Shown in pieces: positions 1-64,000 of a DNA stretch of 64,000 nt. The DNA is taken from the IMG/VR virus record IMGVR_UViG_3300005529_000001, positions 248,001 through 312,000 of that record. One strand, written 5' to 3'. Under the pieces are notes generated by a model. It was given only the letters and a program-made list of their open reading frames with translations, was not told the origin of the DNA and did not search any database. Within the stretch, counting starts at the first letter, position 1; the number at the start of each line of letters is the position of its first letter. Both the position numbers and the translations under genes were made by a program.

Positions 1-3000
1 TGGGTCTGGATCAGTCCCAGTTGCAACACTGCCTGTGCAGTGAACTTGTTCTGGGTGTCGGGCGTGTTCTGCTCGAACTCCAGTTGCAGAGCGATGTTGC
101 TGATGATGCGCTTGACCTCCAGCAACAGACGCCTAACGTTGACCCGGTCAAGAGCCGAGGGCTTGGCTTGCAGTGTCTTCTGGCCGAAGATGACGAATCC
201 CTGTCGTGGGAACGTTGCGATCGGGTTGATGCGGCTAGAGTACAGCGTGTCCCGGTCGCTCGAGTTGAGACGCACGCCCACGTTGACAACGAAGTCGAGC
301 GCTGCGCGGTTGAAGCCCGCAGGAGCGAACCATGGGTAACCGATCTTGTCGTTGAAGCCCAGGGCTCCCAACGCTGCGATCGAAGCGGGCACCTTGACAC
401 GACGGTTGTTGACCACGTCCTGGATGAAGACATCCGGGAAGTAGGTTCCCATGTAGTTGTTGTCGATAGCACGGGTGTTGAGACCGACGCTGGTCTGACC
501 CACGTCTGCACGGACCGCGCTACCGTTTGCCCCGATGGTGGTCGAGTACAATCTGTTCTGTAGCTCGTCATAGTTTACCAGGTCCATGACGTAGAAGGCC
601 AAGCCGTAGTCACGGACATGGCTTCCCGCGTAATCCGTCAGGAAGGGCTCTCGGATGCCCGGCATCGCCAGGATGTTGTGGTTGACCTGCATCGGGTCAG
701 TCATGATGGTGAGGGCCGTGACGTACGAGGAGACGTTGGAGTTGCTCTGGCCCGTTCCGTTCATGTTGGCAGCAAACCCAGGCGGGATGAAGCCCGGGAA
801 CGCACCGCCAGTATCACCCAACAGGTTCGAATCGAACGACGTTGACTTGTCGTTCATGCGGCTAGCGTCAGGATCCAAGAAGTTGACACCGTCCCAGCCG
901 CCGGCCAAGAAGGTCGAGAACTTCAGGTAAGGAGCAAAGCGGTTGAACTGCTGTGCTGTTCCCTTGGCGAGCAAGGTTGCCAGGGTGACACGCCGGCTTG
1001 CCGTCTTCTGGTTGTTGAGCTCGACCGGATCGATGTAAACGTACGTCGCGCCATCCAGCACGCCGTTTCTGATGTAAGCTGCTTCACGCATGTGACCGTC
1101 GATCGACGCCGTCAAGCCGCTGAGGCTCGTCCCATCAAAGACGTCGGTGAAGTCGTTCGAAAGAGCAACCTTGGCCAGCGTGAACTTGTTGTCACAGAAC
1201 TGGTCTGCGCCTGCCCCGGTGACGAACGTGTCCAAGCCAGAGCAACCCAGGAACTGGGTGTAAGAGCTGATGCAGTTGTTTGCCACCGTCTCAACGTTCG
1301 GGTTGAGTGGGATGTCGAGACGCTCGAACTGGACGCCCCAGTACAACGGCGGGTAAGAGATCTCGGTGGGAGCGGGGTTGCCGAACCAGGACGTTGACGT
1401 CGGGCGGTTTCCCTTGGTCACCTTGGTGCGGAACGGAACTGGGGGCAAGACCGAACCAGTCAACGCGTTTGCGCTGCCCGAGGTCACGCCATACAGACGA
1501 GTGAAAGCTGCCTGGAGAGCGTTGCTTGCACCTGCCGACAGGACGCCGTTTGACGCACCATCAGTCAAGCTATCGTTGGTCTTCAACAGTGCCGCGCCGC
1601 GGAAACCGAAGGGCAAGCACTGCGGCGGCACTCGAGCCTGGTCAACTGCGTCAGTTGGGATGACGCGGATGTAAGCAGACTGGTTCTGGTACTTGCCACG
1701 TGACACGACACGTTGCTCGGTGCTGATCGTTGCATCAAAGTTGTAGTAGACCTTGCGATCGCCGATCACGTTAGCGATGTAGTTTGCAGCCGTCGGGTCA
1801 AGGCTCAGGTTGTTGAACTGCTCCAGGACGTTCGGGTTGATGTCGGTGTCATCCCAGCTGCGGACCTGCAACGCAAAGGTTCCGTACTTGTAGCTGTCAA
1901 CGGTCGATGCTTGCAGGTTGACGATGCTGATCTTGAAGAGGTTGTTGGCGTACTGGCCGTCATCGAGCGCTTCGACACGGAACAGGTCGTACTCCACCTT
2001 GCCAAAGGGCTGGCTGATGAACTTCGTCGTCGTTGGGGTCTGGTAACGGGCGTCAAACGCTCCGTACGAGGCCCGGTACGTCGTGTTGTCGTTATAGGGG
2101 GCACCCGTGAACGAGAGGTCCGCGTTGTTCTGGCTGCTGTTTGTCGAGCCGATCAGGACACCCGCGATGTTTGCCGTAGCGATCTGATCATCAACGGCGA
2201 AATCAGCGTAAAGAACGTGTTGCGATGCAACGAGGCTGTCCGGGTTGCTGTTCAGCAGCTTGGCAAAGTAGTTCTTGTCATCGGGATCGAAAGATGCAGT
2301 CAGGATCTTGCAACCCGGGTTGCCATCATCGTTTGCAAACGAAGTGCCCAACGTTGAGCTGATGATCAGCTTGAAGAAGCCGCTTGGGCTGGTTGGCGAT
2401 GTCCCCTGCATGACACCGAAGTCCTGCAGTGAGTCGATCTTGCCTTTGACCGAGAAGTCGTTGTTTCCGTCTGCGACGCACAGGCGAGCGCCCGAGGCCA
2501 TCAGGACCATGCCCCTGATCAGGTGCGCGGTGCCACCCGAGAAGCTGTCGTTGTCGGTGAAGATCGCGGGACCCAGGATCTCGTTGCCCTGGACCAGGTG
2601 TTGGGCGACCAAGAACTGCACTGCGCCCGTGAAACGGCTGCCTGAGACGTCAGAGATTGAGACTGCTGTCCCGTTCAGGTGGAACCCGGCGTTGACAGTG
2701 CGACCCGTTGCCGTGGTTCGTGAGATGTCAGTGCCCGTTGCATTGGCACCCGCGCCCAAGACCCTAAGGTAAGTCAGGGCTTGGCGGTTTGCCAAGAAGT
2801 AGTAGGCGGCGTAAGGGCCGAAGCGGTTGGGGTCCAGGGTGCCGAAGACGGCATTGAACTGGTCGAAGTTGCCGACAGTGACAGGCACGAAGGCCGGGCC
2901 ACGGTTCGACGTCCCGATCACACCGGCGGGGACTCCGACCGGCCCCTGTGGGGCGGGAGCGGAGAGATCGATCTCTCGCTGGTAGAAATTGGGGGACAGA

Positions 3001-3023
3001 AAAGTCTGCAGCTGCTGCGGCAT
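1..3023 (-). CDS. gp18: Tail sheath protein (gp18-like), partial, >1000 aa, runs off the left edge
   Basis: Absent from the ORF track because it is open at the edge. Manual translation from ATG 3023 (GGAG SD upstream) gives MPQQLQTFLSPNFYQREIDLS...GVIGTSNRGPAFVPVTV...FNAVFG...LTYLRVLG, the typical sheath N-terminus. It lies downstream of the neck genes. Confidence 0.9.
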   Translation of the reverse strand, partial: MPQQLQTFLSPNFYQREIDLSAPAPQGPVGVPAGVIGTSNRGPAFVPVTVGNFDQFNAVFGTLDPNRFGPYAAYYFLANRQALTYLRVLGAGANATGTDISRTTATGRTVNAGFHLNGTAVSISDVSGSRFTGAVQFLVAQHLVQGNEILGPAIFTDNDSFSGGTAHLIRGMVLMASGARLCVADGNNDFSVKGKIDSLQDFGVMQGTSPTSPSGFFKLIISSTLGTSFANDDGNPGCKILTASFDPDDKNYFAKLLNSNPDSLVASQHVLYADFAVDDQIATANIAGVLIGSTNSSQNNADLSFTGAPYNDNTTYRASYGAFDARYQTPTTTKFISQPFGKVEYDLFRVEALDDGQYANNLFKISIVNLQASTVDSYKYGTFALQVRSWDDTDINPNVLEQFNNLSLDPTAANYIANVIGDRKVYYNFDATISTEQRVVSRGKYQNQSAYIRVIPTDAVDQARVPPQCLPFGFRGAALLKTNDSLTDGASNGVLSAGASNALQAAFTRLYGVTSGSANALTGSVLPPVPFRTKVTKGNRPTSTSWFGNPAPTEISYPPLYWGVQFERLDIPLNPNVETVANNCISSYTQFLGCSGLDTFVTGAGADQFCDNKFTLAKVALSNDFTDVFDGTSLSGLTASIDGHMREAAYIRNGVLDGATYVYIDPVELNNQKTASRRVTLATLLAKGTAQQFNRFAPYLKFSTFLAGGWDGVNFLDPDASRMNDKSTSFDSNLLGDTGGAFPGFIPPGFAANMNGTGQSNSNVSSYVTALTIMTDPMQVNHNILAMPGIREPFLTDYAGSHVRDYGLAFYVMDLVNYDELQNRLYSTTIGANGSAVRADVGQTSVGLNTRAIDNNYMGTYFPDVFIQDVVNNRRVKVPASIAALGALGFNDKIGYPWFAPAGFNRAALDFVVNVGVRLNSSDRDTLYSSRINPIATFPRQGFVIFGQKTLQAKPSALDRVNVRRLLLEVKRIISNIALQLEFEQNTPDTQNKFTAQAVLQLGLIQT

Positions 3024-3095
3024 TACCGTGCTCCTATAGCGCGCTGTGAATCGCTATAGTAAGTACCACCCGCACGGGTGAAAGACCACTAACGG

Positions 3096-4526
3096 TCAGT
3101 CTTCAACGGTGACGATGGTCAAGCCGCCAAGCGTAGCATCTGCGGGCGATAGCACCGTTTCGCCAGTGAACTTGTTGATGCTCTTGACACGAAACAGCTT
3201 CGTCACCAGGTTCCCGTTCTTGTCATAACCCGTGACTTTCTTGAAACGTCCCGGACGGGTGCCTCGCGGCAGGACTCCGACTGCTGGATCGTCAGGGTTG
3301 ACAGAAACGTCTTCGTTTGGGTACAAACGGGTCCCGCGAGTGTTCCTCTGGTCACGCTGTCGGTTAGCCCAGTTTGGTTGCTGGTCAGAATCGCTTCCCA
3401 AGGGAAGTGTCGGGTCATCTGCACCCAAGAACGGGTTGATGGATGAGTCACCCTCGTCAAGCTCAGCCGTGTTCGTACCGATCGAAAACTCGATCGTTGG
3501 AGAAGACAGGTAGCGTTTCAACGGGACGGGAGCACCGGGAACGCCTGTCGCCAAGATGTACCCAGGCACCTTAACAACGAATTTGTACTTTATCAGCCGT
3601 TCGACTTGCGAGTAATCATCTGCGTTGTTATCAGCTGTATAAGTGTTGGCATCAACGTTGGCCAAGAACCAGTAACCCTTCGGGGTGTTCAGCTGCCATT
3701 GGTTTCCCTGTGGGAGGAACGATGCAATCAGCATCTCGATCAGCTGGTTCATGTGCTTGGTGTACTGCGTCCAAAACGTGACGTCGTATTGCGCGGTGAA
3801 AAACTGCGGTGCTGGCACCACGACTGTCTCCCAGACATTGTTCGCGCGGTTGGGGATCAGCAACCCTCCCTGTTGGATAGCGGGATCCTGTTCCAGATTG
3901 CCAACTGAACGTAACGTTGTCAGCTGTGGTGTGAAGTTCTGCACATCAGTCTCTTCACCGAATGGTGCGTCAGCTCCGAACAGGTCATCACCAAACTCAC
4001 CCGGTACGATGGTGCTAACGCTTGATGGGTACGCGTTCTGTGGGTTCACCGCCAGGTTCTGTTGGTTCGGAACGAGCAGACGGTTGACAAGCTGCTGGTA
4101 ATCACGGTCAGTGCGGTCAAGCTTACGACGGATGACGATCTCTCCCGTCTGTTGGTTGATGCCCCGACCCGTGATGTCTTCGTTCGGAGTCTGGAAGATA
4201 TTGGTCCTGATGATCGTGATTATGGGCAAGATCAGGGCGCCGTTCCTGTCTTTCAGGCCTCTCTGTCGTTTGTTGAGAGCCCACTTCTCACCAGCGGTCA
4301 TCAACACGGGCACTTTGCGAAGACCGTCTGGATCATCAGCGCCGCCCACGACAGTGAACGGAATCTCCTTGTCAAACAAGTTGAACAACGCTCGGTCCAC
4401 GTCGTCAATGCCAACGGGTGGGATGACCAAGTCACGTGACGTAGACTTCCCCTGGTATCCCGACTGTAGTGGCGGGATACCGAGGCGAACCTGAGAAGAG
4501 CTCTGCGAATTAAAGCGAGTGGGCAT
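3096..4526 (-). CDS. gp15: Tail terminator / sheath stabiliser (gp15-like)
   Basis: DDVDRALF...KVPVLMTAGEKW...KDRNGALILPIITIIRT motif; position between gp14-like gene and sheath. Confidence 0.65.
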   Translation of the reverse strand: MPTRFNSQSSSQVRLGIPPLQSGYQGKSTSRDLVIPPVGIDDVDRALFNLFDKEIPFTVVGGADDPDGLRKVPVLMTAGEKWALNKRQRGLKDRNGALILPIITIIRTNIFQTPNEDITGRGINQQTGEIVIRRKLDRTDRDYQQLVNRLLVPNQQNLAVNPQNAYPSSVSTIVPGEFGDDLFGADAPFGEETDVQNFTPQLTTLRSVGNLEQDPAIQQGGLLIPNRANNVWETVVVPAPQFFTAQYDVTFWTQYTKHMNQLIEMLIASFLPQGNQWQLNTPKGYWFLANVDANTYTADNNADDYSQVERLIKYKFVVKVPGYILATGVPGAPVPLKRYLSSPTIEFSIGTNTAELDEGDSSINPFLGADDPTLPLGSDSDQQPNWANRQRDQRNTRGTRLYPNEDVSVNPDDPAVGVLPRGTRPGRFKKVTGYDKNGNLVTKLFRVKSINKFTGETVLSPADATLGGLTIVTVED

Positions 4527-5209
4527 CAGCTATTCTCCGGGTCTTCATCATCATAGAATGCGCTGTCACCTGAAAACTCTCCGCCCTTCTTTGACACTTC
4601 CTTGGCACCCGTGATGGGCTTGTCAAGGACATCGGGCGTCTGCAAGTCTCGAACGTCACCAGTGACGCCTTCCTTGTTGTGAGCTTGCCCTCGTTGTTGG
4701 TAAAACTCTCTCTGTACCGCGTCTTTGTCAGGACGGCTGACGTCTGTCGGGCCGATCGTGAGAGCCTTGAATTGCGTTTCACGGGCCTTGGTTCCGATCA
4801 ACTTGACACCGTCCTTGTGTTCGGGCATGCCGTAGATGTTTCGCATGAACAGCTTCTCAGTGACTTCGTAAAAAACATCTGAGAAAGAAAAGAAGTCTCC
4901 GATGGATGGGCTGATCCCCTTGTCAACCAGGTCACGCCACTGGATGTATACCTCAACCTTGAACTGAGCGTCTACGCCAAAAGCGGTGATCTTGGTGTCA
5001 GCTTGGAAGTGAGTGTCTACCAAGCAATCCAACGCAATAGGAGCGTCAAAGACCTTTTGTACTGCTTCGTTGTAGACAGTGTCAGTCTTCGTCTTGTCTT
5101 CGTTGATGGCATAGTAGTAGACTTTCTGGCCCACCACGTCCTTGATGAGTTCCTTCGTGATGTCCGAGATGAAGTTGAACTCACGTTGTGTCAGGTACAA
5201 GCGTCCCAT
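4526..5209 (-). CDS. gp14: Neck / head-closure protein (gp14-like)
   Basis: ELIKDVVGQKVYYY...PSIGDFF...FYEV pattern; synteny gp13-gp14-gp15-gp18. Confidence 0.7.
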   Translation of the reverse strand: MGRLYLTQREFNFISDITKELIKDVVGQKVYYYAINEDKTKTDTVYNEAVQKVFDAPIALDCLVDTHFQADTKITAFGVDAQFKVEVYIQWRDLVDKGISPSIGDFFSFSDVFYEVTEKLFMRNIYGMPEHKDGVKLIGTKARETQFKALTIGPTDVSRPDKDAVQREFYQQRGQAHNKEGVTGDVRDLQTPDVLDKPITGAKEVSKKGGEFSGDSAFYDDEDPENS

Positions 5210-5217
5210 GTGTCACC

Positions 5218-6450
5218 TCATCCAAAGATGATCGCCTTGCCACCCGGGACAGCGGTGTACTTGAGCATCTTCTGCATCTGTTCACCGATGTTTGCTTGTG
5301 ACTCAAGGAGCTTCTCATACGTCAGCTTTTCAAGGAACTCTTTCAAGTTCGTCATCAGCTTCTCTTTGTCCTCACGGCCCTGGGTGATCAGCGCTTCACC
5401 GTTAAGCTGGAGGTCTGCGTTCGGGATCGGGATGACCTGGAACTTGCTGCGGTTGATGCCCAACAGCTCACGGCACAACGCCAGTGCATACTGCCGGATC
5501 CATTGCCTTCCAGGCGTGGTGATGGTGCTGTAGGGCAGGATGCTGAAGGGAACGTTCTCGGGACCGCTGACGCCGTATGCGCTAGCGTCCTCAAAGTCAG
5601 GTTGCATCACTGACTTGGGGGTGAAGACCCTGACATAGAGGTTGCCCATGCCAAACGGGCCCAACCCATCGCTACCAAAGGATTGGGGCTGTGGGAAGAT
5701 CCGGATCTTGGTGCCGATGACCTGGTAGCTGTAGTTGCTGCGCCTGACGCGGAACGCTTCCTTCAACATGCCACGACGGACGACGTCCTCAAAGACGGGC
5801 AACACGTAGAACACAGTGCTGTTGACATATGACTCGTAGTTGAAGTTCGTGGCAAGAAAGTTGGTGATGTTTGAAGCGTTCAGCAAGAAAGTCTGCGCTG
5901 CTAACGGTTCGAAATGGAAGACTTCCATCACGCGCAGCTTTCCCTTCAAGCCAGCAGGAAGGTTATCAACGACCAGTCCCATGTCAGGGCTTGTCATGCC
6001 GACAGTTGTCGGATCGTAGTTGATGGTCTGGTGCAGTTCCGTGTAGATGTCGTAGTCTTGCTTGCCGGGAATCAGGTTGAAGAATCCCAACGTGTAGTTG
6101 TAGTTTCCACCCACGTATGAAGCTTGCGCATAAGCATCAGCCAACCTGAACAAGAAGTCGAGGTTCTGCTGCAGGTACCTGTTGGTCAGGTCCGTTGACC
6201 CAGTGGGCTGACCGAGAACGTTCGCCAGTTGGCTAACGATCTTCAGTTCTTGGATCAGGCGGCCATACTCAAGGCACGATTGCTCGAGACACGACCAGAT
6301 TTCCTTCTTGGTCAGCTCGACGCTGAGGACATCATCTCCCAACATCCGCTTAGCAAACGTGACCATCGCATCAGCTTCAACCTGGAAAGCTGCATCTGTG
6401 TCAAAGAAGCCAAACGGGGTGGGGTTGACGGTCTGGTTAAAGTTCGGCAC
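5218..6450 (-). CDS. gp13: Neck protein / head-tail adaptor (gp13-like)
   Basis: LGDDVLSVELTKKEIWSCLE and WIRQYALALCRELLG..RSKF..IPIP...LNGEAL motifs typical of gp13. Confidence 0.85.
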   Translation of the reverse strand: MPNFNQTVNPTPFGFFDTDAAFQVEADAMVTFAKRMLGDDVLSVELTKKEIWSCLEQSCLEYGRLIQELKIVSQLANVLGQPTGSTDLTNRYLQQNLDFLFRLADAYAQASYVGGNYNYTLGFFNLIPGKQDYDIYTELHQTINYDPTTVGMTSPDMGLVVDNLPAGLKGKLRVMEVFHFEPLAAQTFLLNASNITNFLATNFNYESYVNSTVFYVLPVFEDVVRRGMLKEAFRVRRSNYSYQVIGTKIRIFPQPQSFGSDGLGPFGMGNLYVRVFTPKSVMQPDFEDASAYGVSGPENVPFSILPYSTITTPGRQWIRQYALALCRELLGINRSKFQVIPIPNADLQLNGEALITQGREDKEKLMTNLKEFLEKLTYEKLLESQANIGEQMQKMLKYTAVPGGKAIIFG

Positions 6451-6527
6451 GAGCTTAACTATGGCGCTGTGAGAGCCCCGATCTAGGCTCTAAGCTCCCC
6501 AGCGATCACCAGAACGGATAACCGAGA

Positions 6528-7070
6528 CTAGCCCACGAACCGGAACACGTCAAATGTCCCGTAGTTAAGCTGGAAGTTCGCGCCCGCGTTGTTGCATTTG
6601 ACCCTGAGATCATGGATAACAGGAACATCGCTGGGACCGTGAAAATCGAGATCGGAAATGGTCACTGAGTCAGGGAAGGGCTGACCGTTTGCGATCGTCG
6701 TTTGGAGCGTGTTTCCTTGTTGCCCGTTGAGAAACAACGCAAAAGTGTAAATTCCCGCCGACCCAGAAAAGCTCAGGGCAATGCTGTGAAAATACGTTCC
6801 CGGCAAGCTTGCGGTGATGCCGTTGTTGGCCGCAACACACCCTGGTGAGTTTAAAGAAGACGTCAACCACTGCGTCACTTGGGTCCAAGTGTTGGGAGCT
6901 CCCAAGTTCTGCCCGCTCTGGCCGTTGTTTTGAGTCGTCAGCTCGGCAAACGCGCCCACGGAAGAGGTGATCTGTCCGGCGGACGTCAACGTTCCCACGC
7001 TGACAGAACCTGCCACAGTAAGGTTTGAGCTTCCATCATCAACCAAACCCTGTGAGTTTATGTACGCCAT
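6528..7070 (-). CDS. Putative virion decoration protein with C1q/BclA-like beta-sandwich C-terminus
   Basis: N-terminus nearly identical to 19156..19617; GITASLPGTYFHSIALSF...YTFALFLNG resembles C1q/TNF-like strands; late-type motif upstream. Confidence 0.45.
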   Translation of the reverse strand: MAYINSQGLVDDGSSNLTVAGSVSVGTLTSAGQITSSVGAFAELTTQNNGQSGQNLGAPNTWTQVTQWLTSSLNSPGCVAANNGITASLPGTYFHSIALSFSGSAGIYTFALFLNGQQGNTLQTTIANGQPFPDSVTISDLDFHGPSDVPVIHDLRVKCNNAGANFQLNYGTFDVFRFVG

Positions 7071-7094
7071 GGCATTTCCGACATTAAATATGTC

Positions 7095-7610
7095 ATGGCC
7101 ACGTCGTTAGTCTTCACCACTTCATCTCACTGGCTATCACGAGTCATCAGGATGGTGACAGAGAGCGAAGTCTCACATGTGGCGATAGGAACAGAGATCT
7201 TTGGCGAACCAGTCCTGATCCATTCTGCACTCGACGGTGACACGGGACGCAGCGGCGTCCAGATCACGCCCAGGAACAAGTGGCTCAGAGACAACTACGT
7301 TGTTGCTGAGTACGACATCGTCCCAGACGTCTCAGAGAACATGGGTTCCCTGATCAAGCTCCTCTGTGAACGTTATGACAAAATGGGCCTTGTGGGTCAC
7401 TTGATCGTGATTGCTGCCAAGTACTTGGGCAAGAAGATCATGAACCCGTTGTCACGACCAAACTACTGGGTCTGTTCACGATACGTGCTGAAGCTCGACC
7501 CATCGGGCCAGACCATCCCAGAGTGGGCTGGGTTGGACCCAGAAAAAACCACTCCGCATGACCTGTTGATGCTGTGTCGGACAGGCGCTAGTTTTCGTGA
7601 ACTGACCTAG
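7095..7610 (+). CDS. Permuted papain-like amidase (YiiX/YaeF-type NlpC/P60)
   Basis: SHVAIG (His) precedes YD...WVCSRYV (Cys) and TPHDL, the circularly permuted order. Confidence 0.75.
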   Translation: MATSLVFTTSSHWLSRVIRMVTESEVSHVAIGTEIFGEPVLIHSALDGDTGRSGVQITPRNKWLRDNYVVAEYDIVPDVSENMGSLIKLLCERYDKMGLVGHLIVIAAKYLGKKIMNPLSRPNYWVCSRYVLKLDPSGQTIPEWAGLDPEKTTPHDLLMLCRTGASFRELT

Positions 7611-7617
7611 GATTGGG

Positions 7618-8319
7618 TCACGGAGCGCCAATTCCATACAGCGACAGGAAGTAAGCGCTCATCTGGGACACCTCGGCCGCGTTCAGGGGCCGGTTGAAGG
7701 CGCCCTGTTCAGCGATGTTGCCGTTGAAGAAGTTGCTGCTGTTGGTGTTGAGGCCGATGTTGACGCCAGCAGACGTTGCGACCTGGTTCGTGGTCGGGCT
7801 AGCCAGCGCCTGGGGTTGGCCGTTGACCCACAGCCTGGTCGTCGTCCCATCGTTGGTCGCGATCCACGCCTCCCAGTTGGTGGTGTTGGTGCCGTCAGTG
7901 TGGTCGATCACGCCGATGGCCGACACGTCGCGGCTGGTGCCGTTGTTGGCGAGGGCGATGCCGTTGGTCGCTGCACCGCCGAAGCTGATGACGGCTTGGT
8001 TTGTTATCGATGCGAACTGGTGGATTGAGAAGATCGTCCAGTTCGTCGACGTGATGACCTGCGCAGAGTTCGTGAGACACTGCGTGTTGGCTGCCAGCAG
8101 GGTGAGGCAGGGCTTCCTGAGGTTGGGGTCGGGGGCGACCCACACCGGCCGCTTGCTGGCCGTCGCCTGGCTGACGCCGTTGCCGTTGCCCGACAGGTCG
8201 CCCCACGACGTGACCAGGCCGCTGGCATCGAAGTTGAGGCCCTGGTCTGCCCTGAGCCACAGCACGCAACCCCCGAGCTGGGTTGGCTGGAACAGCATCT
8301 GTCTCCCGACGACTGGCAT
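7618..8319 (-). CDS. LamG/ConA-like lectin-domain virion protein
   Basis: CVLWLRADQG..VTSWGDLSGNGN..Q...KRP ... FNGNIAE...FNRPL; start moved to ATG 8319 (GGAG upstream). Confidence 0.75.
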   Translation of the reverse strand: MPVVGRQMLFQPTQLGGCVLWLRADQGLNFDASGLVTSWGDLSGNGNGVSQATASKRPVWVAPDPNLRKPCLTLLAANTQCLTNSAQVITSTNWTIFSIHQFASITNQAVISFGGAATNGIALANNGTSRDVSAIGVIDHTDGTNTTNWEAWIATNDGTTTRLWVNGQPQALASPTTNQVATSAGVNIGLNTNSSNFFNGNIAEQGAFNRPLNAAEVSQMSAYFLSLYGIGAP

Positions 8320-8321
8320 CT

Positions 8322-9071
8322 TCAGCTCCACGCTCCTGGGTTGTACTTCGATGACAGGTACTGGAAGACCCACGACACCTGTTGGGGCGTGTGTGCGCCC
8401 TGGTAGATGATCACCTCGGCGATCGACCCAGATGTGAAGTTGATCCCGGCAAAGCCGAACAGCTCGGCCTGGACAAGGGAATTGGCGCCAGCCGCAAAGG
8501 CTGACAGGCCCACGACGGCGGCTTGGCTGGTTCCCGGTTGGCTGGTCCCCAGGTAGACGTTCGAGTTGCTGCCGTTGAAGACGCCCGCTGCACAGAAGGG
8601 CTGCCCTACCGTCAGGACGTTGTTGGTCGAGTTCTTGACCGACCCAGCGAATGCCCCGATGCCCGTTGTCGGGCCCGACCCGATGACAGCGTACAGCGTC
8701 TGCCGGGTGCCCGGGCTGTCGAACAGCGTCAGGTTGATGTTGGGGTTGAACGTGCTGATGTAGCTGACCACGTACGCTGTGTTCGGCTGCGGGACGTTGA
8801 GCGAGGTGTTGGTCAGTATCTGGGCCGAGCTGCTGACGAAGGTGATGCTGGGTTGGCCGTTCAGCAGCGGGTCGGTCGCTATCAGGCTGGGCCTCGTGGT
8901 TACAGCTCCCGTCGAGGTGAAGTGGTTTCCTGCTCCCGAGGAGTCAGCCCACGTGACGACGTTGCTGCCCGACAGCTGGACGCCGCGGTCTGCAGACAGC
9001 CACAGCACGCAGCCATTCATCTGCGTCGGGACGAAGCCCACTCCCCTCAGTCCAAACGGCATCAGAAGCAC
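8322..9071 (-). CDS. LamG/ConA-like lectin-domain virion protein
   Basis: CVLWLSADRG..VVTWADSSGAGN ... GSIAEVIIY; paralog of the C-terminal domain of 9844..11286. Confidence 0.75.
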   Translation of the reverse strand: MLLMPFGLRGVGFVPTQMNGCVLWLSADRGVQLSGSNVVTWADSSGAGNHFTSTGAVTTRPSLIATDPLLNGQPSITFVSSSAQILTNTSLNVPQPNTAYVVSYISTFNPNINLTLFDSPGTRQTLYAVIGSGPTTGIGAFAGSVKNSTNNVLTVGQPFCAAGVFNGSNSNVYLGTSQPGTSQAAVVGLSAFAAGANSLVQAELFGFAGINFTSGSIAEVIIYQGAHTPQQVSWVFQYLSSKYNPGAWS

Positions 9072-9847
9072 CTGTAGCGGCTACGGACGTACTGCCTCAG
9101 CAGGTCCTGGTTGGTCTTTGAAGCAACGTTGAAGGCACCGATCTCGTAGATCTTGCCCGGGAAGGCGCGGTTGCTGACAGCGCCGATGAGGCCCACGTAG
9201 AGGGTGTTGGTCTGCGTTGCGCTGGTGTACGTGGAGATCGACTGCTGGAAGATGGTCTGTCCGTTCATCGATATCGTCAGCACCCCGCCGTCCCACACTG
9301 ACTCGATCATGTACGTCGAGTTGTTGACCATCGTCGCTGTGGGGATGTTCTGTGCCTGCAGCAGGCCCGGGTAGAGGAATGACCACGTCCCCTGGCCGCT
9401 GATGACGTTGATGCCCAGGCCGACGCCGTCGCCCGTGTTGGGACCCGTCCATGCGCTTGTCGAGTTCTTGTCGAAGATCGGACCGTGGATGGTGTGGGTG
9501 CCCGGCCACGTCGCTGGGGTGCCGATGACAGCCCACAGGTGGATGGGGCCCGTCCCAGTGTTCCAGCCCGCCGGGTTGGCAACGTTGAAGGCGCCGATGA
9601 TGGCATCGGTGGTGTCGCACAGCATCTGGTGACTGGGCTGCGGCGAGTCGCTGGGCAGCCACAGCGGGTTGGTGCTGCCACCGATGTTGAGGCCGAGGAG
9701 GTGGTTGCCATACGGAGACATGTCTGCCCACCGCACCACCGAGGTGTTGGAGTTGGCAGTGACGCCCATGTCGGCACGGCACCACAAGATGCAAGCGTTG
9801 CCTGGCACCGACGGGTTCCAGTTGGGGGCGCGGCCGATGACTGTCAC
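9062..9847 (-). CDS. LamG/ConA-like lectin-domain virion protein
   Basis: CILWCRADMG..VVRWADMSPYGN ... FPGKIYEI. Confidence 0.7.
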   Translation of the reverse strand: MTVIGRAPNWNPSVPGNACILWCRADMGVTANSNTSVVRWADMSPYGNHLLGLNIGGSTNPLWLPSDSPQPSHQMLCDTTDAIIGAFNVANPAGWNTGTGPIHLWAVIGTPATWPGTHTIHGPIFDKNSTSAWTGPNTGDGVGLGINVISGQGTWSFLYPGLLQAQNIPTATMVNNSTYMIESVWDGGVLTISMNGQTIFQQSISTYTSATQTNTLYVGLIGAVSNRAFPGKIYEIGAFNVASKTNQDLLRQYVRSRYRCF

Positions 9848-11286
9848 GACCAGTTCCCCGGGTTGTAGCGGCTCGCCAGGTACTGGAAGAGCCAGGAGAG
9901 CTCGACCTGCGACAGCGGCCTGTTGAAGAACATGATCTCAGCGATCTTTCCATTGAGGGTGATGGTGCCTGTTCCCGTGCCTCCCAGCGACTCGACGCCC
10001 GACGGGCTCGTTGCGCCCGCGGAACCCGCCCCGACTGAACCGCTGCTGTTGTTGATGTAGAGGGCTGAGCTGGCGACGTTGAAGACCGCTGCCATGCACA
10101 GGCTACGGCCGTTGGCGTTTGCGTAGGGTCCCAAGGCGCTGACGTTGCTGCCGGCGAACATCGCCCAAGTGGCGCCAGTCCAGTAGGGCCCAGTGACGTT
10201 GTTGACCGAGTCGCCAAAGAATTGCTGCTGTGTCGCTCCGCTGGTTGACTCACCGACGACAACGCAGGTCATCGGTTGCGACGGCATGATTTTCTGCAGC
10301 GCCAGCGATTGGGTGCTGGCTTTGGTGAACTGGACGGTGGGCTGGCCGTTGTAGCCCGGGTCGCTCGGGACCAGGACGGGCCTGTTGGCCAGGGTGCCCT
10401 GGCTGGCGTTGTTGCCGTTGCCGCTGATGTCCGACCACGATTGGACGTTGCCTGCGTTGTCGAGCGAGACACCTTGGTCAGCACGCCACCAGCCGACCAG
10501 CCCATTCATCTGCGTCGGTTGGAAGCCCACACCTCGTGATCCACCCCCCACATTGTAGCGGGTCATCAGGTAACGGGTGACCAGGGCAGCTTGGGCATCG
10601 CTGAGCACGTTGGTATAAGAAATGGCCTCGAACATGTCGCCTGCAAAGAACAACGAACCCCCGTTACGGCTGCCGATGACAGTGCCTCCGTTGCCGTTGT
10701 TGGGCGGGAAGTTATTGTAGGGAGCTTGGTGCTGTTGGCCGTTGACCAGCAGGTTCCATGTTCCACCTGGTGTTTCGGTGACTTGCCAGATCTCGGTATT
10801 GGTGCTGATGTCGTCGAAGATGGGAAAGCTGCTGACGCTGGCGATGTTGACATTGCGCTTGCCACCCGTGATCGGATTGAAACCGATCTCGAGGCCGCCT
10901 GACCCGCCCGATGGGTTGTCACGGGTCGACAGGAAGAAAGAGAAGTTTCCAGGCGTTAGCGTCGAGTACCTGATAGCGAAGAAGTAGGTGCAGTTGGTGG
11001 TCGTCAGGTTGACTGATGATGTTAGGTTTTGTGTAGATCCATTGAATGACAGTTTGGGGATGTTGGGTAACCCGTTGACGCCGCTTGAACCGGTGTACTG
11101 CGGTGGTGACAGGGCATTTGATGGGGTGAAGATCGATCCGTTGGGCGACTGGTCGACCCACTGGGAGACGAAGCTGCCGCTGAGGGTCACGCCCAGGTCA
11201 GAGCGCAACCACAGCTGGCAGCCCGCGATGCTAAGCGGGTTGAAAGCAGCGGCCGAGAACCTCAGACCTGTTCCGGGACCGGGCAC
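9844..11286 (-). CDS. Two-domain LamG/ConA-like lectin virion protein
   Basis: Two repeats of LWLRSD/WWRAD..V.QW.D.S.NG ... G.(M/I).E...(Y/F)N..LS. Confidence 0.75.
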   Translation of the reverse strand: MPGPGTGLRFSAAAFNPLSIAGCQLWLRSDLGVTLSGSFVSQWVDQSPNGSIFTPSNALSPPQYTGSSGVNGLPNIPKLSFNGSTQNLTSSVNLTTTNCTYFFAIRYSTLTPGNFSFFLSTRDNPSGGSGGLEIGFNPITGGKRNVNIASVSSFPIFDDISTNTEIWQVTETPGGTWNLLVNGQQHQAPYNNFPPNNGNGGTVIGSRNGGSLFFAGDMFEAISYTNVLSDAQAALVTRYLMTRYNVGGGSRGVGFQPTQMNGLVGWWRADQGVSLDNAGNVQSWSDISGNGNNASQGTLANRPVLVPSDPGYNGQPTVQFTKASTQSLALQKIMPSQPMTCVVVGESTSGATQQQFFGDSVNNVTGPYWTGATWAMFAGSNVSALGPYANANGRSLCMAAVFNVASSALYINNSSGSVGAGSAGATSPSGVESLGGTGTGTITLNGKIAEIMFFNRPLSQVELSWLFQYLASRYNPGNWS

Positions 11287-11295
11287 TGGGTCACC

Positions 11296-12291
11296 TCACT
11301 TCCACATGAACGCGGAGTCGAATGGAGCCGTCGCTGCGACGCCATAGTTGGCTGCCGCGGTGTAAGTGCCCGGGGTCGATGAGAAGCTGGCGGCAATGCC
11401 CGTCGAGAAGAACGCTCCCCAGGGAGCAAAGTCGACGATGGGTTCTGAAGCGCAGGTCTGAGTGCCCGATACGCTGGTCGGCACCACGATCCACGAGAAC
11501 AGCGGGACAGCGCCTGCTGCTGGTGTCGTCGTGCTGTTGAAGAGTTGCAGGTAGACGCTGCCGCTGCTGCGGTTGGTCGCCCAAACCCTGTACATGACGC
11601 CGGGAGAGCCCTTGATCACTGTCGGGGTGCCACCGCCCGGCATGATGTTGAGGCTGCCCGAGAACGTCGGCGTGTAGATCGATGCGGTGGTGGGCAGCAA
11701 CGCAGTTGCAAAGACACCGTTGAAGTTGTCCTCAGCAACGGGAGCAAACTGCTCTCTCATCGCCACGTTACCCTGGAAGTCTGACTTGAGGGGAGTGATC
11801 TGACCGTTAGAAGCCGAGAGAGAGCCGGTCAGAGACACCGACCAACCGATGGTGTCCTGGATGTTTGCGGGCGCCGTGAGCGGAGCCAGCGGGCTCGGGA
11901 GCCCGGTATAGAGGTTGGTGACACCCACAGAACCAGTGACGAACACCGGGATCGCTGCAGACGAAGAGACACCCACCGGGCCAGTCGAGAACACCGGGAG
12001 CTGGACAGACGCGCTCACTCCAACGTTGCCCTCAGACCAGATCTGGATCGGAACACCGCCCACGACACCCTGCACGGGAAGGGTCGCCGATGCGGTGACA
12101 CCCAAAGGATTGGACGTGGTGACCAGCATCGCGCCGCCGCTCGATGACAGGTACTCGACAAGGCCCGTGCGAGCGTTGTAAGCAGCTTGCAGCTGGCCGA
12201 TCGCCCCAGTGGGCAAAGCCATGCTGCCTGAAACGCCAACGACGTTTCCGTTGATGTCGAACAATATTGTCGTCGGGTTGTTGATGATCAT
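11296..12291 (-). CDS. Putative fibre/virion structural protein
   Basis: Ser/Gly/Thr-rich; short PV(F/Q)xxGxVGV beta-repeats; in the fibre operon. Confidence 0.5.
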   Translation of the reverse strand: MIINNPTTILFDINGNVVGVSGSMALPTGAIGQLQAAYNARTGLVEYLSSSGGAMLVTTSNPLGVTASATLPVQGVVGGVPIQIWSEGNVGVSASVQLPVFSTGPVGVSSSAAIPVFVTGSVGVTNLYTGLPSPLAPLTAPANIQDTIGWSVSLTGSLSASNGQITPLKSDFQGNVAMREQFAPVAEDNFNGVFATALLPTTASIYTPTFSGSLNIMPGGGTPTVIKGSPGVMYRVWATNRSSGSVYLQLFNSTTTPAAGAVPLFSWIVVPTSVSGTQTCASEPIVDFAPWGAFFSTGIAASFSSTPGTYTAAANYGVAATAPFDSAFMWK

Positions 12292-13139
12292 GGCGTCGTC
12301 CTTGTCCTCGACGTCTCAAAGACGCCGTTGTAGACAAAACTATCTGTGAATGAATCAGCCACGGTCACCCCGTCAGACTGGTAGACTGTCCAGCTGCTGG
12401 AGATTATAAGCTGCTTCGAATTCCGTGTGACTATGTTTGTTAGGAACTTCTTGGCCCGCGTGGAGTCTGTCCACCAGATGCTCGCCGTCGGGAAAGGCCA
12501 GGGTCCCGTGTCACGGACAGCGCCCGACGTCCAGAGCTGGCCCCTGGGCCCGTCCTCGTTGGCTAGGTGAACGAGCTGCAGCAACAGTTCATGTTGCGTG
12601 GGAGTCATCGATCCCGTTGGAACGCTGAGAGCGACGCTGATCGTGGTGCCCGGGCCGTTGTCGGTAACGGTGATGCCGTTGGTCCCCGACAGCACCCGGA
12701 AGTTCGGGTTTTCGGCGTCGGGTTGTGCGAGGACGTATGACGCAAACTTGTCGTCTCCCGCGCTGGAGCTGATGGTCACTTGGCCTGACGAGTTTGTCGA
12801 GACCAGGATGCCACCTATGCCTATGAACGCAGCGAGCGGGATCGACGAGCCCTTGGGAGTGAACTGTGTCAACGATCCCGAGAGGGCCGCGGCAGAGATC
12901 GTTCCCGAGGCTGTGATGAACGACATGTCATAGATGCCGTGGCCGCCCCAGTCGATGTCTGAAGTGATCGTGAGTGAACCGCTGCTCATGTTCAGCGGAG
13001 CGCCCTTGCCCGGGCTGTGATCGTGAGCATCGACAACCGCCAGGGCACCCGTCAGCAGCGGGCCCCAGGCCGAGCCGGCGTTACCGCCTGGGGTCACCCC
13101 CACGACGGGGAGCGACATCGACATAAAGGGGGTGGACAT
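12288..13139 (-). CDS. Putative tail fibre protein (anchor-type N-terminus)
   Basis: TP.M.M.LP....WG..L......DAHDH fibre-like N-terminus; GTNGITVT spiral-type repeats; first gene of the lectin operon. Confidence 0.5.
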   Translation of the reverse strand: MSTPFMSMSLPVVGVTPGGNAGSAWGPLLTGALAVVDAHDHSPGKGAPLNMSSGSLTITSDIDWGGHGIYDMSFITASGTISAAALSGSLTQFTPKGSSIPLAAFIGIGGILVSTNSSGQVTISSSAGDDKFASYVLAQPDAENPNFRVLSGTNGITVTDNGPGTTISVALSVPTGSMTPTQHELLLQLVHLANEDGPRGQLWTSGAVRDTGPWPFPTASIWWTDSTRAKKFLTNIVTRNSKQLIISSSWTVYQSDGVTVADSFTDSFVYNGVFETSRTRTTP

Positions 13140-13196
13140 CGTGTGGCTAAATAGGCGGCTGGAGATCGATGAACCACCCTCAGCGGTTCTCTCTCA

Positions 13197-13466
13197 TCAC
13201 CGCGCCAACAACGTGCCGATCAGCTTCTTCAGCTCACGAACGGACATTGACACCATGCGCTCGTCACGGCCATCATCAACGATGGGGCCCTTCAGTGTCG
13301 TCGGGTCATCGTCTGTGATGAGTTGCTGGCCCTGGCGATCGGGATCGTCATCTGACGCGCCTGCCACTTTCATCATCCCGCTCCTCGCAGCGGGCGGCTG
13401 GAATGCACCGCCAGAAAACCTATCAGCTTCCGCTGTCAGGGCTCTCTGGGTTTTTCTGGTGGCCAT
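13197..13466 (-). CDS. Hypothetical protein (possible head-internal protein)
   Basis: GGAGGT SD; C-terminal MSVRELKKLI amphipathic motif. Confidence 0.55.
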   Translation of the reverse strand: MATRKTQRALTAEADRFSGGAFQPPAARSGMMKVAGASDDDPDRQGQQLITDDDPTTLKGPIVDDGRDERMVSMSVRELKKLIGTLLAR

Positions 13467-13743
13467 CTAGCACCTCCGAGATGGGCTGGGGGACCCGCTC
13501 TCGGCAGTAACTAGGCACGTGGCCCTTGACGATGCTCAGGATGTCTCGAGAAGAGACGAGGGTGCACCGTCCGGTGATCTCGGCGATCCTTCGCTTTGGG
13601 ATGTCATAGTGAGGAAACGCTGACGAAGCGTGGAACCAGCAGCGCTTGATGCCCAGGTCACGAGCCATCTCGTGAAGGTTCTCTACCGAATACGGAAGAC
13701 AGACCAGGTGCCTGGCGTTGTCGCAGACGTACCTGAGGTCCAT
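13423..13743 (-). CDS. DUF4031-family protein
   Basis: HL....ENLHEMARDLGIKRCWFH....PHYDI motif. Confidence 0.7.
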   Translation of the reverse strand: MDLRYVCDNARHLVCLPYSVENLHEMARDLGIKRCWFHASSAFPHYDIPKRRIAEITGRCTLVSSRDILSIVKGHVPSYCRERVPQPISEVLDGHQKNPESPDSGS

Positions 13744-13762
13744 GTCATAATTCGTTGTTGTT

Positions 13763-14308
13763 TTACTCGGGCTTGTGTGTGGTAGGGAGCAGGTCCTTGC
13801 CCAACGAAGCCACGGCCTCAGCTAGCTCCCGGTTGGCAGCTTCGACATCGATGTAAGCCTTGATGACCCGTTGCAGCGGTGCGGGCATCGTGTCAAAAGA
13901 GATGAACTTCTCGTCGTACTTTAGCGGTTCACGCATCCGATTGATCATCTGCAAAACGATATCACGAGACTTGTCAAGGTCCTCGCGGAGCTCCGCGTTC
14001 TCTTTGGCACGGCGTTGGAGGTCTCGTTCGCGAGCCGCTTCTAACACTTCCGCAGTTGGATGTAACGGGTTCGTCGTCATCCTGACTGCTTCGTCGATCA
14101 AGCGTTGGGACACCATGATGCCAGGCACCATCTCAACCTGCTCATCAAGCAGCTTGCGTGAGGTCACTGGGATCGTCATGCCAGGACCTGGTTCCACCGC
14201 GTTAAGGTCATCAACTGTCGCGACGCCAGTCAAGATCTCGTTTAAAGCCTTTCGGTCATGGATGATCGGGTTTCCCTCAGGACCCGTCTCGATCTGGTCA
14301 TCGTTCAT
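13763..14308 (-). CDS. Hypothetical coiled-coil protein
   Basis: 181 aa ORF, ATGA overlap with the upstream gene. Confidence 0.6.
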   Translation of the reverse strand: MNDDQIETGPEGNPIIHDRKALNEILTGVATVDDLNAVEPGPGMTIPVTSRKLLDEQVEMVPGIMVSQRLIDEAVRMTTNPLHPTAEVLEAARERDLQRRAKENAELREDLDKSRDIVLQMINRMREPLKYDEKFISFDTMPAPLQRVIKAYIDVEAANRELAEAVASLGKDLLPTTHKPE

Positions 14309-14997
14309 GGAGTTGCCTCTTCATACTTGGGCGGGATCGTTGCCCACAACAACCGGAGCCATTTTACTGCACCCGCACGACCTGGGTGTACCCCGTCTTC
14401 CAACGGGATGCCAGCAGCTTCGGTGTCAAAATACAAGCACTGTTGGGTGACAGCATCGCGAAGCAGCTCGTTGACGTCCCAGCTCTTGCCTGACACCGAA
14501 GTGTTGCCGACCCAGACACAGTTCGTGTTTTTCAACAGGTCGGTCACGGCCTTGACATCAGACAACGTCAACTGTCCCGGTTTGGTCGCTTTCTTTGGGA
14601 TCTCTCTCACCCAGTAATGGTTGGTGCCCAGAAAGACCAGCACGTCATCGGGATTGGGATGACGAGATAAGGCCAGTTTGAGGTTGCCGCCTATTCCCCA
14701 GTATTGGACGGTCGTGGAACCCATGCAATCGACGTCAACGACGTCACGTGGTTGGCCGCTCTCGTCGTTAAGCTCTCGGACCGTCTCCTTGACGTAGTAG
14801 CCAACCCTGCATGCCTCGCTGTCACCGACGATCAGGACGTGCCTCGACAGCGGCCTCCGAGAGATGACCGGGACTGAGACCATGGTCTCCTCAGCATCAT
14901 CCTTCACGCCAGCATCAGCTCGGACAGAGCTCACGGTCAGGCTTGCATTGATGTTGCACGACAGCAAGCACGCGATGAAGGGAAGGGCGAATCGCAC
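14305..14997 (-). CDS. SGNH/GDSL hydrolase, predicted lipoprotein
   Basis: VLIVGDS (block I), LGTN (block III), DGVHP (block V); signal peptide ending in the lipobox-like LLSC. Confidence 0.8.
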   Translation of the reverse strand: MRFALPFIACLLSCNINASLTVSSVRADAGVKDDAEETMVSVPVISRRPLSRHVLIVGDSEACRVGYYVKETVRELNDESGQPRDVVDVDCMGSTTVQYWGIGGNLKLALSRHPNPDDVLVFLGTNHYWVREIPKKATKPGQLTLSDVKAVTDLLKNTNCVWVGNTSVSGKSWDVNELLRDAVTQQCLYFDTEAAGIPLEDGVHPGRAGAVKWLRLLWATIPPKYEEATP

Positions 14998-14998
14998 G

Positions 14999-15607
14999 TC
15001 AGCTCGTCTTGCGCATCAGCAGCACGGGCTCTCCCGTGATGGGTTGGGCCTTCTGCCACTCTGGGTGCTCAGCCAGCCATTCATCGATGGCAGGCTTGAC
15101 GCCGTGCTTGTCAGTGTCCACGGGCTTGGTCGCGTGAGCGTTGCCCTCGTAGCCCTCGCGTTGGGCATACCAGAGGTCACGGTCGCTCCACCTGCCATCA
15201 TAGTCGTCACAGATGACGATGCCATTGGGCTTGATCAGCTTGCCCACGAGCTCCATCTCTTGCTTGACGGTATGATAGTTGTGATCGCCATCGAGCAACA
15301 AGACATCGAACTGCAGGCCTTGTTCAACCATGACGGGCAACACTTCGAGAGAGTTCTTCTCAAGCAAGTAAGCGTTCTGGCTCGGCTGGCGGTCGATGTT
15401 CTGCAACATCAGTTGCACCTGTTCCTGGACCAGGATGTCAACGCCGATAGCGGTGAAAGCGGGGCGGGTACGGGCCAAGAAGACGACCAACGACAGGAAC
15501 GTCACGCCCCTGTCAACGCCGATCTCCAAGAGAGCGGGTGACACGCTGGGGGCGACCTGCTGGTGCAAGTACTGTTTGACGAGCGGGATGTAGCCATGGT
15601 ATGACAT
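14999..15607 (-). CDS. Class I SAM-dependent methyltransferase (Methyltransf_24-like)
   Basis: LLEIGVDRG, GVD, FDVLLLDGDHNY, PNGIVICDDY motifs. Confidence 0.85.
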   Translation of the reverse strand: MSYHGYIPLVKQYLHQQVAPSVSPALLEIGVDRGVTFLSLVVFLARTRPAFTAIGVDILVQEQVQLMLQNIDRQPSQNAYLLEKNSLEVLPVMVEQGLQFDVLLLDGDHNYHTVKQEMELVGKLIKPNGIVICDDYDGRWSDRDLWYAQREGYEGNAHATKPVDTDKHGVKPAIDEWLAEHPEWQKAQPITGEPVLLMRKTS

Positions 15608-15849
15608 CAGTCCCTCTTACCCCTGTTCAAGAGCAAATTGAGGAAACCCTTGACGTTGGCTGCCAACGAGGTCCCTGCCGTTGCCGTTGTGTCGAGCTTG
15701 CCCAGCGAAGCACCGCACAGCTCGATGGGCGCGACGGTCGAGATCGAGACCGTCCCATCAGCACGGATTGTTATCGTCCCGTCTTCGTTCGTCAACGTGA
15801 GGTCGCCGTTCGGGTCGGCGGCGAGCTGGACTGAGGTCCTGTGGTTCAT
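15607..15849 (-). CDS. Hypothetical small beta-rich protein
   Basis: Tightly packed in the operon; GTITIRADGTVSI repeats. Confidence 0.5.
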   Translation of the reverse strand: MNHRTSVQLAADPNGDLTLTNEDGTITIRADGTVSISTVAPIELCGASLGKLDTTATAGTSLAANVKGFLNLLLNRGKRD

Positions 15850-16082
15850 CCAGCAGTTATTAAGGCCTGGACTGCTAGTTCTACACGGCGACGGAGCTCG
15901 TCGGGGAGCGCGCTGAGCAACACGTATGTCTCAACCTTCATGTTGCCGACGGGCACGCCGTCAGCGATCGAGTTCTGGTTGACGACCCCGACTCGCATCG
16001 CGAGAGGCGCGGGGCCCCTGCTGGCGATCATCGGCTGGTACAGGTCAACTCTTTGGGCGGGGGTCGGTCGGGGGTTTTCCAC
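15846..16082 (-). CDS. Hypothetical protein
   Basis: Overlapping operon packing. Confidence 0.45.
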   Translation of the reverse strand: MENPRPTPAQRVDLYQPMIASRGPAPLAMRVGVVNQNSIADGVPVGNMKVETYVLLSALPDELRRRVELAVQALITAG

Positions 16083-16266
16083 GGTTTTTCTCCAGTTCCT
16101 CCCGCTTTCCGGGGGGTGCTATCTTTATCAGCTCGTCAAGCTCAGCTTGCAACGGCTTGGGGTCATTGCCGATCGCAGCGTGTGCCATCACCCGTTCTAG
16201 GAACTTGGCGAACACGATGTTCCATTCAGCATCGGACAACGTCTTAGGCTGCTGCTTTGCCATCAT
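16045..16266 (-). CDS. Hypothetical protein
   Basis: ATGA coupling with the upstream 59 aa ORF. Confidence 0.5.
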   Translation of the reverse strand: MMAKQQPKTLSDAEWNIVFAKFLERVMAHAAIGNDPKPLQAELDELIKIAPPGKREELEKNRGKPPTDPRPKS

Positions 16267-16442
16267 CCCTTGAGAATTTGCCTGCCCTCGGTCAGGGCTT
16301 CGTTGGCTTGCGTGAGCTCCTTGCGGCGAGCGACAAGCTGCTCGCGGAGCGTGACAACGTTGCGAGACCCAGACGGCTCAGAAGCGATCTTGGTCTCGAG
16401 CTCACTGATCTCGGTGAGCAGCTGTTCAGTACGTGCTGACAT
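16263..16442 (-). CDS. Hypothetical 59 aa coiled-coil protein (below the ORF-track cutoff)
   Basis: Manual translation MSARTEQLLTEISELETKIASEPSGSRNVVTLREQLVARRKELTQANEALTEGRQILKG*; TAGGAT 6 nt upstream; stop overlaps the next ATG. Confidence 0.6.
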   Translation of the reverse strand: MSARTEQLLTEISELETKIASEPSGSRNVVTLREQLVARRKELTQANEALTEGRQILKG

Positions 16443-16508
16443 GAGAGAATCCTACCTTATCGTGAGGTAGGTATCCACCCACGCACAAAAACATCACACG
16501 TGGGCCCC

Positions 16509-16832
16509 TCAGGGCAGGAAAACCACCACCGAGACTGAGTCGGTGAGGTTGTGCAGCTGGCTCATCAGCCTGTTGTGCTCCCAAGCGTGCGGCTCTTCGC
16601 TCATGCAACCAAAATAGAGGAGGTTCCTGGCGGGAGTGTCGTGCTTGTCGTTAAAGCTGTCAGCGAAGTTGGCCAACACCAAGCACGTCATGTCATCGTC
16701 GATGCCGAAGCGGACGACCATCCCAGGCTCGACCTCGCCCACTGGGATGCGAGGCTCGCCAACGCCGTTGGCCCCGACGACGTGGAACCTACTCGGCAGC
16801 CCAGCTCTTCCGGACAAAGCCGCTGACGACAT
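16509..16832 (-). CDS. Hypothetical protein (start uncertain)
   Basis: Codirectional ORF filling the gap. Confidence 0.4.
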   Translation of the reverse strand: MSSAALSGRAGLPSRFHVVGANGVGEPRIPVGEVEPGMVVRFGIDDDMTCLVLANFADSFNDKHDTPARNLLYFGCMSEEPHAWEHNRLMSQLHNLTDSVSVVVFLP

Positions 16833-17046
16833 CGACCATCACCTTGGGACCCGTGTTGAGCACCACGCCCGTCCTGGGAACCCCATCATGCTTGTTGACT
16901 TGCAACGAGAAACCCGCGGACTTTGTCACCACAAAGGCCTGCGCCAGCAACATCCCGTTCACTTCTTGTGCAACCCGCATCGCAAGCGCACGTCCGTCGA
17001 GGCGGCTGCCGTTTGGGCGCCTGCGCTCTGTCCTATCGTTCTTCAT
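16789..17046 (-). CDS. Hypothetical protein
   Basis: ATG 17046 with GGAG SD just downstream of the tmRNA. Confidence 0.5.
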   Translation of the reverse strand: MKNDRTERRRPNGSRLDGRALAMRVAQEVNGMLLAQAFVVTKSAGFSLQVNKHDGVPRTGVVLNTGPKVMVDVVSGFVRKSWAAE

Positions 17047-17087
17047 GTGTCCATCTCCGTGCGATGCATCTGATCGCAACTGGGATC

Positions 17088-17457
17088 GGTGGAAGCGCCG
17101 GGAATCGAACCCGGGTCCGCAACTGCTAACCGTCTACGTCTACATGCTTGTCCCTTCTGGGTGTTCATCCTCGGGCGGGACTATCCGGTGGAACTTTTAC
17201 GACCAACACCGTCACGGTCGGCACTACGTTTTACGCCCAGCGCTTTGGCGTTTTTGCATCCAGGTAGCTGGGTGCGCCCCCACGCATTCTGTTGCTAGGC
17301 CGCGTGGTGCCCCAGACGATCAGGCCGCGAGGCGGACGTCGTCAGCGAAGCCGTTGTCGTTGGCGTTCATTCGTCACTGAGGTTTTTAGACCGGACCTTG
17401 GTGCCACCGGTGCATGCAGCAAACAGTCTCACGATCACGTCGAAACCTGTCGCCCCC
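17088..17457 (-). ncRNA. ssrA: tmRNA (transfer-messenger RNA), tag peptide (A)ANDNGFADDVRLAA
   Basis: 5' GGGGGCGACAGGTTTCGAC; 3' T-arm CCGGG-TTCGATT-CCCGG then CGCTTCC-A-CC; acceptor stem with G3.U70; helix 2 pairing GACTGTTTGC/GTAGACGGTT and TGCATG/CATGTA; tag ORF at 17364..17320; 370 nt. Confidence 0.95.
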
Positions 17458-17551
17458 AAATCATTGGGTGTGCTTGCTAGTGCTGGGTTGTCAATGAACA
17501 ACGGTTGTTACAACCGTCAAGACTGTATCTACCCCACCCAGGGACCGTTTT

Positions 17552-17965
17552 TCACCGCTTGTTGCCGCGGAACTTCCGGCTTGATGGTGCCGGGCCCTTT
17601 CGGGGATAGTTGTCGGGCAACATGTCAGTGTCTTCGGCAGACATGATGACAGGAATCGTTTCACGGTTGTCTTCGACAACTTGATCACCCGGTCCCTTGA
17701 GCTTGGCCGAGGTCTCAACATCGTGTTGGCCAAGCTTGCGTCGCTGGCCCTCAAGCCAGGAGTCAAGCGGGTCAACCATCTTGTTTCCCAAGCTAGCGAC
17801 AACGATCGACTTGACCCGGTTGTAGATCTGGCGAAGCTGCTCGTCAGTCGTCGCCCGCGGGTCACCCTCTATGTACTCTTTCTCAAATGGATGCTGGATC
17901 TCATACCTCTCGTAGAGGACGTTGTAGAGAGCCAACAGCTCCTTGGCATTGATGTTCAGCTTCAT
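17552..17965 (-). CDS. Hypothetical protein
   Basis: Likely start MKLNINAKELL at 17965, ATGA-coupled to the upstream ORF. Confidence 0.55.
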   Translation of the reverse strand: MKLNINAKELLALYNVLYERYEIQHPFEKEYIEGDPRATTDEQLRQIYNRVKSIVVASLGNKMVDPLDSWLEGQRRKLGQHDVETSAKLKGPGDQVVEDNRETIPVIMSAEDTDMLPDNYPRKGPAPSSRKFRGNKR

Positions 17966-18147
17966 GTCTCTTCTGCTTCTTGTTTCGCCTTGATGGCAGC
18001 CTCGAGCTTGGCTTGTTTCTCCGCTGCGAGTGCAGCCGGGAGCCGACGACGCCAGGTCGCAGCCTTCTCCTTGGACCGTGCGTTGAACCGCGTACGTTTT
18101 GCCTGCAACCGTCGGCGCTGGACAGACGTTGTTGTGGGTTTTCTCAT
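17962..18147 (-). CDS. Small basic (Arg/Lys/Ala-rich) protein
   Basis: GGGAG SD; 61 aa, strongly basic helix. Confidence 0.55.
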   Translation of the reverse strand: MRKPTTTSVQRRRLQAKRTRFNARSKEKAATWRRRLPAALAAEKQAKLEAAIKAKQEAEET

Positions 18148-18166
18148 GTCGGCTCCCGGACACTCT

Positions 18167-18466
18167 TCAGAACGCAGGTGACAGCGAGGGCGTCTCGGTG
18201 TTCTGGAAGTGCCGGCTCAGGGCGATGAACAGCGTCCTGGCTTCACGCCCGCTGAGGCGCAGCGTCTCGCCCTTGCGGAACCCACGCTCGCGGCCGTCAC
18301 GGTCAAAGAAGACCTGCGTCTTCCCCGTGACAGGGTTCGTTGAGACTGCGATGTCAAACTCGCCATCGTCCCGGCGAGCCGTCTCGGTCCGGATCTTCCC
18401 GGTGCGGTCAACGCGGGTGATGATGTGAGCGTTCTTGTTGGTGTCAGGATTCCTCTTCTTGCCCAT
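18167..18466 (-). CDS. Hypothetical protein
   Basis: GGAG SD before ATG 18466; sigma70-like promoter upstream (TTGTAC...TGT-TAGATT, about 18517-18547). Confidence 0.6.
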   Translation of the reverse strand: MGKKRNPDTNKNAHIITRVDRTGKIRTETARRDDGEFDIAVSTNPVTGKTQVFFDRDGRERGFRKGETLRLSGREARTLFIALSRHFQNTETPSLSPAF

Positions 18467-18570
18467 GATCTGTGTCTCCAAGTCAGCGACGGCCGTCTCA
18501 GGCCGCCAACCAGCTCAATCTAACACAGATGCGCAGAATGTGTACAACCGTTCGGTCGCTTACCGTGGCA

Positions 18571-19125
18571 TCACTTAAACGAGCCGCGGATCGCGCCGAT
18601 GTCTTGCGTCACTCCCTCGAGAGATGACAGCCCATCCTGGACTTTGCGGAGGGCGTCCTGCAACGCTTTCTTCATCTCGGGGGTCCTTGCTGAGCGCAGG
18701 GCATTTGCAAAAGCATCGGGCAGCTTGAAAAGACCTGCGTCAACCACGTGAGCCCAGATGGTGACTGCGTTGACAGCGGGTTGAGTCTGGCCTTCGTTGA
18801 TCTTCCCCTCGCCCACCGCTCTGGGAAGGTTGGTCCGCATGCCCGTGGGTTCTTCTGGTTCTTCTGGGAGATCGTCGCTAATATCATCGCCAGCCATGTC
18901 AACGTGACCGCGGCGGTGGCGATAGAGAGCCTTGACTTTCTCGCCCGGATCGAAATCGGGAACCTGGCTGCGACGTAAGAAACGGCGTCCGCCCTTTTCG
19001 GGCTCGACCATCGGGTCATCTGGTAGCTGTCGCTTTCCCCAGTGACGAGCGTCGCCTTCTGAACCGGTGATCCCCAGCTTCGCTTCTCGGATCTCACGCT
19101 TGAGTTGCCCGATTGTCATCCGCAT
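18571..19125 (-). CDS. Hypothetical head-associated protein
   Basis: N-terminal MRMTIGQLKREIREA motif; INE candidate cleavage site; downstream of the capsid genes. Confidence 0.55.
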   Translation of the reverse strand: MRMTIGQLKREIREAKLGITGSEGDARHWGKRQLPDDPMVEPEKGGRRFLRRSQVPDFDPGEKVKALYRHRRGHVDMAGDDISDDLPEEPEEPTGMRTNLPRAVGEGKINEGQTQPAVNAVTIWAHVVDAGLFKLPDAFANALRSARTPEMKKALQDALRKVQDGLSSLEGVTQDIGAIRGSFK

Positions 19126-19155
19126 CTGATCACCCCCGATAAGGGTCGTTATCTG

Positions 19156-19617
19156 TCAGGGAGCCAGCGTCAACGTTCCGGACGCTGCGCAAACAAGCCA
19201 GCCCTTGCCGTTGGACCAGAGGCCAACGCTGCCGCCCTGGGCGACTGTCAGCTTGGTGCCGTTGACGGTCGTCATTGACGTGCTTGAGGGTGTCTGAGTG
19301 CCAGACATCATGGCCATCGAACCGGTCAGCAAGTAGGGGTAGATGCCCAGAGTGTCAACGACCATCAGATGGCTGCCTGGGAAAGATGCCGCTGCGGGCA
19401 ATGACCCAGTGAACTGTCCCTGGCCTGCTGAACCAGTGACGGGGACCTGGTAGTAGCCTGGCGAGCTAAGCGCCACCAAGCTGCCGCTTCCCGCAGCTGT
19501 CGCAACAGAAGCGACTTCATAAGCGCGAGTCGTCGGACCGACAACTGTCACCTGACCGGCGACGCTTAGGTTTCCGCTGCCATCGTCTACAAAACCGCGA
19601 GAGTCGATCGTTGCCAT
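19156..19617 (-). CDS. Putative capsid decoration protein
   Basis: Directly after the major capsid gene with its own TACTTA motif; N-terminus shared with 6528..7070. Confidence 0.5.
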   Translation of the reverse strand: MATIDSRGFVDDGSGNLSVAGQVTVVGPTTRAYEVASVATAAGSGSLVALSSPGYYQVPVTGSAGQGQFTGSLPAAASFPGSHLMVVDTLGIYPYLLTGSMAMMSGTQTPSSTSMTTVNGTKLTVAQGGSVGLWSNGKGWLVCAASGTLTLAP

Positions 19618-19680
19618 GTGTTATCCTTGTGATAAGTAGGTCAGCGATCTGCTTAAAACAGACAGCCCCAACAAATCCTT

Positions 19681-19711
19681 AAACGGCGAAGGCCCGCTAT
19701 TGCGGGCCCTC
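19681..19711 (-). terminator. Hairpin terminator after the major capsid gene
   Basis: GAGGGCCCGC-AATA-GCGGGCCTTC followed by GCCGTTT on the minus strand. Confidence 0.65.
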
Positions 19712-19736
19712 AAACCTTTATCTTGTTTCCCTCACA

Positions 19737-21659
19737 TCAGATGATGTTGAGGTCCATGACCGTGACGGTTCCGTAGAAGTCGCTACGAACGACCTTCTTG
19801 CCGTACCGGGTCATGACGCCCTTACGAGGTGTGAAATCCTCAGGGGCGAAGATCGTCGGAGTCACGATGAGGGGGACGTACGGTGAGTACACGTACCCAG
19901 TCTCGAGGTAGCTGCCGCCCTTGTACCCGACGAGGATGCGGTTCCTCGGGAAGTACGGGTCCTTGTAGACCGTGAAGCGGTTGCTCAGGGTGCCGATCGC
20001 CTCTGCACCGATGGTGAAGGGCGAACCGACCTGACCCTCGCCGTCGATCGAGAACTTCGGCTTGTAGAGGACCGAGGCCTCGAGGATGGTGGCGACATCC
20101 GGGCTGGTGACCATGAAGTTGGCCGAGCCGCGGAGCGTCTTGCGGTGGATGGTGTTGGCAACGTCGATGATGGTCTCGACCAGGGTCTCGTACCACTCAC
20201 GAACCGTACCAGTGAACTGCGGACCGATGCTGAGCGAGGTGTTCAGCGTGACCGGTTGGCCCGTCAGCTTGTTGACGAACTTGCCCGGAGCGCGGCTCCA
20301 GTACATGTTGGCGCCGTTGGCCTGGGTCACGAGGTCGTTCAGGATCTCGCGGTCAATCTCGAGAGCGATCTGCTCGCTCAGGATGCTGGTCAGCTCGACC
20401 TCTGCGTCCATCGAGTGGTACGCGTTGAGGTCCTGTGCCAGCTCAGGGCTCCACCGGGCGCGCAGCTTGCGCGTGGTGGCGGTGATTGCGATCGACTCGA
20501 TCTTGATGTCGATCTCTGGGATCGCCGGGGTCGGGTTGACGTTGAAGTCAGACTCGAACGATGGGATCGTCAGCGTTGCACCAGCGGTGCTGTCGACAGT
20601 CAGTGAGTCAGCGATTGCCATCGATGCAACGATCTGGCCGGAACCCGAGAGGACCAGCTGAGGACCAGCACCGTTGACAGCGACTGCGAAGACCAGCTGG
20701 ACCTGTGTGCCGTTGAGCGGAGCAGGCGTGAAGGTCGTGCCGTTGAAGTTACCGCGCTTGTTCAGGCGGCGCAGGTTGAGGACGCCGTTACCTGACTGGT
20801 AAGACTGGCCCCAAGCGAACGTGCCACCGAGACCGGCGCCCGTTGACTGGAAGTTGAAGACCGCGAGCTGCTCGATGGCGAGGAAGTCACCGTTCGGGAT
20901 CGCCGTCGTGATCGCCGAGACGTCAAGGTGACCGAACTGGATCCACTCGGAACCGTTCTGGAGATCAACCTCGAGCTGGGGATCGAAGTTCAGGAAGCGA
21001 GCGTTGGTGCCCGAGAAGTCCGTCGAGGACTTGACGAAGTTACCAACAACGAAGGCTCCGTTGGTGCCGTTGAAGGCTCCGAAGTTCAGCATCGAACCTG
21101 AGACAGAACCGGAGGCGTGCACCTTGGTGTAGCCCACGTTGACCAGGTCGTAGAAACCGCCCGTTGCGAGCGATCCCGACTGGATGCCCTTGCCGGTTGG
21201 GTTGTTGTAGATCGACTGGCCGGAACCGTAGGTCGCTGCGCTTGCACCGCCTGGCTGGTTCAGCTGCAGACCTGACTGGCCACCGACGTTGCTGCCGTAG
21301 GTGTAGTCAAGGTAGAAGATCAGGCCCGAGGGGAGCGACATCGGCTGGATCGAGACGAGCTCGTTGGCGACGAGGCCACCGAAGACACGACGGACGATCG
21401 GGAAGGCGATGTTGGTGAAGCCCTGGATCTGACCCGAGGAAGCAACGTTCGCGCCGCCCGTGGACAGCGAGTTGCCGACTTCCTTCAGGACCTGAGCTGC
21501 CTGGTTCTCCAGGAGCTGGGCCATCGTCTCGCGCTTGTGACCGTCAAGGCCGCGGAGCAAGCCAGTGCGGCTCCACTTCTCGACCAGGCGGGCACGCTCG
21601 GCGCCGACGTGCCGCTCGCGGATGCCAGCGGCTAGTTGTTCCATTGTAAAGAACTTCAT
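19737..21659 (-). CDS. gp23: Major capsid protein (T4 gp23 family)
   Basis: LVEKW..GLL, LLENQ, PIVRRVF..LVANELVSIQPMSLPSGLIFYL, TRKLRARWSPELAQDLNAYH, EIDREI, YSPYVPL, FTPRKGVMTRYG. Confidence 0.97.
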   Translation of the reverse strand: MKFFTMEQLAAGIRERHVGAERARLVEKWSRTGLLRGLDGHKRETMAQLLENQAAQVLKEVGNSLSTGGANVASSGQIQGFTNIAFPIVRRVFGGLVANELVSIQPMSLPSGLIFYLDYTYGSNVGGQSGLQLNQPGGASAATYGSGQSIYNNPTGKGIQSGSLATGGFYDLVNVGYTKVHASGSVSGSMLNFGAFNGTNGAFVVGNFVKSSTDFSGTNARFLNFDPQLEVDLQNGSEWIQFGHLDVSAITTAIPNGDFLAIEQLAVFNFQSTGAGLGGTFAWGQSYQSGNGVLNLRRLNKRGNFNGTTFTPAPLNGTQVQLVFAVAVNGAGPQLVLSGSGQIVASMAIADSLTVDSTAGATLTIPSFESDFNVNPTPAIPEIDIKIESIAITATTRKLRARWSPELAQDLNAYHSMDAEVELTSILSEQIALEIDREILNDLVTQANGANMYWSRAPGKFVNKLTGQPVTLNTSLSIGPQFTGTVREWYETLVETIIDVANTIHRKTLRGSANFMVTSPDVATILEASVLYKPKFSIDGEGQVGSPFTIGAEAIGTLSNRFTVYKDPYFPRNRILVGYKGGSYLETGYVYSPYVPLIVTPTIFAPEDFTPRKGVMTRYGKKVVRSDFYGTVTVMDLNII

Positions 21660-21677
21660 GAATTCTCTCCGTTTACG

Positions 21678-21683
21678 TAAGTA
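21678..21683 (-). promoter_or_regulatory. Putative late promoter TACTTA (representative of about 15 copies)
   Basis: Recurs 5-41 nt upstream of start codons, always on the coding strand. Confidence 0.65.
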
Positions 21684-21709
21684 GTTGGTTCAATCTGCGT
21701 TGTTTAGCA

Positions 21710-23830
21710 TCACCGCTTGGAGATGCCCGCGAGCTGTGCCCAGCGCTCCACGTCAGCACCCTCGTTGAGGGACTGCGTAGAAGCAGGACGCGTTGCCCGA
21801 GAAGCGGAGCCGAGGATCCTGCGATCCGCGCCTTCCTTCAGGGACTGTGTCGGTGCTGCCAGGGTCCTGACCAGGCTCTGGTAGACCAGCTTCGCTTCCC
21901 GCACCGTCTGAGCCTCATCCAGCTGCTTGATGACCTGCGCCTTTTGCTTGGCAGTCAGGCCCTCAGTCTGGAGGAGCTTGTTGGTGAAGAGCAGCTTCGC
22001 GTTGAGCAGATTCGTTTCTGCCAACTTCTTGCGGACATCATCGCCGGCCTTGTCCGCGGACCGTTCGGCAACGCTATTCGAGCGTGCCTCTTGCAGCTTC
22101 TTGGCGGCAACCGCCTTGATCTGCTCAAGCTTCTGGGTGCGGGCGAGCGACTCGTTGAAGCGCTTTGCCACCACCGCGTACTCCTTCTTGACCTCAGCCA
22201 AGCGCTTGCCGTTCTTGGCAGCGCGGGCCTTTGCCGCTTCCTTCTTCAGGGTTGCAGCACGAGCCTTGGCGCGCTCCTGGAGCGTCTTCTCAAAGCCCAG
22301 GCGCTTGACTGCCTCGCCGTGGCGAGCAGCCGGGTTGCTCTTGTCCTTTGACGGGACTGACGTTGCTGAAGCGCCAAAGTCATCACGGGTACGCTCGTCG
22401 CCGACCTGGTCGAGTGCAGCTTCCTGCATCGCCATGTCCTTCGTCTTCAGGCCAGCGGCAGTGCCCTGGTCCATCTGGTCCTGGGACTCGTCCATCTGGT
22501 CATCGTCGGCTTCGTCCATCTGGTCGTAACCTTGATCCATCTGGTCCTGAGCCTCTTCGAGGTCCTCATCAGCCTCACCGAGCGGGCGGGCTGCCTTGGC
22601 AGGAGAGAGGTCAGTGATCTCTTGGTCATGAGGGTCACCCTCACCCTTGCCGCCACCAAAGTCGTCAAGGATGTTCGCGCCGCCAGGGCCATCGCCCCAA
22701 GCAGCCGGCTTGGTCTCCTCACGAAGCGAGCGCATCCGAGCAATCTCGCGACGGAGCATCTTCTCATCGATCTCGACGATCGTGTCGTCGCTTAGCTCGC
22801 GGCTTTCCATCTGTGACTCCTGGTCTTGTCCACCCATGCCCATGCCGCCCTGACCTGCCTGATCGCCGTCAAAGTCGCCATCTGCATCCATCTCTAGGCC
22901 CTCGCCACCCTCTTCGTCTTCCTCACCCGTGATGAGGTCCACGCCGACGGCGTCGAGGTTATCCTCAACATCATCCGGCAAACCGGTCAGCTTCAGCGTA
23001 AGATCCGCTTCGTTCATCTGACCCTTGTTCGTCTTCTGTGACATTGTCGTTGACTCCTGGAGCTTGTTGAGTACCTTGAAGGTGTTCTCGAGCGTGATCT
23101 CGTATGAGCTCTTCAACGCAGGCTCGGCAACCGATTCCTGCACGTAGTCATACATATCCTCCACACGAGAAATCATCAGAGCGATGTGCTCTCCGTAGGA
23201 GGAAGTGGCCTTGACTGCTTCTCCTGCATCACGAAACAGCTTAGCTTGCTTCACTACCTCGCCCAACATGGCCTTAAAGCTCTTGGTTGGGATGGGCTTA
23301 GCGTTCTTCTTGGCAGCGCTCAGGATCGGCTTGAGAGAGTCAAGAGACTCCATGCTGATCTCATACTCAACCTCTTCGGGCCGGGGCTGCGGCTTGCCAA
23401 ACATCGGCGGGGGAACAGCGGGACCAGGAGCGTTTGTGGGCATCGCCTCGTGTGCTGCGGGGGTCCCGCTACACAGCGCGTCCAGGTCGATCGTAATCTT
23501 GCCCTCGGCATCGGGCGGGGTAATCCCACTAGCTGGCATGTCACCAACTGGACCAGCTGCGCTCATGCTTCCTGCAGGGGCTGAAACGGGCTCTACGTCA
23601 GTCAACAGCTCGCCTTCGGGCGCAGGTGCTCCAGGCTCAGCAGGGGCTGCGTCGTCTGAAGCCATGTTGCCTTCAGCTTCCTCGTCAACCTCTTGCAGGA
23701 TCGCCCTGTCAATGAAATCACGGATGCGTGGCGTCACAGCTTCGGTCAGCGCACGAAGAGCGTTCTCCTCAGCGACCTTCTTGATCTGCTTGACGTCCGC
23801 TAGCGCTTCTTCGAACAGCTGCTTGGGCAT
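21710..23830 (-). CDS. Prohead core scaffold protein (gp22 position), acidic coiled-coil
   Basis: LFEEALAD.K..K..AEENA..AL.EAVTPRI N-terminus; ETNLLNAKLLFTNKL; RWAQLAGI end; immediately upstream of the capsid gene. Confidence 0.8.
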   Translation of the reverse strand: MPKQLFEEALADVKQIKKVAEENALRALTEAVTPRIRDFIDRAILQEVDEEAEGNMASDDAAPAEPGAPAPEGELLTDVEPVSAPAGSMSAAGPVGDMPASGITPPDAEGKITIDLDALCSGTPAAHEAMPTNAPGPAVPPPMFGKPQPRPEEVEYEISMESLDSLKPILSAAKKNAKPIPTKSFKAMLGEVVKQAKLFRDAGEAVKATSSYGEHIALMISRVEDMYDYVQESVAEPALKSSYEITLENTFKVLNKLQESTTMSQKTNKGQMNEADLTLKLTGLPDDVEDNLDAVGVDLITGEEDEEGGEGLEMDADGDFDGDQAGQGGMGMGGQDQESQMESRELSDDTIVEIDEKMLRREIARMRSLREETKPAAWGDGPGGANILDDFGGGKGEGDPHDQEITDLSPAKAARPLGEADEDLEEAQDQMDQGYDQMDEADDDQMDESQDQMDQGTAAGLKTKDMAMQEAALDQVGDERTRDDFGASATSVPSKDKSNPAARHGEAVKRLGFEKTLQERAKARAATLKKEAAKARAAKNGKRLAEVKKEYAVVAKRFNESLARTQKLEQIKAVAAKKLQEARSNSVAERSADKAGDDVRKKLAETNLLNAKLLFTNKLLQTEGLTAKQKAQVIKQLDEAQTVREAKLVYQSLVRTLAAPTQSLKEGADRRILGSASRATRPASTQSLNEGADVERWAQLAGISKR

Positions 23831-23888
23831 GTCGTCTCCGGAAATCCTAAGTTAAGTATCCAGCCCCCACCTAAGGTGAGGAAGGGCC

Positions 23889-24431
23889 TCACTCAGGAGC
23901 GCCAGAATTGCCCTTGATCTGTGGCTGCCCGATGGTGCTGCTCTTGTAGATGGCAGGACCGTTCTTTGAAGGATCGGCCAAGCCCTGTTCAGACGGGTCT
24001 TCGGTCGTTGCTTCAACTTGAATCTGTGGGATCGTTCCCGTTGGATCACCCGTCTTGTCAGTTCCCTGGGTGTGACCCGGACCTGCGGTGGGAGAAGTGA
24101 CGTCAGGGATGTAACCGTTGGCTGGATCGCCTGGCTTTGCCCACTTGACCTTACTGACATCGGGAGCGCCACCATACGTCAAGTCAACGCCCGATGGGAA
24201 CATGCCCAAATCACCTGCCTGGATGCCACCCTTAGGTTGCAGGCCGCCACCATTAGGATCCGGTCCCGGATCGGAAGTAGCGATGCCCTGGATCAGAGCT
24301 TGCGCCTTCTTTTCGTCGCCGTTAGACAGCATCGAAGCAAAGGGGCTGTTGGGGTACAGGGTAGCGAGCAACGCATGCGTCGGGCTAGCACCTCCACCAA
24401 CATAAGTTGTGTACCTACCAAGCTGTCCCAT
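23889..24431 (-). CDS. Hypothetical Gly/Pro-rich virion protein
   Basis: GGGAG SD; in the head operon. Confidence 0.6.
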   Translation of the reverse strand: MGQLGRYTTYVGGGASPTHALLATLYPNSPFASMLSNGDEKKAQALIQGIATSDPGPDPNGGGLQPKGGIQAGDLGMFPSGVDLTYGGAPDVSKVKWAKPGDPANGYIPDVTSPTAGPGHTQGTDKTGDPTGTIPQIQVEATTEDPSEQGLADPSKNGPAIYKSSTIGQPQIKGNSGAPE

Positions 24432-24447
24432 AGCGCTCCCTCAGCCT

Positions 24448-24729
24448 TCAGATCTTCTCGGCAAGGTACCGAGCTGCGTTCTTCTTTGACTCCTGGACAC
24501 GAGCGAGACGAGCCTTCAGGCGCTTCTCCTCGACCTTCAGCGCTTTCATGTAGTCGATGTGCTTGTCCAGGTTGTCGTCTTTTCCGAACTCATCGGCATC
24601 GACTTCCTTGGTATCATCTGCACGCTTCTCGACATCCTCTACGTCGCCGAAACCCTTCTTGACTTCGGCCTCAATGAGGTTGCGAAGCATCTTGGGGGTC
24701 AGCTGAAGTGGCTTCTTGTCAGTCTTCAT
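24448..24729 (-). CDS. Small prohead-core-like protein
   Basis: LTPKMLRNLIEAEV motif, coiled coil, TATTTA upstream. Confidence 0.6.
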   Translation of the reverse strand: MKTDKKPLQLTPKMLRNLIEAEVKKGFGDVEDVEKRADDTKEVDADEFGKDDNLDKHIDYMKALKVEEKRLKARLARVQESKKNAARYLAEKI

Positions 24730-24781
24730 CGGTGCACCCTCTCCGTGGTATGCTACCGACTAAATATGCAGACTGCAGAGA

Positions 24782-25276
24782 TTACGCCGTTTTCTTCGTG
24801 GCCATGAATGCCAGGTCTGCCCACCTGGATGCGGTTTCTTCCCCAAACACCTGTTCAGGTGTACCGTTAATCTGTTCGACTTGTGGGATACCCCTCGCTT
24901 GGCCTGCCCCGCCAGCGAGCTCAACAGCCGTTTGTCCTAGGCTACGATCACTGACGAGTTTGGGCAAGGTTGTTACTGCGGTGTCGGCCAAGATCGATTC
25001 CATGATCGGGTTACCACCCGCGTTCGCTTTGATCCTGTCTTTTAGTTCTGCGGTCGCTTGGCGACCACCGGGCAAAGGAGTATCTAGTCGGGGATCAAAA
25101 CCAGGCTGTCGTCGCCCGCCATTGGTCCTGGTCCTGTTTTCCCGCACTGAGCCTTGGGCCTGTGCGTGAGGGACCAGCCTAGAAGCGCTTGCTTGCACGT
25201 TTCCAAGTCCTTCGCTAAGAACCTCGACGATCAGTTCTTTAACTAATGCTTTTAGCTCGCCCCGCGTCAACGGCAT
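24782..25276 (-). CDS. Hypothetical head-module protein
   Basis: LTRGELKALVKELIVEVLSEG motif. Confidence 0.6.
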   Translation of the reverse strand: MPLTRGELKALVKELIVEVLSEGLGNVQASASRLVPHAQAQGSVRENRTRTNGGRRQPGFDPRLDTPLPGGRQATAELKDRIKANAGGNPIMESILADTAVTTLPKLVSDRSLGQTAVELAGGAGQARGIPQVEQINGTPEQVFGEETASRWADLAFMATKKTA

Positions 25277-25279
25277 CTT

Positions 25280-25774
25280 TCACCTGTTCTTACGTAGGTC
25301 TCTCAGAGCTAGTTGCCGTTGTAACGGCCCAACCCTGTCCAACATCAAGATACCGTTAAGATGATCGATCTCGTGTTGTACAATCCGTGCAGCCCAATCG
25401 ACAAAAGCTTCTTTGTGAGGTTTGCCCTCAACATCAAGGTACTCCACAACGACCCAAGCATGCCTGGGAACAGCTAATTTGACCCCAGGTAACGACAAAC
25501 AACCTTCATCATCTGTCGTCTTGTCGTGTGATGTATCAATGATTATCGGGTTGATTATTGCACGAAGTTCGTTTCCTTGTGCACCTGCGGTCGGATCCAT
25601 CACCAAGATCTGGATTGTTGAGTTCACTTGGGGTGCCGCGAGTCCCACGCCATCACCAGCGTACATTGCCAGCGTCATCTCCTCAACGAGCTTCGCCAAC
25701 GTAGCATCAAAACGCTCAACGGGAGCGCAGCTCCACTTGAGATCTGAGCTGGGATACTCAACGATGTTTAGCAT
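25280..25774 (-). CDS. def: Peptide deformylase
   Basis: GVGLAAPQV, EGCLS and QHEIDHLNG motifs all present. Confidence 0.95.
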   Translation of the reverse strand: MLNIVEYPSSDLKWSCAPVERFDATLAKLVEEMTLAMYAGDGVGLAAPQVNSTIQILVMDPTAGAQGNELRAIINPIIIDTSHDKTTDDEGCLSLPGVKLAVPRHAWVVVEYLDVEGKPHKEAFVDWAARIVQHEIDHLNGILMLDRVGPLQRQLALRDLRKNR

Positions 25775-26535
25775 CAGCCTGGTCTCTTCTTCCGAGCAGC
25801 CAATCGTTCCTTAACATCAGGCTGCTGCATCGCTGCGCGAGTCCGCTCTTTGATCAGTTGCTTTCGCTCATCTGTCATGTTCGCACGAGCGGTTTGAGAC
25901 TGCTTCTGACGGTACGCTGGATTGGTGTGGGCTGCTTTGATGTTGGCTCGTCCTTCTACGGACTGCAATCCCGCTAGTTGCTTCTCATGGACTTCAGGAC
26001 GTTGCATTGCTTCCATGGTTCGTTCAGAGACCATCTTCCGACGTTCGTCAGATGACATCTGCTCGACAAATTTGGCGTAACGCTCGGACTCGTACATTGC
26101 TTCAGACGTTCGTTTGGAGATCGTCTCGCGTACTTCGGGGCGTGACATTGCTTCACGTTGACGCTGCTTCCATGATGGATCAGCGAGGACCATGCCCTCA
26201 CGGGTGCGCTGAGAGATGAGTTGACGGGTTGCTTCAGACTTAGGACCTGATCCGTTGCCACCCTTCGTCATGTTGTAGCCGTTTGGCTTCTGCGTGTTGA
26301 GTTCCTTGATGTAGTAACGTTCGAAAGACTTAGCCTCCTTGAGTGTTTCAATACCGTCAAGGATCACTTCATGTGTGAACGCGTCAGGACCGTGTTCACG
26401 AATTGCTTTCATGAAGTCTTGCTCACCACCCTTGAAAGCACACGAAACATGTCCATCCCAACGACGTGTCATCGTCTGTTTGGTATAGCCGATATAACGC
26501 ATGTTTTCACGGGTGTGACAGTAGATCAGGTACAT
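25774..26535 (-). CDS. Free-standing GIY-YIG homing endonuclease with helical repeat tail
   Basis: LIY...YIGYT...RW..H, E..YI......PNGYNMTKGG; C-terminal basic helical repeats. Confidence 0.85.
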   Translation of the reverse strand: MYLIYCHTRENMRYIGYTKQTMTRRWDGHVSCAFKGGEQDFMKAIREHGPDAFTHEVILDGIETLKEAKSFERYYIKELNTQKPNGYNMTKGGNGSGPKSEATRQLISQRTREGMVLADPSWKQRQREAMSRPEVRETISKRTSEAMYESERYAKFVEQMSSDERRKMVSERTMEAMQRPEVHEKQLAGLQSVEGRANIKAAHTNPAYRQKQSQTARANMTDERKQLIKERTRAAMQQPDVKERLAARKKRPG

Positions 26536-26572
26536 GTAATGATCTTACGTCATCTCAACACAAGTGTAACGA

Positions 26573-26989
26573 CTATCCTACGCCCGGCCAGTTGGTACCA
26601 TCGGGCGCCGAGCCCGTGATGTTGAAGAAGTTCTGGAGCGGGATCGTTGTCAAGCCTGCCGCAACAGAAAATGAGCACGGGCCCGAGGAGCTCTGCAAGA
26701 ACAGCTGGGTGATCCTCCACTCAAGAGTCAATGTCTGACCCGGCAAGATCGTGGTGTAGTTGGTTGAGTGTGCAAGCCCGTTGTACGTCACCCCAACCTG
26801 AAGGTTGGGACCCTGGGCAATGGTGCCCGTCGAGAGGTTGGTGACACTGACGAACCGGGTCACCATCCCAAACTTGAGCGTCATCGGGGTGGGCGTTGCG
26901 GGCGCGATGGATGATGTCATCCATGGCAAAGCCGAAGACTGGAACTCTGCGGCGTACCCTGCTCCGCCGTATGGATTACCGAGGGGCAT
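26573..26989 (-). CDS. Hypothetical virion protein
   Basis: 138 aa beta-rich ORF directly after the protease gene; AGGTGA SD. Confidence 0.55.
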   Translation of the reverse strand: MPLGNPYGGAGYAAEFQSSALPWMTSSIAPATPTPMTLKFGMVTRFVSVTNLSTGTIAQGPNLQVGVTYNGLAHSTNYTTILPGQTLTLEWRITQLFLQSSSGPCSFSVAAGLTTIPLQNFFNITGSAPDGTNWPGVG

Positions 26990-26992
26990 CTG

Positions 26993-27652
26993 TCACCTCA
27001 CCTTGCACGAAAGAATCTCATTGAGCACCCGGTCAATTCGATCACTACGCTTGAAGACTTCTCGCAGCTCTTCTTCGTCAATGACCTTGCCTTCTGGGAT
27101 CATGAAGGCACCGGGAGTTGAAGGCTCGGACACCATGTCCCAGCAGATCAGTTGGAAATCGTCTTGCACAACGTAGTACTCGCCCTGCTTCCGCGTAGAC
27201 CCAACACCGCGAGAGCTGATGCCCAGCTTGATGCCAGACTCCACCAGTCCCTTCAGGATGGCACCAGAAGGCGTCTTGTCAAGCACTTCAATGGTTCCCA
27301 CTACTGCACCATTGGCTTCCATGTACGCTTCCGTGACGACGTGTGACACGTTTTTCAGGTTCACCACGCTCGAGTCAGGATGGTCCAGCTCGCCGACAGC
27401 ACGGTGCTCGATGATAAACTTTTGGTAGTTTCTGACCTCACGATCAAGGACAGCTTTCGGATAGATGCGACCGTTCTGGTTCAACGTATCAGCTTTTTGC
27501 AGGATACCCTTCATCAAGATCTTGGGGGCTTGTGGGACCTCAACTGTCCTCCCATCAGCTTCTTTGATCAGCTTTGGGGGTTGTTCGACCCTCTCGATCT
27601 TGAAATCAAAGACATCATAGTTCTCTAGACGCCTTAGCTTAATGTCGCTCAT
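26993..27652 (-). CDS. gp21: Prohead core protein protease (T4 gp21 family)
   Basis: GILQKADTLNQNGRIYP, GELDHP, VSH, LGISSRGVGS, DMVSEPSTPGA. Confidence 0.95.
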   Translation of the reverse strand: MSDIKLRRLENYDVFDFKIERVEQPPKLIKEADGRTVEVPQAPKILMKGILQKADTLNQNGRIYPKAVLDREVRNYQKFIIEHRAVGELDHPDSSVVNLKNVSHVVTEAYMEANGAVVGTIEVLDKTPSGAILKGLVESGIKLGISSRGVGSTRKQGEYYVVQDDFQLICWDMVSEPSTPGAFMIPEGKVIDEEELREVFKRSDRIDRVLNEILSCKVR

Positions 27653-28512
27653 GTTTCCTCCGATGTCAGTTCTGAACTGAGCTTAGTGTACAACATGAAC
27701 CGAGTCACCGTTGCATCGTCTACGCTCTCAAGCGTCTCGCTCATGATGAGCTGTCGAGCTTCCATCAGCTTCTTGCTGACATATTCTGTGTCATTGCTCT
27801 GACGAGCATAGTTGTCGATCTTGACCAACAAGTTGTCACGGATCTCTTCAAGCTTCAAATGAATTGACTTTGGATCGTCATTGGCAGTTGAGAACGAATA
27901 AGCTCGCAGGAGTTGCTTCTGCTCAGAAGAGAGAACGCCAGCGTACTTCTCATTCAGCTTCTTCATCATCAGTTTCATCAACAGACGCCCTGAGCCTGGC
28001 GTTTCGGCTTCCGTCAACTCCGCATCGGTGGGCTGAACCTTTTCGGACACAAGCCACTTGACAACCGCGTCTTCGTACTGAGCTAGCCGGCTTAAGTCAG
28101 CGCCGGGCGTGCGCCAATCGTTGATCAATGTCTGGATAGTTGCGATTATCTTGTACTCGTTGACGTGCGCATCATAGAAGTTCTCGTCATTGAGACCCTT
28201 GTTGATGGCGCCGATCAACAAAGACTTTTCTTTGTCAAGCAGCTTGACATCATGTGCACGAGCTGCGGACTTTGCTTCTTGTAGGATCGATGCAGCAACT
28301 GCCTCGCTCTTGACGGTCGTTTTCACCAATGAATTGATCAGACGATACTCTTTAAAGAGCTCAGAACCGGGCTTGAAGTGCCTGCGGATCAACCTCAAAG
28401 CCGCGTTAGAACGCCTGGAGTCATTACGAACCACCGCTTGTGAGATGCTGAGAACCAGAAACTCATAGAGGAGACCCGTGTTGCGCTTTTTGTTGTGACC
28501 CCTGCCGCTCAT
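27649..28512 (-). CDS. Hypothetical protein between portal and protease
   Basis: HNKKRNTGLLYEFL N-terminus; ATGA-coupled on both sides. Confidence 0.7.
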   Translation of the reverse strand: MSGRGHNKKRNTGLLYEFLVLSISQAVVRNDSRRSNAALRLIRRHFKPGSELFKEYRLINSLVKTTVKSEAVAASILQEAKSAARAHDVKLLDKEKSLLIGAINKGLNDENFYDAHVNEYKIIATIQTLINDWRTPGADLSRLAQYEDAVVKWLVSEKVQPTDAELTEAETPGSGRLLMKLMMKKLNEKYAGVLSSEQKQLLRAYSFSTANDDPKSIHLKLEEIRDNLLVKIDNYARQSNDTEYVSKKLMEARQLIMSETLESVDDATVTRFMLYTKLSSELTSEET

Positions 28513-30650
28513 TCGTCTTCCCCGTCGTCGATGATAAATACATCGCTTTCATGAAGCTGGTGACCGCTCAACGATCCACTCTCAACAAGCTCTACATCAA
28601 CTGATCCGTTATTGCCATCGATCTCATCCTGGACATCGCGACCCTCGGACAGGACCTGGTTTGTGTTGTTCCGGGCTGCTTCCCACGTCTTGGTCATCTT
28701 GCCCAGGATGCTAGCAACATCTGGGGGCAACCCCATCCTGTTACCGGCGCTAATGAACTGAGGCGTTTCGTTCAACGTCTGTTCAATCTGATCTTTGGCC
28801 TCAGCAAACGGGTTTGAGATAACGCTCTTCATCCAATCAGCGTCTGTTGGATCTTCCATGGCATGGTTGTCAATACCCGTCATCTTGACGAAGTCTGGCA
28901 AGTGAGTCTTGCTGGCACCATGAGTCCTACGCCGTGAGCGGTTGTAAAGAGCACGTTGCAGCTGAGACTGTGGCTTGACGGGAGGATCTTTGCTGTTTCC
29001 CGCTACCTTCAATGCAAATGACTCGTTGTCATCACGGTCATCGCCACCCGTCAGGAGCTGATGGCTGGGGTTCTCTTCTTCTTCGGCTTCTTCCCCAGCG
29101 TTTTCTTCAGGCGGCGTTTCTCCGCCGGCTTCTTCTCCACCTGCTTCGCCTCCCTCAGGAGCAGCTCCGCCTCCACCACCTCCCCCAAAGATGTCGTCAG
29201 TGCCTCCGCCAGTGTCTTCACCACCCGCTCCGCCAGCGACTCCCTCGATCGTGTCATCGATTTGTTTCTCCGCCATCCGCTCTTCATCAAGCGCCTCGAC
29301 CTGCTCATCGTTAAGGCCCATGATTTCTTTGCGGATGAATTTCTTGCTGACAACGCCCTCAGGGGCTGAGCCGCCGATCTCGAACTTAGCACGCCACAGC
29401 TCGAGCTTCTGCTGTTGAGCGACCGTTGACGGGTTGCTTAGCCGCAACGTAAAGTTCTGCAAATCCTCGCTGTCATAACCGTGCGCATACAGGTGGATGA
29501 TCGCTAGCTTGTTCAGCTCAGCCATCATTGTCTTTTGGACAACGTTGATTGTCCGGCTGAAGCGGATGTCTTCCTGAGCAAGCGTTGCCTTGCTAGAGAG
29601 CATCTCATCGTATCCCAAGTAGGCTCTGGGGATCTTAAGAGCCGCAAAGAGCTTTTTCTGGATGTACGCTACGTCCTCGACGGCGGCGGTGTTCTGCCCG
29701 CCGGCTAACGTGTCGATCTTGGTTCCCGACTCTCCACCACGGACTGGGATGAAGAAGTCCTCCTCGACCGACATTGGATTGTAACGTAGGTCAACTCGTC
29801 CCGTGTTCCGATCAACGACCGGGGTCGTCCTCATCTGTTGGCGTTGTTGCTCGATGTAGGTGTTGACTTCGTTGGCGGGGATGTTTGCGACATCAATGTA
29901 AAAGACGCGGCGCTCGGGAGCACGAACGACACGGTAAACCAACATCGCGTCCTCGATCAAGATCAACTGGCGCCAGATGCGGCGCGCTGGCTCGATGATC
30001 GAAGAACCATAGGGCAGGAACATGTCGTTGCCCAACAACCGGAAGTGAGTGACTTCCCAGTTTTCAAGCGTTCGGTTACCGAGAGTCACCCACCGGTAAC
30101 GGACAGCGAACGGATCGTCCCTATCATAGTTCTCTTCACGCTCAATCTCGTTGACCGGGATCGGGAAAGCATTGATGACACCGTATTCAGGAGAAACGTC
30201 GTTGTAGAGGAAGAAATCACCATACTTGCAGAGGTTTCGAGCCCACGAACGGAGGTTGAACTCGACGTTCAGGACGTTGTAAAACAAGTCCTCAAGCAGC
30301 TCTTTGATCTTCTCGTTGTCCGAGTAGATGTGAAGGACACGGCCCTTCTCGTCTTGGGCACACGTCTCATCAGCATAGATGTCCATCGCTGCCGCGATCT
30401 CAGGAGTGTACTCCATCTCCTGGAAGTCTTGGTAGCGCATCAAGCGCTCGCTCAGGTTGTACGCATTGGACGTGATCGTCGCGTACGTTGGTGAGAGTGA
30501 CTTCTGGAAGAGGAGGGTACCTGATGACTTTGTCTTGTCAGCGACGGCGATCGTCGTGTCAAGGGCGCGGATCTTTCGCTTGACGACAGGTCCTGAACGG
30601 AACAGCCGGGTCAGCCTGCGAAATAAGCTCTTTGGTTCTCTCCTTGCCAT
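28509..30650 (-). CDS. gp20: Portal protein (T4 gp20 family) with long acidic/Gly-rich C-tail
   Basis: PEIAAAMDIYADE, LIEDAMLVYRVVRAPERRVFYIDV, EEDFFIP.RGG..GTKIDTL.GG, YIQKKLFAALKIP. Confidence 0.95.
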   Translation of the reverse strand: MARREPKSLFRRLTRLFRSGPVVKRKIRALDTTIAVADKTKSSGTLLFQKSLSPTYATITSNAYNLSERLMRYQDFQEMEYTPEIAAAMDIYADETCAQDEKGRVLHIYSDNEKIKELLEDLFYNVLNVEFNLRSWARNLCKYGDFFLYNDVSPEYGVINAFPIPVNEIEREENYDRDDPFAVRYRWVTLGNRTLENWEVTHFRLLGNDMFLPYGSSIIEPARRIWRQLILIEDAMLVYRVVRAPERRVFYIDVANIPANEVNTYIEQQRQQMRTTPVVDRNTGRVDLRYNPMSVEEDFFIPVRGGESGTKIDTLAGGQNTAAVEDVAYIQKKLFAALKIPRAYLGYDEMLSSKATLAQEDIRFSRTINVVQKTMMAELNKLAIIHLYAHGYDSEDLQNFTLRLSNPSTVAQQQKLELWRAKFEIGGSAPEGVVSKKFIRKEIMGLNDEQVEALDEERMAEKQIDDTIEGVAGGAGGEDTGGGTDDIFGGGGGGGAAPEGGEAGGEEAGGETPPEENAGEEAEEEENPSHQLLTGGDDRDDNESFALKVAGNSKDPPVKPQSQLQRALYNRSRRRTHGASKTHLPDFVKMTGIDNHAMEDPTDADWMKSVISNPFAEAKDQIEQTLNETPQFISAGNRMGLPPDVASILGKMTKTWEAARNNTNQVLSEGRDVQDEIDGNNGSVDVELVESGSLSGHQLHESDVFIIDDGEDE

Positions 30651-30705
30651 CTCGTTCACCCCTCCATTCTGTCGGGGCCTCTCTTACCGTATATCACCGG
30701 GAGTA

Positions 30706-31023
30706 TCAGGCGGCCTTTTTCTCACCCTTGGAACTGAGAGAAACCACCTTGGGTTCCTTCTTGACACGCGGAACGTAAGAAGCGGGGGTGCTCAGCATGT
30801 TCTCAAGAACCTTCTCAAGCTCACCGAGGTGAGGAGTACAGGCATTGATCGCTGCTGGAGGGGCTTTTTCCTTGAATGATTCGACGGCCGCCAGGAGCTT
30901 GCTAGCAACGCCGACGATGCTGTTGATCGTCTTGTGATCAACCTGCTCGTTCACCGTTCGAACCTCTTCGGCGATGATCTCCTTGAGCCTCTCGAGCGTC
31001 ACCTTGGGGGTTTTAGTCGTCAT
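30706..31023 (-). CDS. Hypothetical head-associated protein
   Basis: VTLERLKEIIAEEV motif; TACTTA upstream; ends KKAA. Confidence 0.6.
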   Translation of the reverse strand: MTTKTPKVTLERLKEIIAEEVRTVNEQVDHKTINSIVGVASKLLAAVESFKEKAPPAAINACTPHLGELEKVLENMLSTPASYVPRVKKEPKVVSLSSKGEKKAA

Positions 31024-31062
31024 CGTGTCATCCTTCTGTGGTTGTAAGTATCCACTCTCGGA

Positions 31063-32709
31063 TCACTTCCTGAGCCAGTCGAAGTCCGAGACAAAACGAC
31101 CGTAGGGACTACGTTGCAATTCTTGTGGGTTTCGTGGCCGCATGACGCTGTACGCGTTGACGCCGGCGATGTTCGGGTCGACAAGCGGTTGGGCTTCGTT
31201 GATGTTCCCGGGCATCTTGTTGATGTCTTTCCTGTCCACGTGGGTGGCAGCTAACATTGCGTATGCCATCTCGCGCGCTTGTTCGCTGACCTGACCACCA
31301 CCTTCGATGAGCCATGTTCCGATCGCCAAGCTCAGGACCAGGTCATCCCACGAGTCCTTTCCCGCAAGAGCTTTGTTCCCTTCCCAGATGAACGACTGGA
31401 GCTGGTCAAACAGGCGTCGCGAATATGACCTCAGTTGCTTGTTCCTGATCAACTCTTCTAGCTTAGCCAAGATCTGTGTTCGGGTCTTCTGGTTTGTGTT
31501 TGGAAACCCAGGTAGCTCGTCCTTAGGATCGATGGGCATGTAGTTGAACGGGTCACCCGTGTGCTTGGGATAGTAGAGCTTTTTGTAGTTGATCTGGTCA
31601 CGTAGTTTCACACAGACCAGGTATCCGAAGGTGTTTTGTTCTGGGATTATGAGGGCATCGCAGTACTTTTTGCCCCACTCCGCTAGCAAGTCTGCCAAGT
31701 GCTCTGGCGGGATCTTACCCATGTACTCAGCACACACCTCATTGTCAACGGTGTCAATGACATGGAACGCTGAGTAGTCATGCGCATCACCACGGCTGAC
31801 GTCCGCGCTCAACACATAACGGTGACCCGCGACAGGCGGGCTCCAAACCCAGACACCGCCCGCAGGCCCCTCTTTCGAGATGGGTGGCATGATCATTTCA
31901 CGCAGGTAATCGAGCTCTTCGGGCTGGAGGAATGTGTCACCTGATGCAATGAAGTCACACATGAACTCTTGCGCAATCTGACGCTTGTTCATGCCCTTTG
32001 ATTCGTTCTTGAACCATGCTTCATCGTGTTCAGGATGGACGGTCCAGTGAAGCCGGATGGGGTTGAAGCCGTTGAGTCCCGCTTCGGCTTCCGTCCACAA
32101 ACGGTAATACTGCCCGCCGACGCCCTTGGGAGTCGATAGCACGATCGCCTTGCCACCCGTCGAGATCGTTGGTTTCAGACCCGTCCAGATCTCTTCAAAA
32201 TCACGAATGATAGCAGCTTCATCAACTATCAGAAGCGACAATGCTTCTGATCGGCCCGCATCTTCAGATGTTGGGATGGCAACAACCTGCGAGCCGTTGT
32301 CAAAAGTAATGGCTTGCTTGGTGGGCTCAAACTTGGGCAGCAACAACCACTTGGGCAAATTGTCAAGGATGACCTTGCACTTTTTGATCATGTTCATCGC
32401 GGTGGGAAGCTTGGTCGCGATGATGAGGATGTTCTGGTCCTTGTAAAAGATGGCGAGCCACGTTGCGTACGCTGCACATAACGTAGACAGACCCAGCTGT
32501 CTTGACTTCAAGATGATGTTAAGACGGTGTTCTATGAACTGCCTGACGCAGTCATCCTGAAACGGGTACGTTTCAAATGGGAGCAAGCCTCGAGCGGGGT
32601 GCTGGATCTTGCAATACTTCTTCATGAAGTAGACAGGATCCTTGCCACACTTGATTATCTCCTCGATCTGCTCCTGCTTTGACAGGGGTTTTGGAGCAGC
32701 TTTCGTCAT
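31063..32709 (-). CDS. gp17: Terminase large subunit (T4 gp17 family)
   Basis: KC.KDPVYF, LKSRQLGLST (Walker A), LLIVDEAA (Walker B), STPKG, QEF.C.F, ADVSRG..DYS, DDLV. Confidence 0.95.
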   Translation of the reverse strand: MTKAAPKPLSKQEQIEEIIKCGKDPVYFMKKYCKIQHPARGLLPFETYPFQDDCVRQFIEHRLNIILKSRQLGLSTLCAAYATWLAIFYKDQNILIIATKLPTAMNMIKKCKVILDNLPKWLLLPKFEPTKQAITFDNGSQVVAIPTSEDAGRSEALSLLIVDEAAIIRDFEEIWTGLKPTISTGGKAIVLSTPKGVGGQYYRLWTEAEAGLNGFNPIRLHWTVHPEHDEAWFKNESKGMNKRQIAQEFMCDFIASGDTFLQPEELDYLREMIMPPISKEGPAGGVWVWSPPVAGHRYVLSADVSRGDAHDYSAFHVIDTVDNEVCAEYMGKIPPEHLADLLAEWGKKYCDALIIPEQNTFGYLVCVKLRDQINYKKLYYPKHTGDPFNYMPIDPKDELPGFPNTNQKTRTQILAKLEELIRNKQLRSYSRRLFDQLQSFIWEGNKALAGKDSWDDLVLSLAIGTWLIEGGGQVSEQAREMAYAMLAATHVDRKDINKMPGNINEAQPLVDPNIAGVNAYSVMRPRNPQELQRSPYGRFVSDFDWLRK

Positions 32710-33089
32710 CAGCTGATCTCGAAGACAACCCTCCGGCGGTAGTAAGCAGTCCGCAGCGGGTTATGGACGTTCATGTTGATGATCTCCAAGTTGTCTACGC
32801 TTGAAAGCTCGGAGACCTTGAGTGTCAACCCAGAGAGATCCTTGTAGCGTGATTTGATGCTTGCCACTTCAGCGTCCAAAACCGACTCTGACTCTTGGAC
32901 ATGATCTCTTTTCGTCTGGATCATCTCTTTCTCAGTGACAAACTTTACGATGACAGCGTAAGAAGCCATCATCCGGTCGGGACCCAACATGCTCCACTTG
33001 ACAGAATACGCACAAGTTTTCGGAGTCGAAGACCGTCCCCAAGTCGTGTCTGTCGCCTGTCCGAGGGCGTTGTAATCGATGTCAGCCAT
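32709..33089 (-). CDS. Hypothetical protein upstream of terminase
   Basis: TACTTA motif plus GGAG SD; coupled to the terminase gene. Confidence 0.6.
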   Translation of the reverse strand: MADIDYNALGQATDTTWGRSSTPKTCAYSVKWSMLGPDRMMASYAVIVKFVTEKEMIQTKRDHVQESESVLDAEVASIKSRYKDLSGLTLKVSELSSVDNLEIINMNVHNPLRTAYYRRRVVFEIS

Positions 33090-33122
33090 GTGGCGGTGCT
33101 CCCGCAGATAAGTATAACCTGC

Positions 33123-33425
33123 TCAGTCTACGTCAAAGGTGATTGCCAGAGGGGGTCTCTGGGCCTCCAGCTGGTTGACTTGCTCGGCGGTTGGTCTCCA
33201 GCCCTCTTTCCACTGCACGGACCTGGGCTGTGCCCAGAACAGAGCGCAACGTTCACAACAGCCCACAGCACGCCAGGAAGCCTCATCGTCACGCGTCCGC
33301 ATCAAGCACTTGCAGACTGGACACGCTAGAGGAACGGGCGGCTCAGCGTCCGTTGGGACAATGACGACAAACCCCTCAGGTTGGTCTTCGATCAGACGGT
33401 CTCGGAGGTACGGTCTCCAGGCCAT
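33123..33425 (-). CDS. Small CxxC-CxxC zinc-finger protein
   Basis: CPVC...CERC. Confidence 0.55.
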   Translation of the reverse strand: MAWRPYLRDRLIEDQPEGFVVIVPTDAEPPVPLACPVCKCLMRTRDDEASWRAVGCCERCALFWAQPRSVQWKEGWRPTAEQVNQLEAQRPPLAITFDVD

Positions 33426-36016
33426 GCTTCACTGTACACCACCCGTGCATCCTTCTCGACCTTGTTCACCTCGATGATGTGGTCAGCAACGTCCTTGACA
33501 CCCTCGACATGAGTGATAACGATGATGGTCTTGAAGTACCTCTTCAGCGACATCAACAGCCGGTTGCACTGTTCGATCGAGGCTGGGTCCATCGGGCCAA
33601 ACGCTTCGTCAATGATGAACATGTCTGTCTTGGGCAACGATGAGAGATTGATCAGGGCGACACGGAGGGCAATGGAGGCCACTGTCTTCTCCATGCCCGA
33701 GCCTAGCTCGATCGGGCGGCGGCTGTCACCGTAGTTGATGTAAACTTCCATCGCATCGCTATCGTTGTCAACCTCAAGCTCGATGTTGAAATTGACAATG
33801 CCCGTGAGGATCTTGCTGATCTCCGCATTGATGACAGGTAACTGGCTGGTGATGATTAGGTTTGGTATTCCCTTCCGTGAGAAGGCTTGAGCGATCAACT
33901 CATGCGCTTTCATCAAGCCAAGCATCTTTTCACGTTGCTCGCGGTCCTGTTCCAGCTTATCATAGTTAGACTGTTCACGACCCTTCTTTGAAGCCAAGTC
34001 AAGTCTCTCACTGTCAACCTGACGGAGACGGCGGAGTAGGTCATCTTTCCGGTGACGAAGCGCAACTGCTTCAGCGTTCTCCTCGTTCTTAAGCGCTTCC
34101 TCGAGCTCAATGAGCTTCTGGTTCGCTTCTTTCACCCGAGGATAGAGGACGCTGTTGAGCTCGAGCATCTTCTTGTCATAATCACGTTGTTCGTCTGCTA
34201 ACTTGGTCAACAGGTCACCACGCATGTTACGCAGCTGGAGCAGCTTCGTTACCCGGTTGGACAGGTCCTCGTGGCGTAGCTCCACGAGCGCGTCATCTGC
34301 TTTGTTCAGCTTCTCCAACGCTTTTTCGACACGTTCCTTCTGCGGTTCGACCTTGTCTTTGACTTTATGCGCGTCCTTAATGAATCGGCAACCTGGGAAC
34401 TGATCACCACAGGGCACATCATCCAAGATTTTAAGCGACCGTTGTTGTTGCTTCAACAGGGCAGCTTCCTTTTCATGAACAACACGTAGCTGATCGACAG
34501 CGGCCTCAAGCGTCTTATAAGCCTCAAGCCTCTTCTTCAGTTCATCAACGTCATTGTCGCGGAGCAAAGCGTCAATGGTGCTGACCTTCTGTGACTTCTG
34601 GCTCATCGAGGTCACCAGGTCACTGATCTGTTCATTGACCTTGGCACCCTGGTCACGCAGTGACTGAAGATATGACCGTTGTTTCTCGACCTCCGTCGGG
34701 GTAACCATCACTACGTCCTTAAAGGACGATTCTTCTCGGGCAACATCGGTGAGCTGGACTTGGATGTCGTGCTTCTCGTGATCCTTGATCCCGATCTGGG
34801 CATCGAGGCTCTCGAGCGTTTCTTCAAACTTCCGTTGCGCCTCGGGCCAATCACGATCGGGCAATGACTTCAAGGCGGTTTTGTTAACGTTGACGTCATC
34901 CTTGGCTAGGTCATACATCTTGTCAAAGATGTCGAGATCCAAGAATCGTGCCACGGTCTGGCGCCGTTTGGTCGAGCCTTGGTTGATGTACTGTTTGATG
35001 TCGTCCTGTGCAGCGATGCTCGTCAGCAAGGCATCCTCGCCGCTGCCAATCAGCTTCCTGATGACACGGTCAGTGTCCTTACGTTCTTCACCACCCAAGT
35101 CTTCCAGTTCACCCCCATCGACAATTTTGAAGACATTAAGGTGAGTGTTAGCGTGCTGGCGGCCCCACTTGTCTTCGTGCTTAACGGTCTGGCGTTCGAT
35201 GATGTAGTCGCTGCCGCCCGAGTTGATGATGGCTCGGGCGTAAGCGTAGTCGTGCCGCACGTTGACAACATGGAGGTTCTTGATGCTACCGCGGTCCGAC
35301 GTGTTGAACAGGACGTACAGGATGGTACCCACCACTGACGACTTGCCCTGACGGTTGGGACCGAAGATGCCGACGATGCCATTCAGAGCATCGAAGTTGA
35401 TGATGTTCCCCTCACCGTACGCGAAACAGTTGTCCCACTTCAGGTTACGAAGTGTCCACTTGGTGTTCCGAGCCACCTCGTCGTTGCCCAGGACCTTGCC
35501 CAGGTAATGGATGATCTGATCACGAACAGCTTGCCATTCTGTCTCAGTAACGTGAGAAGACGTGTGATAGTCCTTCAGCAACCGTAACAGGACGTCCGGG
35601 TTGCGCAAGTCGTCCTTTGCAAGCGTCGCGGTACCAGCGCTGATCAGCTCCCTATCGAGTTGGTGATCTGTCTTGAAAGTCACCTCACTAGCTTTCAGCT
35701 GCTCTTGCAGCTGTGACATCAGCTTGGTCACTTCTTTTTGGGCCAGGATCTCTGTCTTGCTCCTGATGCGATACCGCGTACCAGGCGGGTAGTTAGCTAC
35801 CTTCTTCAGGGTCTTCTCAACGTCACCCGCCCAATCAACAGTCACAAACGGTTTCGGATTGGGCAGTTCTTCGAACTTGACATCAAACTTGTCCCTGTTC
35901 TCGATGTCCCACAACAGGTAACCGTGAACCAATGACTCGCCATAGTTTTGCTGGACCGGACTGCCGGGGTACGCGACCCACGGCCGCTTGACGCGGATCT
36001 TGATACGCTTGCTCAA
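33392..36016 (-). CDS. sbcC: SbcC/Rad50/gp46-like ATPase carrying the C-terminal part of SbcD at its N-terminus
   Basis: N-terminal YPGS..QQNYGE..HGYLLWD (SbcD C-half); Walker A GPNRQGKSS; coiled coil; GSGME signature; FIIDE Walker B; VITH; TTG start with GAGGTG SD. Confidence 0.9.
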   Translation of the reverse strand: MSKRIKIRVKRPWVAYPGSPVQQNYGESLVHGYLLWDIENRDKFDVKFEELPNPKPFVTVDWAGDVEKTLKKVANYPPGTRYRIRSKTEILAQKEVTKLMSQLQEQLKASEVTFKTDHQLDRELISAGTATLAKDDLRNPDVLLRLLKDYHTSSHVTETEWQAVRDQIIHYLGKVLGNDEVARNTKWTLRNLKWDNCFAYGEGNIINFDALNGIVGIFGPNRQGKSSVVGTILYVLFNTSDRGSIKNLHVVNVRHDYAYARAIINSGGSDYIIERQTVKHEDKWGRQHANTHLNVFKIVDGGELEDLGGEERKDTDRVIRKLIGSGEDALLTSIAAQDDIKQYINQGSTKRRQTVARFLDLDIFDKMYDLAKDDVNVNKTALKSLPDRDWPEAQRKFEETLESLDAQIGIKDHEKHDIQVQLTDVAREESSFKDVVMVTPTEVEKQRSYLQSLRDQGAKVNEQISDLVTSMSQKSQKVSTIDALLRDNDVDELKKRLEAYKTLEAAVDQLRVVHEKEAALLKQQQRSLKILDDVPCGDQFPGCRFIKDAHKVKDKVEPQKERVEKALEKLNKADDALVELRHEDLSNRVTKLLQLRNMRGDLLTKLADEQRDYDKKMLELNSVLYPRVKEANQKLIELEEALKNEENAEAVALRHRKDDLLRRLRQVDSERLDLASKKGREQSNYDKLEQDREQREKMLGLMKAHELIAQAFSRKGIPNLIITSQLPVINAEISKILTGIVNFNIELEVDNDSDAMEVYINYGDSRRPIELGSGMEKTVASIALRVALINLSSLPKTDMFIIDEAFGPMDPASIEQCNRLLMSLKRYFKTIIVITHVEGVKDVADHIIEVNKVEKDARVVYSEAWPGDRTSETV

Positions 36017-36660
36017 GCAATCACCTCAGCTTCTGGGTATTTTGCGAGTTCGCTCTCGTCAATCTCGAGCTCAACGTCTCGACCCGCTAGGAACTGCATC
36101 TTGTGAATGTCTCCAAGCAAGACAAAGTCCCAACCACGGAAGAACTCAACCGTGATGCCCTCTTCAACCAACCAGTCACTCTCGGTTGTTGCTCCCCACA
36201 CGGGACCGTGATAACACGCGATGTTGATCTTGCCGGGTACGGGCTTTACGTTGTCCCAGTTCGGTTCATCGAACAAGCTGAAGATGCCCCAGATATATCC
36301 GGGCGAAAACTCATACGTACCACTTTCCTTGTAGACGTGAATACGTGGGTTCTTCAACGCTTTGACGATGGGCGTCACCGCATCCAAACGTGACAGGTTG
36401 ACAAGGTTACCGTCGTGGTTTCCGAGAGTAAGATGCAGTTCAGCTGTCTCTGACAACGTTTCAAGCCACCAAACCATCTGTTCGATATACTCAGGCGACA
36501 AGCCTGAGGTCTTGGTGTGAAAGATGTCGCCTCCTACAAAGACGTGGTCAACCTTCTGTTCTTTGACCTGACGTGCAAAAGCAGAAAACACCTCTCGGTA
36601 TTCGTCGTGCCTCGATAGTCCTCGCCAGTGAACGTCGGCAGTGTGAGCGATCCTCAACAT
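36013..36660 (-). CDS. sbcD: SbcD/Mre11/gp47-like metallophosphoesterase nuclease, N-terminal part
   Basis: ADVH, GGDIFH, GNHD, YHG and GDIH motifs; ends before YPGS. Confidence 0.9.
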   Translation of the reverse strand: MLRIAHTADVHWRGLSRHDEYREVFSAFARQVKEQKVDHVFVGGDIFHTKTSGLSPEYIEQMVWWLETLSETAELHLTLGNHDGNLVNLSRLDAVTPIVKALKNPRIHVYKESGTYEFSPGYIWGIFSLFDEPNWDNVKPVPGKINIACYHGPVWGATTESDWLVEEGITVEFFRGWDFVLLGDIHKMQFLAGRDVELEIDESELAKYPEAEVIA

Positions 36661-36729
36661 CTGATCTACATCTGATCAGTACCGTGCCACCGAAAGGCTG
36701 TACAAGATCAAACTCTAGCACGCAAGCGT

Positions 36730-37734
36730 TCAACGTGAAAGAACGGTTCTTGACACAAAATCGAGCTTATCTCGAAACGATTCAAACCAAGAAAACGAAG
36801 GAGCGGAAGCAATCAGTTGCTTCATCTGTGCCTTCGTTAGGCTACCTGGATCGGCATCTTTGGGCAACCGAACAATTCTGACGGGTACATCGTAATCTAC
36901 TAGCTTCCTCGCAAGGACGGGTACCTTGGTGTACCTCATGTCATCATCCAGAGCTATCACGATGGGCGTGTTATGCGCAACGATAGCGTTAAACAACGTG
37001 CTCTCTTCGTTAAGATCGCTGCCTAACAGTGGAACAGAATTGTCTGGACACTTCACCAGATCGAAAGGACCCTCACACAAGACAAGCTCACGTGTCCAAT
37101 CGATATTCAGTTCATTGAAGATGATGGGTAGCTTGTCTTCATCTGGGTTGTCATACCGCTGTTTGAACTTGTCGATCGCTCTCCCCACGAAATAGTTCAA
37201 CTCCCCCTCGCCGTTGAAAGAGGGCATGATGACCCGTCGTTTCCACCTGGGATCATCGCTATATCCCAGCTTGAAATACCAGAGATCGCGTTCCGTCAAG
37301 CCACGACCCCTTGGCATCGGTTCCATCAAATACCGTCGCATCGCAAGGACATCAGGATCACGTAATGACGCAGTCGCCAGCAACTTGAAGTCCTTGGGTA
37401 AAGCCAGCTTTGGCTTCTCTTCCATGACGTCAATGATGAGACATCTCCGCCGGGGTCCCTCTTGGGCCGGCATGAACTTCTCAACGTACTCAAGCAGTTT
37501 GTCTCTGGTCGAGTATTTCTTCAGCAACGGTGCCAGGGTGTGAGCCTTGTACCCACACGACCAACAATGGCACCTGTCATCCTCGATCAGGATCGCTAGC
37601 TTCTTCTTGCTGTGATCTTTCGGAGCGCAGATGGGACAACGAACGTCAAAATTCTTGCCGTTCCTCGCTAGCTTTCCGCTGCCAAAACAGCTCTCGATGA
37701 ACCGAACTTTGTCTGAGATTGTGATCAGACCCAC
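36730..37734 (-). CDS. DNA primase-like protein (Zn finger + TOPRIM)
   Basis: CPIC..CWSC, LGY...RVIMP....YFVGR, LCEGPFD, ALDDD, DPG. Confidence 0.85.
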   Translation of the reverse strand: MGLITISDKVRFIESCFGSGKLARNGKNFDVRCPICAPKDHSKKKLAILIEDDRCHCWSCGYKAHTLAPLLKKYSTRDKLLEYVEKFMPAQEGPRRRCLIIDVMEEKPKLALPKDFKLLATASLRDPDVLAMRRYLMEPMPRGRGLTERDLWYFKLGYSDDPRWKRRVIMPSFNGEGELNYFVGRAIDKFKQRYDNPDEDKLPIIFNELNIDWTRELVLCEGPFDLVKCPDNSVPLLGSDLNEESTLFNAIVAHNTPIVIALDDDMRYTKVPVLARKLVDYDVPVRIVRLPKDADPGSLTKAQMKQLIASAPSFSWFESFRDKLDFVSRTVLSR

Positions 37735-37749
37735 GCGTCAATCGTAACC

Positions 37750-38352
37750 CTAGTCGTCCTTCTTGGACTTCTTGGGCTTTTTGACTTGGATAATGGGACC
37801 ATCGATCGCGGCCGCTCGAGCGATCACGTACGCATCCGTTGCATCACGTGACCAATCAACGATGAGACCGCTCTTCTTCAGAGGCCACTTAACTTCCTTG
37901 AGATCATGTTCCTGCATGTGCTTGAAGACCTGTTCCTTTTGCGACATGCCTGCCACAGAAGTTCGTTGGAGCTTGATCCCCACGGCCTTGCGGGCATGGT
38001 TAGCACTGATGTATTCAGGAGTAACGTTGTAGATCTTCCGTGCCAAGTTGCTGACAATGCCGTTGAACCGAAGCAACATTGAGATCGTCTGCGCACTTGA
38101 CATCCCGGGCCTAAAACCCATCAACGGCTCTTCCAAGACGACGCGGTCAATAACAACGTGATACTGCGCGTTCAGGGTTCCCTCGATCGCTTTAAGCGCG
38201 TGTTCAACCAGATCACACTTGTCCCAGAACGTTTTGCATTTCTTGAACTCGATCCTGTCTAACAGGTAGTGATCACCTGCAGGCCAATCGCTGTTAAGAA
38301 CGCAGTACCCCGTACACGAGGTGCTGACGTCAAGGCCCAAGATGACTGCCAT
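37750..38352 (-). CDS. RuvC-like Holliday junction resolvase
   Basis: ILGLDVSTSCTGY, VVLEEP, L.RFNG, KEQV, DATDAYVIA. Confidence 0.8.
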   Translation of the reverse strand: MAVILGLDVSTSCTGYCVLNSDWPAGDHYLLDRIEFKKCKTFWDKCDLVEHALKAIEGTLNAQYHVVIDRVVLEEPLMGFRPGMSSAQTISMLLRFNGIVSNLARKIYNVTPEYISANHARKAVGIKLQRTSVAGMSQKEQVFKHMQEHDLKEVKWPLKKSGLIVDWSRDATDAYVIARAAAIDGPIIQVKKPKKSKKDD

Positions 38353-38388
38353 GCACAGATCGTGGCCCACAAACACTCACAGTAAACT

Positions 38389-38787
38389 TTACTTCAACAA
38401 GCCAAGGAGCTTCAGCTCCTTCTCGGTCATTATCACCAAAGTGACACCGTGGGCTTGACACCACCCTGCAGCCGCCTTCAGCTTCTTCTGGACCCGAGCT
38501 TGGTCCAACTTCCGTTGGGGCTTGATCTCGACCAAAAGTTGTTGGCCATCTCGTAGTTGGACAAGGAAGTCAGGCCAGTATTGTCTGACTTTTCCCGTCT
38601 TTTTGTTCGAGATGTACTTGATCGACACATCTTCATACCGGTACCCCACGACGCTGTCATCAGCGTCTAGGTGTTGCATGTACGCAAACTCCCATCCCGA
38701 TCGGTAATGACACTCCTGGCCTGTCTTTGGAGACACATGGATGCCCGTGTGGTAACGCTTCTTCCGTTTTCGCTTTTTAGCTACCAT
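38389..38787 (-). CDS. gp4-like head completion nuclease (TnsA-like PD-(D/E)XK)
   Basis: YRSGWE...LD, YWPDFLV, VEIKP, K..AA. Confidence 0.8.
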   Translation of the reverse strand: MVAKKRKRKKRYHTGIHVSPKTGQECHYRSGWEFAYMQHLDADDSVVGYRYEDVSIKYISNKKTGKVRQYWPDFLVQLRDGQQLLVEIKPQRKLDQARVQKKLKAAAGWCQAHGVTLVIMTEKELKLLGLLK

Positions 38788-38794
38788 GATGTCA

Positions 38795-41653
38795 TCAAAA
38801 ATCGTGCTTAATCTTGAACATCACACGATCACCCGTCCGTTTTTGGATCGGCTGCGCTAGTGTCGTCTTCATCACCACGTTCATATCGCTGTCGTGGAAG
38901 TTGATGTTGGTAACATAAGAAAAAGTGTTTTCAGGATCGTTTGGGTAACCTGTCGGTGGTACAGCCTTGAAGGCTGGGTTGCTCGATGAGTTCAGCTGGT
39001 TGTTGGGTGCGATGGCGTCAATCTTCATCACGTGGATGTGTTGCTCACCCCGCAAGTACATGCTGTACTGGTTGGCACCATAGAAATAGAGGTGCGGGCT
39101 CTTGATGACGACCTCCCCCTCATCGTAATAGACATTACCCACGCTGTTCCACGTTGACTGGCTTGTCACGCAATCAGCGCGATAGATGTTGCCACGACCA
39201 TCATCAGCCAGGGTGATGCTGATGGGTCCTACAAAGCTGGCGGTGTTTGACAGAGCGCTAGCACCGTACAGGCTTGAAAACAACAGATCAGGGTCGGTAA
39301 ATGTCAATGTCGTGGGATTGATCCGAAACCCGTAAAACAAGTTGCTAACATCAAAGACAACAACTTCGTTTGATGATGGGTCTTGTGTCCGTTGGTAGAC
39401 CGTCAGCGGAGCACCTGCCTCGACGTCCGAACCCGAGGGCACTGTGTTGATGAAGTTGAACATGGCTGGACCCGCCTTTTGGAAGGGGGTCTCAGGTGTA
39501 GCACCGATCTGTGTGTTAGCAAAAGCGTTAACCTGAACAGAGGGTTGCGTCCCATCATCAAATGCACCTGCTCCAAAGAGCAACGTGCTAGACATCACCA
39601 TGTTATCAAGGTTGATGAAGCTAAGTTCATTAACACCCAAATCATCGACGGCGGTAACCAAGCTCTCCGATACCAACAACTGGAAACTGGGAACGAACAG
39701 CCCATCATCGCAGGGAAGGATTGTCAAGTTTCGTTTGATGACAAATGGCTGTGAATACAGGAAATCGTTACACGTTTCCGCGTTGGTTGATGTCTTGATC
39801 GCTACGCCAGTCAAATGATGAAGCAATGGGAAGTTTTCGCTAGCTAGGTCTTTGACAAAGTTCTCTAGGTTGATGTAATGACCCGCTACTCCAAATGACA
39901 ACGCAACGCTAAAGGGTTGGGTAGTTGAACCGTTGACCTCTTGGAAAGGTGTGACCAAGATACCACCGTGATCGATGACAAACTGACGGTAGGGTGCCTG
40001 GTTTGCAAAGAAGGGTGGAACATAAAGGGCATACGTGTTGTCTAGGAATGTCGGACCCACGCTGGTGCTGGTTGCGATGTCAAGGTCTGACATGTAACAC
40101 CGACGGATCGCAACGTCATGGAGCTCAGCATTCAACGGGTGATCAAATGCATAAGTTGCAGGTGTTTCAATGCCCGCAATGGGCCACATGTTGTTGAGGC
40201 CATCACGAAGGGCTGGCTGGTTTGCAAAGAACGCAGCCTGCGGGTTACTGCTGTTGTTTGGACCGTTGTAGTAGTTTCCCAAGACCAGCGTTGCAGGTTG
40301 GTCTTGGGTCACTCCCGGGATCTTTCCGTAAGAGTGTGAACCAAAGGTGACGATGTCCTGAAGAGATGGCGTGATCTGGTTTAGTGGCACCGTGAAAGTG
40401 CCAACATCTACGCCATCGACATTAAACGTTCCGACGCCGTTATTGGTGTATGTGGTCCCCCACCTGACGACAACGTGATGCCAGTGGTTTTGCCACAAGA
40501 CGTTGTCGTTAGATTGGAAAACCAAGTATGCTGATGGGTGAGCGCTAGCTGACTGGTTTCCAAACGTTCCAGACGCAATGTACCAGTCGCCTGACGATGG
40601 TTCTTGGTATAAGCTGCTGGGCGGTATGTCAGCAGATGATGATAGCTGCAATTGCAAGCGGAAACCAACAGGACGACCATTGGTGTCCTTGCTTGATCCA
40701 GTCACCAACGACAGACAGAACGTCGATGACAGGTGAAGGATGGTTCCTGCCTTGAACGTTCCGTTTGGGTTATCGGTGCTGTACCTGGGATTGATGTGGA
40801 AATCAAAACTGAACGAGCCCGACGGAGTGTAAGTGCCGCTACAGAAGCCATCGTGCCTGACCAGCAAGCCCTTTCCTCCATCGATGTTGGGATACAAAAT
40901 TGCGCTGTCGGATGGCACCACAGATGCTGTGAAGAAATTCAATGAGTTGTAGTTTGTGTAAGCCCAATGTGCGGTTGGGTAGACGCTGCGGTAGAAAGTG
41001 TTGAGTTGGTCTTTGATGACTAGCTTCCGCAGAGTGTTGCTGTTGAAATCGGGCGGGGGACTGAAGCGTTGTGGATCAAGAACTTCTTTCAATCGTGCAG
41101 CTTGCGGTTGAGCTGCGCAAGCGTTCATGTATTGTTGCATGATCGCTGGAAAGCTAGCGACCAACTGAGCGTTAGAGATCGTTCCATGGATCAACGAGAG
41201 GTATGTCCCATCTCCTGGAAGCAACGTGCTTCCCGATTTCATGTAGATGGTCCCACTCACCGTCACAGAAGTTGGGTTTGAGAGAACGAAACTCGATGGC
41301 GTCAATGCAGGATCACCCGCGGAAGGAAACTGGATCCCAACGAGCTTTCCGTTCGCAAAGGTGCAATAAAAGTTGCCATTGAACGGAACCGAGACGGAGA
41401 AATACGGGTTCCGCAGGCTCTTTGCAACAAAGGTGACCTGGCGTAACAGCGATGATAAGTCAGCATCGTCATGAGCCGACTCAACAAACGAGGAATCAGG
41501 CTGGACGTCTTTCTGGATCAGCGAGTGTCTCGGAAAGAGGTAAACGGAACCCGTTGACCCGTGGAGCGATGAGGACGTGTATGACCTGATCGGGTTAGTA
41601 ACGACGGTGAATGTTTCAACGTCTGATGGGTCTACGGCGTAGATCGATGGCAT
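38795..41653 (-). CDS. Large virion (baseplate/tail) protein with LamG-like domain
   Basis: WHHVVVRW LamG strand; VGNVYY..G; C-terminal YVTNINFHD....V.KTTLAQPIQK....FKIKHDF shared with 42529..43773. Confidence 0.6.
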   Translation of the reverse strand: MPSIYAVDPSDVETFTVVTNPIRSYTSSSLHGSTGSVYLFPRHSLIQKDVQPDSSFVESAHDDADLSSLLRQVTFVAKSLRNPYFSVSVPFNGNFYCTFANGKLVGIQFPSAGDPALTPSSFVLSNPTSVTVSGTIYMKSGSTLLPGDGTYLSLIHGTISNAQLVASFPAIMQQYMNACAAQPQAARLKEVLDPQRFSPPPDFNSNTLRKLVIKDQLNTFYRSVYPTAHWAYTNYNSLNFFTASVVPSDSAILYPNIDGGKGLLVRHDGFCSGTYTPSGSFSFDFHINPRYSTDNPNGTFKAGTILHLSSTFCLSLVTGSSKDTNGRPVGFRLQLQLSSSADIPPSSLYQEPSSGDWYIASGTFGNQSASAHPSAYLVFQSNDNVLWQNHWHHVVVRWGTTYTNNGVGTFNVDGVDVGTFTVPLNQITPSLQDIVTFGSHSYGKIPGVTQDQPATLVLGNYYNGPNNSSNPQAAFFANQPALRDGLNNMWPIAGIETPATYAFDHPLNAELHDVAIRRCYMSDLDIATSTSVGPTFLDNTYALYVPPFFANQAPYRQFVIDHGGILVTPFQEVNGSTTQPFSVALSFGVAGHYINLENFVKDLASENFPLLHHLTGVAIKTSTNAETCNDFLYSQPFVIKRNLTILPCDDGLFVPSFQLLVSESLVTAVDDLGVNELSFINLDNMVMSSTLLFGAGAFDDGTQPSVQVNAFANTQIGATPETPFQKAGPAMFNFINTVPSGSDVEAGAPLTVYQRTQDPSSNEVVVFDVSNLFYGFRINPTTLTFTDPDLLFSSLYGASALSNTASFVGPISITLADDGRGNIYRADCVTSQSTWNSVGNVYYDEGEVVIKSPHLYFYGANQYSMYLRGEQHIHVMKIDAIAPNNQLNSSSNPAFKAVPPTGYPNDPENTFSYVTNINFHDSDMNVVMKTTLAQPIQKRTGDRVMFKIKHDF

Positions 41654-41671
41654 GATTCCTGTCTAACTACC

Positions 41672-42493
41672 CTACACCACGATCCCAAGGTCCCTCATGA
41701 CCTGTCGGGTGATGTGGCGGTAATCGTTGAACCCGTTGGCCCGACTGTACTCTCGACCCGCCGCAGCGGTGTTCATCACCCGCTCCGTCAGCAGGAACTC
41801 TTCTGGTTTGACCTCCCAGATCTCCTTTGAACCATCGGTAAAGTAGACGATGAAGTCGGGCACGTGCCATCGCTTGTTGTTGTTATAGTAGTATGGGATC
41901 TTCAGGCTCTCGTATTCCCAGCCCTCGACCGTCGGGCTGGCGTCAAGGAACTTCATCGCCGCTTCCTCCCAGCTCGACTTGAAGAAGTGTTCCTTGGTAT
42001 TCTTCACCGACACGTAGGTTCCCTTCTTGTTCTGGGTGCCGTAGGACCGGAACCTGCCCTCAGTGATCGCCTGTGCCTTCTTCTCTGACATCTTGGCGCG
42101 CGTCTCTTCCGAGTGCTTGCGGCCGTACATGCCGTTGTTGGTGCCAGACCGCTTCTCACCCTTCGAGACCTCGCTCAGGTGGCGTTTCGTCTCCTCGGTG
42201 TGGCTCTTCCCCAGCCAGGGTCGCCATTCTCCTCGGGCTGCCTTTTCTTGGATCGTGGCTTTCGCTTTGGCGTGTGACGCAGGCGAGTTCAGTGCCTGGA
42301 TCGACTTCTGCCACGTCTCCGGGTGATCGTGCTTGTACTTGCCACGACACTTGTTGTCGCAGAAGTGCATCACTCCGCGATCCCTGGTCTTTGACCCTTC
42401 GATGATCGCTTCACAGGCATCACACTTGAAGCGATGGACAATGCTCTTGCGGTTGGTGACGAGAGATCGCCGCTCGATAATCTCCAGGAGCAT
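41672..42493 (-). CDS. Putative homing endonuclease: Zn motif + NUMOD3 + TnsA/gp4-like nuclease domain
   Basis: CDAC..FCDNKC; GKSHTEETK and MYGRKHSEETRAKMS (NUMOD3); KSSWE..HVPDF..EVKP; start moved to ATG 42493. Confidence 0.75.
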   Translation of the reverse strand: MLLEIIERRSLVTNRKSIVHRFKCDACEAIIEGSKTRDRGVMHFCDNKCRGKYKHDHPETWQKSIQALNSPASHAKAKATIQEKAARGEWRPWLGKSHTEETKRHLSEVSKGEKRSGTNNGMYGRKHSEETRAKMSEKKAQAITEGRFRSYGTQNKKGTYVSVKNTKEHFFKSSWEEAAMKFLDASPTVEGWEYESLKIPYYYNNNKRWHVPDFIVYFTDGSKEIWEVKPEEFLLTERVMNTAAAGREYSRANGFNDYRHITRQVMRDLGIVV

Positions 42494-42528
42494 GGCAATA
42501 AGTACCACGCACACTGGCGTTAGCAACG

Positions 42529-43773
42529 TCAAAAATCGAGGCGAACCCTAAAGGTCAGATCCCTCTCAGGCGACTTCTGGACGGGCCTGGACAACTTGGC
42601 GACCGCCAACAGGTTGTCGTTTGCGTCATACATGCCGACACTGGTGACGTACGTGAACGTCTGCTCGGTGTCTTCCTGACCCACATCGATGACAACGATG
42701 CGGTTTGTCGTGTCGGTGAACGTTGGGTTCGATGTGTAGTTGAACTCATCAGCTTCACACCTGCAGAAGATCAACGTTGAGTTGATGTTAGTGATGTTCT
42801 GAAACGTCAATGCTGTCTGTGATCCAGACCCCATGCGACAGGAAGCGATGTGATCAACGATGTTATCGATCGAGGCGCTGACCATAAAGTCAGGGATGAA
42901 CGCTGACTTGAACTGCGTCTGGGTACCCGAAGCTCCAAGGACTGTCGTTCCTGGCGGGGCCATCGCATCAATGGTTCCAGAAACGAATTGCGATCCTGAC
43001 GTGATCTTTGACATGTCAAGGACCAGGACCCCGCGATCATAGAACATCAAGCCCACGTTACGGGCGGTGTTTGCGCTGTCAACGACGTTGCCGACCTGCC
43101 CACCAAACGTCGACAGTTTGTTGGTCGCTGCTCCGATGTCAGTGTAGATAGCAGACCCTGACGTTGACGTGATAAATAGGTTGGGAACGCAGAGGTTGTT
43201 GGTCTCAGCTGGGTGAGTGCCGTCTCCAGTGCCAGCTGCTGATTCGTTGATCGACGCCGTCTGGAAGAAACGCATTGCGAACGTTTCACGCTTGATGCTG
43301 TCACGTGCAAACAGACGCTTGAACGCAACGAACAACGTGACATCCATCTGATCAGCGGGGTTGCTCGAATCGATCGGTGACGTGAACTTGCTTGTGGGTG
43401 AACCCAACAACGCGGTGGCAAACTGCCGGTAGACATCCATCTTCTCACGAACCATCAGCGATGAAGATGGGAACAGCTCCTTGCCAGCTGAGTCAACGCC
43501 AGTCTGGCTGGTCAGCTCAGTTGCTCCGCCCGGTTGCAAACCAACCGTCATGTCAAAGATGGAGTTGGCAGTTTGAAGGGTAAAATCCTGATCGTAAACA
43601 GTCTGGAACAGAGAGCTAGTGACTCCGGGACCGACGCCTCCCGTCACAAACACCTGGTACTTGCGACGAGAGACTGAACCGCTGATGTCCTGTTGAAGAA
43701 CATCGATCAACTGGTTCAAGAACGATCTAGCGGTCTTGATATCGCTGGGAAGAATCTCTTTGAACGTTGCCAT
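42529..43773 (-). CDS. Virion (baseplate-type) structural protein
   Basis: VGLMFYDRG, EFNYTSNPT, YVTSVGMYD..NLLAVAKLSRPVQK...RVRLDF. Confidence 0.65.
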   Translation of the reverse strand: MATFKEILPSDIKTARSFLNQLIDVLQQDISGSVSRRKYQVFVTGGVGPGVTSSLFQTVYDQDFTLQTANSIFDMTVGLQPGGATELTSQTGVDSAGKELFPSSSLMVREKMDVYRQFATALLGSPTSKFTSPIDSSNPADQMDVTLFVAFKRLFARDSIKRETFAMRFFQTASINESAAGTGDGTHPAETNNLCVPNLFITSTSGSAIYTDIGAATNKLSTFGGQVGNVVDSANTARNVGLMFYDRGVLVLDMSKITSGSQFVSGTIDAMAPPGTTVLGASGTQTQFKSAFIPDFMVSASIDNIVDHIASCRMGSGSQTALTFQNITNINSTLIFCRCEADEFNYTSNPTFTDTTNRIVVIDVGQEDTEQTFTYVTSVGMYDANDNLLAVAKLSRPVQKSPERDLTFRVRLDF

Positions 43774-43790
43774 GTATCAGGTCGCTCCGA

Positions 43791-44507
43791 TCACAGTTTC
43801 TGGTTGATGATGACAGCAATGTCTTGCACCGCGCCTGACTGGACGCCTGTCACCTTCATGTATGTCTTGATGAGCGTCTTATCAGCGGTTGTCCCATAGA
43901 CCTGAAACACTGCGTTAGACAGTGACTTGACGCTGATTGTGAACTGGACGCTGGATCCACCGAATGAGTTCTCAGCGGGTGACCGGGTCAGGATGTACGT
44001 GGCACGCTGGTTACCGTCCACGTTCTCAGGAGTATTCTGCAAGATCTGAACGAACAGGTTGGGAACGTCGAGAATGAACGTCTGATCCCGAAGCTCAACA
44101 TCGATCGTCGACTCATTCTGGATTGTCTGTTGGACGGTTACTGCAGCTGTCTTTTGGGTGTTGAGACCCAGGGTGATTGTCTCGTTGAGACCACTGACGT
44201 TGGCGTCGCCCGACAATGACAGCGCGGGCATGTATAGGAGGTTTGGGTTGCTGACACTGATCAACTTGTATTTTTGCGCGATAGCCTGGTTCGTCAGAGC
44301 TTCAAAGATCGAGGTGTTCTTTTCGATCTTTTCTGCACCGACAGTGCGGCCGTACTTGGTGACGATGCCGTAGTTTACCTCGTCATCGCCGAGAGCAAAC
44401 TTGTGAATCGAGAATGACCCGTCATTACGAGCCAAAAACTGTCGCCCGACGTCTGTCAGGACAGCGTCCAGAATGATGTTGTTGCTGCTGTTGTCGAGGA
44501 AGCCCAT
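43791..44507 (-). CDS. Virion structural protein
   Basis: MGFLDNS..ILDAVLT..GRQ.LA......I.KFALGDDEVNY N-terminus. Confidence 0.6.
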   Translation of the reverse strand: MGFLDNSSNNIILDAVLTDVGRQFLARNDGSFSIHKFALGDDEVNYGIVTKYGRTVGAEKIEKNTSIFEALTNQAIAQKYKLISVSNPNLLYMPALSLSGDANVSGLNETITLGLNTQKTAAVTVQQTIQNESTIDVELRDQTFILDVPNLFVQILQNTPENVDGNQRATYILTRSPAENSFGGSSVQFTISVKSLSNAVFQVYGTTADKTLIKTYMKVTGVQSGAVQDIAVIINQKL

Positions 44508-44518
44508 TTGCCTAGCCC

Positions 44519-45007
44519 TTACGTATTCCCCTCGTGAGCATCAACCGCCACATTCGGGGATGTCAAAAGCCTGACCTTCAAGTACTTGCGGTTTGGTGAA
44601 CCATCGTGTAGTTCCACACTCTCGGGCACGATGGGCCAATACATGAACGTCGTCCGGACCCCGGGTTGATCGATGTGTCCCAGGAGCAATTCAACCGCTA
44701 GTTCGACTCGATCTTCGAATTTTCCTTCTGGTATGACGAGACGATACGTGTTGACCATCCCAGTCAGTCGGTTCCTGATCTTCCTGGGCCCATCATCATC
44801 TATGACTTCGTCCTCAACTTCATAAGCAAACGTAGGTGCAGATAGAGCTCGAACCTGGACGTGCTCGGGAACTCGTTTTTCAAGCTGTGCAAAGACAGCT
44901 TGGTTCAGCTCGTTGATCCATGGCATCTGGTCAACAAAGTCTTGCGAGATGTAAGGTCGTTCAGCCCAGTTTTTCCAGAGCTGCTGGAACAGGTTCATGC
45001 CATCCAT
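44519..45007 (-). CDS. Hypothetical protein
   Basis: 162 aa ORF filling the gap; start may be 44998. Confidence 0.5.
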   Translation of the reverse strand: MDGMNLFQQLWKNWAERPYISQDFVDQMPWINELNQAVFAQLEKRVPEHVQVRALSAPTFAYEVEDEVIDDDGPRKIRNRLTGMVNTYRLVIPEGKFEDRVELAVELLLGHIDQPGVRTTFMYWPIVPESVELHDGSPNRKYLKVRLLTSPNVAVDAHEGNT

Positions 45008-45059
45008 CCTACTCCCCCGACACGATCTTGAAACTTGAGCTTGCTACGTTGTGCTGTCT

Positions 45060-47036
45060 TTACCTGGGCTTCAACTCGAGCGCGGTGTTTGTCCGCCGCT
45101 GTCCAAAGAAGAATTGCGGGCTTGACAACGTTTTTGTCAAGCCCATCTTTAGCTGATCATCGATTGTGATGTCGATGTCTTGGCTCTTCCCGTTGTCAAG
45201 GTTGATGAACTGCAACTTGTAGGAGCCACCCTTTTGTTTGGTGGCGATCACGTGTTCCATGCGGTTTTGATCATCATACAAGTAGTAGTACTCGGGATTG
45301 AAATAGAGCTTGCACGTCGTTGACTGTTGGCCTTGCACTTTGATCGTGTTGGTAAACACATCCCCGTCAAGATACAAGTTCGGGTAAGGTTTGGGAGCTC
45401 CCAAGTGAGAGACATGTTCTTTTTGCAACACGTTTTTGAATGGGTCCCACCACACCCGGTACTGGGCGCCTAGTGCTGATGTCTGTCCGTGAGCATCAAT
45501 GCACGCTACGGTGTAGATGAAACCCTTTTCTTTGGTAATCTGTGTTTGCCAGTTGAAATCATCATCTGTGTAAAACTGACAGGGTGATGTCAGGTATTCA
45601 ATCAGGTGTGGGTCAGGGTTTTCGTTGTCTGGGAATTTGACATCGCTATCATCGAAATTGTACTGCTTTTGCAACTGGAACGGGTGATTTACCGTGTTTC
45701 GCCTGAAGACCTGGAACTGTTTGACATCGCGTTGAGACCAGACCGGGAACGCCCACACGACAGTCAACTTGTTCGTTTCGTAGTTCCAGATGAAATCTAC
45801 GTCGGGTGGAGGAGGAGGGGGATCAAGAACTGTCGTGCTAACATAGACCTTGTTGGATGGCTTGCTTGACACAAGAACCTTGACAGTTGCGATATCACCG
45901 CTAACATCATCCACTGCGGGTAACGTTAGCTGAGCAATAGTGCGGATCTGGTAGCTGTAACGAGTGTGAAACTTGACCTTGAAGTCAGCTGACGTGCTAA
46001 CGTGAGAAGACTCGATGATGATCGGATCACACTTGACTGATGTTCCATCTGCTTTGATCTCAACCTTGTCTATGATGAAACCCACAAGCTCAGCTGAGTA
46101 TTTCTCATGATGTGCTGCCGTTGAACGGCGCTTGACTTCAATGAAAGGAACGAACGTCTTGTAGTCTTGTTCAGACACCGCTGGGTTAAACCGTTGGTTC
46201 ACAGCGTGTTTTACTTGCTTGGCATATGTGTGCATGTTTGACACATCAGCAGCTGACGTTGAAGTGGGATCGCTGATTGTCTTTTGCACCAGATCTTGCA
46301 TCAGCTTGCTGTTGATCTGAGCGTTTATGCCCACTCTCTTCAAACGCTCAAAGTAGTTGTTGATGACTCGTGATTGAACCTTGGGTCGAGCTAACGGCGC
46401 CGCAGCACGAGAAGTTGCTTGTTTTGACGTCTTGGGCGGCGTGTAAAACGTCGCACCGTATGCCTGATTTGGTTGTGCCAGCGCCCTTGATATGAAATGA
46501 GGTTGGATCGTCTTGGGTAACGTTACCGTCATCTGTTGCGCAGCTTTGTAATGACTGGTGTTCTGTGCTGACTCGTTTTCTAGAGTCGCTGTCGCAAGAG
46601 TTCCTGACACGAGATAGTGAACCTTGTTGTCGATCTCACCATCATGGAAGCTAACTGCAACGAACCCATCAATTGAGAAGTAATCTTCATCAACGATCTT
46701 GTTGATGTTGTCTTGGATCAACGTCCCATATTGAGCACCTGTGGTTCGATTCTTGTTGTTTCGTTGTTCTAGGTCACTAACCGCGTTTCCAACCGTGGCC
46801 AGTTTTGGGAGAGAGAACGCGAAGTTGACCTCACGAGGCACACGAGTCAATGACCACTGGATGAACTGGGCATCAATCGTAGCCGCTGGACGAGCAAGCG
46901 CCTCGGAAGGGACTCCTCCGCTGTCATTGACGCACTCATCCGTGGTGAAGAAGTTGTACTTGTAATCAGCCGTCAGGTTTTTGACCCGAGGTACCTCTAC
47001 AACGTAGACAAGTTTAGAAGGTTGACTTATGCTCAT
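45060..47036 (-). CDS. Large virion protein with FN3-like beta domains
   Basis: YSYQIRT, PPPPP.V....LTVVW....KQFQVFRR, YTVACIDAHG. Confidence 0.55.
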   Translation of the reverse strand: MSISQPSKLVYVVEVPRVKNLTADYKYNFFTTDECVNDSGGVPSEALARPAATIDAQFIQWSLTRVPREVNFAFSLPKLATVGNAVSDLEQRNNKNRTTGAQYGTLIQDNINKIVDEDYFSIDGFVAVSFHDGEIDNKVHYLVSGTLATATLENESAQNTSHYKAAQQMTVTLPKTIQPHFISRALAQPNQAYGATFYTPPKTSKQATSRAAAPLARPKVQSRVINNYFERLKRVGINAQINSKLMQDLVQKTISDPTSTSAADVSNMHTYAKQVKHAVNQRFNPAVSEQDYKTFVPFIEVKRRSTAAHHEKYSAELVGFIIDKVEIKADGTSVKCDPIIIESSHVSTSADFKVKFHTRYSYQIRTIAQLTLPAVDDVSGDIATVKVLVSSKPSNKVYVSTTVLDPPPPPPDVDFIWNYETNKLTVVWAFPVWSQRDVKQFQVFRRNTVNHPFQLQKQYNFDDSDVKFPDNENPDPHLIEYLTSPCQFYTDDDFNWQTQITKEKGFIYTVACIDAHGQTSALGAQYRVWWDPFKNVLQKEHVSHLGAPKPYPNLYLDGDVFTNTIKVQGQQSTTCKLYFNPEYYYLYDDQNRMEHVIATKQKGGSYKLQFINLDNGKSQDIDITIDDQLKMGLTKTLSSPQFFFGQRRTNTALELKPR

Positions 47037-50000
47037 GTCCCCTCATCAAATGTTTCGATCGTGATAAAGTACTTGTCAGCGATCAGATCGCCCTCTGAAA
47101 TATCACGATCTCGGTAACGGAACCTGTTGACGTTGGATGCTGCGCGGCCTTGGGTAAAGGGACGAGAACCCGGGGTTATGGTGCGATCAGCGATGGGATT
47201 AGCGTTGAACGCTGCGTCATCATTTTCAGTCATTGAAATGATCTCTCCGTTCCCAACCATCAGGCTCAACGCTTCACGTCCATATGGTGTCTGGGTTGTT
47301 TGCTCAACATCCACTTCAAAATCAGCTGGATCTACGATCAAATTGAAGACCCTATCAAACTGTTTCGGAACGACAACTTTTTGATTCAAAGCACTTGGAT
47401 CAGATGCTGACGTCAATGTATATGAGAGCCCGCTGATCGTTCGCATGTTTTCTAGAACGAGCGGCACGTTTCGAGGAGTAATGGTTGCTAAGTTTGTCTC
47501 TAGGTTACCAACAACTGCTGATTGTGCAAGCGTTTTGATTGTGGTGGTTGCCGGTTGTATTGATCTGACTTGTGATGACAAGCTACTAAAGCCTGCAACG
47601 CCAGCCGGGTTACTTAGTTTTGGTTGTGAAATAGCCAGGGGTGCAACGCTGCCCTTTGGGGCGACAGACGAAGCAAGAGCAGTCGTAGAAAACAAGAGAC
47701 CACCCACGGGAGCCGTTGGGTGCGTTGAGTTGGTCGCGGGAACGACTGCTTTAGCTTGCACCATGTCCGCGATGTGCGCAACAACGTGTTCCGTCAGGGT
47801 CTTGACAAAGCTCGCGTCCAGAGGACGTGGGATGTTTGCCATGTCAAAATTGTACTCGGCGACGTTGATTCCCGTCATCAGCTTGATGTAAGCCTCAAGG
47901 ATCTGGCTCACAACATGGTTCTGAAGCAACTCTGCTTTCTGTTGTGTCGTCATGAATGAATATGAGTCATCGTTCAGAGCAACGCTGACATTCTTCAAAC
48001 CATCATTTTGTGCAACAACTGCCGATGCATACTCAACGCCCTTGACAATTGATTGGGAGGTACTGGTATTGGCGTTCTGACTGAAATCCATCGTAGGAAT
48101 TGAGTTGACAATGTCATGCAATGAGGGCCTGTCAGGCAAGGGCAACCAGTTGCCAGTCGCTGACCTAACAGAAAACCTTGACATCTCAAACAGAAAACGT
48201 TGCGGCTTGTAGATGATGTCGCCATTCACCATGTCTACCTTATAGACACAGACTTGTACGATGTCATTCCGCCTGTTCGTAAATGATGCTCGGTTTTGTT
48301 GTTGGATGTTTACTTTCTGCTTGATTCTTTGGGTGAAGCCTTGCGGGATACCGACGGTCAATATCCGTTTGTTTTGACCCCTCGCTGAGGAAAACTCAGC
48401 CGTTCCAAGGTATCCGTAAATGGCGCTGCGCATGGCTGGTGGCACATCAGACTCATCCAAGATCTTTAGCTCATGTGTGCTATCCACGTCAGCCTGTGCA
48501 ATTCTTTGCAGGGGTGGAATGTCTTGTGTTGCAGCCCGAATCAGGTTTGTCGTGGTCGCAGCCAACATCATGATCTGCTGCTCGCTAAGGAGCATGCTCA
48601 ACAACTGTTTACGATCGCCCAAAATACCTGCTACTTGTTGCAATGTTTGGGTTGCAACCGGCGTCTTCAAGTAGTTGCTGATTCCCTTTAGGCTTCCGCT
48701 AAGCGTCTGCATGATGTTAAGAATGCACATTACCAGACGTTGAATCCGAACGTTCTCCTGCGATGCTCGACTCATCAATTCATTGACTGAATCTAGGTGA
48801 TCGATCGACGTTTGTGAAACAACATAGCTTGTTGAATCCTGAAAGAAAAGATTGAATCCCGAATATGTGACACCAGTCAAGCTAAGGTTGCCGTAACGAG
48901 CAATGGCAGAAATGACAAGATCAAAAGCAACCATCGCAACGACCGTGTCGAGGTAACCCCCGTACACAGAAACCCCACCGTTAAATGCTTGCGTTGATCT
49001 AAACCTGTCAATGATCTCACCCATGATTGTGATGACGTAATTTGTCAAGGGTGTTCCAGCCTTAAGAGCCGTGGCTATGCCCGATGGGTTAAGAGCGCTG
49101 GAGTTGTTTACACGAAACGGATCAAACCCAGGTTCGCTAAGAGACTGGACGTTGGTACGACTCCTAGGCAATGCGTTCTGAAGTGCAATATTGATCTGTA
49201 TGACTAGTGCATCGACCAAGGGTGTATTATCTGCGGTCACTGGTGAGCTAAAGAACGGCACCAGCATGTTATAGGACCGCGAGATCTTTGATATGACATA
49301 CAAGAACAGCGCTGATTTTACGTTGTTGTCTTGTCGAGCAAGTGAAAAGACAGACGCCAGTCTATCGTCTTGGAGCATTTTTGACGTCTGCCCACTTGCA
49401 TCAACCAGGGGTGACTTGATTGAGTTCAATAGATCGACGGTTGTGTTGAGAATACTGCCCTCGACAAGCTTTGCAGCGTCAGCTGAAACGACATCTACAT
49501 AGGGCTTTTGCAACAGATTCATTGCATCGCTAACGATATTAAAGGAACTGAATGCGTTATCAAGAACACCGACCAGCTGATCAATGTTGCCCGTGTTAAA
49601 AGCCTGTCCATCAGTCTGCAGCAACTGATCAAAGTAGAAATCACCGCCAGGTGTCAACGTTCCCGTATCACCTTCCACATACTTGGACTCAAACGTCAAG
49701 ACTCCAGTTGAACCTGCTACCTGTTGAGCGACAGACGTCAGAGCCGAATTGGCTTGTGACGGGAAATCAGTGATGTTGTTTCCAAACTGTCCCAAGACGC
49801 TATCAAACAACGTCGTGTTTGCTTGACCAGAAGTCACAGTGTAGTTGTAAACGCCCTGAAGCATCCTCTTCAAGGGAAGCCCCGTCAACCCAAAAGAGTA
49901 CCTAAACTCCATTGACAACAGGTTGGCTAGAGCGGCGATCCGGGCTTCCTCATCCTTGAACAGGACATTCTGGTAGATGGACGTAAAGGCTGGATTTATG

Positions 50001-51199
50001 GCATTGATCGTTTGCGCAATCAGGCTAGGTTGCAAGGCAACCAGCTCCGACAATGGTGGAAGATTGGGAAGGTTCGTTGACAGAGCAAACCTAGTCACGT
50101 TAGGGTTGAGAATCGTTGTCGGGTTGGTATCATTTCTTTGGTATGATGGATCGATGTCAAGAAATGGCAATGTATGAAACTTCAAAGCATACGAAAGCTC
50201 CAGAACCAACTGCATCCAAATTTTAGAAGAAGAGTAGATGTTCCGCAAGTTTTCAGCTTTGTAACCTAACTCAGACAACGAATCAACCGCGTTGAATTGC
50301 AATGGATGAAAGTTGGATAGGTGAAGTGGAATCACCTTCTTCATCTTAGATGTGGTCGGTTTGGCTGACACTGTTGCTTGTGTGTAGTTCGCTTGCAACA
50401 AGCTGCCGACCTGGCTGGGATCGACCGTATAGATGTCATGTCGAAGATCGAGTTGTGATTTTTGGGCCTCGATTATCCTAACAAGGTTCAACAAAAACGA
50501 GGAGTTCTCTGATAGGCTGTTCAGCGCATTTTGAAGCGTGTTTGTACGACTGGAAAACTCTTGTTCGATCTTAGCGTAACGACTCTTGAGCGTTTTTACC
50601 AGAGCTTGGCTGTTGTGTGATCGCAGATTACGCATCTGCATCTGAGCGTCAAGGAACCTGCCCGCGTCAGTCATGTAGGGATCGAGCCCAGCAGCATCAA
50701 ATGCTGTGATGTAATGCGGGGCGGTGTGAATGACATCGCGGTTAAACAGAGGTTCAAAATTGGTCATCATGATGACCTCTGGTCGTTCTTGCGCAATGCC
50801 AGTCAGCTGTTCATACGGCTGGAATTTAGCGGTGGTAGTCGTAAACCCACTGTTGAGTCTAGGATCATACGCTTTCCCAGCGTCCAGTTGCAACTGGTAT
50901 GTTGGTAGAACGGTGTTGAAACGAGTCAACAACGGAAGAACGATCGGATTCCCACTGATCAGGTGTTGGCCTATTTCCAACAAACTTGGCGTTGAAAACC
51001 GTTCGATGTTGTTCAGGCTGGGCAACAGGATCGGGTGTAACAGGCTGACTTCGTGCGTTGGCAGAACGCCTAGTGAAGACGGGTGGGTCGTCGTTGTTTG
51101 GTTTGTTGCTTGGGTTACAACAGATTGCACTAGGGGTTGAACGTGAACGCTTCCCAGGTTTGCAAATGAACTGTTGTTGACACGTAAGGTCGCAATCAT
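47033..51199 (-). CDS. Very large hypothetical protein (1388 aa), probably virion
   Basis: Long ORF, ATGA-coupled within the structural operon. Confidence 0.65.
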   Translation of the reverse strand: MIATLRVNNSSFANLGSVHVQPLVQSVVTQATNQTTTTHPSSLGVLPTHEVSLLHPILLPSLNNIERFSTPSLLEIGQHLISGNPIVLPLLTRFNTVLPTYQLQLDAGKAYDPRLNSGFTTTTAKFQPYEQLTGIAQERPEVIMMTNFEPLFNRDVIHTAPHYITAFDAAGLDPYMTDAGRFLDAQMQMRNLRSHNSQALVKTLKSRYAKIEQEFSSRTNTLQNALNSLSENSSFLLNLVRIIEAQKSQLDLRHDIYTVDPSQVGSLLQANYTQATVSAKPTTSKMKKVIPLHLSNFHPLQFNAVDSLSELGYKAENLRNIYSSSKIWMQLVLELSYALKFHTLPFLDIDPSYQRNDTNPTTILNPNVTRFALSTNLPNLPPLSELVALQPSLIAQTINAINPAFTSIYQNVLFKDEEARIAALANLLSMEFRYSFGLTGLPLKRMLQGVYNYTVTSGQANTTLFDSVLGQFGNNITDFPSQANSALTSVAQQVAGSTGVLTFESKYVEGDTGTLTPGGDFYFDQLLQTDGQAFNTGNIDQLVGVLDNAFSSFNIVSDAMNLLQKPYVDVVSADAAKLVEGSILNTTVDLLNSIKSPLVDASGQTSKMLQDDRLASVFSLARQDNNVKSALFLYVISKISRSYNMLVPFFSSPVTADNTPLVDALVIQINIALQNALPRSRTNVQSLSEPGFDPFRVNNSSALNPSGIATALKAGTPLTNYVITIMGEIIDRFRSTQAFNGGVSVYGGYLDTVVAMVAFDLVISAIARYGNLSLTGVTYSGFNLFFQDSTSYVVSQTSIDHLDSVNELMSRASQENVRIQRLVMCILNIMQTLSGSLKGISNYLKTPVATQTLQQVAGILGDRKQLLSMLLSEQQIMMLAATTTNLIRAATQDIPPLQRIAQADVDSTHELKILDESDVPPAMRSAIYGYLGTAEFSSARGQNKRILTVGIPQGFTQRIKQKVNIQQQNRASFTNRRNDIVQVCVYKVDMVNGDIIYKPQRFLFEMSRFSVRSATGNWLPLPDRPSLHDIVNSIPTMDFSQNANTSTSQSIVKGVEYASAVVAQNDGLKNVSVALNDDSYSFMTTQQKAELLQNHVVSQILEAYIKLMTGINVAEYNFDMANIPRPLDASFVKTLTEHVVAHIADMVQAKAVVPATNSTHPTAPVGGLLFSTTALASSVAPKGSVAPLAISQPKLSNPAGVAGFSSLSSQVRSIQPATTTIKTLAQSAVVGNLETNLATITPRNVPLVLENMRTISGLSYTLTSASDPSALNQKVVVPKQFDRVFNLIVDPADFEVDVEQTTQTPYGREALSLMVGNGEIISMTENDDAAFNANPIADRTITPGSRPFTQGRAASNVNRFRYRDRDISEGDLIADKYFITIETFDEGT

Positions 51200-53676
51200 G
51201 GTGCATCTACAATTACGGTGTTGGTCGTCACCGCGGTACCTACTTTGTAGTCATTCATCACAGGAATGATGACATAACTAATGGGACCATTGTCCAGGTG
51301 TGAGATGGTGTGGAAAAACTGACATGCACCATACGGAAAATCAGAGTGCGCTTTGCCCAAAACGGAGCGCACTCCATTCACGATCTTCAAGATGATGAAA
51401 TGATCAACTTGAGTGATGTCACCCTGGACTTGCCAGGTCAATATGTTAAGAGCTCGATTGAATGGCGTAGCGGTTTGCTTTACGATTTTTGCAGCATCAT
51501 TGTCGAATGACACATCAACCGTTGTTACCGCGCCCACGATCCCGAATGACATCGGGTCTTTTGCATAACGTTTTGCTGCGCCAGTGGATGAAACGATCAC
51601 TCCACGCGTTAGAGTCAATGGGTGCAGGAACTTTGCTGGACTCCATGCATATGATTTTCTCGTGATTGGATCGGTTGAGATTTTGGTGAAGTTATCAAAC
51701 AACGTTTCAGCCGCTCTCAGAAGCGGATAGATTTCATATCTGTAGACGTGACCGTATTGTAACGCTGACACAGCTTGCGCTTTCCTGAGAAGGCTATCAC
51801 TAAAATTGGGTGTTGTCACAGTACCAAAGCTCTCACGGATGCCTGTCGTTAGATCAACACGTTGGATTTGGTATGCTATCAGATTGGATAACTGGTCACG
51901 TTGGTTGGCGATATCTCCGCTGAAGAACTGAGATAGGTCCTGGTTCGATAACATCTGTTTGATGTTATCCATGTTTGTGTTTACCGTCGATGTGTTGATG
52001 ACGAAGGACACGTCGGGTGTGGTGTCATGCTGAACCAGCAGGTCAGTTACCGACGTATCAACTTGCCCCGGAGCGGGTTTGATGAACTCAATTGTCACAT
52101 CACCAAAATCCTCAATGTCACCGTCCAGATAGATCAAACGAGCAACGTATCGGTAAACGTTTCTCTCCTTGACATCAGTGTCCAACGTTATCACGAGGTT
52201 TGCTTGCCTTGCTGCATCATCAACAAACCCGACATCACCATTGACAATGTCATACTGTCCGGCTGGTTGGTGGGTGGTCAGGTTCCACTTGAGAAATTGA
52301 ATCGCAATGCAACGAGTTGGAATGCTTCGAGCCTCGAGTTGGATACCCTTGTCAACCTGAAGACCTGTTAGAGCAACGCTTCGGAGCGGAGTATAGCGCG
52401 GTGGACGGAGAACGACGTTAGAATAATCGAAACCCTGAGCATTCTGTGCACCAACAGAAATTGCACGATAAATTGCTGCTGACGAGAGCGGTACGTCAAC
52501 TTTGACCTGAAGGGCTTTTTGCTTTGATGTTAGAGAATACGTTCCGATCAACGAATAGTTGTCAACGTCTTGTGCCGCAGCAAAGATAGTCTTCTTGTAG
52601 ATCTGAACTGACGTTGCCCCCGGATCAGTCTGGTTTATCTGGAGCGTACCGTATGTTGAGTTGGGTGCAAGAGACGCCTTCAAGATGGGTGGCGTTTTGG
52701 GAGTGTTGTAAATTTGCAACTCTCTTGAGATGTTTAGTGTTTTTACGACTGAGTTCACTGGTTCATTGCTATCAGCATTGATCAGGTCAAACTGAACAAA
52801 TGCATTGGTTAGATCAGCATTTTCTAGCCTGAGCAACGCCGCTGGGACGACAATGTATTCAGTGATTTCTTGGATCGTTTGGGTGACGTTTTGGATCACC
52901 CGAACTAAGTCTTGATCAGCAAGATCATCAGTCGTTGTGGGAGGTATGTTTGTCGTCGGCGGGAACAAGTAAAAATTCAGCAGCTGAGAAACAGGATCGG
53001 TGATTGACTCAAGAGCACGTTGGGTGTTAGAGAAGCCCTGTCTTGTTGCAGTCGAAGACTGGCTCCTCGGTGTCAAGTCCATGATGTACGAAGGATCAAT
53101 TCCCTGTCTGACAACCATGTCCTGCATCACTTGTTGCGGGCTCAGAGCGGCGCTGCCCGACAGCGCGACCGACACATCAGGAACAAGTAATGAGTTAGCG
53201 ACCCGTTGTAGGATTGGCTGTGGGTTCGCGCTTTGCTTGACATCACTAGCTAACACAGTCTGGAGTTGTGGACCATTCAGTTGTGGGATTGTGGTCGGAT
53301 CAACCTGAGCTAGCAACTGTTGGATCACTTCGTTGTTTACGTACGATAGGATGTTGCTGTTGGTCTGAGCGACAACATATCCCAAACGTTGTTGAGCTGC
53401 TTGTTTAGCGTTCAACAACAAACCGCGGATGTTATCAACCAGAGCTTGGGTGTCAACAATTCCACGTTGGGTCAACCCTAACAATGGCAATCGTGGGATG
53501 AATCTGCTGATGACCTGAATGTTCACGACTCGGGCGTGATTGTTCATCGCCTGGCTTGGGTTTACAGAATACGTGAAAGCAAACTCGAGATCGCCGTTCG
53601 CATGGACGTTCACAAGCTGAGCATAATCATCAGCTACAGTCACCAGATTTGCTGTCTGTTGGTACCTGAAGAACAT
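51196..53676 (-). CDS. Large virion protein with FN3/Ig-like repeats
   Basis: Repeated YRY strands (AIYRAIS, VYRYVA, VYRYEI, ISYVIIP). Confidence 0.55.
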   Translation of the reverse strand: MFFRYQQTANLVTVADDYAQLVNVHANGDLEFAFTYSVNPSQAMNNHARVVNIQVISRFIPRLPLLGLTQRGIVDTQALVDNIRGLLLNAKQAAQQRLGYVVAQTNSNILSYVNNEVIQQLLAQVDPTTIPQLNGPQLQTVLASDVKQSANPQPILQRVANSLLVPDVSVALSGSAALSPQQVMQDMVVRQGIDPSYIMDLTPRSQSSTATRQGFSNTQRALESITDPVSQLLNFYLFPPTTNIPPTTTDDLADQDLVRVIQNVTQTIQEITEYIVVPAALLRLENADLTNAFVQFDLINADSNEPVNSVVKTLNISRELQIYNTPKTPPILKASLAPNSTYGTLQINQTDPGATSVQIYKKTIFAAAQDVDNYSLIGTYSLTSKQKALQVKVDVPLSSAAIYRAISVGAQNAQGFDYSNVVLRPPRYTPLRSVALTGLQVDKGIQLEARSIPTRCIAIQFLKWNLTTHQPAGQYDIVNGDVGFVDDAARQANLVITLDTDVKERNVYRYVARLIYLDGDIEDFGDVTIEFIKPAPGQVDTSVTDLLVQHDTTPDVSFVINTSTVNTNMDNIKQMLSNQDLSQFFSGDIANQRDQLSNLIAYQIQRVDLTTGIRESFGTVTTPNFSDSLLRKAQAVSALQYGHVYRYEIYPLLRAAETLFDNFTKISTDPITRKSYAWSPAKFLHPLTLTRGVIVSSTGAAKRYAKDPMSFGIVGAVTTVDVSFDNDAAKIVKQTATPFNRALNILTWQVQGDITQVDHFIILKIVNGVRSVLGKAHSDFPYGACQFFHTISHLDNGPISYVIIPVMNDYKVGTAVTTNTVIVDAP

Positions 53677-53685
53677 CTGATTACC

Positions 53686-54708
53686 TCACTGAAAGACCAA
53701 AGTGAACAGGTGAATGAACGTGTCAGTTCCTTTTTCATCAACAGTCACTTTGCCAACGAAATAGATGTGTGCAGTTGAGTGTTCGGGATCTCCTGTCCGG
53801 TGCCTACCGTAGTCAACGATGTCGAGCTTTTTGAGAGTGTCATAGTTCTGTTCAAAGAACTGTCCGACTAGGTTGTTTGTTGTTGACGTGGGGTCAAAAT
53901 TGATCTGCTTCATGTAACCCCAAGCTTCGTAACACCGAAGCTCAAAAGCGATTTGCTCATATCGCAATGCAGAAAACCAGAACCAAGTGTAGATGCCCCA
54001 GGGAACATACGATCCCAAAAAGCTAACCTTGTTGACGTCCTGGATGCCCCAATCACCCAATGATGATTCGTCAATAACCTTGTTGATTGGTGGCAAGTAC
54101 TTGAAGTTGGGCAAGTGACTGAACCGAGGATCGCTAAAAATGCTGTCTAACGTGTTGACATGCGTTGTGTATTGAGCTGGGTTCCTGATGGGTCTTTGAT
54201 CGTTGATTTGGAACGTGATCGATGATGGACCTGCCAAAAACTGATCGTCTTCAAAGAATGAATCGACAGTCGACAAGACACGCAACTTAGAGAAGTTGTC
54301 TGCTGAAGCTCCCAACAAGTCATTGGCCGCGGCGATGAAGGCTGTACCTTTGACCGCAGACGTTCCCTCACCGACCCCACCAATGAGCGAGCTCGTTACG
54401 CCCGTGTACGTGTAATCGATGATCTTTCCAAAACCCGTGTTGACCCCTGATGAATTCCTAAATGGCAAGACATTGCCCGAGTCATCAGCCTGGAACGTGA
54501 TGTCATCCTGGGGCAGTTGACAAGACTCGAGGTAGATCCTTTGGGTCGCGTCCTGGCTACCGCTCGCAACATCAGCTGCGTAGTGCGTCAAGCCATCGGA
54601 AAATGACACGTACGAGATGTCAACACCGCCTCGTGACAGCTGTCGCCTGCCCTCGATCGTCAGGATGGTGTCAAGGACACGTGTCTTGTTGTCTAGGATT
54701 CCCGACAT
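53686..54708 (-). CDS. Virion structural protein, N-terminal paralog of 43791..44507
   Basis: MSGILDNKTRVLDTILTIEGRRQLSRG..ISYVSFSD. Confidence 0.55.
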   Translation of the reverse strand: MSGILDNKTRVLDTILTIEGRRQLSRGGVDISYVSFSDGLTHYAADVASGSQDATQRIYLESCQLPQDDITFQADDSGNVLPFRNSSGVNTGFGKIIDYTYTGVTSSLIGGVGEGTSAVKGTAFIAAANDLLGASADNFSKLRVLSTVDSFFEDDQFLAGPSSITFQINDQRPIRNPAQYTTHVNTLDSIFSDPRFSHLPNFKYLPPINKVIDESSLGDWGIQDVNKVSFLGSYVPWGIYTWFWFSALRYEQIAFELRCYEAWGYMKQINFDPTSTTNNLVGQFFEQNYDTLKKLDIVDYGRHRTGDPEHSTAHIYFVGKVTVDEKGTDTFIHLFTLVFQ

Positions 54709-54797
54709 CTTTCTCTACGACAAATATACCCCGAGCCCCATCCAGGGGCCGACTCGAGGCTTCACGAGATCAGATGTTGAGCATCATTTGGTTGCCG

Positions 54798-56174
54798 TCA
54801 GAGGATCTTAGACGCAAGAGTGGCAAGCTCCGATCTCTCGCCCTTGATGAGGGTGACATGGCCGGCGATAGGGTAATCTTTGAACCGCTCGACGGCGTAA
54901 GTCAACCCGTTAGTGAAAACATCCACATGAACGTTGTCAATCTGCTCAATATCACCCGTCAAGATGATTTTGGTGCCATCTCCCACACGAGTAATGATCG
55001 TCTTCAGCTCGTGCATCGACAGGTTCTGGGCTTCGTCGATGACAATGAAGGCGTTCGGGATCGACCTTCCCCTGATGAAAGTGATCGCTTCAATCTCAAT
55101 GAGACCACGCTCCTGCATCAGGTTCAGGTACATGTTATCGTCAAACGCTTGCTTTTCGTTGCCTGCACGCCGCTGTCTCTTGGGACGGTTCCTCTTGGTG
55201 TCCATCAGGAAGTTGAGGTTGTCACGGACGGGAGCGATCCACGGTTCCATCTTCTCCTCAAGGGTCCCTGGCAAAAAGCCAATGTCCTTACCAACGGGCT
55301 GGACTGGACGGGTGACGATCAGCTTGTCATACCGTGCAACAGCTGGGTTTCCTAACGTCTTCAGTTGCTCGAGACCTGCCGCAAGCGCGAGCAGCGTCTT
55401 GCCCGTGCCAGACGGGCCCACCAGCGTCAACAGCTTGATCTTTTCATCAAACAACAAATCAAGCGAGAACTGCTGTTCTTTGTTCCTGGGAGTCAAGCCA
55501 AACGCTTGTTCGATTTTCTCGACGGGAACAAGTGGCTTCTTGGGATCAATGCACTTCGCCAGGGCTGACTTGGTAGGTCGGCCATCGTCAAAAGCGTGCT
55601 TGATGACAACGATCTGGTTTGGGTACAGCTGATGATTACTTGTCAGGTCAAGCTCACCATGCTTGTAGAAGTGATCAATTCGTTCTTCTTCGAGCTCAAT
55701 CACTTCAACGCCACGGTAAAATTTCTGCGGGCTGTCAACAGCCACACGCATCTTTTTGTAGTCTTCACACTTGACACCGATGCTGTCACACTTGATCCTG
55801 ACGTTGATGTCCTTTGACACCAAGATAGAACCATCGACGTGTTTGGCATAAGCGATGATCATGTTGTCAGGCTTGCCCAGTTCTAGCCCAGGCAACTGGA
55901 CGTCTTTGATGGCGTCCATTCGCCCTACCTTTAGGGTCCCACCCTCGTGCAGCTGGACACCTGCGTAGAGACCGCCTCGTTCTCGAAGAGTGTCGAGCGA
56001 TCGGGTCACTTGACGCGCATTACGTCCGACTTCATCGGGTCGGCTCTTGTGACGATCTAGCTCTTCTAAGACAATCATCGGGATGATGACGTCATTTTCT
56101 TCAAATGAAAAGATCGAGTTCGGATCGCTTAGAAGGACGTTGGTATCAAGGACGTACGTCTTCTTCTGGCTCAT
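54798..56174 (-). CDS. phoH: PIN-domain PhoH-family ATPase
   Basis: VLDTNVLL, ELD, D..I, SKDINVR (PIN); GPSGTGKT, IGFLPG..EKMEPW, RGRSI, DEAQN, TRVG...LTGD..QID (PhoH). Confidence 0.92.
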   Translation of the reverse strand: MSQKKTYVLDTNVLLSDPNSIFSFEENDVIIPMIVLEELDRHKSRPDEVGRNARQVTRSLDTLRERGGLYAGVQLHEGGTLKVGRMDAIKDVQLPGLELGKPDNMIIAYAKHVDGSILVSKDINVRIKCDSIGVKCEDYKKMRVAVDSPQKFYRGVEVIELEEERIDHFYKHGELDLTSNHQLYPNQIVVIKHAFDDGRPTKSALAKCIDPKKPLVPVEKIEQAFGLTPRNKEQQFSLDLLFDEKIKLLTLVGPSGTGKTLLALAAGLEQLKTLGNPAVARYDKLIVTRPVQPVGKDIGFLPGTLEEKMEPWIAPVRDNLNFLMDTKRNRPKRQRRAGNEKQAFDDNMYLNLMQERGLIEIEAITFIRGRSIPNAFIVIDEAQNLSMHELKTIITRVGDGTKIILTGDIEQIDNVHVDVFTNGLTYAVERFKDYPIAGHVTLIKGERSELATLASKIL

Positions 56175-56286
56175 GAGATTTATTGTTCTTTCTGTTGGTG
56201 CGTTGTGCACTGTTGGTTCTTTCCCTTTGGTTTCTTGAACATAGAAAGGGCCAACCATTACATTCTAATCATCTGGTGGGTTATCC

Positions 56287-56574
56287 ATGCAAGAAGGCAA
56301 GAAACGTCTGAAGATCATTCAGCCCAACGTTACGGGCAACCGCGTCGTTGATGGGACAACGTGTTTTGCAGTACAAGCCAAGGCCGGGATAGACTGCCAG
56401 CGAAAACGATGTCCGCATTGGATCCAGTTCAAGGAGGGTCACAATTGCGTTCACATCGCTTCTCAAAACGGCCCACACACTCTTCAACGAATCGGACAGA
56501 TCTATGGGCTAACTCGCATGCGTATCTGTCAGATCGAGAAGGCCATTTTTGAAAAGATCCGCCGCGTCAGCTGA
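56287..56574 (+). CDS. Sigma-70 region 4 HTH protein with Cys/His-rich N-terminus
   Basis: HTLQRIGQIYGLTRMRICQIEKAIFEKIR matches the region 4.2 pattern (TL.EIG..F.VTRERIRQIE..AL.KLR); C..C...C..C.H upstream. Confidence 0.75.
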   Translation: MQEGKKRLKIIQPNVTGNRVVDGTTCFAVQAKAGIDCQRKRCPHWIQFKEGHNCVHIASQNGPHTLQRIGQIYGLTRMRICQIEKAIFEKIRRVS

Positions 56575-57034
56575 CGGGCTCTTCTTTTTCACCAGGCTTC
56601 TCTTCGACTTTCGGCTCGTTCTTGGCCGCTTCGACAACGGGTGCCAGTTTTACTTCGTCAGTTGGTTTCTCAACTGGCTTGGAAGCTTCGACTGTTGGAA
56701 CAGGCTTCGCTTCAAGCTTGACAACATCAACGGACTTAGCGGTTTCTTTGTTGCTCTCAGAGACGACAGGAGCCGGCTTAGAAATTACGACTTTCTTGGG
56801 TAGCTCGACCTTCTTTGTGGGCATCGAAACAACTGGAGCTACCGTTGTTGGGGTCTCGACAGCCTCCAGAGAGGCCGCCTGATGGAAACCCATGTGATAT
56901 TGGTTACCTGCCGGCTTGGCTCCCGCCTTGGGATTTGGGGTGATGCGCCCAGCCTTGTCGGTGATGGACCAAGCTTTGGTTGGGTCAAGGTTGAGATCGT
57001 GAATGTCGGCTAGGACTGCGCGAGGTGCGGGCAT
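56567..57034 (-). CDS. Hypothetical Pro/Lys/Glu-rich protein
   Basis: Start ATG 57034 with GGAG SD and TATTTA motif. Confidence 0.55.
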   Translation of the reverse strand: MPAPRAVLADIHDLNLDPTKAWSITDKAGRITPNPKAGAKPAGNQYHMGFHQAASLEAVETPTTVAPVVSMPTKKVELPKKVVISKPAPVVSESNKETAKSVDVVKLEAKPVPTVEASKPVEKPTDEVKLAPVVEAAKNEPKVEEKPGEKEEPVS

Positions 57035-57067
57035 CTGTTGTCTCCGCCTGTAAATAGGCTTCAGAGA

Positions 57068-57099
57068 CGACGAAGCCCCAGCGATCACCGCCAGGGCCA
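57068..57099 (-). terminator. Hairpin after the histone-like gene
   Basis: GGCCCTGGCG-GTGAT-CGCTGGGGCT followed by TCGTCGT, similar tail to the capsid-gene hairpin. Confidence 0.5.
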
Positions 57100-57132
57100 A
57101 GCCACAGTAGGTATCCGAGAGATCGAAGCTGT

Positions 57133-57363
57133 TTAAGCAGCCTTCTTGTCCTTCTTCGGTTTCGAAGCCTTCGAAGCCTTGTCTGTCTCGACCGTCATCT
57201 TGACAAGCGAAGCCGCAAGGCTCTTCAGCTCACGCAGGCCCTTACGAGCACGGACGCCTGCAGCAGCTGTGCCCCGAGCGTTCTTGACCACGTCAAGCTC
57301 AAGCTCTTCAACGAGCTTCTTCAGTTCAGTCCACTTCTCGAGAACGAGATTGGTGCCTTCCAT
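57133..57363 (-). CDS. Histone H1-like (Hc1-type) DNA-binding protein
   Basis: D..K...G..AAGVRARKGL.ELK motif; GGAGG SD. Confidence 0.75.
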   Translation of the reverse strand: MEGTNLVLEKWTELKKLVEELELDVVKNARGTAAAGVRARKGLRELKSLAASLVKMTVETDKASKASKPKKDKKAA

Positions 57364-57443
57364 TGGTAGTGTCCTCCAGCCATAAGTATACAGCCTGACG
57401 ACTAGCCGTAAAACAAATGGCGGCTTCAGCGCGCGCGAGAGCC

Positions 57444-59129
57444 CTACTGAAGCGCTGAGGAAAACTCCGCCGGAAACATCTTAGCGTTGGTCCGGAAGAA
57501 CCGCTCCCAATCACTGTCAAGGATGTATGACGTGGCATGGTCGGTGTCATTGCGGATCGATCTCCCAAAGGCTTGGATGACTGCTCGGGCCGTCATCATC
57601 GCGTACCAGTTGGAGTTCTTGGCTTTTCGCAACTGGATGACTCGGTCACCCAAGTATGGGAACGGAACCTTGCAGAGGATCTGGAACCTGCTTGCGTCAT
57701 CGGCGAGGTCAACGCCCTCAGTCATCGACGGGCTGATGAGGACAGTGGGCTCATCGCTAGCCATGTGTCGTTCAATGGTTTCATCGCGGTTCTCGCTGTT
57801 GTGTAACAACAACCGTTTGTTCTTCAGTTTCTCGACCAGGTACTGAGCGATCCGGTAGTTGACACAGTGGATGATGCCTTTTTCCTTGGCATGGAGGTCG
57901 AGCAAGTCCTTCACAGTCGACGCCAATACGGGCAATGTCGCATCGATCTGGTTCATCGACATGCTACCAACACCAAGGTAGTGGATGGGACGGTTCTCTT
58001 TCGGGAACGGTGAGGGTAGTTGTAAGTACGCCGCGTCGTTTGGGTCAATGCCCACCGACTTGCAGAAAGTGTCCTTGTCAACAACGGTCGCTGACATCAG
58101 GAGAGTTCGAGTCCCATAGTGATACAGGTGACTCTCACCGAAAGCGGCGACGTCGACAGGCTTGAATTCAAACTTGCGGCCGCCACGAGTCCCCTCAGGG
58201 GCCTTCACGAAATTCATGACCCAACTGTCTGGGGAATACGACTCAATGAAGCGATTGACTTTACAGATGTGCTTGTCAAGCATCTCGTACCGCTTGCTCA
58301 TCTCGCCAAGGCCTGACGTGACGTTACCGCTAAAGTGTTTGGAGAGCTCTTTCTCGAGCCCCTTCATCTGCCTTGCGACGGTGTTCTTGTATGGTCCTTT
58401 CACCCACTCGAAGACCCGTTCAGGCGAGTCGAGCCTGGGGACTTTGCAACCCAGGGCCTTGGCGAACTTCTCAGAAAAGGTGACCTCGACGAACTTACCA
58501 AGCTCGCTTTCGATATTGTGACACTCGTCAATGACCAGCAATGCACGTGGTTGGAGCTGCTTGGCATACATCGTCTCAGCCAAAAAGTACGAGTTGTTGG
58601 TGATTCCGATCGGGTGCTCAAGGAACTCTGACTTGTCGATCATGTATGGGCACGAACCCCGGCAACACTTGTGGAAGTCGGTCCCCTCCAGCTGCTTACC
58701 CAGCTGCTTGAGCAGGCGTCGGCTCTCGGCACACGATTGGTCGCTGTAGAATCTGCACTCGTAGTTAGAAGCCGACTTCAGAGACCGCATTAGGTTCCGG
58801 CCGCTGCTCGGGCCAAAGTCCTTCATGTATTGCTCTTGCAAAATCTTCTGGGTCGTCAGGACGTATGCACCCGACGTCTCAACATCGTCCCCATCTTCAA
58901 AACCCGGGAGAGGAGGCGCGAATGTGCGTTCGCCCTGTGCTTCAAGAACACGAGCTAACGTGATGCCGATGGCACTCTTTCCGCAGCCGGTACCCAGCTC
59001 TAAAATAACAAACCGCTTCTTCTGGTTCAAGAAGGCATCCAGGGCGAACTCGATCGCTTGGTGTTGCTCTTGCCTTACCGATGAGAAGGGAAAGTATGGG
59101 CGGTAATCGGGCACTGGCATGTCAGCCAC
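57444..59129 (-). CDS. DinG/XPD-like Fe-S ATP-dependent DNA helicase
   Basis: GTGCGKS, LQEQY, Cys cluster, IDECH, MSAT, PSPF, EGVDL, KVPFP, QAFGRSIR..D. Confidence 0.9.
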   Translation of the reverse strand: MADMPVPDYRPYFPFSSVRQEQHQAIEFALDAFLNQKKRFVILELGTGCGKSAIGITLARVLEAQGERTFAPPLPGFEDGDDVETSGAYVLTTQKILQEQYMKDFGPSSGRNLMRSLKSASNYECRFYSDQSCAESRRLLKQLGKQLEGTDFHKCCRGSCPYMIDKSEFLEHPIGITNNSYFLAETMYAKQLQPRALLVIDECHNIESELGKFVEVTFSEKFAKALGCKVPRLDSPERVFEWVKGPYKNTVARQMKGLEKELSKHFSGNVTSGLGEMSKRYEMLDKHICKVNRFIESYSPDSWVMNFVKAPEGTRGGRKFEFKPVDVAAFGESHLYHYGTRTLLMSATVVDKDTFCKSVGIDPNDAAYLQLPSPFPKENRPIHYLGVGSMSMNQIDATLPVLASTVKDLLDLHAKEKGIIHCVNYRIAQYLVEKLKNKRLLLHNSENRDETIERHMASDEPTVLISPSMTEGVDLADDASRFQILCKVPFPYLGDRVIQLRKAKNSNWYAMMTARAVIQAFGRSIRNDTDHATSYILDSDWERFFRTNAKMFPAEFSSALQ

Positions 59130-59160
59130 ACCATACCCAACGCTGTGTGGTTTCTACAAC

Positions 59161-59766
59161 TCAGGCACCGATGATCTTGTCAACAATGCCTAGCTTGATC
59201 GCGTCTTCGGGTGTCAAAAAGTAGTCAAGCATCGGGCGCATAAAGTCCTTCTCTACTTTCTCCTTTGACATCTTTGTCTCTTTCACGAGAGCGCTGACCA
59301 TCAGCTCCTGGAGCCGGCGCGCTTCTTTTGTCTCGTTTTCCATCTCAAAGATGTTTCCCATGACGCCTCCTGAGATCGGGTGGATCATGATGCGTGCAGA
59401 TGCACCGATCAACCGCTTGCCCTTGACTCCAGATGCCAGCAAGAGCACGCCTGCCGACATCACCTTTCCCAAACCCACCGTGTGAACGGGACACGGCAAA
59501 AACTTGAGGATGTCATAGAGAGAAAACATCTCGTCAACGCTGCCACCGTAGGTTGACACAACAAGATAGATCGGGTTCCGATTCAGGTTAGCGAGGTGTA
59601 GTAATTGCGCGATAACATTCGCAATCGAGTGTTCGCTGACCTCGCTATGCAAGTACACGATCCGAGTGTTGTCTACTTGCGACGCTAGAGCACGAGTGAG
59701 ATGCTCGATCTGATCTTCTTCTTCCGCAGTGACACGGTTCCGGTTTTCAAGCGTCGCTCGACCCAT
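59161..59766 (-). CDS. clpP: ClpP-like protease proteolytic subunit
   Basis: RIVYL, STYGGSV, VHTVGLG.VMSAG (Ser), IMIH (His), D.FLTPEDAIKLGIVDKI (Asp). Confidence 0.9.
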   Translation of the reverse strand: MGRATLENRNRVTAEEEDQIEHLTRALASQVDNTRIVYLHSEVSEHSIANVIAQLLHLANLNRNPIYLVVSTYGGSVDEMFSLYDILKFLPCPVHTVGLGKVMSAGVLLLASGVKGKRLIGASARIMIHPISGGVMGNIFEMENETKEARRLQELMVSALVKETKMSKEKVEKDFMRPMLDYFLTPEDAIKLGIVDKIIGA

Positions 59767-60001
59767 CTGGACCTCCCATTACAAACAGATCTTCGCCACC
59801 CAACTCACGAACGAGCTTGGTGATCGCCTTCATCTGTTCAACATTCTCGAGTTCTGAGCTCAACAGGTAGACAAGAAACAACGTCTGACGTTGTGTCAAG
59901 CCTCCTTGCAAGTTGATTTCACGCACAATCTGGCGACAGTGCTCGTTTTCTTCGGCACGTTTTTCAGATTGCATCTGCCCATAGCGCACCGCGTCAGTCA
60001 C
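59747..60001 (-). CDS. Hypothetical protein
   Basis: Operon packing upstream of clpP. Confidence 0.55.
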   Translation of the reverse strand: MTDAVRYGQMQSEKRAEENEHCRQIVREINLQGGLTQRQTLFLVYLLSSELENVEQMKAITKLVRELGGEDLFVMGGPDGSSDA

Positions 60002-60468
60002 TTGACGACCTCTTCTTCACGTTCAAACCCGGCAACATCAAACATGTTTTCACCCAAGATACGAACGTACTTACCGGAACGGGTTCCAGCATCAGTGTCA
60101 GATGCCAAAACCACGAACTCTCCCCACTTCTTGTTGTCATAGATGTGTTTAGCCATCTCCCACGTTGGAAGGTCACAATCACTGCCCTCCAAGATGTCAG
60201 CCAACCTGGGTGCAAGCGATGCTTTGATATCAGCGATCGTCACAATTGAGTTCATCGATTCCTTGCCGCTGATGATCTCTGAACGGTTGATCTCCACCAC
60301 ACGGTGGACGATGCCACAGTTATTGCACTGAGCATACTTTGGGATCACAGTATCATCGTCAGCAACGACAGAAAACACGGTGAACTGGTGCAAGGGTGGC
60401 GAGGCTGCCCGTTTGAACTGCGGCAACGTGCAACGACACGTCACCAGGTGCTTCAAGCCCATTGACAT
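59998..60468 (-). CDS. Hypothetical Cys-containing (Zn-binding) protein
   Basis: CRC...H...CNNC..H.. Confidence 0.6.
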   Translation of the reverse strand: MSMGLKHLVTCRCTLPQFKRAASPPLHQFTVFSVVADDDTVIPKYAQCNNCGIVHRVVEINRSEIISGKESMNSIVTIADIKASLAPRLADILEGSDCDLPTWEMAKHIYDNKKWGEFVVLASDTDAGTRSGKYVRILGENMFDVAGFEREEEVVK

Positions 60469-60513
60469 CAGTTCACCCTCTCAGGGCGTGCCATGCTGCC
60501 GCCAGCCTGGTTT

Positions 60514-60804
60514 TCAGGGGCGGCCTGCGTTTTTTTTCGCTGTTGACTGTTCACGAGCAAGGGCGGCGGGAGCCGCAACGACGGCCTGGTCAACAACCTT
60601 GCAGTATGACCGGAACCCACGATGGTAGCCTTCCTCAAGGGAGGCGTTGATGATCGCCATCAACTTTGTGACTTCCTCGGGCTTGATGTCAAGCTGCGAA
60701 GCTCGCAATGCTTGCGTCACGTTCGTTGACACGGCGTCTTTCATGCCCTCCATCAACGTCCAAGAGGCTTTGCTCAGCATGTCGCGCGGGTTCTTCTCTC
60801 CCAT
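60514..60804 (-). CDS. Hypothetical protein
   Basis: TAGAAT and GGAAGG SD upstream. Confidence 0.55.
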   Translation of the reverse strand: MGEKNPRDMLSKASWTLMEGMKDAVSTNVTQALRASQLDIKPEEVTKLMAIINASLEEGYHRGFRSYCKVVDQAVVAAPAALAREQSTAKKNAGRP

Positions 60805-60866
60805 GGTGCACCTTCCAACATTCTAGCTGCCTACTTAGAGCCAGTAAACCAGCAGAGGGGATCTCG

Positions 60867-62297
60867 ATGGCACCATCGCTCAAAGAACGGTACGACCAAC
60901 GCCAGCTGCAACTGCTCCAGGAACACACCAGAGCAGCTGACGCGCAACTGTTGCAAGAACAACAAACCGCTGAGTTGTTGCTCGAAGCGATGGATCCTGA
61001 AGACTTGCAAAAAGTCACCGCGATCGTTCAGAAACTAGACACGATCAAATCTCCAGAGCTTCCTCACCTGTCACAAGCGATCGAACAAGCCCAGGCTGAA
61101 CTAAACAAGTACACGGGTGGTGGGCCCATTGCTGCGGCTTGGTCCAAGCTAAAGACCAAGGTCGGTATCGATAACCCGGTCGTCAAGGTCACCACGTTTG
61201 CCGACGCTCTCGAGCGTGGGTTTTCACAGATCCCAACGATCTTGAAAAACAATGGGGTTGACCTCGCAAAAACGGATCTCAACAAGAGCTTGTCGACCAC
61301 GTTACAAACACAACAGCCCACTGGTGCTGGTGATGGTGAAGGCGGGACCAAGTCAAACGTTACAGGCAAAGCGAATGACAAGGAAGACCTTGAATACAAG
61401 CCCACGCCCAAGAAGATCGGGGCCAAGAGCGATGAAGAGCTGGGCAAAGCTCGCTTTGGTGACAACAGGAAGAACGACGAGACCCACTACGACATTCCAG
61501 GTCCATCTGGGACCCAACCCGGGACCAAGCCAGGAACTGCCCCTGCAACGGCAAAGAAACCGCCGCCAGCACAGCGCACAGGAGGCCAGGACCAGCCACC
61601 AAAACCCGCTCCTGGGGTGAAAAAACCGCTAGCAGCTAGCAGGAAGATCTCATCGGCTGACGAGGGACACAACCTTGATGAGGCAGGGCCGAGCGCGAGC
61701 GTTTCGGGTGATCAAAAGCTGAAGAACATTGTCGCTCAAATACGCAAAGCCCTAGCGCCGGGAGGCTTGTTTGGGGCATTCAAACGAATCCCATACATCG
61801 ATAGCGCTGCGCTTGCTCAAGAGCTTGTCCAAGCGCCAATCAAGGTCTTTTCGAACGTTGCAAAACGCATCCAAGCAGGAGCAAAAGCATCTGAGATCGC
61901 GCCTGACATGCGTAACCAGATCCAGGGCCAGGGTGACCAACAGACAAAGCACGCGAACACAGCGACTCCCACCAAACAAGCTGGGCAATCGCAACCCGGA
62001 CAGCCAGCCAAGCCGACCACGGCTACGACTGACACGACGAGCACCGGACAGCAGCCTCCCAAGGGTCCGGGTGAAAAACGTGGTGGTGGAGCCGAAGCGA
62101 AAAGCCCGAGCGAAGCGGGCGGAACATCTCCCTCTCAAAAAGCCCAGCAGTTTCGTTCGGGTCTTGACAAGATCTACAAGGGAGCCGGCGTTGATGCCAA
62201 CATGGGCCAGAAGCTCTTGAAGTACCTCATCAACAACAAACTCCTGGACCGCGGTGCCGTTGAAACACACGGTGCTGGTGAACCAAAAGCAGCCTAG
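60867..62297 (+). CDS. Hypothetical late protein with low-complexity linkers (possible head-internal protein)
   Basis: Start ATG 60867 with GAGGGG SD and TACTTA on the plus strand; LQE/LLE/LDE motifs; ends PKAA. Confidence 0.65.
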   Translation: MAPSLKERYDQRQLQLLQEHTRAADAQLLQEQQTAELLLEAMDPEDLQKVTAIVQKLDTIKSPELPHLSQAIEQAQAELNKYTGGGPIAAAWSKLKTKVGIDNPVVKVTTFADALERGFSQIPTILKNNGVDLAKTDLNKSLSTTLQTQQPTGAGDGEGGTKSNVTGKANDKEDLEYKPTPKKIGAKSDEELGKARFGDNRKNDETHYDIPGPSGTQPGTKPGTAPATAKKPPPAQRTGGQDQPPKPAPGVKKPLAASRKISSADEGHNLDEAGPSASVSGDQKLKNIVAQIRKALAPGGLFGAFKRIPYIDSAALAQELVQAPIKVFSNVAKRIQAGAKASEIAPDMRNQIQGQGDQQTKHANTATPTKQAGQSQPGQPAKPTTATTDTTSTGQQPPKGPGEKRGGGAEAKSPSEAGGTSPSQKAQQFRSGLDKIYKGAGVDANMGQKLLKYLINNKLLDRGAVETHGAGEPKAA

Positions 62298-63490
62298 GAC
62301 AGGTAAGCACCGAGCTGAGACAGGGTCTTGATGCACCTGTCGGCATGCACGCGCGCTGACATCTCAGTCGCCACAAGCTCACCTGTTTCAGTCACGCCAA
62401 AATCTACGGCAGACTTGATGGCACGAAGCGCGTTGTCGATGGCTTGCGAACAGACAACATAGTCTCTGTCATCAGGCAACCTGATGATGACATGGTTTGG
62501 GCTCAATGACTTGATCCGCTTGTCAAGGAGCTTTCCCTTGTCATCGACTTGTTCGTCTTCACGGCGCTTACGTAAGTTAGCGACATGTACAGCGACCTGG
62601 GCATGGGTGGAGGTGTTTGCAACGATCGTCCGGCCCTTGAAAACAGTGACCTGTTCAACGTAAGGTGCATCATGAAACTTGATCGAACTGATCAGATCAC
62701 CCTTGAGGCTTGACACTAGGTCAGCCCCACAAACAACCGAGAGATCGACCAAAGAGTTCATCCCGTCAAGATCAAACGGGGCGCTGATGGGCAACATCCT
62801 CAAGCTACCACGGTCATAGTTGACCTTCAAGGTGTGCTTGACATCATTGCTCATCCCACGAAGGAAAACAACGACGGGTTCTTTTGCTGTAGCAGCAGCT
62901 TCAAGCAAGTGATGGATCTCGGACACTTCTTCAACATACCCGTCGATGCAAACCACTCGCGGATGGACAAAGCTGGCGTCGATGGGCAAGATCGGGACCA
63001 AATCAAACGTGTAACCCCTCACAAGCTCAACGGAAGGAGTGAGGGAGTGTGTCTTCTCGATGATGATGCGGCCGCCGTAACCAGCTAGCTCGAGAGCACG
63101 TTCTAACATCTTTGTGGTACGAACTCCCGCTCGAGAAGCATGGGCGTTGACGAGGCTTCTCACGTCAGCGGCAGTGGCTGACCTGGGTTCCAATTGGGTG
63201 GGACGCGGGGGTACTTCAAGTGCACCCAATTTTTCAAGAACGAGGTCAACGGTGCGGTCAAAGCCCCCGGGACCCAATTTTTCTGCATGGAGGGCGTGGG
63301 TCATGATAGTTTCATGGACCGACCTGTCAAACTCAGAAGACATCTTCGAGTTGAAAACGACCTGCATGTGAGAGTGGACCAGCAAGCGGTCTTTCTCACG
63401 GACCAACGCCGCCCTGACATCCTTCATGGCAACAAGCCGAGCACGCACTCTCCTGAGCGTTGCTGCTGAATCAATGTTGACGTCTCCCAC
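62294..63490 (-). CDS. Divergent, truncated GroEL/cpn60-like chaperonin
   Basis: G.IIIE......ELVRGYTF, HHLLE.A....EPVVVF, TLKVN..RG, L.DL.VVCGA, LLDKRIKSL....IR, IDNALRA.KSAV..G match the GroEL intermediate/apical domains. Confidence 0.75.
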   Translation of the reverse strand: MGDVNIDSAATLRRVRARLVAMKDVRAALVREKDRLLVHSHMQVVFNSKMSSEFDRSVHETIMTHALHAEKLGPGGFDRTVDLVLEKLGALEVPPRPTQLEPRSATAADVRSLVNAHASRAGVRTTKMLERALELAGYGGRIIIEKTHSLTPSVELVRGYTFDLVPILPIDASFVHPRVVCIDGYVEEVSEIHHLLEAAATAKEPVVVFLRGMSNDVKHTLKVNYDRGSLRMLPISAPFDLDGMNSLVDLSVVCGADLVSSLKGDLISSIKFHDAPYVEQVTVFKGRTIVANTSTHAQVAVHVANLRKRREDEQVDDKGKLLDKRIKSLSPNHVIIRLPDDRDYVVCSQAIDNALRAIKSAVDFGVTETGELVATEMSARVHADRCIKTLSQLGAYLS

Positions 63491-63507
63491 CTGGAGACTC
63501 TACACCC

Positions 63508-63939
63508 TTACTGTGTGTAGTGGATAAGAAGGTGACCGGTGAGGATATCAAAAACGAGCTTCCCAGCTCCCGTAAGAGCAGCCGTTCCCGCGAGACCCAA
63601 GAGCCCCTTGATGACCCAGTTTGCGGTGTTGATCCAGTTCAACGCACCCTTGACCTTCTGGTAAAGGCCCTCGTCCTTGTCATAGATCGCTTTGTGAACC
63701 TCATCCAGCTTTTTCACCTGGGTGTCCTGGCCCATCTTGACGTCTTTGAGATCGGTCTCAATCGTGTCGATCTTGCTGATTTTTTCCATGAGGTGATCGA
63801 AACCACCGTTCAGGACATGGGCGTCTTCGAGCTTCCTGTCAAGCTTGGCCAGGACATCATCCTGTGCCGCAAGACGCTCAACGATCTCCGACGTTGTTGG
63901 CTTTCTACCCGGGACTAGTGCAGCTTTCTTGGTGGCCAT
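63508..63939 (-). CDS. Coiled-coil protein with C-terminal transmembrane helix (holin-like, unconfirmed)
   Basis: Heptad region followed by hydrophobic WVIKGLLGLAGTAALTGAG. Confidence 0.5.
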   Translation of the reverse strand: MATKKAALVPGRKPTTSEIVERLAAQDDVLAKLDRKLEDAHVLNGGFDHLMEKISKIDTIETDLKDVKMGQDTQVKKLDEVHKAIYDKDEGLYQKVKGALNWINTANWVIKGLLGLAGTAALTGAGKLVFDILTGHLLIHYTQ

Positions 63940-64000
63940 GCTCTCTCGCGACGCGCGTTAAAGACCCTGATCCCTAGAGATCTTTACCACTCTGACCACT

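What the first reader, a model, noticed from the sequence alone, without database searches (positions are those of the whole stretch)
3060..60837. Strand-specific TA[C/T/G]TTA motif upstream of mostly virion genes: candidate late promoter
Seen on the coding strand. TACTTA at 3060-65, 19633-38, 21678-83, 23853-58, 31045-50, 33109-14, 42499-504 and 57383-88 (minus), and 60832-37 (plus, before a plus-strand gene). TATTTA at 7085-90, 13148-53, 24761-66 and 57051-56. TAGTTA at 6456-61, 13508-13 and 41664-69. Each lies 5-41 nt before a start codon, mostly in short intergenic gaps of GC-rich DNA, with no shared -35. Known: T4 late promoters are a lone -10 element (TATAAATA) read by gp55. Inference: this is a different single-element late promoter read by a phage sigma factor. 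It also flags unannotated genes (histone-like, 60867, 56567) as late.
Basis: partly seen in the sequence, partly recalled or inferred. Interest (0 to 1): 0.6.

Follow-up and report, generated by a model that had tools for sequence, protein, structure and literature searches.

The report
Late-gene promoter motif of a jumbo phage
A short strand-specific DNA word, TA[C/G/T]TTA, sits just upstream of head, tail, packaging and lysis genes of an uncultured 369-kb soil phage and its relatives, and is most likely a variant T4-type late promoter read by a highly diverged, so far unannotated relative of the T4 late sigma factor gp55.

Summary
All listed sites are at the stated coordinates. The window is part of a complete 369,475-bp phage genome. 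In that genome the three hexamers TATTTA, TACTTA and TAGTTA are the three most enriched of all 4096 hexamers in the 48 nt before start codons. There are 45 sense copies against 4 antisense, and 4.9±2.1 in dinucleotide shuffles.

The motif extends to about 8 bp, [C/G][A/C]TA[C/G/T]TTA, and has no -35 partner. It precedes the major capsid, two tail sheaths, the portal and terminase operons, neck, head-completion, baseplate and endolysin genes.

It is also strand-specifically enriched in related phage contigs. A TATTTA-core version recurs in the cultured Microcystis phage Mel-JY01.

The distance from motif to start codon is bimodal: a peak at 5 nt, a gap, then 14 nt or more. That fits a transcription start 6 nt downstream, which is T4 late-promoter geometry, with some leaderless mRNAs.

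The genome encodes a 306-aa protein whose best structural match in the PDB is T4 gp55. No gp33, gp45 clamp or family-B polymerase was found.

Verdict: a new variant of the T4-family late promoter system. It is not yet supported by any transcript data.

The parts
3060..3065 (-). TACTTA, 36 nt before the ATG (3023) of a tail sheath paralog of over 1000 aa that runs off the window
   Evidence: sheath phrog_23 E 7e-48
6456..6461 (-). TAGTTA, 5 nt before the start (6450) of a 410-aa neck / head-tail adaptor-like gene; candidate leaderless transcript
   Evidence: phrog_211 E 4e-9
7085..7090 (-). TATTTA, 14 nt before the ATG (7070) of a 180-aa gene of unknown function
13148..13153 (-). TATTTA, 8 or 29 nt before the start of the 276-283-aa gene 12288-13139 (start ambiguous)
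13508..13513 (-). TAGTTA, 41 nt before the ATG (13466) of an 89-aa ORF; the weakest of the listed sites (small ORF of uncertain start, the longest spacing in the list)
19633..19638 (-). TACTTA, 15 nt before the ATG (19617) of a 153-aa gene just downstream of the capsid gene
21678..21683 (-). TACTTA, 18 nt before the ATG (21659) of the gp23-like major capsid protein gene (19737-21659). TACTTA, TAGTTA or TATTTA occurs at about the same place in 18 of 79 related contigs
23853..23858 (-). TACTTA, 22 nt before the ATG (23830) of a 706-aa gene next to the capsid gene (function unknown)
24761..24766 (-). TATTTA, 31 nt before the ATG (24729) of a 93-aa gene
28535..28540 (-).
31045..31050 (-). TACTTA, 21 nt before the ATG (31023) of a 105-aa gene that heads the portal gene (28509-30650)
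   Evidence: portal phrog_213 E 4e-71
33109..33114 (-). TACTTA, 19 nt before the ATG (33089) of a 126-aa gene directly followed by the large terminase gene (31063-32709)
41664..41669 (-). TAGTTA, 10 nt before the ATG (41653) of a 952-aa gene of unknown function
42499..42504 (-). TACTTA, 5 nt before the ATG (42493) of a 273-aa gene with head-closure and endonuclease matches; candidate leaderless transcript
   Evidence: phrog_218 / phrog_15427
57051..57056 (-). TATTTA, 16 nt before the ATG (57034) of a 155-aa gene of unknown function
57383..57388 (-). TACTTA, 19 nt before the ATG (57363) of a 76-aa histone H1-like (Hc1) gene
   Evidence: Pfam Hc1 38.6 bits against a cut-off of 23.5
60832..60837 (+). 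TACTTA, 29 nt before the ATG (60867) of a 476-aa plus-strand gene of unknown function, in a divergent intergenic gap

Best explanation
TA[C/G/T]TTA, more fully [C/G][A/C]TA[C/G/T]TTA, is the sole recognition element of this phage's late-class promoters. It works like the T4 late 'TATA box'.

Proposed mechanism:
- A phage-encoded gp55-like sigma binds host core RNA polymerase. This is a 306-aa protein at genome 340,740-341,660 (+), outside the window.
- Through its sigma region-2-like domain it reads the motif at about -13 to -6, with no -35 contact.
- Transcription starts about 6 nt downstream of the motif.
- Where the motif lies 5 nt from the ATG, the mRNA is leaderless. Elsewhere a leader of 9 nt or more carries a Shine-Dalgarno site.

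Shown here: the motif's enrichment, strand bias, gene association and conservation; the absence of a -35 element; the existence of the gp55-like protein.

Inferred: that this protein reads this motif; the start-site position; late timing.
For: 1. Statistics. 45 sense copies against 4 antisense in upstream windows, and 4.9±2.1 in shuffles. The three hexamers are the top three of all 4096. 34 of the 51 genome copies of the 8-mer lie upstream of starts.

2. No -35 information.

3. Downstream genes: major capsid, two tail sheaths, the portal operon, the terminase operon, neck, head closure, baseplate wedge, endolysin.

4. Conservation. In 1024 unique upstream windows from related contigs (capsid protein 68-90% identical), sense versus antisense counts are TACTTA 62 to 7, TATTTA 81 to 22 and TAGTTA 25 to 8. 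Mel-JY01 has TATTTAT[AG]TAT 34-38 nt before six structural-gene starts.

5. Geometry. The distance to the start codon peaks at 5 nt, is nearly empty at 8-13 nt, then spreads from 14 nt up. This holds both here and in relatives. It is what a start site 6 nt past the motif predicts. The T4 8-bp box begins at -13 (PMC2988020), so it spans -13 to -6.

6. A second promoter class in the same genome has a -35-like GTG[ACT]AA box and an extended -10 (TGnTAnnnT). Its -10 sits exactly 6 nt before the ATG in 27 of 39 cases. This shows the phage uses leaderless mRNAs, and that the canonical class differs from the TA[CGT]TTA class in both sequence and register.

7. The gp55-like protein. phrog_234 E 6e-5. 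hhalign against gp55 family: 86%, E 5e-6, residues 76-181 aligned to gp55 residues 6-113. In a search of 48,161 PDB representative chains the top hit is T4 gp55 (7d7d_F): Z 11.0, rmsd 2.6 Å, 108 residues. It has more than 1,700 homologs; the 120 best are 67-92% identical. Homologs also occur in the immuto phages, Mel-JY01 and LR756508.

8. No phage RNA polymerase beta subunit was found, so host core polymerase must be used.
Against: - There are no transcript data. No RNA run holds this phage, so start sites and timing are unproven.
- The sequence-level link to gp55 is weak. The profile search against PDB sequences found nothing. hhalign against T4 gp55 alone was negative. Many sigma factors score Z 9-11 on the same domain.
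- The model's C-terminal half has low confidence (overall pLDDT 65).
- No gp33, gp45 clamp, beta-clamp C-terminal domain or family-B polymerase was detected, so T4's activation mechanism cannot simply be transferred.
- The segment just after the motif is not AT-rich, unlike in T4.
- About a dozen motif-bearing genes lie outside the structural region and are unidentified.
- Only 18 of 79 relatives keep the motif before the capsid gene.
- Gene starts come from my own heuristic gene caller.
Confidence: 0.65

Rival explanations
1. The motif is an unusual -10 element read by a canonical sigma-70-family factor. That factor would be either the host primary sigma or the phage's own RpoD-like sigma (268-271 aa, genome 33,359-34,174, minus strand), not the gp55-like protein.
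For: - The phage encodes a genuine sigma-70-family protein: Pfam Sigma70_r2 78.6 bits plus r3. It is 37-40% identical to RpoD-type sigmas.
- The motif begins with TA, as -10 elements do.
- Its position relative to start codons is also compatible, within 1 nt, with a -12 to -7 hexamer.
Against: - The genome's canonical promoters are a separate, well-defined class: GTG[ACT]AA, about 17 nt, TGnTAnnnT. They always end in T and sit 6 nt from the ATG.
- The TA[CGT]TTA class always ends in A, has no TG extension and no -35, and its spacing mode is 5 nt, not 6.
- T at the last -10 position is the hallmark of sigma-70 recognition (established knowledge).
- The two classes head different gene sets: small unknown genes at 64-84 kb versus virion genes.
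Confidence: 0.15
2. The motif is not a promoter. It would be a binding site for a late regulator, or an RNA-level signal on polycistronic transcripts such as a processing site or a translation element.
For: - Genes are tightly packed on one strand, so read-through transcripts are likely.
- The motif lies in the would-be 5' leader region.
- 5' ends from processing can mimic promoters, a caution also raised for T4 (PMC2988020).
Against: - The variable distance to the start (3-60 nt), with a gap at 8-13 nt, fits a start-site constraint, not a fixed translational element.
- At 5 nt from the ATG there is no room for a ribosome-binding signal.
- No hairpin is associated with the sites.
- Register and core resemble the T4 late box.
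- A matching orphan sigma exists in the genome.
Confidence: 0.12
3. Chance, or a compositional artefact of AT-richer intergenic DNA.
For: The hexamers are AT-rich and the intergenic gaps are less GC-rich than the genes.
Against: - The count lies about 19 SD above dinucleotide shuffles of the same windows.
- The 45:4 strand asymmetry cannot come from composition.
- Other AT-rich hexamers such as TATATA are not enriched, and TAATTA does not occur in the genome at all.
- The motif is conserved in relatives spanning 36-63% GC.
Confidence: 0.01

Closest known systems
Bacteriophage T4 late promoters (TATAAATA) read by gp55, with gp33 and the gp45 sliding clamp
   Same: - A single element of about 8 bp in the -10 region with no -35.
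- It precedes head, tail, packaging and lysis genes.
- About 45-50 copies per genome.
- The TA...TA frame is shared when aligned (T4 core TAAATA, here TA[CGT]TTA).
- The inferred start is 6 nt past the element.
- A gp55-like sigma is encoded.
- The virion module is T4-like: gp23-type capsid, gp17-type terminase, gp20-type portal, sheath.
   Different: - The two central bases differ: A-A in T4, [not A]-T here. The T4 word TAAATA never occurs sense-upstream (0 sense, 11 antisense).
- The first two positions are [C/G][A/C].
- The downstream segment is not AT-rich.
- The sigma is 306 aa with a basic N-terminal tail and a different C-terminal half.
- No gp33, gp45 or family-B polymerase was found. 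The related immuto phage uses family-A polymerase.
- Many of the inferred transcripts would be leaderless.
Variant late-promoter consensus of divergent T4-like phages (Aeromonas phage Aeh1: a/gC at -13/-12; cyanophage S-PM2, KVP40, 44RR), all predicted in silico
   Same: It shows that the first two positions of the box drift among T4 relatives while the core is kept (PMC2988020). Here too positions -13/-12 are not TA.
   Different: Those phages keep the TAAATA core and the gp33/gp45/gp55 set. Here the core itself is changed and the co-factors are missing.
Extended -10 / -35 sigma-70 promoters (host type), as in this phage's own GTG[ACT]AA-N~17-TGnTAnnnT class
   Same: An upstream element positioned so that transcription starts at or near the start codon. 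Both classes give leaderless mRNAs in this genome.
   Different: The TA[CGT]TTA class lacks the TG extension and the -35, ends in A rather than T, sits one base closer to the ATG, and serves a different gene set.

Membership tests
T4-type gp55-dependent late promoter system | Single element of about 8 bp in the -10 region, with no conserved -35 | tested here: met
   Information is confined to the hexamer plus two 5' bases, and is 0.2 bit or less from -50 to -3
T4-type gp55-dependent late promoter system | Consensus sequence TATAAATA (core TAAATA) | tested here: not met
   The consensus here is [CG][AC]TA[CGT]TTA. TAAATA occurs 0 times sense-upstream and 11 times antisense, and is not enriched in relatives
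T4-type gp55-dependent late promoter system | Element at -13 to -6 relative to the mapped transcription start | tested here: inconclusive
   No RNA data exist. Indirect evidence: the spacing mode of 5 nt to the ATG and the gap at 8-13 nt fit a start 6 nt downstream
T4-type gp55-dependent late promoter system | Phage encodes a gp55 homolog | tested here: met
   phrog_234 E 6e-5. hhalign against a gp55 alignment 86%, E 5e-6. Top PDB structural match is 7d7d_F, which is gp55: Z 11.0, 108 residues, rmsd 2.6 Å. The homology is remote; sequence-only searches against PDB and hhalign against T4 gp55 alone were negative
T4-type gp55-dependent late promoter system | gp33 co-activator present | tested here: not met
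   phrog_254 finds nothing in the genome at E up to 1. A 112-aa candidate protein has no PHROG match. A very divergent analogue cannot be excluded
T4-type gp55-dependent late promoter system | gp45 sliding clamp as activator | tested here: not met
   phrog_223 and PF02916 give no match. The beta-clamp family PF02768 gives no match. No family-B polymerase, PF00136
T4-type gp55-dependent late promoter system | Drives virion and lysis genes late in infection | tested here: inconclusive
   The gene association is met. Timing cannot be tested without expression data
Sigma-70-type (-35/-10) promoter | -10 hexamer TAnnnT with a -35 or a TG extension | tested here: not met
   The last base is always A, and there is no TG extension and no -35. 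A separate class in the same genome does meet this definition

The most novel reading that the evidence does not exclude
A large, mostly uncultured clade of phages combines a T4-like virion module with non-T4 replication. The clade is marked by more than 1,700 homologs of the sigma-like protein, found in soil, mine and freshwater samples on contigs up to about 360 kb. These phages would run late transcription with a gp55-type sigma that has shifted its specificity from TAAATA to TA[CGT]TTA. It would act without the sliding clamp and gp33, that is, uncoupled from the replication fork, and would produce many leaderless late mRNAs.
Probability: 0.35. Interest if true: 0.7.

Novelty: new variant of a known kind. 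Interest (0 to 1): 0.6.

Why it matters
- It gives a sequence rule for finding late genes in a very large family of uncultured jumbo phages in which most genes have no known function. In this genome it marks about 50 transcription units. Among them are a histone H1-like protein and several large unknown proteins, which it flags as candidate late or virion-associated proteins.
- It assigns a function to a highly conserved protein that is labelled 'hypothetical' wherever a source names it, including in the cultured immuto and Mel-JY01 phages.
- It offers a natural experiment on how gp55-type sigmas change DNA specificity.
- It raises the question whether clamp-coupled activation, the defining oddity of T4 late transcription, is dispensable in deep relatives.
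- Mel-JY01 and the immuto phages are cultured, so the prediction can be tested directly.

Tried and rejected
- Megablast of 14 kb of the window against GenBank phages: no match.
- Profile search of the sigma-like family against PDB sequences: nothing.
- hhalign against the single T4 gp55 sequence: negative. Homology appeared only with deeper alignments on both sides and by structure.
- Foldseek against PDB: no hit at E of 0.001 or better, although nearly all top rows were sigma factors.
- Search for RNA sequencing runs: only DNA metagenomes hold the phage (one soil, four mine).
- Searches of the genome for gp45 (phrog_223, PF02916), the beta clamp (PF02768), gp33 (phrog_254), family-B polymerase (PF00136), RNA polymerase beta (PF00562) and a second late-sigma family (phrog_12791): all negative.
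- Idea that the sigma-like protein's conserved C-terminus (...DPKF[KR]LF) is a clamp-binding peptide shared with other proteins, as in T4. A scan of all predicted C-termini found only one loosely similar case, a 112-aa protein with no PHROG match. This is left as speculation.
- Idea that terminator hairpins precede the motif: no enrichment (p = 0.28).
- A weak second Sigma70_r2 hit turned out to be an aminotransferase.
- Literature search for TACTTA as a phage late promoter, and for Mel-JY01 or immuto promoter work: nothing relevant in the held library.
- PHROG and Pfam gave no function for many motif-led genes: the 706-, 952-, 476-, 180-, 155- and 153-aa genes, among others.

Full report
**What the window is.** The window is bases 248,001-312,000 of a single-contig virus record of 369,475 bp. 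The record has 56% GC and direct terminal repeats, and is rated 100% complete. It has no near-identical relative among GenBank phages. The same DNA is held in one soil metagenome run (the possible source) and, in part, in four mine metagenome runs. No RNA run holds it.

Its virion and packaging genes are distantly T4-like:
- gp23-type major capsid protein, window 19737-21659, minus strand (phrog_138, E 2e-75)
- large terminase, 31063-32709
- portal, 28509-30650
- prohead protease, 59161-59766
- two tail sheath paralogs of over 1000 aa
- SbcCD, primase and helicase

The nearest named capsid relatives are Microcystis phage Mel-JY01, the Flavobacterium immuto phages, Rhodothermus phage RM378 and two uncultured huge phages.

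In the window, TA[CGT]TTA occurs 27 times against 13.4 expected, and 20 of the 27 are on the coding (minus) strand.

I called genes with a codon-usage and ribosome-site heuristic, which gave 584 genes. I then counted hexamers in the 48 nt before every start:
- TATTTA, TACTTA and TAGTTA are the three most enriched of all 4096 hexamers, at 53x, 35x and 19x the coding density.
- There are 45 sense copies against 4 antisense.
- TAATTA does not occur anywhere in the genome.

Dinucleotide-preserving shuffles of the same windows give 4.9±2.1 copies (maximum 12 of 500) against 45 observed. For the window alone they give 1.5±1.1 against 15.

Aligning the 45 sites shows two more informative bases, giving [C/G][A/C]TA[C/G/T]TTA. 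Of the 51 genome copies of this 8-mer, 34 lie just upstream of starts. No position from -50 to -3 carries more than 0.2 bit, so there is no -35 element. Hairpins are not enriched upstream either.

**Which genes follow the motif.** Of the downstream genes that could be named, most are virion, packaging or lysis genes:
- the major capsid protein
- both tail sheath paralogs
- the small gene heading the portal
- the small gene heading the large terminase
- a neck or adaptor-like protein
- a head-closure-like protein
- a baseplate wedge protein
- an endolysin

Many other motif-led genes have no detectable family. About a dozen motif-led genes lie outside the structural region at 150-310 kb.

**A second promoter class, and leaderless mRNAs.** The same k-mer screen revealed a different, two-part element: GTG[ACT]AA, about 17 nt, then an extended -10, TGnTAnnnT.
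- It occurs about 39 times, mostly before small unknown genes packed at 64-84 kb.
- In 27 of 39 cases the -10 ends exactly 6 nt before the ATG.
- That is canonical sigma-70 geometry with transcription starting on the A of the start codon, which gives leaderless mRNAs.

This matters for the finding in two ways. First, it shows what sigma-70-type promoters look like in this genome, and the TA[CGT]TTA class is clearly different: it ends in A, has no TG extension and has no -35. Second, it shows that leaderless translation is normal here.

**Geometry of the TA[CGT]TTA class.** The distance from the motif to the start codon is bimodal:
- In this genome, 13 of 45 sites lie at 3-7 nt (mode 5, seven sites), two lie at 9-10 nt, and the rest lie at 14 nt or more.
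- In 1024 unique upstream windows from relatives the same shape appears: a peak at 4-6 nt (mode 5), almost nothing at 8-13 nt, then a broad spread from 14 to 36 nt.

This is what a promoter starting about 6 nt past the motif predicts. Either the mRNA begins on the ATG, or the leader must be long enough to hold a Shine-Dalgarno site. Leaders of 1-7 nt serve neither mode of translation and are avoided.

The T4 late box is 8 bp and begins at -13 (Geiduschek and Kassavetis 2010, PMC2988020), so it spans -13 to -6. That leaves 5 nt before +1, the same register as here. Aligned this way, the T4 core TAAATA corresponds to TA[CGT]TTA: four of six bases are shared and the two central bases differ. The variable first two positions recall the Aeh1 variant noted in that review.

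**Conservation.** More than 599 IMG/VR contigs encode a related capsid protein; the 80 best kept are 68-90% identical. Across the larger loci, which span 36-63% GC, TA[CGT]TTA is consistently more frequent sense-upstream than antisense. After de-replication, TACTTA is the strongest strand-asymmetric hexamer that is not part of a ribosome-binding site, at 62 sense against 7 antisense. TATTTA is 81 against 22 and TAGTTA 25 against 8. Pieces of T4's TATAAATA are not enriched.

Before the capsid gene itself, the motif is kept in 18 of 79 relatives, mostly the GC-richer loci. The others show CCAAC followed by a T-rich stretch.

In the cultured Microcystis phage Mel-JY01 (36% GC), TATTTAT[AG]TAT recurs 34-38 nt before six structural-gene starts. 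Background is high in that AT-rich genome, so this is suggestive rather than conclusive.

**The sigma factor.**
- The genome has no RNA polymerase beta subunit, so host core enzyme must be used.
- It encodes an RpoD-like sigma of about 270 aa, with Sigma70 regions 2 and 3, at 33.4-34.2 kb.
- It also encodes a 306-aa protein at 340,740-341,660 (+). This protein has no Pfam match and only a weak match to the PHROG family of T4 late sigma factors (E 6e-5, residues 80-180).

The 306-aa protein has more than 1,700 homologs in metagenomes; the 120 best are 67-92% identical, and every source that names one calls it hypothetical. It has 27-29% identical homologs in the immuto phages, Mel-JY01 and the huge phage LR756508, also unannotated.

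A profile of this family aligns with a profile of gp55 proteins at 86% probability and E 5e-6, pairing its residues 76-181 with gp55 residues 6-113.

An AlphaFold model is confident only for residues about 80-190. In an exhaustive comparison with 48,161 PDB representative chains, the top hit for that domain is chain F of 7D7D, the T4 gp45-dependent transcription activation complex:
- Z 11.0, rmsd 2.6 Å, 108 residues aligned (the most among the single-domain matches with rmsd of about 3 Å or less), in the same register as the profile alignment
- chain F is gp55

Other sigma region-2 domains score Z 8-11. The safe statement is therefore 'a sigma region-2 fold whose closest solved relative is gp55'.

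The gene lies in a plus-strand operon whose first gene has an extended -10-like TGTTACAGT upstream. That fits expression before the late class.

**What differs from T4.** Searches for gp33, the gp45 clamp, a beta-clamp C-terminal domain and a family-B polymerase were all negative. The related immuto phage is annotated with family-A polymerases. This clade therefore joins a T4-like virion module to a different replication apparatus. The clamp-coupled activation that defines T4 late transcription may be absent, or may be replaced by something unrecognised. The segment after the motif is not AT-rich as it is in T4.

**Conclusion.** The motif is real, strongly non-random, strand-specific, conserved across a large phage clade and tied to virion and lysis genes. 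Its best explanation is a variant T4-family late promoter read by a diverged gp55-like sigma, with many leaderless transcripts.
- I put about 0.8 on 'promoter of the late or structural class'.
- I put about 0.65 on the full statement, including the identity of the sigma.
- The main rivals are recognition by a canonical sigma (0.15) and a non-promoter role (0.12).
- Chance is excluded.

Nothing here is supported by transcript data. The cultured relatives make the decisive experiment feasible.

**Housekeeping.** Gene starts come from my own heuristic caller, and individual distances may shift with better annotation (for example site 13148).

Noticed in passing
Genome G000 about 64,000-84,000 (minus strand; loci L006-L007), outside the window: A block of about 25 small genes, each preceded by GTG[ACT]AA, about 17 nt, then TGnTAnnnT ending exactly 6 nt before the ATG. 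This is a very regular leaderless promoter class, probably early and read by the host sigma or the phage RpoD-like sigma.
   Followed up: partly
window 17088-17457 (-): The phage encodes a tmRNA with tag peptide ANDNGFADDVRLAA.
   Followed up: no
window 57133-57363 (-): A 76-aa protein matches the Chlamydia-type histone H1-like family Hc1 (38.6 bits against a cut-off of 23.5). It has a TACTTA 19 nt upstream. It could be a late DNA-condensing or packaged protein.
   Followed up: partly
window 3-3023 (-), continuing to genome 247,835; and genome 244,579-247,725 (L016:5379-8525): Two adjacent tail sheath paralogs, each over 1000 aa and each with its own TACTTA upstream.
   Followed up: no
Genome 33,359-34,174 (-), L101:1060-1875: An RpoD-like sigma factor of about 270 aa with Sigma70 regions 2 and 3, 37-40% identical to RpoD-type sigmas in other phage records. 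The phage therefore carries two sigma-like proteins.
   Followed up: partly
Genome 340,740-341,660 (+), L002:1267-2187; alignment A1: The gp55-like protein has a variable, lysine-rich N-terminal tail and a conserved extreme C-terminus...DPKF[KR]LF. The latter may be a docking peptide. No matching clamp was found.
   Followed up: partly
L108 (Microcystis phage Mel-JY01, 1-50,000): TATTTAT[AG]TAT lies at a nearly constant 34-38 nt before six structural-gene starts, at record positions 17394, 26699, 31600, 34466, 35093 and 36233. Nothing on this was found in the held literature.
   Followed up: partly
window 25280-25774 (-), 54798-56174 (-), 62294-63490 (-): Auxiliary genes sit among the structural genes: peptide deformylase, a PhoH-like ATPase and a GroEL-like protein.
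   Followed up: no
window 41672-42493 (-): A 273-aa protein matches both an endonuclease family (phrog_15427) and a head-closure family (phrog_218). It may be a fusion or an inserted nuclease domain. The motif lies 5 nt before its ATG.
   Followed up: no
L021-L100, 70 nt upstream of the capsid gene: Across relatives the capsid upstream region keeps a CCAAC box. In some it is followed by TACTTA, TAGTTA or TATTTA; in others by TTT-rich variants such as CAACTTTTTGA or CAACTTTATT. These may be diverged versions of the promoter or a separate conserved element.
   Followed up: no

What the first reader, a model, noticed from the sequence alone, without database searches (positions are those of the whole stretch)
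16443..63502. Leaderless-mRNA grammar: -10 hexamer exactly 6 nt before the start codon
Seen: TAGGAT (16449-54), TAAGAT (26542-47), TACGAT (37741-46), CACGAT (38359-64) and TAGAGT (63497-502) each lie exactly 6 nt upstream of the ATG/GTG of the 59 aa ORF, GIY-YIG, primase, RuvC-like and GroEL-like genes. None has an SD in the gap. Late-type motifs also sit only 5-8 nt before the starts of gp13, the 13139 fibre gene and the 42493 endonuclease. Known: this spacing puts the transcription start on the start codon. Inference: the phage uses leaderless translation for replication and chaperone genes, which would tolerate loss of anti-SD function and hints at a host with efficient leaderless initiation.
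Basis: partly seen in the sequence, partly recalled or inferred. Interest (0 to 1): 0.6.

Follow-up and report, generated by a model that had tools for sequence, protein, structure and literature searches.

The report
Leaderless-gene promoters in a jumbo phage
This 369-kb soil phage places a full bacterial-type promoter so that transcription should begin on the A of the start codon at about 100 of its genes; this leaderless layout is already known from Deinococcus, actinobacteria and Thermus phages, but here it is unusually extensive and clean.

Summary
All five hexamers lie on the minus strand exactly 6 nt before an ATG or GTG. Genome-wide (369,475 bp, closed IMG/VR phage genome), TANNNT-N6-ATG occurs 155 times against 61±12 at other gaps. 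Of these, 113 open ORFs of at least 50 codons, and about 105 of about 507 genes carry the motif.

Conditioning only on TANNNT-N6-start reveals a complete promoter:
- a -35 box gTGAAa with an 18-nt spacer;
- a G-rich extended -10;
- C at -1 and A at +1.

The same promoter precedes tRNA genes, the tmRNA gene and short SD-containing leaders. It is therefore a promoter, not a ribosome-binding site.

Close relatives (about 75-85% aa identity) keep the boxes, spacing and start codon while the spacer and gap diverge. Distant relatives lack the pattern.

The grammar is concentrated at genome 60-85 kb, where about 40 small ORFan genes each have their own promoter. The window holds only a few weaker internal sites: 59-aa ORF > primase > GroEL-like ≈ GIY-YIG. 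RuvC has CACGAT, which is conserved but is not TANNNT.

No RNA data exist, so the transcription start is inferred. SD-led genes are also common, so "tolerates loss of anti-SD" is unsupported. This is a new member of a known kind.

The parts
16449..16454 (-). -10 hexamer TAGGAT, 6 nt before ATG 16442 of the 59-aa gene. This is the best promoter match in the window.
   Evidence: sequence. PWM trained outside the window scores 14.7, the top 0.9% of random TANNNT sites. TAGGAT is kept in relatives G002 (39% aa identity, gap 6) and G006 (80%, gap 7) with divergent flanks.
16473..16478 (-). -35-like GTGGAT (positions -36..-31) of the 16442 promoter
   Evidence: Partial match to the genome-wide -35 consensus gTGAAa.
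16263..16442 (-). 59-aa gene (MSARTEQLL...), predicted leaderless
   Evidence: Conserved protein in G006 and G002. No Pfam or PHROG family.
26542..26547 (-). TAAGAT, 6 nt before ATG 26535 of the GIY-YIG endonuclease gene (25774-26535)
   Evidence: The GIY-YIG domain starts at residue 2. Weak promoter score of 6.8, top 7% of the null. No orthologous site was available because the gene is probably mobile.
37741..37746 (-). TACGAT, 6 nt before GTG 37734 of the primase gene (36730-37734)
   Evidence: PHROG primase. TANNNT at -12 plus GTG is kept in L004 (TACGAT), L006 (TATGAT) and L007/8 (TAAGTT), and L005 has TAAGAT at 7 nt, while the gap sequence varies. Score 10.2, top 2.8%.
38359..38364 (-). 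CACGAT, 6 nt before ATG 38352, the true start of the RuvC-like gene (37750-38352). Not TANNNT, but it keeps A-11 and T-7.
   Evidence: N-terminus M[AT][VI]ILGLDVSTS is conserved. 'GGGC CACGAT ctgNNc ATG' is conserved in L004 and L005. PWM score is -3.
38382..38387 (-). Conserved GTTTAC at -35..-30 upstream of the RuvC-like start; candidate -35 box
   Evidence: Present in the window, L004, L005, L008 and L009 at the same place.
63497..63502 (-). TAGAGT, 6 nt before GTG 63490 of the GroEL-like gene (62294-63490)
   Evidence: PHROG chaperonin. GTG (VGDVN) is the only conserved start. TACAGT sits at the same place in L065-L067. Score 6.0, top 9%. Its full-length paralog at genome 135548 has TAGAAT-N6-ATG with a conserved CTGAAC -35 box.
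17526..17555 (-). Same promoter class (GTGAAA, 18-nt spacer ending in GGGG, then TAGATA) about 60 nt upstream of the tmRNA gene
   Evidence: PWM 14.5; sequence; tmRNA at 17087-17457. Shows that the motif drives a non-coding RNA.
33431..33436 (-). TACAGT with a 5-nt gap before ATG 33425 of a 100-aa ORF (33123-33425); a possible further leaderless site
   Evidence: PWM 10.1. Not followed up.
13148..13153 (-). Rare TATTTA(g) 'late-type' motif, 8 nt before ATG 13139 (gene 12288-13139)
   Evidence: Only 15 TATTTA copies in the genome, and about half lie 2-8 nt before a gene start.

Best explanation
The hexamers are the -10 elements of a sigma-70-type promoter class of this phage. Its consensus is gTGAAa (-36..-31), an 18-nt spacer whose last four bases are G-rich (G-16, t-15, G-14, G-13), TA[G/C][A/G][A/G]T (-12..-7), five variable bases, C at -1, and A at +1. 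At about 100 genes the A (rarely G) at +1 is the first base of the start codon. RNA polymerase should therefore produce an mRNA that begins with AUG, which the ribosome would engage through its 5'-terminal start codon without a Shine-Dalgarno sequence.

Shown here: the motif, its exact spacing, its independence from any SD, its use in front of non-coding RNA genes, and its conservation in relatives.

Inferred: that transcription starts on the start codon, and that these mRNAs are translated as leaderless messages.

The grammar is used mostly for an array of about 40 small ORFan genes at genome 60-85 kb. These are monocistronic units about 250-300 bp apart, often with exactly 32 nt between genes, with the preceding TGA stop inside the -35 box and with no terminators. 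In the window the same rule appears as a few weaker internal promoters in front of the 59-aa gene, primase, GroEL-like, GIY-YIG and, in degenerate form (CACGAT), the RuvC-like gene.

The polymerase is most likely host RNAP carrying the host primary sigma. The phage's own RpoD-like sigma, which lacks the -35 recognition helix, is an alternative reader.
For: Spacing:
- TANNNT at -12 in 78 of 507 starts, against 2.5 expected.
- Annotation-free gap-6 peak: 155 against 61±12, for ATG only.
- 113 of the 155 open ORFs of at least 50 codons and 77 have a stop within 10 codons upstream, against about 20 and about 7 at other gaps.

Promoter identity:
- The logo of 105 sites, conditioned only on TANNNT-N6-start, shows an unselected -35 box, a G-rich extended -10, C-1 at 0.77 and A+1 at 0.86.
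- The -35 box persists when sites with an overlapping stop codon are removed.
- A promoter-only PWM finds the same motif before tRNA-Gly (genome 981), tRNA-Ile (39368), the tmRNA (265519) and GGAGG-containing leaders of 11-31 nt.
- Cross-validated PWM hits have ATG/GTG at +1 in 15-44% of cases, against a 3.35% background.
- 42 of the 66 strongest hits give a 0-nt leader and 9 more give 1-3 nt.

Independence: the 105 proteins fall into 103 families, and non-motif positions carry no information.

Start codons: canonical N-terminal Rossmann and P-loop motifs begin right at the predicted starts.

Conservation:
- Genome 179861 versus L152, and GroEL-full versus L184/L185, keep both boxes, the spacing and the ATG while the spacer and gap diverge.
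- Primase, GroEL-like and 59-aa sites are conserved.
- Relatives G006, G007 and G010 reproduce the gap-6 peak and the same logo.

Literature: TANNNT about 12 bp upstream of the start is the accepted leaderless signature (PMC3160421). In Deinococcus deserti 47% of transcription start sites lie exactly on the start codon (PMC4007540). Thermus phages YS40 and Lalka27a are mostly leaderless (bioRxiv 10.64898/2026.04.20.719267).
Against: - No RNA run holds this genome, so no 5' end has been mapped. The start position rests on the usual -10-to-TSS distance and on the C-1/A+1 preference.
- In leadered promoter hits the A+1 preference at the same spacing is only modest (0.36-0.38 against 0.22).
- The PWM tests are partly circular because the PWM was trained on the leaderless sites. 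The cross-validated signal is weaker in the genome half that contains the window (15-22%).
- The window sites lack the gTGAAa box, and two of them barely exceed random TANNNT sites.
- GTG at gap 6 is not enriched in raw counts.
- TAGGAT, the commonest hexamer, contains AGGA at normal SD spacing, so an RNA-level role cannot be excluded for that subset.
- Gene calls come from my own simple codon-usage caller.
- The host is unknown.
Confidence: 0.75

Rival explanations
1. The hexamer is an RNA-level translation signal, an atypical or weak Shine-Dalgarno sequence such as UAGGAU/UAAGGU pairing with the 16S 3' end at 6-7 nt spacing. On this reading the genes are ordinary internal cistrons of long transcripts.
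For: TAGGAT is the commonest hexamer (18 of 105), and 43 of 78 hexamers are TA-purine3-T. AGGA peaks at offset -11. Intergenic gaps are short and terminators are not enriched in the dense array, so read-through transcripts probably exist on which such a signal could act.
Against: The fixed positions are T-12, A-11 and T-7, not the purines. Frequent hexamers such as TAGACT, TACAGT, TACACT and TACGAT cannot pair with CCUCC. The spacing is far sharper than that of the phage's own SD motifs, which spread over 3-11 nt. A conserved box 18 nt further upstream, and C-1, have no role in an SD model. The same motif precedes tRNA and tmRNA genes and SD-containing leaders.
Confidence: 0.07
2. The genome-wide grammar is real, but the five window sites are mostly coincidental. 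On this reading these genes (primase, RuvC-like, GroEL-like, GIY-YIG) are translated from polycistronic mRNAs by termination-reinitiation coupling to the gene that ends 10-40 nt upstream.
For: Each site follows an upstream stop codon by only 10-40 nt. None has the gTGAAa box. GIY-YIG and GroEL-like score only in the top 7-9% of random TANNNT sites, and CACGAT scores -3. GTG is not enriched at gap 6 genome-wide.
Against: There are 4 TANNNT sites at -12 among 62 window genes against 0.3 expected. All four score in the top 10% of the null (Fisher combined p about 8e-4, my arithmetic). The hexamer, spacing and start are conserved with a varying gap sequence for primase (four relatives), GroEL-like (three) and the 59-aa gene (two). 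CACGAT plus GTTTAC is conserved for RuvC.
Confidence: 0.15
3. The motif is a promoter, but transcription starts a few nucleotides away from the start codon, giving 1-5-nt leaders or starts inside the codon. On this reading the mRNAs are 'near-leaderless', or the annotated ATG is not the one used.
For: Minor classes with 5-, 7- and 8-nt gaps exist (12 sites at offset -13; CATG variants). TSS choice by RNAP can vary by ±1-2 nt.
Against: The peak is a single offset. C-1/A+1 matches the usual pyrimidine/purine pair at a transcription start. In Deinococcus deserti and Thermus phages with the same geometry the mapped 5' end is the A or G of the start codon (PMC4007540; bioRxiv 10.64898/2026.04.20.719267).
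Confidence: 0.1
4. The signal is an artefact of tandemly duplicated gene cassettes that share upstream sequence, or of upstream TGA stop codons sitting at a fixed distance.
For: Sites cluster at 60-85 kb. Several neighbouring genes are each 84 aa. 16-24 sites have the upstream TGA stop exactly at -35..-33.
Against: The 105 proteins form 103 families. Positions outside the boxes have about 0 bits. The -35 consensus survives removal of stop-overlapping sites, and TGC/TGT (not stop codons) are the next most common triplets. Sites occur all round the genome and in independent relatives.
Confidence: 0.02

Closest known systems
TA-led (leaderless) genes of bacteria: TANNNT about 12 bp upstream of the start codon (Zheng et al. 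2011, PMC3160421; Deinococcus deserti, PMC4007540)
   Same: Same hexamer (TANNNT with weakly informative middle bases), same position (-12..-7), ATG/GTG at +1, no SD, and coexistence with SD-led genes. About 21% of genes here, similar to Actinobacteria (19%).
   Different: This is a phage genome, not a cell. It has a well-defined -35 box (gTGAAa, 18-nt spacer) and a G-rich extended -10, and the sites are concentrated in one gene array. 5' ends are not mapped here.
Thermus phages phiYS40 and Lalka27a (bioRxiv 10.64898/2026.04.20.719267, citing the YS40 work)
   Same: Phages whose transcripts mostly start on the A or G of the initiator codon. Lalka27a late promoters have a TAGGGT -10, very like the TAGGAT/TAGGGT seen here.
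   Different: Those are experimentally mapped; this one is not. By the preprint's account some of their promoter classes lack a -35 element, whereas this class has one. Here only about a fifth to a quarter of genes are involved. This phage is a 369-kb jumbo phage from soil with a T4-type capsid and an unknown host.
Cluster O mycobacteriophage SigA-like promoters (PMC4351075)
   Same: Phage promoters predicted from sequence to give leaderless mRNAs, with +1 on the first base of the start codon.
   Different: A handful of promoters per genome there, against about 100 here. Different phage type and host.
Jumbo phages with mapped transcriptomes: phiKZ (PMC8244752) and AR9 (PMC5312081)
   Same: Similar genome size class and many small early genes.
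   Different: phiKZ has no leaderless transcripts and AR9 has 26-491-nt leaders. Both use phage RNA polymerases with unrelated promoters. This phage uses sigma-70-type promoters.
T4 early and late promoters (from my own knowledge, not tested here)
   Same: The capsid is T4-type. There are arrays of small early genes each with its own sigma-70-type promoter, and a rare A/T-rich motif (TATTTAg) close to late-type gene starts recalls the T4 late TATAAATA.
   Different: T4 mRNAs are leadered and have SD sequences. The -35 and -10 consensus differs. No gp55-type factor was looked for.

Membership tests
Bacterial leaderless (TA-led) genes | -10-type hexamer TANNNT with its first T about 12 nt upstream of the start codon, as a sharp positional peak | tested here: met
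   78 of 507 at -12 against 2.5 expected; gap-6 z = 7.7. In the window: 4 TANNNT sites plus 1 CACGAT.
Bacterial leaderless (TA-led) genes | No Shine-Dalgarno sequence between promoter and start codon | tested here: met
   The gap is 6 nt. Only the TAGGAT subset (18 of 105) contains an AGGA core.
Bacterial leaderless (TA-led) genes | The hexamer is part of a real promoter (other promoter elements present, used for other transcripts) | tested here: met
   -35 box, G-rich extended -10, C-1/A+1. Same motif before tRNA, tmRNA and SD leaders. Footprint in relatives.
Bacterial leaderless (TA-led) genes | Mapped 5' end of the mRNA coincides with the A or G of the start codon | not testable with these tools
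   No RNA run holds the genome. Read laying gave DNA contigs only.
Bacterial leaderless (TA-led) genes | 5'-terminal AUG/GUG mRNA is translated (protein detected, or reporter active) | not testable with these tools
   Indirect evidence only: conserved ORFs and canonical N-termini at these starts.
Leaderless transcription programme of Thermus phages (YS40/Lalka27a type) | Most phage transcripts are leaderless | tested here: inconclusive
   Predicted: 64% of the 66 strongest promoter hits give a 0-nt leader and 14% give 1-3 nt. But only about 21% of genes carry the motif and up to about 40% have SD-like motifs.
Leaderless transcription programme of Thermus phages (YS40/Lalka27a type) | Sequence relatedness to these phages, or a Thermus host | not tested
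   The capsid's nearest relatives are uncultured huge phages and Microcystis, Flavobacterium and Rhodothermus phages. The host is unknown.
Sigma-70 (group 1/2) dependent promoters | -35 and -10 hexamers 16-18 nt apart, matching TTGACA/TATAAT | tested here: inconclusive
   The architecture and spacing (18 nt) fit, but the E. coli-consensus scanner finds only 1 site in 8 kb holding about 25 predicted promoters, because the boxes are gTGAAa and TAGRRT.

The most novel reading that the evidence does not exclude
The phage may run an autonomous leaderless expression programme. About 40 tandem mini-genes without terminators would each be translated only from their own 5'-terminal AUG. The stop codon of one gene is built into the -35 box of the next, with a fixed 32-nt spacer. 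The promoter class would be read not by the host primary sigma alone but by the phage's own RpoD-like sigma, which lacks the region-4.2 recognition helix, together with an unknown factor that binds the gTGAAa box, in the way T4 MotA/AsiA appropriates sigma. That would uncouple early phage protein synthesis from SD/anti-SD pairing and from host promoter specificity.
Probability: 0.15. Interest if true: 0.7.

Novelty: new member of a known kind. Interest (0 to 1): 0.45.

Why it matters
1. Annotation. Gene callers that rely on an RBS will misplace starts or miss the small genes of this phage clade. The TANNNT-N6-ATG rule fixes about 100 start codons to the nucleotide and reveals small genes that my own caller missed.
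2. Host prediction. An abundant leaderless grammar narrows the likely host of an uncultured 369-kb soil phage to leaderless-rich phyla, and offers a sequence-only host signal for huge phages.
3. Biology. It extends leaderless phage expression, mapped so far mainly in Thermus phages, to a jumbo phage with a T4-type capsid. It also gives a very clean set of natural promoters (about 100 independent instances plus orthologues) for studying TSS placement, dual stop-codon/-35 coding, and a phage sigma that lacks the -35 reading helix.
4. Tools. The compact promoter-ATG cassettes could serve as parts for expression in leaderless-proficient bacteria.

Tried and rejected
- Megablast of 8 kb against GenBank phages gave no match.
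- Sequencing runs: only DNA holders were found (a soil metagenome, which is the probable source, and a mine metagenome) and no RNA. The decisive 5'-end test was therefore impossible.
- Read laying (6,000 letters) was used to ask whether natural variants avoid motif positions. None of the 19 SNPs fell in motif positions, but only about 1.2 were expected, so the result is not significant.
- Host identification through the phage sigma failed. Its bacterial homologues are 35-47% identical across many phyla. The atlas neighbours are viral clusters plus Gemmatimonadota and Actinomycetota. This is not enough to name a host.
- Phage-encoded helpers of leaderless translation: no IF3 C-domain and no S21. 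Other factors were not searched.
- The second 'sigma' hit (genome 48968) is an aminotransferase ORF, not a sigma.
- The E. coli-consensus promoter scanner does not see these promoters, and terminators are not enriched.
- No relatives were found for a 237-aa early protein.
- Distant relatives (G003, G004, G005; GC 34-46%) lack the gap-6 peak, so the grammar is not a trait of the wider phage lineage.
- The paralogous-duplication artefact and the stop-codon artefact were tested and rejected.
- A TAAAGT hexamer at 38386-38391 could be an alternative leadered promoter for the RuvC-like gene, but it is not conserved as TANNNT in relatives, whereas GTTTAC and CACGAT are.
- No alternative genetic code was used. 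The large protein-representative search, structure prediction and complex prediction were not needed.

Full report
WHAT THE WINDOW IS. The window is bases 248,001-312,000 of a single closed 369,475-bp contig. It is an IMG/VR virus record with direct terminal repeats, estimated 100% complete, GC 56%. It carries about 55 tRNA genes and a tmRNA and a distant T4-type major capsid protein. The capsid's nearest relatives are uncultured huge phages and phages of Microcystis, Flavobacterium and Rhodothermus. The DNA is held by a soil metagenome, which is probably its source, and near-identical variants are held by a mine metagenome. No RNA run holds it. Nearly all window genes are on the minus strand.

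CHECK OF THE OBSERVATION. All five hexamers are on the minus strand at the stated coordinates, and each is followed by exactly six bases and a start codon.
- Gene identities are confirmed: GIY-YIG (Pfam, domain from residue 2), and primase, RuvC-like resolvase and GroEL-like chaperonin (PHROGs).
  - The RuvC-like protein starts at ATG 38352, not at the upstream GTG 38376, because the N-terminus M-[AT]-[VI]-I-L-G-L-D-V-S-T-S is conserved in relatives.
  - GTG 37734 (primase) and GTG 63490 (GroEL-like) are the only conserved starts.
  - The 59-aa ORF is a conserved gene.

IS IT MORE THAN CHANCE? I built a simple codon-usage gene caller for the whole genome: 507 genes, 88% coding.
- TANNNT begins at offset -12 from the longest-ORF start in 78 genes. 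About 2.5 are expected at any offset, and offsets -13 and -11 have 12 and 7.
- Without any annotation, TANNNT-N6-ATG occurs 155 times on the two strands, against 61±12 for gaps 0-20 (z = 7.7). There is no excess for GTG, TTG or CTG.
- 113 of the 155 open an ORF of at least 50 codons, and 77 have an in-frame stop within 10 codons upstream. Other gaps give about 20 and about 7.
- Within the window alone, 4 of 62 genes have TANNNT at -12 against 0.3 expected.

WHAT THE MOTIF IS. I collected the 105 genes with TANNNT-N6-ATG/GTG at, or within 50 codons of, the longest start and made a logo. Positions I had not selected on are strongly informative:
- G-36, T-35, G-34, A-33, A-32 and A/C-31, giving gTGAAa with an 18-nt spacer to the -10;
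- G-16, T-15, G-14 and G-13;
- a purine-rich hexamer interior (TAGGAT, TAGACT and TAGAGT are the commonest);
- C at -1 (0.77) and A at +1 (0.86).

The remaining positions carry about 0 bits. This is a complete sigma-70-type promoter whose expected start, the seventh base after the hexamer and a purine preceded by a pyrimidine, is the A of the start codon.

Further evidence that the motif is a promoter and not a ribosome-binding site:
- A PWM built only from -38..-7 also finds the motif 6 nt before tRNA-Gly (genome 981), 30 nt before tRNA-Ile (39368), and about 60 nt before the tmRNA (window 17526-17555).
- The same PWM finds the motif in front of 11-31-nt leaders that carry GGAGG.
- In cross-validation (train on one genome half, test on the other), 15-44% of hits have ATG/GTG exactly at +1, against a background of 3.35%.
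- Among the 66 strongest hits the predicted leader is 0 nt in 42 and 1-3 nt in 9. At random positions a 0-nt leader occurs in 1.3%.

CONTROLS.
- Not a duplication artefact: the 105 proteins form 103 families.
- Not a stop-codon artefact: the -35 consensus survives when sites with an overlapping stop are removed, and TGC/TGT are the next most common triplets.
- Start codons are independently fixed by canonical N-terminal motifs that begin at residue 2-6: MHVLVTGGAGFI, MKNVLVTGAAGF, MIIVLSGEAGAG and MKSIAVVGQGFV.
- Start-codon use is 91 ATG, 14 GTG and 0 TTG, as expected for leaderless initiation.

COMPARATIVE EVIDENCE.
- Close relatives from other samples (about 62-85% aa identity, GC 58-62%) keep the boxes and the spacing while everything between diverges.
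- At genome 179861 versus L152, GTGAAA, TAGGAT and ATG are identical but the 14-nt spacer core and the 6-nt gap are unrelated. The full-length GroEL paralog (135548) behaves the same way in L184 and L185.
- In relatives' contigs G006 (127 kb), G007 (72 kb) and G010 (28 kb), the gap-6 count is 17, 26 and 7 against about 5, almost all opening ORFs. Their logo reproduces T-35, G-34, G-16, G-14, G-13 and C-1.
- Distant relatives sharing the primase (38-45% identity, GC 34-46%) have no peak. The grammar therefore belongs to this clade, and presumably to its host, not to the wider phage lineage.

WHERE IT IS USED. 80 of the 105 sites lie in the first half of the genome.
- The 60-85 kb segment has 42 strong promoter hits for 43 called genes. 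Nearly every small gene (60-100 aa, no PHROG family) has its own promoter-ATG unit.
- Intergenic distances are often exactly 32 nt, and in 24 cases the upstream gene's TGA stop is the TGA of the -35 box.
- Intrinsic terminators are not enriched there, so nested read-through transcripts are likely.

The window holds only a handful of sites, and none has the gTGAAa box. With a PWM trained outside the window and calibrated on 3,418 random TANNNT sites (95th percentile 8.2), the window sites score as follows:
- 59-aa gene: 14.7 (top 0.9%);
- primase: 10.2 (top 2.8%);
- GIY-YIG: 6.8 (top 7%);
- GroEL-like: 6.0 (top 9%);
- combined p about 8e-4.

Conservation at each window site:
- Primase: TACGAT, TACGAT, TATGAT and TAAGTT at -12, and TAAGAT at -13, each before a conserved GTG.
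- GroEL-like: TA[G/C]AGT is kept.
- 59-aa gene: TAGGAT is kept down to 39% protein identity.
- RuvC-like: CACGAT is not TANNNT (PWM -3), but it keeps A-11 and T-7, and it is conserved together with an upstream GTTTAC at -35..-30. I regard this as a plausible weak promoter.
- GIY-YIG: no orthologous comparison was possible.

My ranking of confidence that each is a leaderless start: 59-aa about 0.75, primase about 0.65, GroEL-like about 0.55, RuvC-like about 0.45, GIY-YIG about 0.4.

- 'Late-type motif'. TATTTA(g) is rare (15 copies) and about 60-fold enriched upstream of genes that have neither an SD nor the main motif. About half of the copies lie 2-8 nt before a start codon, including 13139. 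Others precede SD-containing leaders. The 42493 site does not carry it. This is a second, small promoter-like class that may also give very short leaders.
- 'Tolerates loss of anti-SD'. This is not supported. 84 genes have 5-mer and 126 have 4-mer SD cores at 3-11 nt, against 6% and 9% in an internal control. The same promoter class also drives GGAGG leaders.

WHO READS THE PROMOTER. The phage encodes one sigma-70-family protein (genome 33359-34174, 271 aa). It is most similar to RpoD/RpoS and has regions 2, 3 and 4.1. It ends about 20 residues into region 4.2 and so lacks the helix that reads the -35 hexamer, and no other frame continues it. Two possibilities remain:
- the host primary sigma reads gTGAAa/TAGRRT, which is likely for early genes; or
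- the phage sigma reads the extended -10 while another factor reads the -35 box.
I cannot decide between them.

MECHANISM (shown versus inferred).
- Shown: the promoter architecture, its fixed register with the start codon, its independence from an SD, its use for non-coding RNAs, and its conservation.
- Inferred from established knowledge of -10-to-TSS geometry, and from mapped systems with the same geometry (Deinococcus deserti, PMC4007540; Thermus phages, bioRxiv 10.64898/2026.04.20.719267; the general rule in PMC3160421): transcription starts on the A or G of the start codon, and the 5'-terminal AUG is bound directly by ribosomes.

COMPARISON WITH WHAT IS KNOWN, AND NOVELTY.
- The rule 'TANNNT about 12 bp upstream of the start = leaderless' is established (PMC3160421).
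- Phages with mostly leaderless transcripts are known (Thermus phages YS40 and Lalka27a), and a few leaderless promoters are predicted in Cluster O mycobacteriophages (PMC4351075).
- The jumbo phages with mapped transcriptomes, phiKZ and AR9, have none (PMC8244752, PMC5312081).
- This is therefore a new member of a known kind.
- The new points are its scale and cleanness in a 369-kb phage with a T4-type capsid, the stop-codon/-35 overlap in a fixed 32-nt spacer array, and the truncated phage sigma.

LIMITS.
- There are no RNA data.
- The gene caller is my own.
- The PWM is partly circular.
- The host is unknown.
- The SNP test was underpowered.

Noticed in passing
window 17087-17457 (-), promoter 17526-17555: The phage encodes a one-piece tmRNA (Rfam RF00023, 87 bits) with tag ANDNGFADDVRLAA. 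It is preceded about 60 nt upstream by the same GTGAAA/GGGG-TAGATA promoter class.
   Followed up: partly
window 13148-13153, 24761-24766, 57051-57056; genome 152646, 200717, 228198, 241223: A rare TATTTA(g) motif: 15 copies in the genome, and TATTTAG is about 60-fold enriched upstream of genes. About half the copies lie 2-8 nt before a start codon and others precede SD leaders. This may be a T4-late-like promoter class. No gp55-type factor was searched for.
   Followed up: partly
genome 33359-34174 (-), outside the window (L063:360-1175): A phage RpoD/RpoS-like sigma factor of 271 aa. It ends shortly after region 4.1 and so lacks the region-4.2 helix that reads the -35 hexamer. Close relatives' fragments (G006-G010) show no sigma, but they are incomplete.
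   Followed up: partly
genome 60-85 kb (L001), e.g. 66545, 67618, 68545, 70116, 70403, 70690: An array of about 40 small ORFan genes, each with its own promoter-ATG unit. The intergenic distance is often exactly 32 nt. In 24 leaderless sites genome-wide, the upstream gene's TGA stop codon is the TGA of the next gene's -35 box. Terminators are not enriched.
   Followed up: yes
L001 6582..7161 (genome 66582-67161): In two mine-metagenome runs, a 578-bp stretch holding two of the small leaderless cassettes is replaced by 36 other bases. This suggests cassette-level turnover in the early-gene array.
   Followed up: no
genome 36781-36856 (-), 336639-336792 (+): ARAGORN calls a tRNA with anticodon CTA (an amber-suppressor type) and two adjacent tRNA-like genes with a 'ttca' loop. 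Stop-codon use in called genes is TGA 412, TAG 49, TAA 46. I saw no sign that an alternative genetic code is needed.
   Followed up: no
window 62294-63490 (-) and genome 133899-135548 (-): There are two GroEL-like paralogs: a short one of 398 aa in the window (matching PHROG chaperonin positions 213-433) and a full-length one of 549 aa elsewhere. Both carry the TANNNT-N6-start arrangement.
   Followed up: partly
window 25774-26535, 38389-38787, 41672-42532 (all -): Three probable homing or mobile endonuclease genes are interspersed with replication genes: a GIY-YIG, a TnsA-like N-terminal-domain protein, and a NUMOD3 + TnsA-like protein.
   Followed up: no
window 33431-33436 / ATG 33425 (-); window 59123 (-): Further promoter-like hits close to starts: TACAGT with a 5-nt gap before a 100-aa ORF that my caller missed, and TATGGT whose predicted start is 3 nt before ATG 59120 inside the ORF listed from GTG 59129.
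   Followed up: no
genome-wide: My RBS-free caller missed several small genes that the promoter-ATG rule reveals, for example starts at genome 65676, 66204 and 78732. Standard annotation of this phage clade probably undercounts small genes and misplaces some starts.
   Followed up: partly

What the first reader, a model, noticed from the sequence alone, without database searches (positions are those of the whole stretch)
17088..17457. Complete phage-encoded tmRNA with its own tag peptide
Seen: one-piece tmRNA with alanine identity (G3.U70), a T-arm, helix 2 pairing and tag ANDNGFADDVRLAA. It is embedded among phage genes on both sides. Only ACC is encoded at the 3' end (next base G), so CCA must be completed by an enzyme. 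No smpB is in the window. Known: some large phages carry tmRNA. Inference: it sustains ribosome rescue when host mRNA or tmRNA is cleaved by defence RNases or by the phage PIN-PhoH. The altered tag middle (GFADDVR) may change adaptor or protease routing. The tag sequence may also help identify the host.
Basis: partly seen in the sequence, partly recalled or inferred. Interest (0 to 1): 0.65.

Follow-up and report, generated by a model that had tools for sequence, protein, structure and literature searches.

The report
Jumbo-phage tmRNA with lineage-specific tag
A complete ribosome-rescue RNA (tmRNA) sits among the head genes of a 369-kb soil-type jumbo phage and has been inherited across a whole clade of related phages with its own lengthened degradation tag; phage tmRNAs are already known, so this is a well-documented new example rather than a new kind of thing.

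Summary
The window lies in a complete 369,475-bp phage genome with terminal repeats. The gene sits in the head module, 2.3 kb downstream of a gp23-type capsid gene. Homologous tmRNAs occur in 21 related metagenomic phage loci and in one 278-kb relative. They are 47-79% identical to the window's copy, and compensatory changes support helix 2, both PK1 stems, stems in PK2-PK4 and the T-arm, so the RNA is under selection. Phage tags all start ANDN, run 13-15 residues (bacterial ANDN tags: 9-11), usually have Gly at position 5, and end in a ClpX-type degron. The genome has no SmpB, AlaRS or SspB. It does encode a CCA-adding-type enzyme, a ClpP, a PIN-PhoH2 and a truncated RF1-like protein. The nearest bacterial tmRNAs are from Myxococcota, which hints at the host but does not prove it. 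One caveat: the window's copy has G, not A, at the frame-setting -4 position. Verdict: a new member of a known kind. Function in infection is inferred, not shown.

The parts
17087..17457 (-). One-piece tmRNA gene. The mature RNA probably spans 17088-17457; base 17087 (G) stands where the final A of CCA would be.
   Evidence: ARAGORN. Rfam RF00023, 87 bits vs 47. The only tmRNA in the 369-kb genome.
17451..17457 (-). 5' strand of the acceptor stem (GGGGGCG), with G3 of the G3.U70 alanine identity pair.
   Evidence: Sequence. Compensatory changes in relatives, e.g. GGGGAUG/CAUCUCC and GCGCUGG/CCAGUGC.
17088..17114 (-). T-arm (17098-17114), 3' acceptor strand (17091-17097), discriminator A (17090) and CC (17088-17089).
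   Evidence: T-arm 97% paired with 5 pairs showing double changes; 0 of 500 shuffles reach this.
17375..17411 (-). Pseudoknot PK1, both stems.
   Evidence: S1 97% paired and S2 81% paired across 21 sequences. All slid controls are below 54%, and 0 of 500 shuffles reach the observed values.
17320..17364 (-). Tag reading frame: resume codon GCC, 14 codons, stop UGA at 17320-17322.
   Evidence: ARAGORN. Frame 0 gives a 13-15-residue tag in all 22 clade members, whereas the +1 frame gives products of 8 to 56 residues with no consistent C-terminus.
17365..17371 (-). Seven bases upstream of the resume codon, with G at -4 and A at -3.
   Evidence: A at -4 in 75 of 75 sampled bacterial tmRNAs and in 19 of 22 phage copies. 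Role of the E. coli equivalent, A86: PMC2481249.
17489..17494 (-). TTGACA box about 32-37 nt before the mature 5' end; a possible -35 element.
   Evidence: Conserved at this distance in at least 12 relatives. No sigma-70 site was called, and TTGACA is 3.6-fold over-represented genome-wide, so this is inference only.
16789..17046 (-). Conserved 85-aa basic ORF starting 41 nt after the tmRNA, with a CI-2/eglin-like predicted fold. Context only; no functional link is shown.
   Evidence: Orthologues follow the tmRNA in 12 relatives. No Pfam, PHROG or PDB sequence match. AF2 pLDDT 81.7. Potato-inhibitor-I family members top both fold searches, Z 5.2-6.8 against 3.4 for the next fold.
19737..21659 (-). 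gp23-type major capsid protein, the synteny anchor 2.3 kb upstream.
   Evidence: Pfam Gp23 263 bits, PHROG major head protein. More than 599 relatives in IMG/VR.
54798..56258 (-). PIN_4 + PhoH (PhoH2-type RNA helicase/nuclease). Context only.
59161..59766 (-). ClpP-family protease, closer to cellular ClpP models than to head-maturation models. Context only.
   Evidence: PF00574 145 bits. NCBIfam ClpP subfamily 138 bits against 48 for the head-maturation model. No ClpX-like neighbour.

Best explanation
This is a functional, phage-encoded one-piece tmRNA (ssrA) that has been inherited within a large clade of gp23-type jumbo phages. The steps below are inferred from established knowledge of trans-translation, not shown here. 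The RNA is transcribed in the head-gene region. Its 3' end is completed to CCA by the phage's own or the host's CCA-adding enzyme. Host AlaRS charges it with alanine through G3.U70. It binds host SmpB and EF-Tu, because the phage has neither SmpB nor AlaRS. It then enters ribosomes stalled on broken or stop-less mRNAs, and translation resumes on its short frame, adding a 14-residue tag that ends in Leu-Ala-Ala. That tag marks the peptide for ClpXP-type proteolysis and frees the ribosome. The likely benefit is extra ribosome-recycling capacity, and amino-acid salvage, while the phage runs a large translation load with its own 57 tRNAs and while mRNA is being cut by phage or host nucleases. The lineage-specific longer tag probably tunes how tagged peptides are handed to proteases.
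For: Shown:
- Full-length matches by two independent detectors.
- Location inside a complete phage genome, among head genes.
- Homologues in 21 related loci and in one 278-kb relative. All 17 relatives tested pass Rfam's cut-off at 49-125 bits.
- Sequence identity is only 47-79%, yet 37 of 50 predicted pairs keep pairing through double changes.
- Helix 2, PK1 S1 and S2, a PK2 stem and the T-arm each beat all 500 shuffles and all slid controls. Further covarying stems lie in PK3 and PK4.
- 20 of the 21 relatives' copies, together with the window's, form one clade, on a long branch, in the tmRNA tree. On the capsid tree, every locus of the window's clade with enough flank has the tmRNA, except one.
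- Frame 0 alone yields a tag in all 22 copies. 16 of 22 end LAA or IAA; the rest end LVA, HAA, TAA or NAA.
- Absent from the genome: SmpB, AlaRS, SspB. Present: a CCA-adding-type enzyme, ClpP and PIN-PhoH2.
- Phage tmRNAs are documented in the literature.
Against: The window copy has G at the -4 frame-setting position, where all 75 sampled bacterial tmRNAs have A; the E. coli A86G mutant is strongly impaired. No clear promoter or terminator was found for the window copy. Dependence on host SmpB is assumed, not tested. The host is unknown.
Confidence: 0.8

Rival explanations
1. It is a bacterial ssrA gene: host DNA on a chimeric or mis-binned contig, or the attachment-site remnant of a prophage.
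For: ssrA is a classic prophage integration site (own knowledge; also stated in PMC9004378). The RNA has all the bacterial features.
Against: The record is a complete 369-kb phage genome with terminal repeats. The gene is full length and flanked by head genes on the same strand. The same arrangement recurs in 21 independent metagenomic loci. Phage copies form their own clade and are at most 52% identical to any sampled bacterial tmRNA.
Confidence: 0.02
2. The clade's tmRNA is functional, but the window's own copy is impaired or resumes in another frame because of the G at -4 and A at -3. It would then rescue ribosomes poorly, or add a different +1-frame peptide of 22 residues that happens to end Ala-Ala.
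For: A at -4 in 75 of 75 bacterial and 19 of 22 phage copies. In E. coli, A86 acts as a ruler four bases before the resume codon, A86G is strongly impaired, and A86C shifts resumption to +1. The +1 product of the window copy ends in Ala-Ala.
Against: The same G(-4)A(-3) state occurs in two other lineages of the clade (L023/L031 and L013) that keep intact frame-0 tags, so it seems tolerated. The frame-0 tag region is base-for-base identical to that of L011, which has A at -4. In the relatives, +1 products are of erratic length and have no degron. A86G keeps some activity in E. coli.
Confidence: 0.12
3. The RNA works mainly as a takeover tool rather than as extra rescue capacity. It competes with host tmRNA for host SmpB and replaces the host tag with a phage-specific one, which redirects or delays the destruction of tagged proteins, perhaps together with the phage ClpP and the CI-2-like protein encoded next to it.
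For: No phage SmpB, so the RNA must share the host's. Tags are 3-5 residues longer than bacterial ANDN tags, with Gly at position 5 in 16 of 22 phage tags against 0 of 68 bacterial ones. The phage has its own ClpP. In one relative a Clp-family gene directly follows the tmRNA. A conserved neighbour has a protease-inhibitor-like fold.
Against: All links are by co-occurrence only. ClpP lies 42 kb from the tmRNA in this genome. The fold matches are of middling strength (Z below 7), and a shared fold does not show function. Tag ends remain ordinary ClpX-type degrons.
Confidence: 0.15

Closest known systems
Bacterial one-piece tmRNA (SsrA, Rfam RF00023), e.g. E. coli
   Same: tRNA-like domain with G3.U70, a canonical T-loop, the long helix 2, PK1 before the resume codon, a short frame starting with Ala and ending Leu-Ala-Ala, three further pseudoknot regions, and a total length of about 370 nt.
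   Different: It is carried by a phage, with no SmpB gene in the genome. The tag is 14 residues rather than about 10. It has G instead of A at -4. The final A of CCA is not encoded.
tmRNAs of Myxococcota (Polyangiaceae-type MAGs; 10-residue ANDN tags)
   Same: They are the best full-length matches to the phage-clade profile, at 60-86 bits. With the 5'-half covariance model, about 56 of 151 genomes reach E<=1e-12 (best 74 bits). The other phyla give 20 (Gemmatimonadota), 7, 6, 5, 2 and 0 (Bacteroidota). They share the ANDN start and the A-L-A-A-type end.
   Different: At most about 52% identical. Phage copies form a separate long branch, apart from L054, which sits beside a Myxococcales tmRNA. 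Bacterial tags are 3-5 residues shorter and lack Gly at position 5.
tmRNAs reported in other phages: huge phages (PMC7162821), phage G (PMC12484599), Melnitz-like pelagiphages (PMC9004378)
   Same: A complete ssrA in a large lytic-type phage genome that also holds many tRNAs and translation-related genes. About 2.3% of isolate phage genomes carry one.
   Different: No sequence match in the INPHARED phage collection, and the nearest capsid relatives are at most 50% identical. It is one-piece, unlike Melnitz. No SmpB accompanies it, unlike some huge phages. Clade-wide inheritance with a lineage-specific tag is documented here.
Unannotated tmRNA of Myxococcus phage Mx1 (OR576727), found here
   Same: A phage of about 55% GC with many tRNAs and a full-length tmRNA, Rfam 117.7 bits.
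   Different: Its head genes are unrelated to this phage, and the two tmRNAs share only the tRNA-like core. Mx1 therefore does not support the host inference.

Membership tests
tmRNA (Rfam RF00023) | Covariance-model score above the curated gathering threshold over the full model | tested here: met
   87 bits vs 47, model positions 1-374. 17 relatives score 49-125 bits.
tmRNA (Rfam RF00023) | tRNA-like domain: 5' and 3' ends pair as an acceptor stem with G3.U70, plus a T-arm with a T-loop | tested here: met
   Sequence. Acceptor and T-arm pairs are kept through compensatory changes.
tmRNA (Rfam RF00023) | Long helix 2 joining the tRNA-like domain to the pseudoknot ring | tested here: met
   Four segments, 74-97% paired, 17 pairs with double changes, 0 of 500 shuffles reach the observed values.
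tmRNA (Rfam RF00023) | Pseudoknot PK1 just upstream of the resume codon | tested here: met
   Both stems covary.
tmRNA (Rfam RF00023) | Pseudoknots PK2-PK4 downstream of the tag frame | tested here: inconclusive
   One covarying stem was found in each of PK2, PK3 and PK4, and a second PK4 stem is visible by eye. Indels in the alignment prevented a full column-wise test of every stem.
tmRNA (Rfam RF00023) | Start-codon-less short frame beginning with Ala and ending in a hydrophobic Ala-Ala degron plus a stop | tested here: met
tmRNA (Rfam RF00023) | Conserved A four bases before the resume codon (E. coli A86) | tested here: not met
   G in the window copy; A in 19 of 22 clade members and in 75 of 75 bacterial copies. 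This is a functional determinant, not a criterion of the Rfam family.
tmRNA (Rfam RF00023) | Works with SmpB, is charged by AlaRS, and tags stalled peptides | not testable with these tools
   No SmpB or AlaRS in the phage genome, so host factors are required. No RNA data could be obtained.
Phage-encoded tmRNA | The gene lies within a bona fide phage genome, not in flanking host DNA | tested here: met
   Complete genome with terminal repeats, head genes on both sides, and synteny in 21 related loci.
SmpB (considered for the conserved 85-aa neighbour) | SmpB sequence family or SmpB-like fold | tested here: not met
   No Pfam match. The predicted fold matches the CI-2/eglin family instead.

The most novel reading that the evidence does not exclude
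This phage lineage has evolved a private trans-translation system. Its lengthened, Gly5-bearing tag, written by a phage tmRNA that borrows host SmpB, would be read by phage-controlled proteolysis (its own ClpP, and a CI-2-like putative protease inhibitor encoded directly after the tmRNA). The phage, not the host, would then decide the fate of peptides from stalled ribosomes. In the window's copy, the G at -4 might even shift or split the resume frame.
Probability: 0.1. Interest if true: 0.65.

Novelty: new member of a known kind. Interest (0 to 1): 0.35.

Why it matters
Phage tmRNAs have mostly been listed in genome surveys. Nobody has shown what they do, or whether they are more than recent pick-ups from hosts. 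Here, one tmRNA has persisted through long divergence of a widespread clade of environmental jumbo phages. Structural covariation shows selection on it, and its tag differs systematically from every sampled bacterial tag. That makes the clade a good natural series for three tests: whether phage tmRNAs really act in ribosome rescue, whether tag length and sequence change protease hand-off, and how strictly the -4 adenine rule holds. The tmRNA also gives a testable host lead (Myxococcota) for a phage group with no cultured member.

Tried and rejected
- blastn of the tmRNA against 50,697 phage records found no match.
Both were corrected by obtaining handles first.
- The sigma-70 promoter scan found nothing on the tmRNA strand.
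- A GTGG-TAGATA motif is conserved upstream of the tmRNA in relatives but occurs only twice in the genome, so it is not a general phage promoter.
- The conserved TTGACA box is weakened as evidence by a 3.6-fold genome-wide excess of that hexamer.
- The downstream hairpin is significant in 5 of 12 relatives but not in the window.
- Myxococcus phage Mx1 was tested as a possible relative. Its head genes show no similarity, so it gives no support for the host inference.
- The conserved 85-aa neighbour was tested as a possible SmpB substitute and rejected on fold.
- Stop-codon recoding was considered because of the tRNA with anticodon CUA. Reading TAG through does not lengthen the longest frames, so it was rejected.
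The tags were then derived from the stored alignments.
Only ClpP's neighbours were scanned.

Full report
**What is there.** Rfam's tmRNA model (RF00023) matches 17087-17457 end to end at 87 bits, against a curated threshold of 47. Several features can be read directly from the sequence:
- The two ends pair as a 7-bp acceptor stem with G3.U70, and also G4.U69.
- The T-loop is canonical.
- The resume codon is GCC and the stop is UGA.
- After the acceptor stem come A, C, C and then G, so the last base of CCA is not encoded.

The only omission was the strand.

**Where it is.** The window is bases 248001-312000 of a 369,475-bp virus record that is rated complete. The record ends in an exact 110-bp direct repeat and has 55.9% GC. 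The tmRNA lies in a roughly 500-bp gap between minus-strand genes inside the head and packaging module:
- On one side are the large terminase (31063-32709), the portal (28509-30659) and a gp23-type capsid protein (19737-21659).
- On the other side are virion structural proteins.

The genome holds 57 predicted tRNAs plus this one tmRNA. No cultured phage is close. The capsid protein is at most 50% identical to an uncultured 484-kb phage, and 34-42% identical to Flavobacterium and Microcystis T4-like phages.

**It is an inherited, selected gene.** The capsid protein has more than 599 relatives in IMG/VR.
- In the 80 best loci, ARAGORN found a tmRNA 2-5 kb downstream of the capsid gene in 16.
- A profile built from these found five more.
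- A 278-kb relative that lacks the tmRNA at that position has a homologous copy elsewhere in its genome.
- All 17 relatives tested pass Rfam's threshold.

The copies are only 47-79% identical to the window's, yet pairing is maintained.
- 37 of the 50 pairs predicted by RNAalifold show double compensatory changes.
- In my own count with controls, the four helix 2 segments, both PK1 stems, a PK2 stem and the T-arm are 74-97% paired. Slid partners give far less (at most 72%, mostly under 55%), and none of 500 shuffles reaches the observed value.
- Further covarying stems lie in the PK3 and PK4 regions.
- In the tmRNA tree, 20 of the 21 relatives' copies, together with the window's, form one clade on a long branch.
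- On the capsid tree, every member of the window's clade with enough flanking sequence carries the gene, with one exception.

This rules out host contamination, an attachment-site remnant, and a decaying pseudogene at the level of the clade.

**The tag.** All 22 phage tags begin ANDN. Their length is 13-15 residues (median 13), whereas 68 bacterial one-piece tmRNAs with ANDN tags have a median of 10. Position 5 is Gly in 16 of 22 phage tags and in none of the 68 bacterial ones. The C-termini stay degron-like, with LAA in 14 of 22. Only frame 0 gives a coherent product across the clade. What it does is not known.

**Partners.** Six-frame searches of the whole genome gave these results:

| Factor | Result |
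|---|---|
| SmpB | not found |
| AlaRS | not found |
| SspB | not found |
| CCA-adding-type class-II nucleotidyltransferase | present (391 aa; best NCBIfam match, CCA tRNA nucleotidyltransferase, 186 bits, below that model's 290-bit cut-off; Pfam PolyA_pol 115 bits vs 23) |
| ClpP, closer to cellular ClpP models than to head-maturation models | present (window 59161-59766) |
| PIN-PhoH2 RNA helicase/nuclease | present (window 54798-56258) |
| 196-aa RF1-like protein holding only the C-terminal part of a release factor | present |

SmpB was also not found in five tmRNA-bearing relatives' contigs, though those contigs are fragments. Many of the phage's tRNAs lack an encoded CCA, which explains why the phage carries the nucleotidyltransferase and fits the tmRNA's incomplete end. 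Across the clade the 3' end varies from a full CCA to a single C.

**Host lead.** A genome-collection scan linked the D-loop motif to an ANDN start. It returned tmRNAs from Myxococcota, Gemmatimonadota, Acidobacteriota, several Pseudomonadota and others. Against the phage profile, the best full-length matches were all Polyangiaceae-type Myxococcota MAGs, at 60-86 bits.

I therefore built a covariance model of the phage 5' half and scored 151 genomes per phylum:

| Phylum | Genomes at E<=1e-12 | Best bits |
|---|---|---|
| Myxococcota | about 56 | 74 |
| Gemmatimonadota | 20 | 62 |
| Bdellovibrionota | 7 | 55 |
| Pseudomonadota | 6 | 52 |
| Verrucomicrobiota | 5 | 51 |
| Acidobacteriota | 2 | 52 |
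| Bacteroidota | 0 | - |

 Identity to any sampled bacterial tmRNA is still only about 50%, so this is a lead on the ancestral donor or host, not proof. Myxococcus phage Mx1 is similar in GC content and tRNA load but is not related to this phage. Mx1 does carry an unannotated tmRNA of its own.

**A caveat specific to this copy.** Four bases before the resume codon, the window has G followed by A. All 75 sampled bacterial tmRNAs and 19 of 22 clade members have A at -4. In E. coli this adenine (A86) acts as the ruler that sets the frame. A86G is strongly impaired, and A86C shifts resumption to +1 (PMC2481249). Two other lineages of the clade share the G-A state with intact tags, so it may be tolerated. 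Whether the window copy resumes correctly is open.

**Expression signals.** No sigma-70-type promoter was called on the tmRNA strand. A TTGACA box sits at a conserved distance upstream in many relatives, but that hexamer is common throughout the genome. A hairpin follows the 3' end in many relatives; it is significant in 5 of 12 but not in the window.

**Mechanism and standing.** The most likely mechanism is ordinary trans-translation using host SmpB, AlaRS and EF-Tu. The phage would supply the RNA and possibly the CCA repair. This would give extra ribosome recycling during a translation-heavy infection in which mRNAs are being cut. The identity of the RNA and the selection on it are shown; the steps of the mechanism are inferred from what is known of bacterial tmRNA.

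Phage tmRNAs are already on record in huge phages (PMC7162821), in about 2.3% of isolate phage genomes (PMC9004378) and in phage G (PMC12484599). This is therefore a new member of a known kind. Its interest lies in the clade-wide inheritance, the lineage-specific tag, the missing SmpB and the -4 deviation.

Noticed in passing
window 16789-17046 (-); orthologues in L010, L011, L013, L015, L016, L020, L023, L033, L035, L036, L044, L047: A conserved 85-aa basic protein is encoded directly after the tmRNA. It has no family match. The AF2 model (pLDDT 81.7) resembles potato-inhibitor-I serine-protease inhibitors such as CI-2 and eglin c (Z 5.2-6.8, next fold 3.4). A possible phage protease inhibitor; the function is untested.
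   Followed up: partly
genome 36781-36856 (tRNA with anticodon CUA), genome 336639-336792 (two tRNA-like genes with a four-base 'ttca' anticodon call), genome 8929-9519 (196-aa RF1-like ORF); all outside the window: The phage carries an amber-suppressor-type tRNA, two odd tRNAs and a truncated release-factor-1-like protein (end of the PCRF domain plus the GGQ domain). Yet there is no sign of TAG recoding: TAG ends 94 of 530 long frames, and reading it through does not lengthen the longest ORFs.
   Followed up: partly
L024:15611-15977, L027:15235-15608, L087:12032-12410, L213:1501-1876, L047:14354-14731: A sub-clade of the phage tmRNAs has a non-canonical T-loop (GCAGUA-type) together with a changed D-loop (UAG or AAG instead of AGG). 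This looks like tertiary D-loop/T-loop co-variation. ARAGORN misses these copies, and Rfam scores them 49-80 bits.
   Followed up: no
L226:46646-47023 (Myxococcus phage Mx1, OR576727): Mx1 has a full-length tmRNA (Rfam 117.7 bits) inside its tRNA cluster. The record does not annotate it, and a small CDS annotated there overlaps it. It is unrelated to this clade beyond the tRNA-like core.
   Followed up: partly
L029:7467-8222, L024 (240-aa ORF after the tmRNA), L067 (261-aa ORF); window 25774-26535 (-): A GIY-YIG homing endonuclease (Pfam/PHROG match) sits immediately downstream of the tmRNA in L029. L024 has a sequence-similar 240-aa ORF at the same spot that was not scanned, and L067 has an unclassified 261-aa ORF there. 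The window has its own GIY-YIG gene in the head module.
   Followed up: no
L213:1905-2507 (278-kb relative G001): In this relative the tmRNA lies about 60-75 kb from the capsid gene, and the very next gene is a Clp-protease-family protein (PF00574, 95 bits).
   Followed up: no
window 59161-59766 (-) and 54798-56258 (-): A phage ClpP closer to cellular ClpP than to head-maturation proteases, with no ClpX-like neighbour, and a PIN-PhoH2 RNA helicase/nuclease. Both lie in the same window as the tmRNA but about 37-42 kb away.
   Followed up: partly
whole genome: The hexamer TTGACA occurs 500 times against about 139 expected from shuffling, on both strands. CTTGACAA is about 9-fold enriched. The cause (coding bias or a signal) is unknown.
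   Followed up: no
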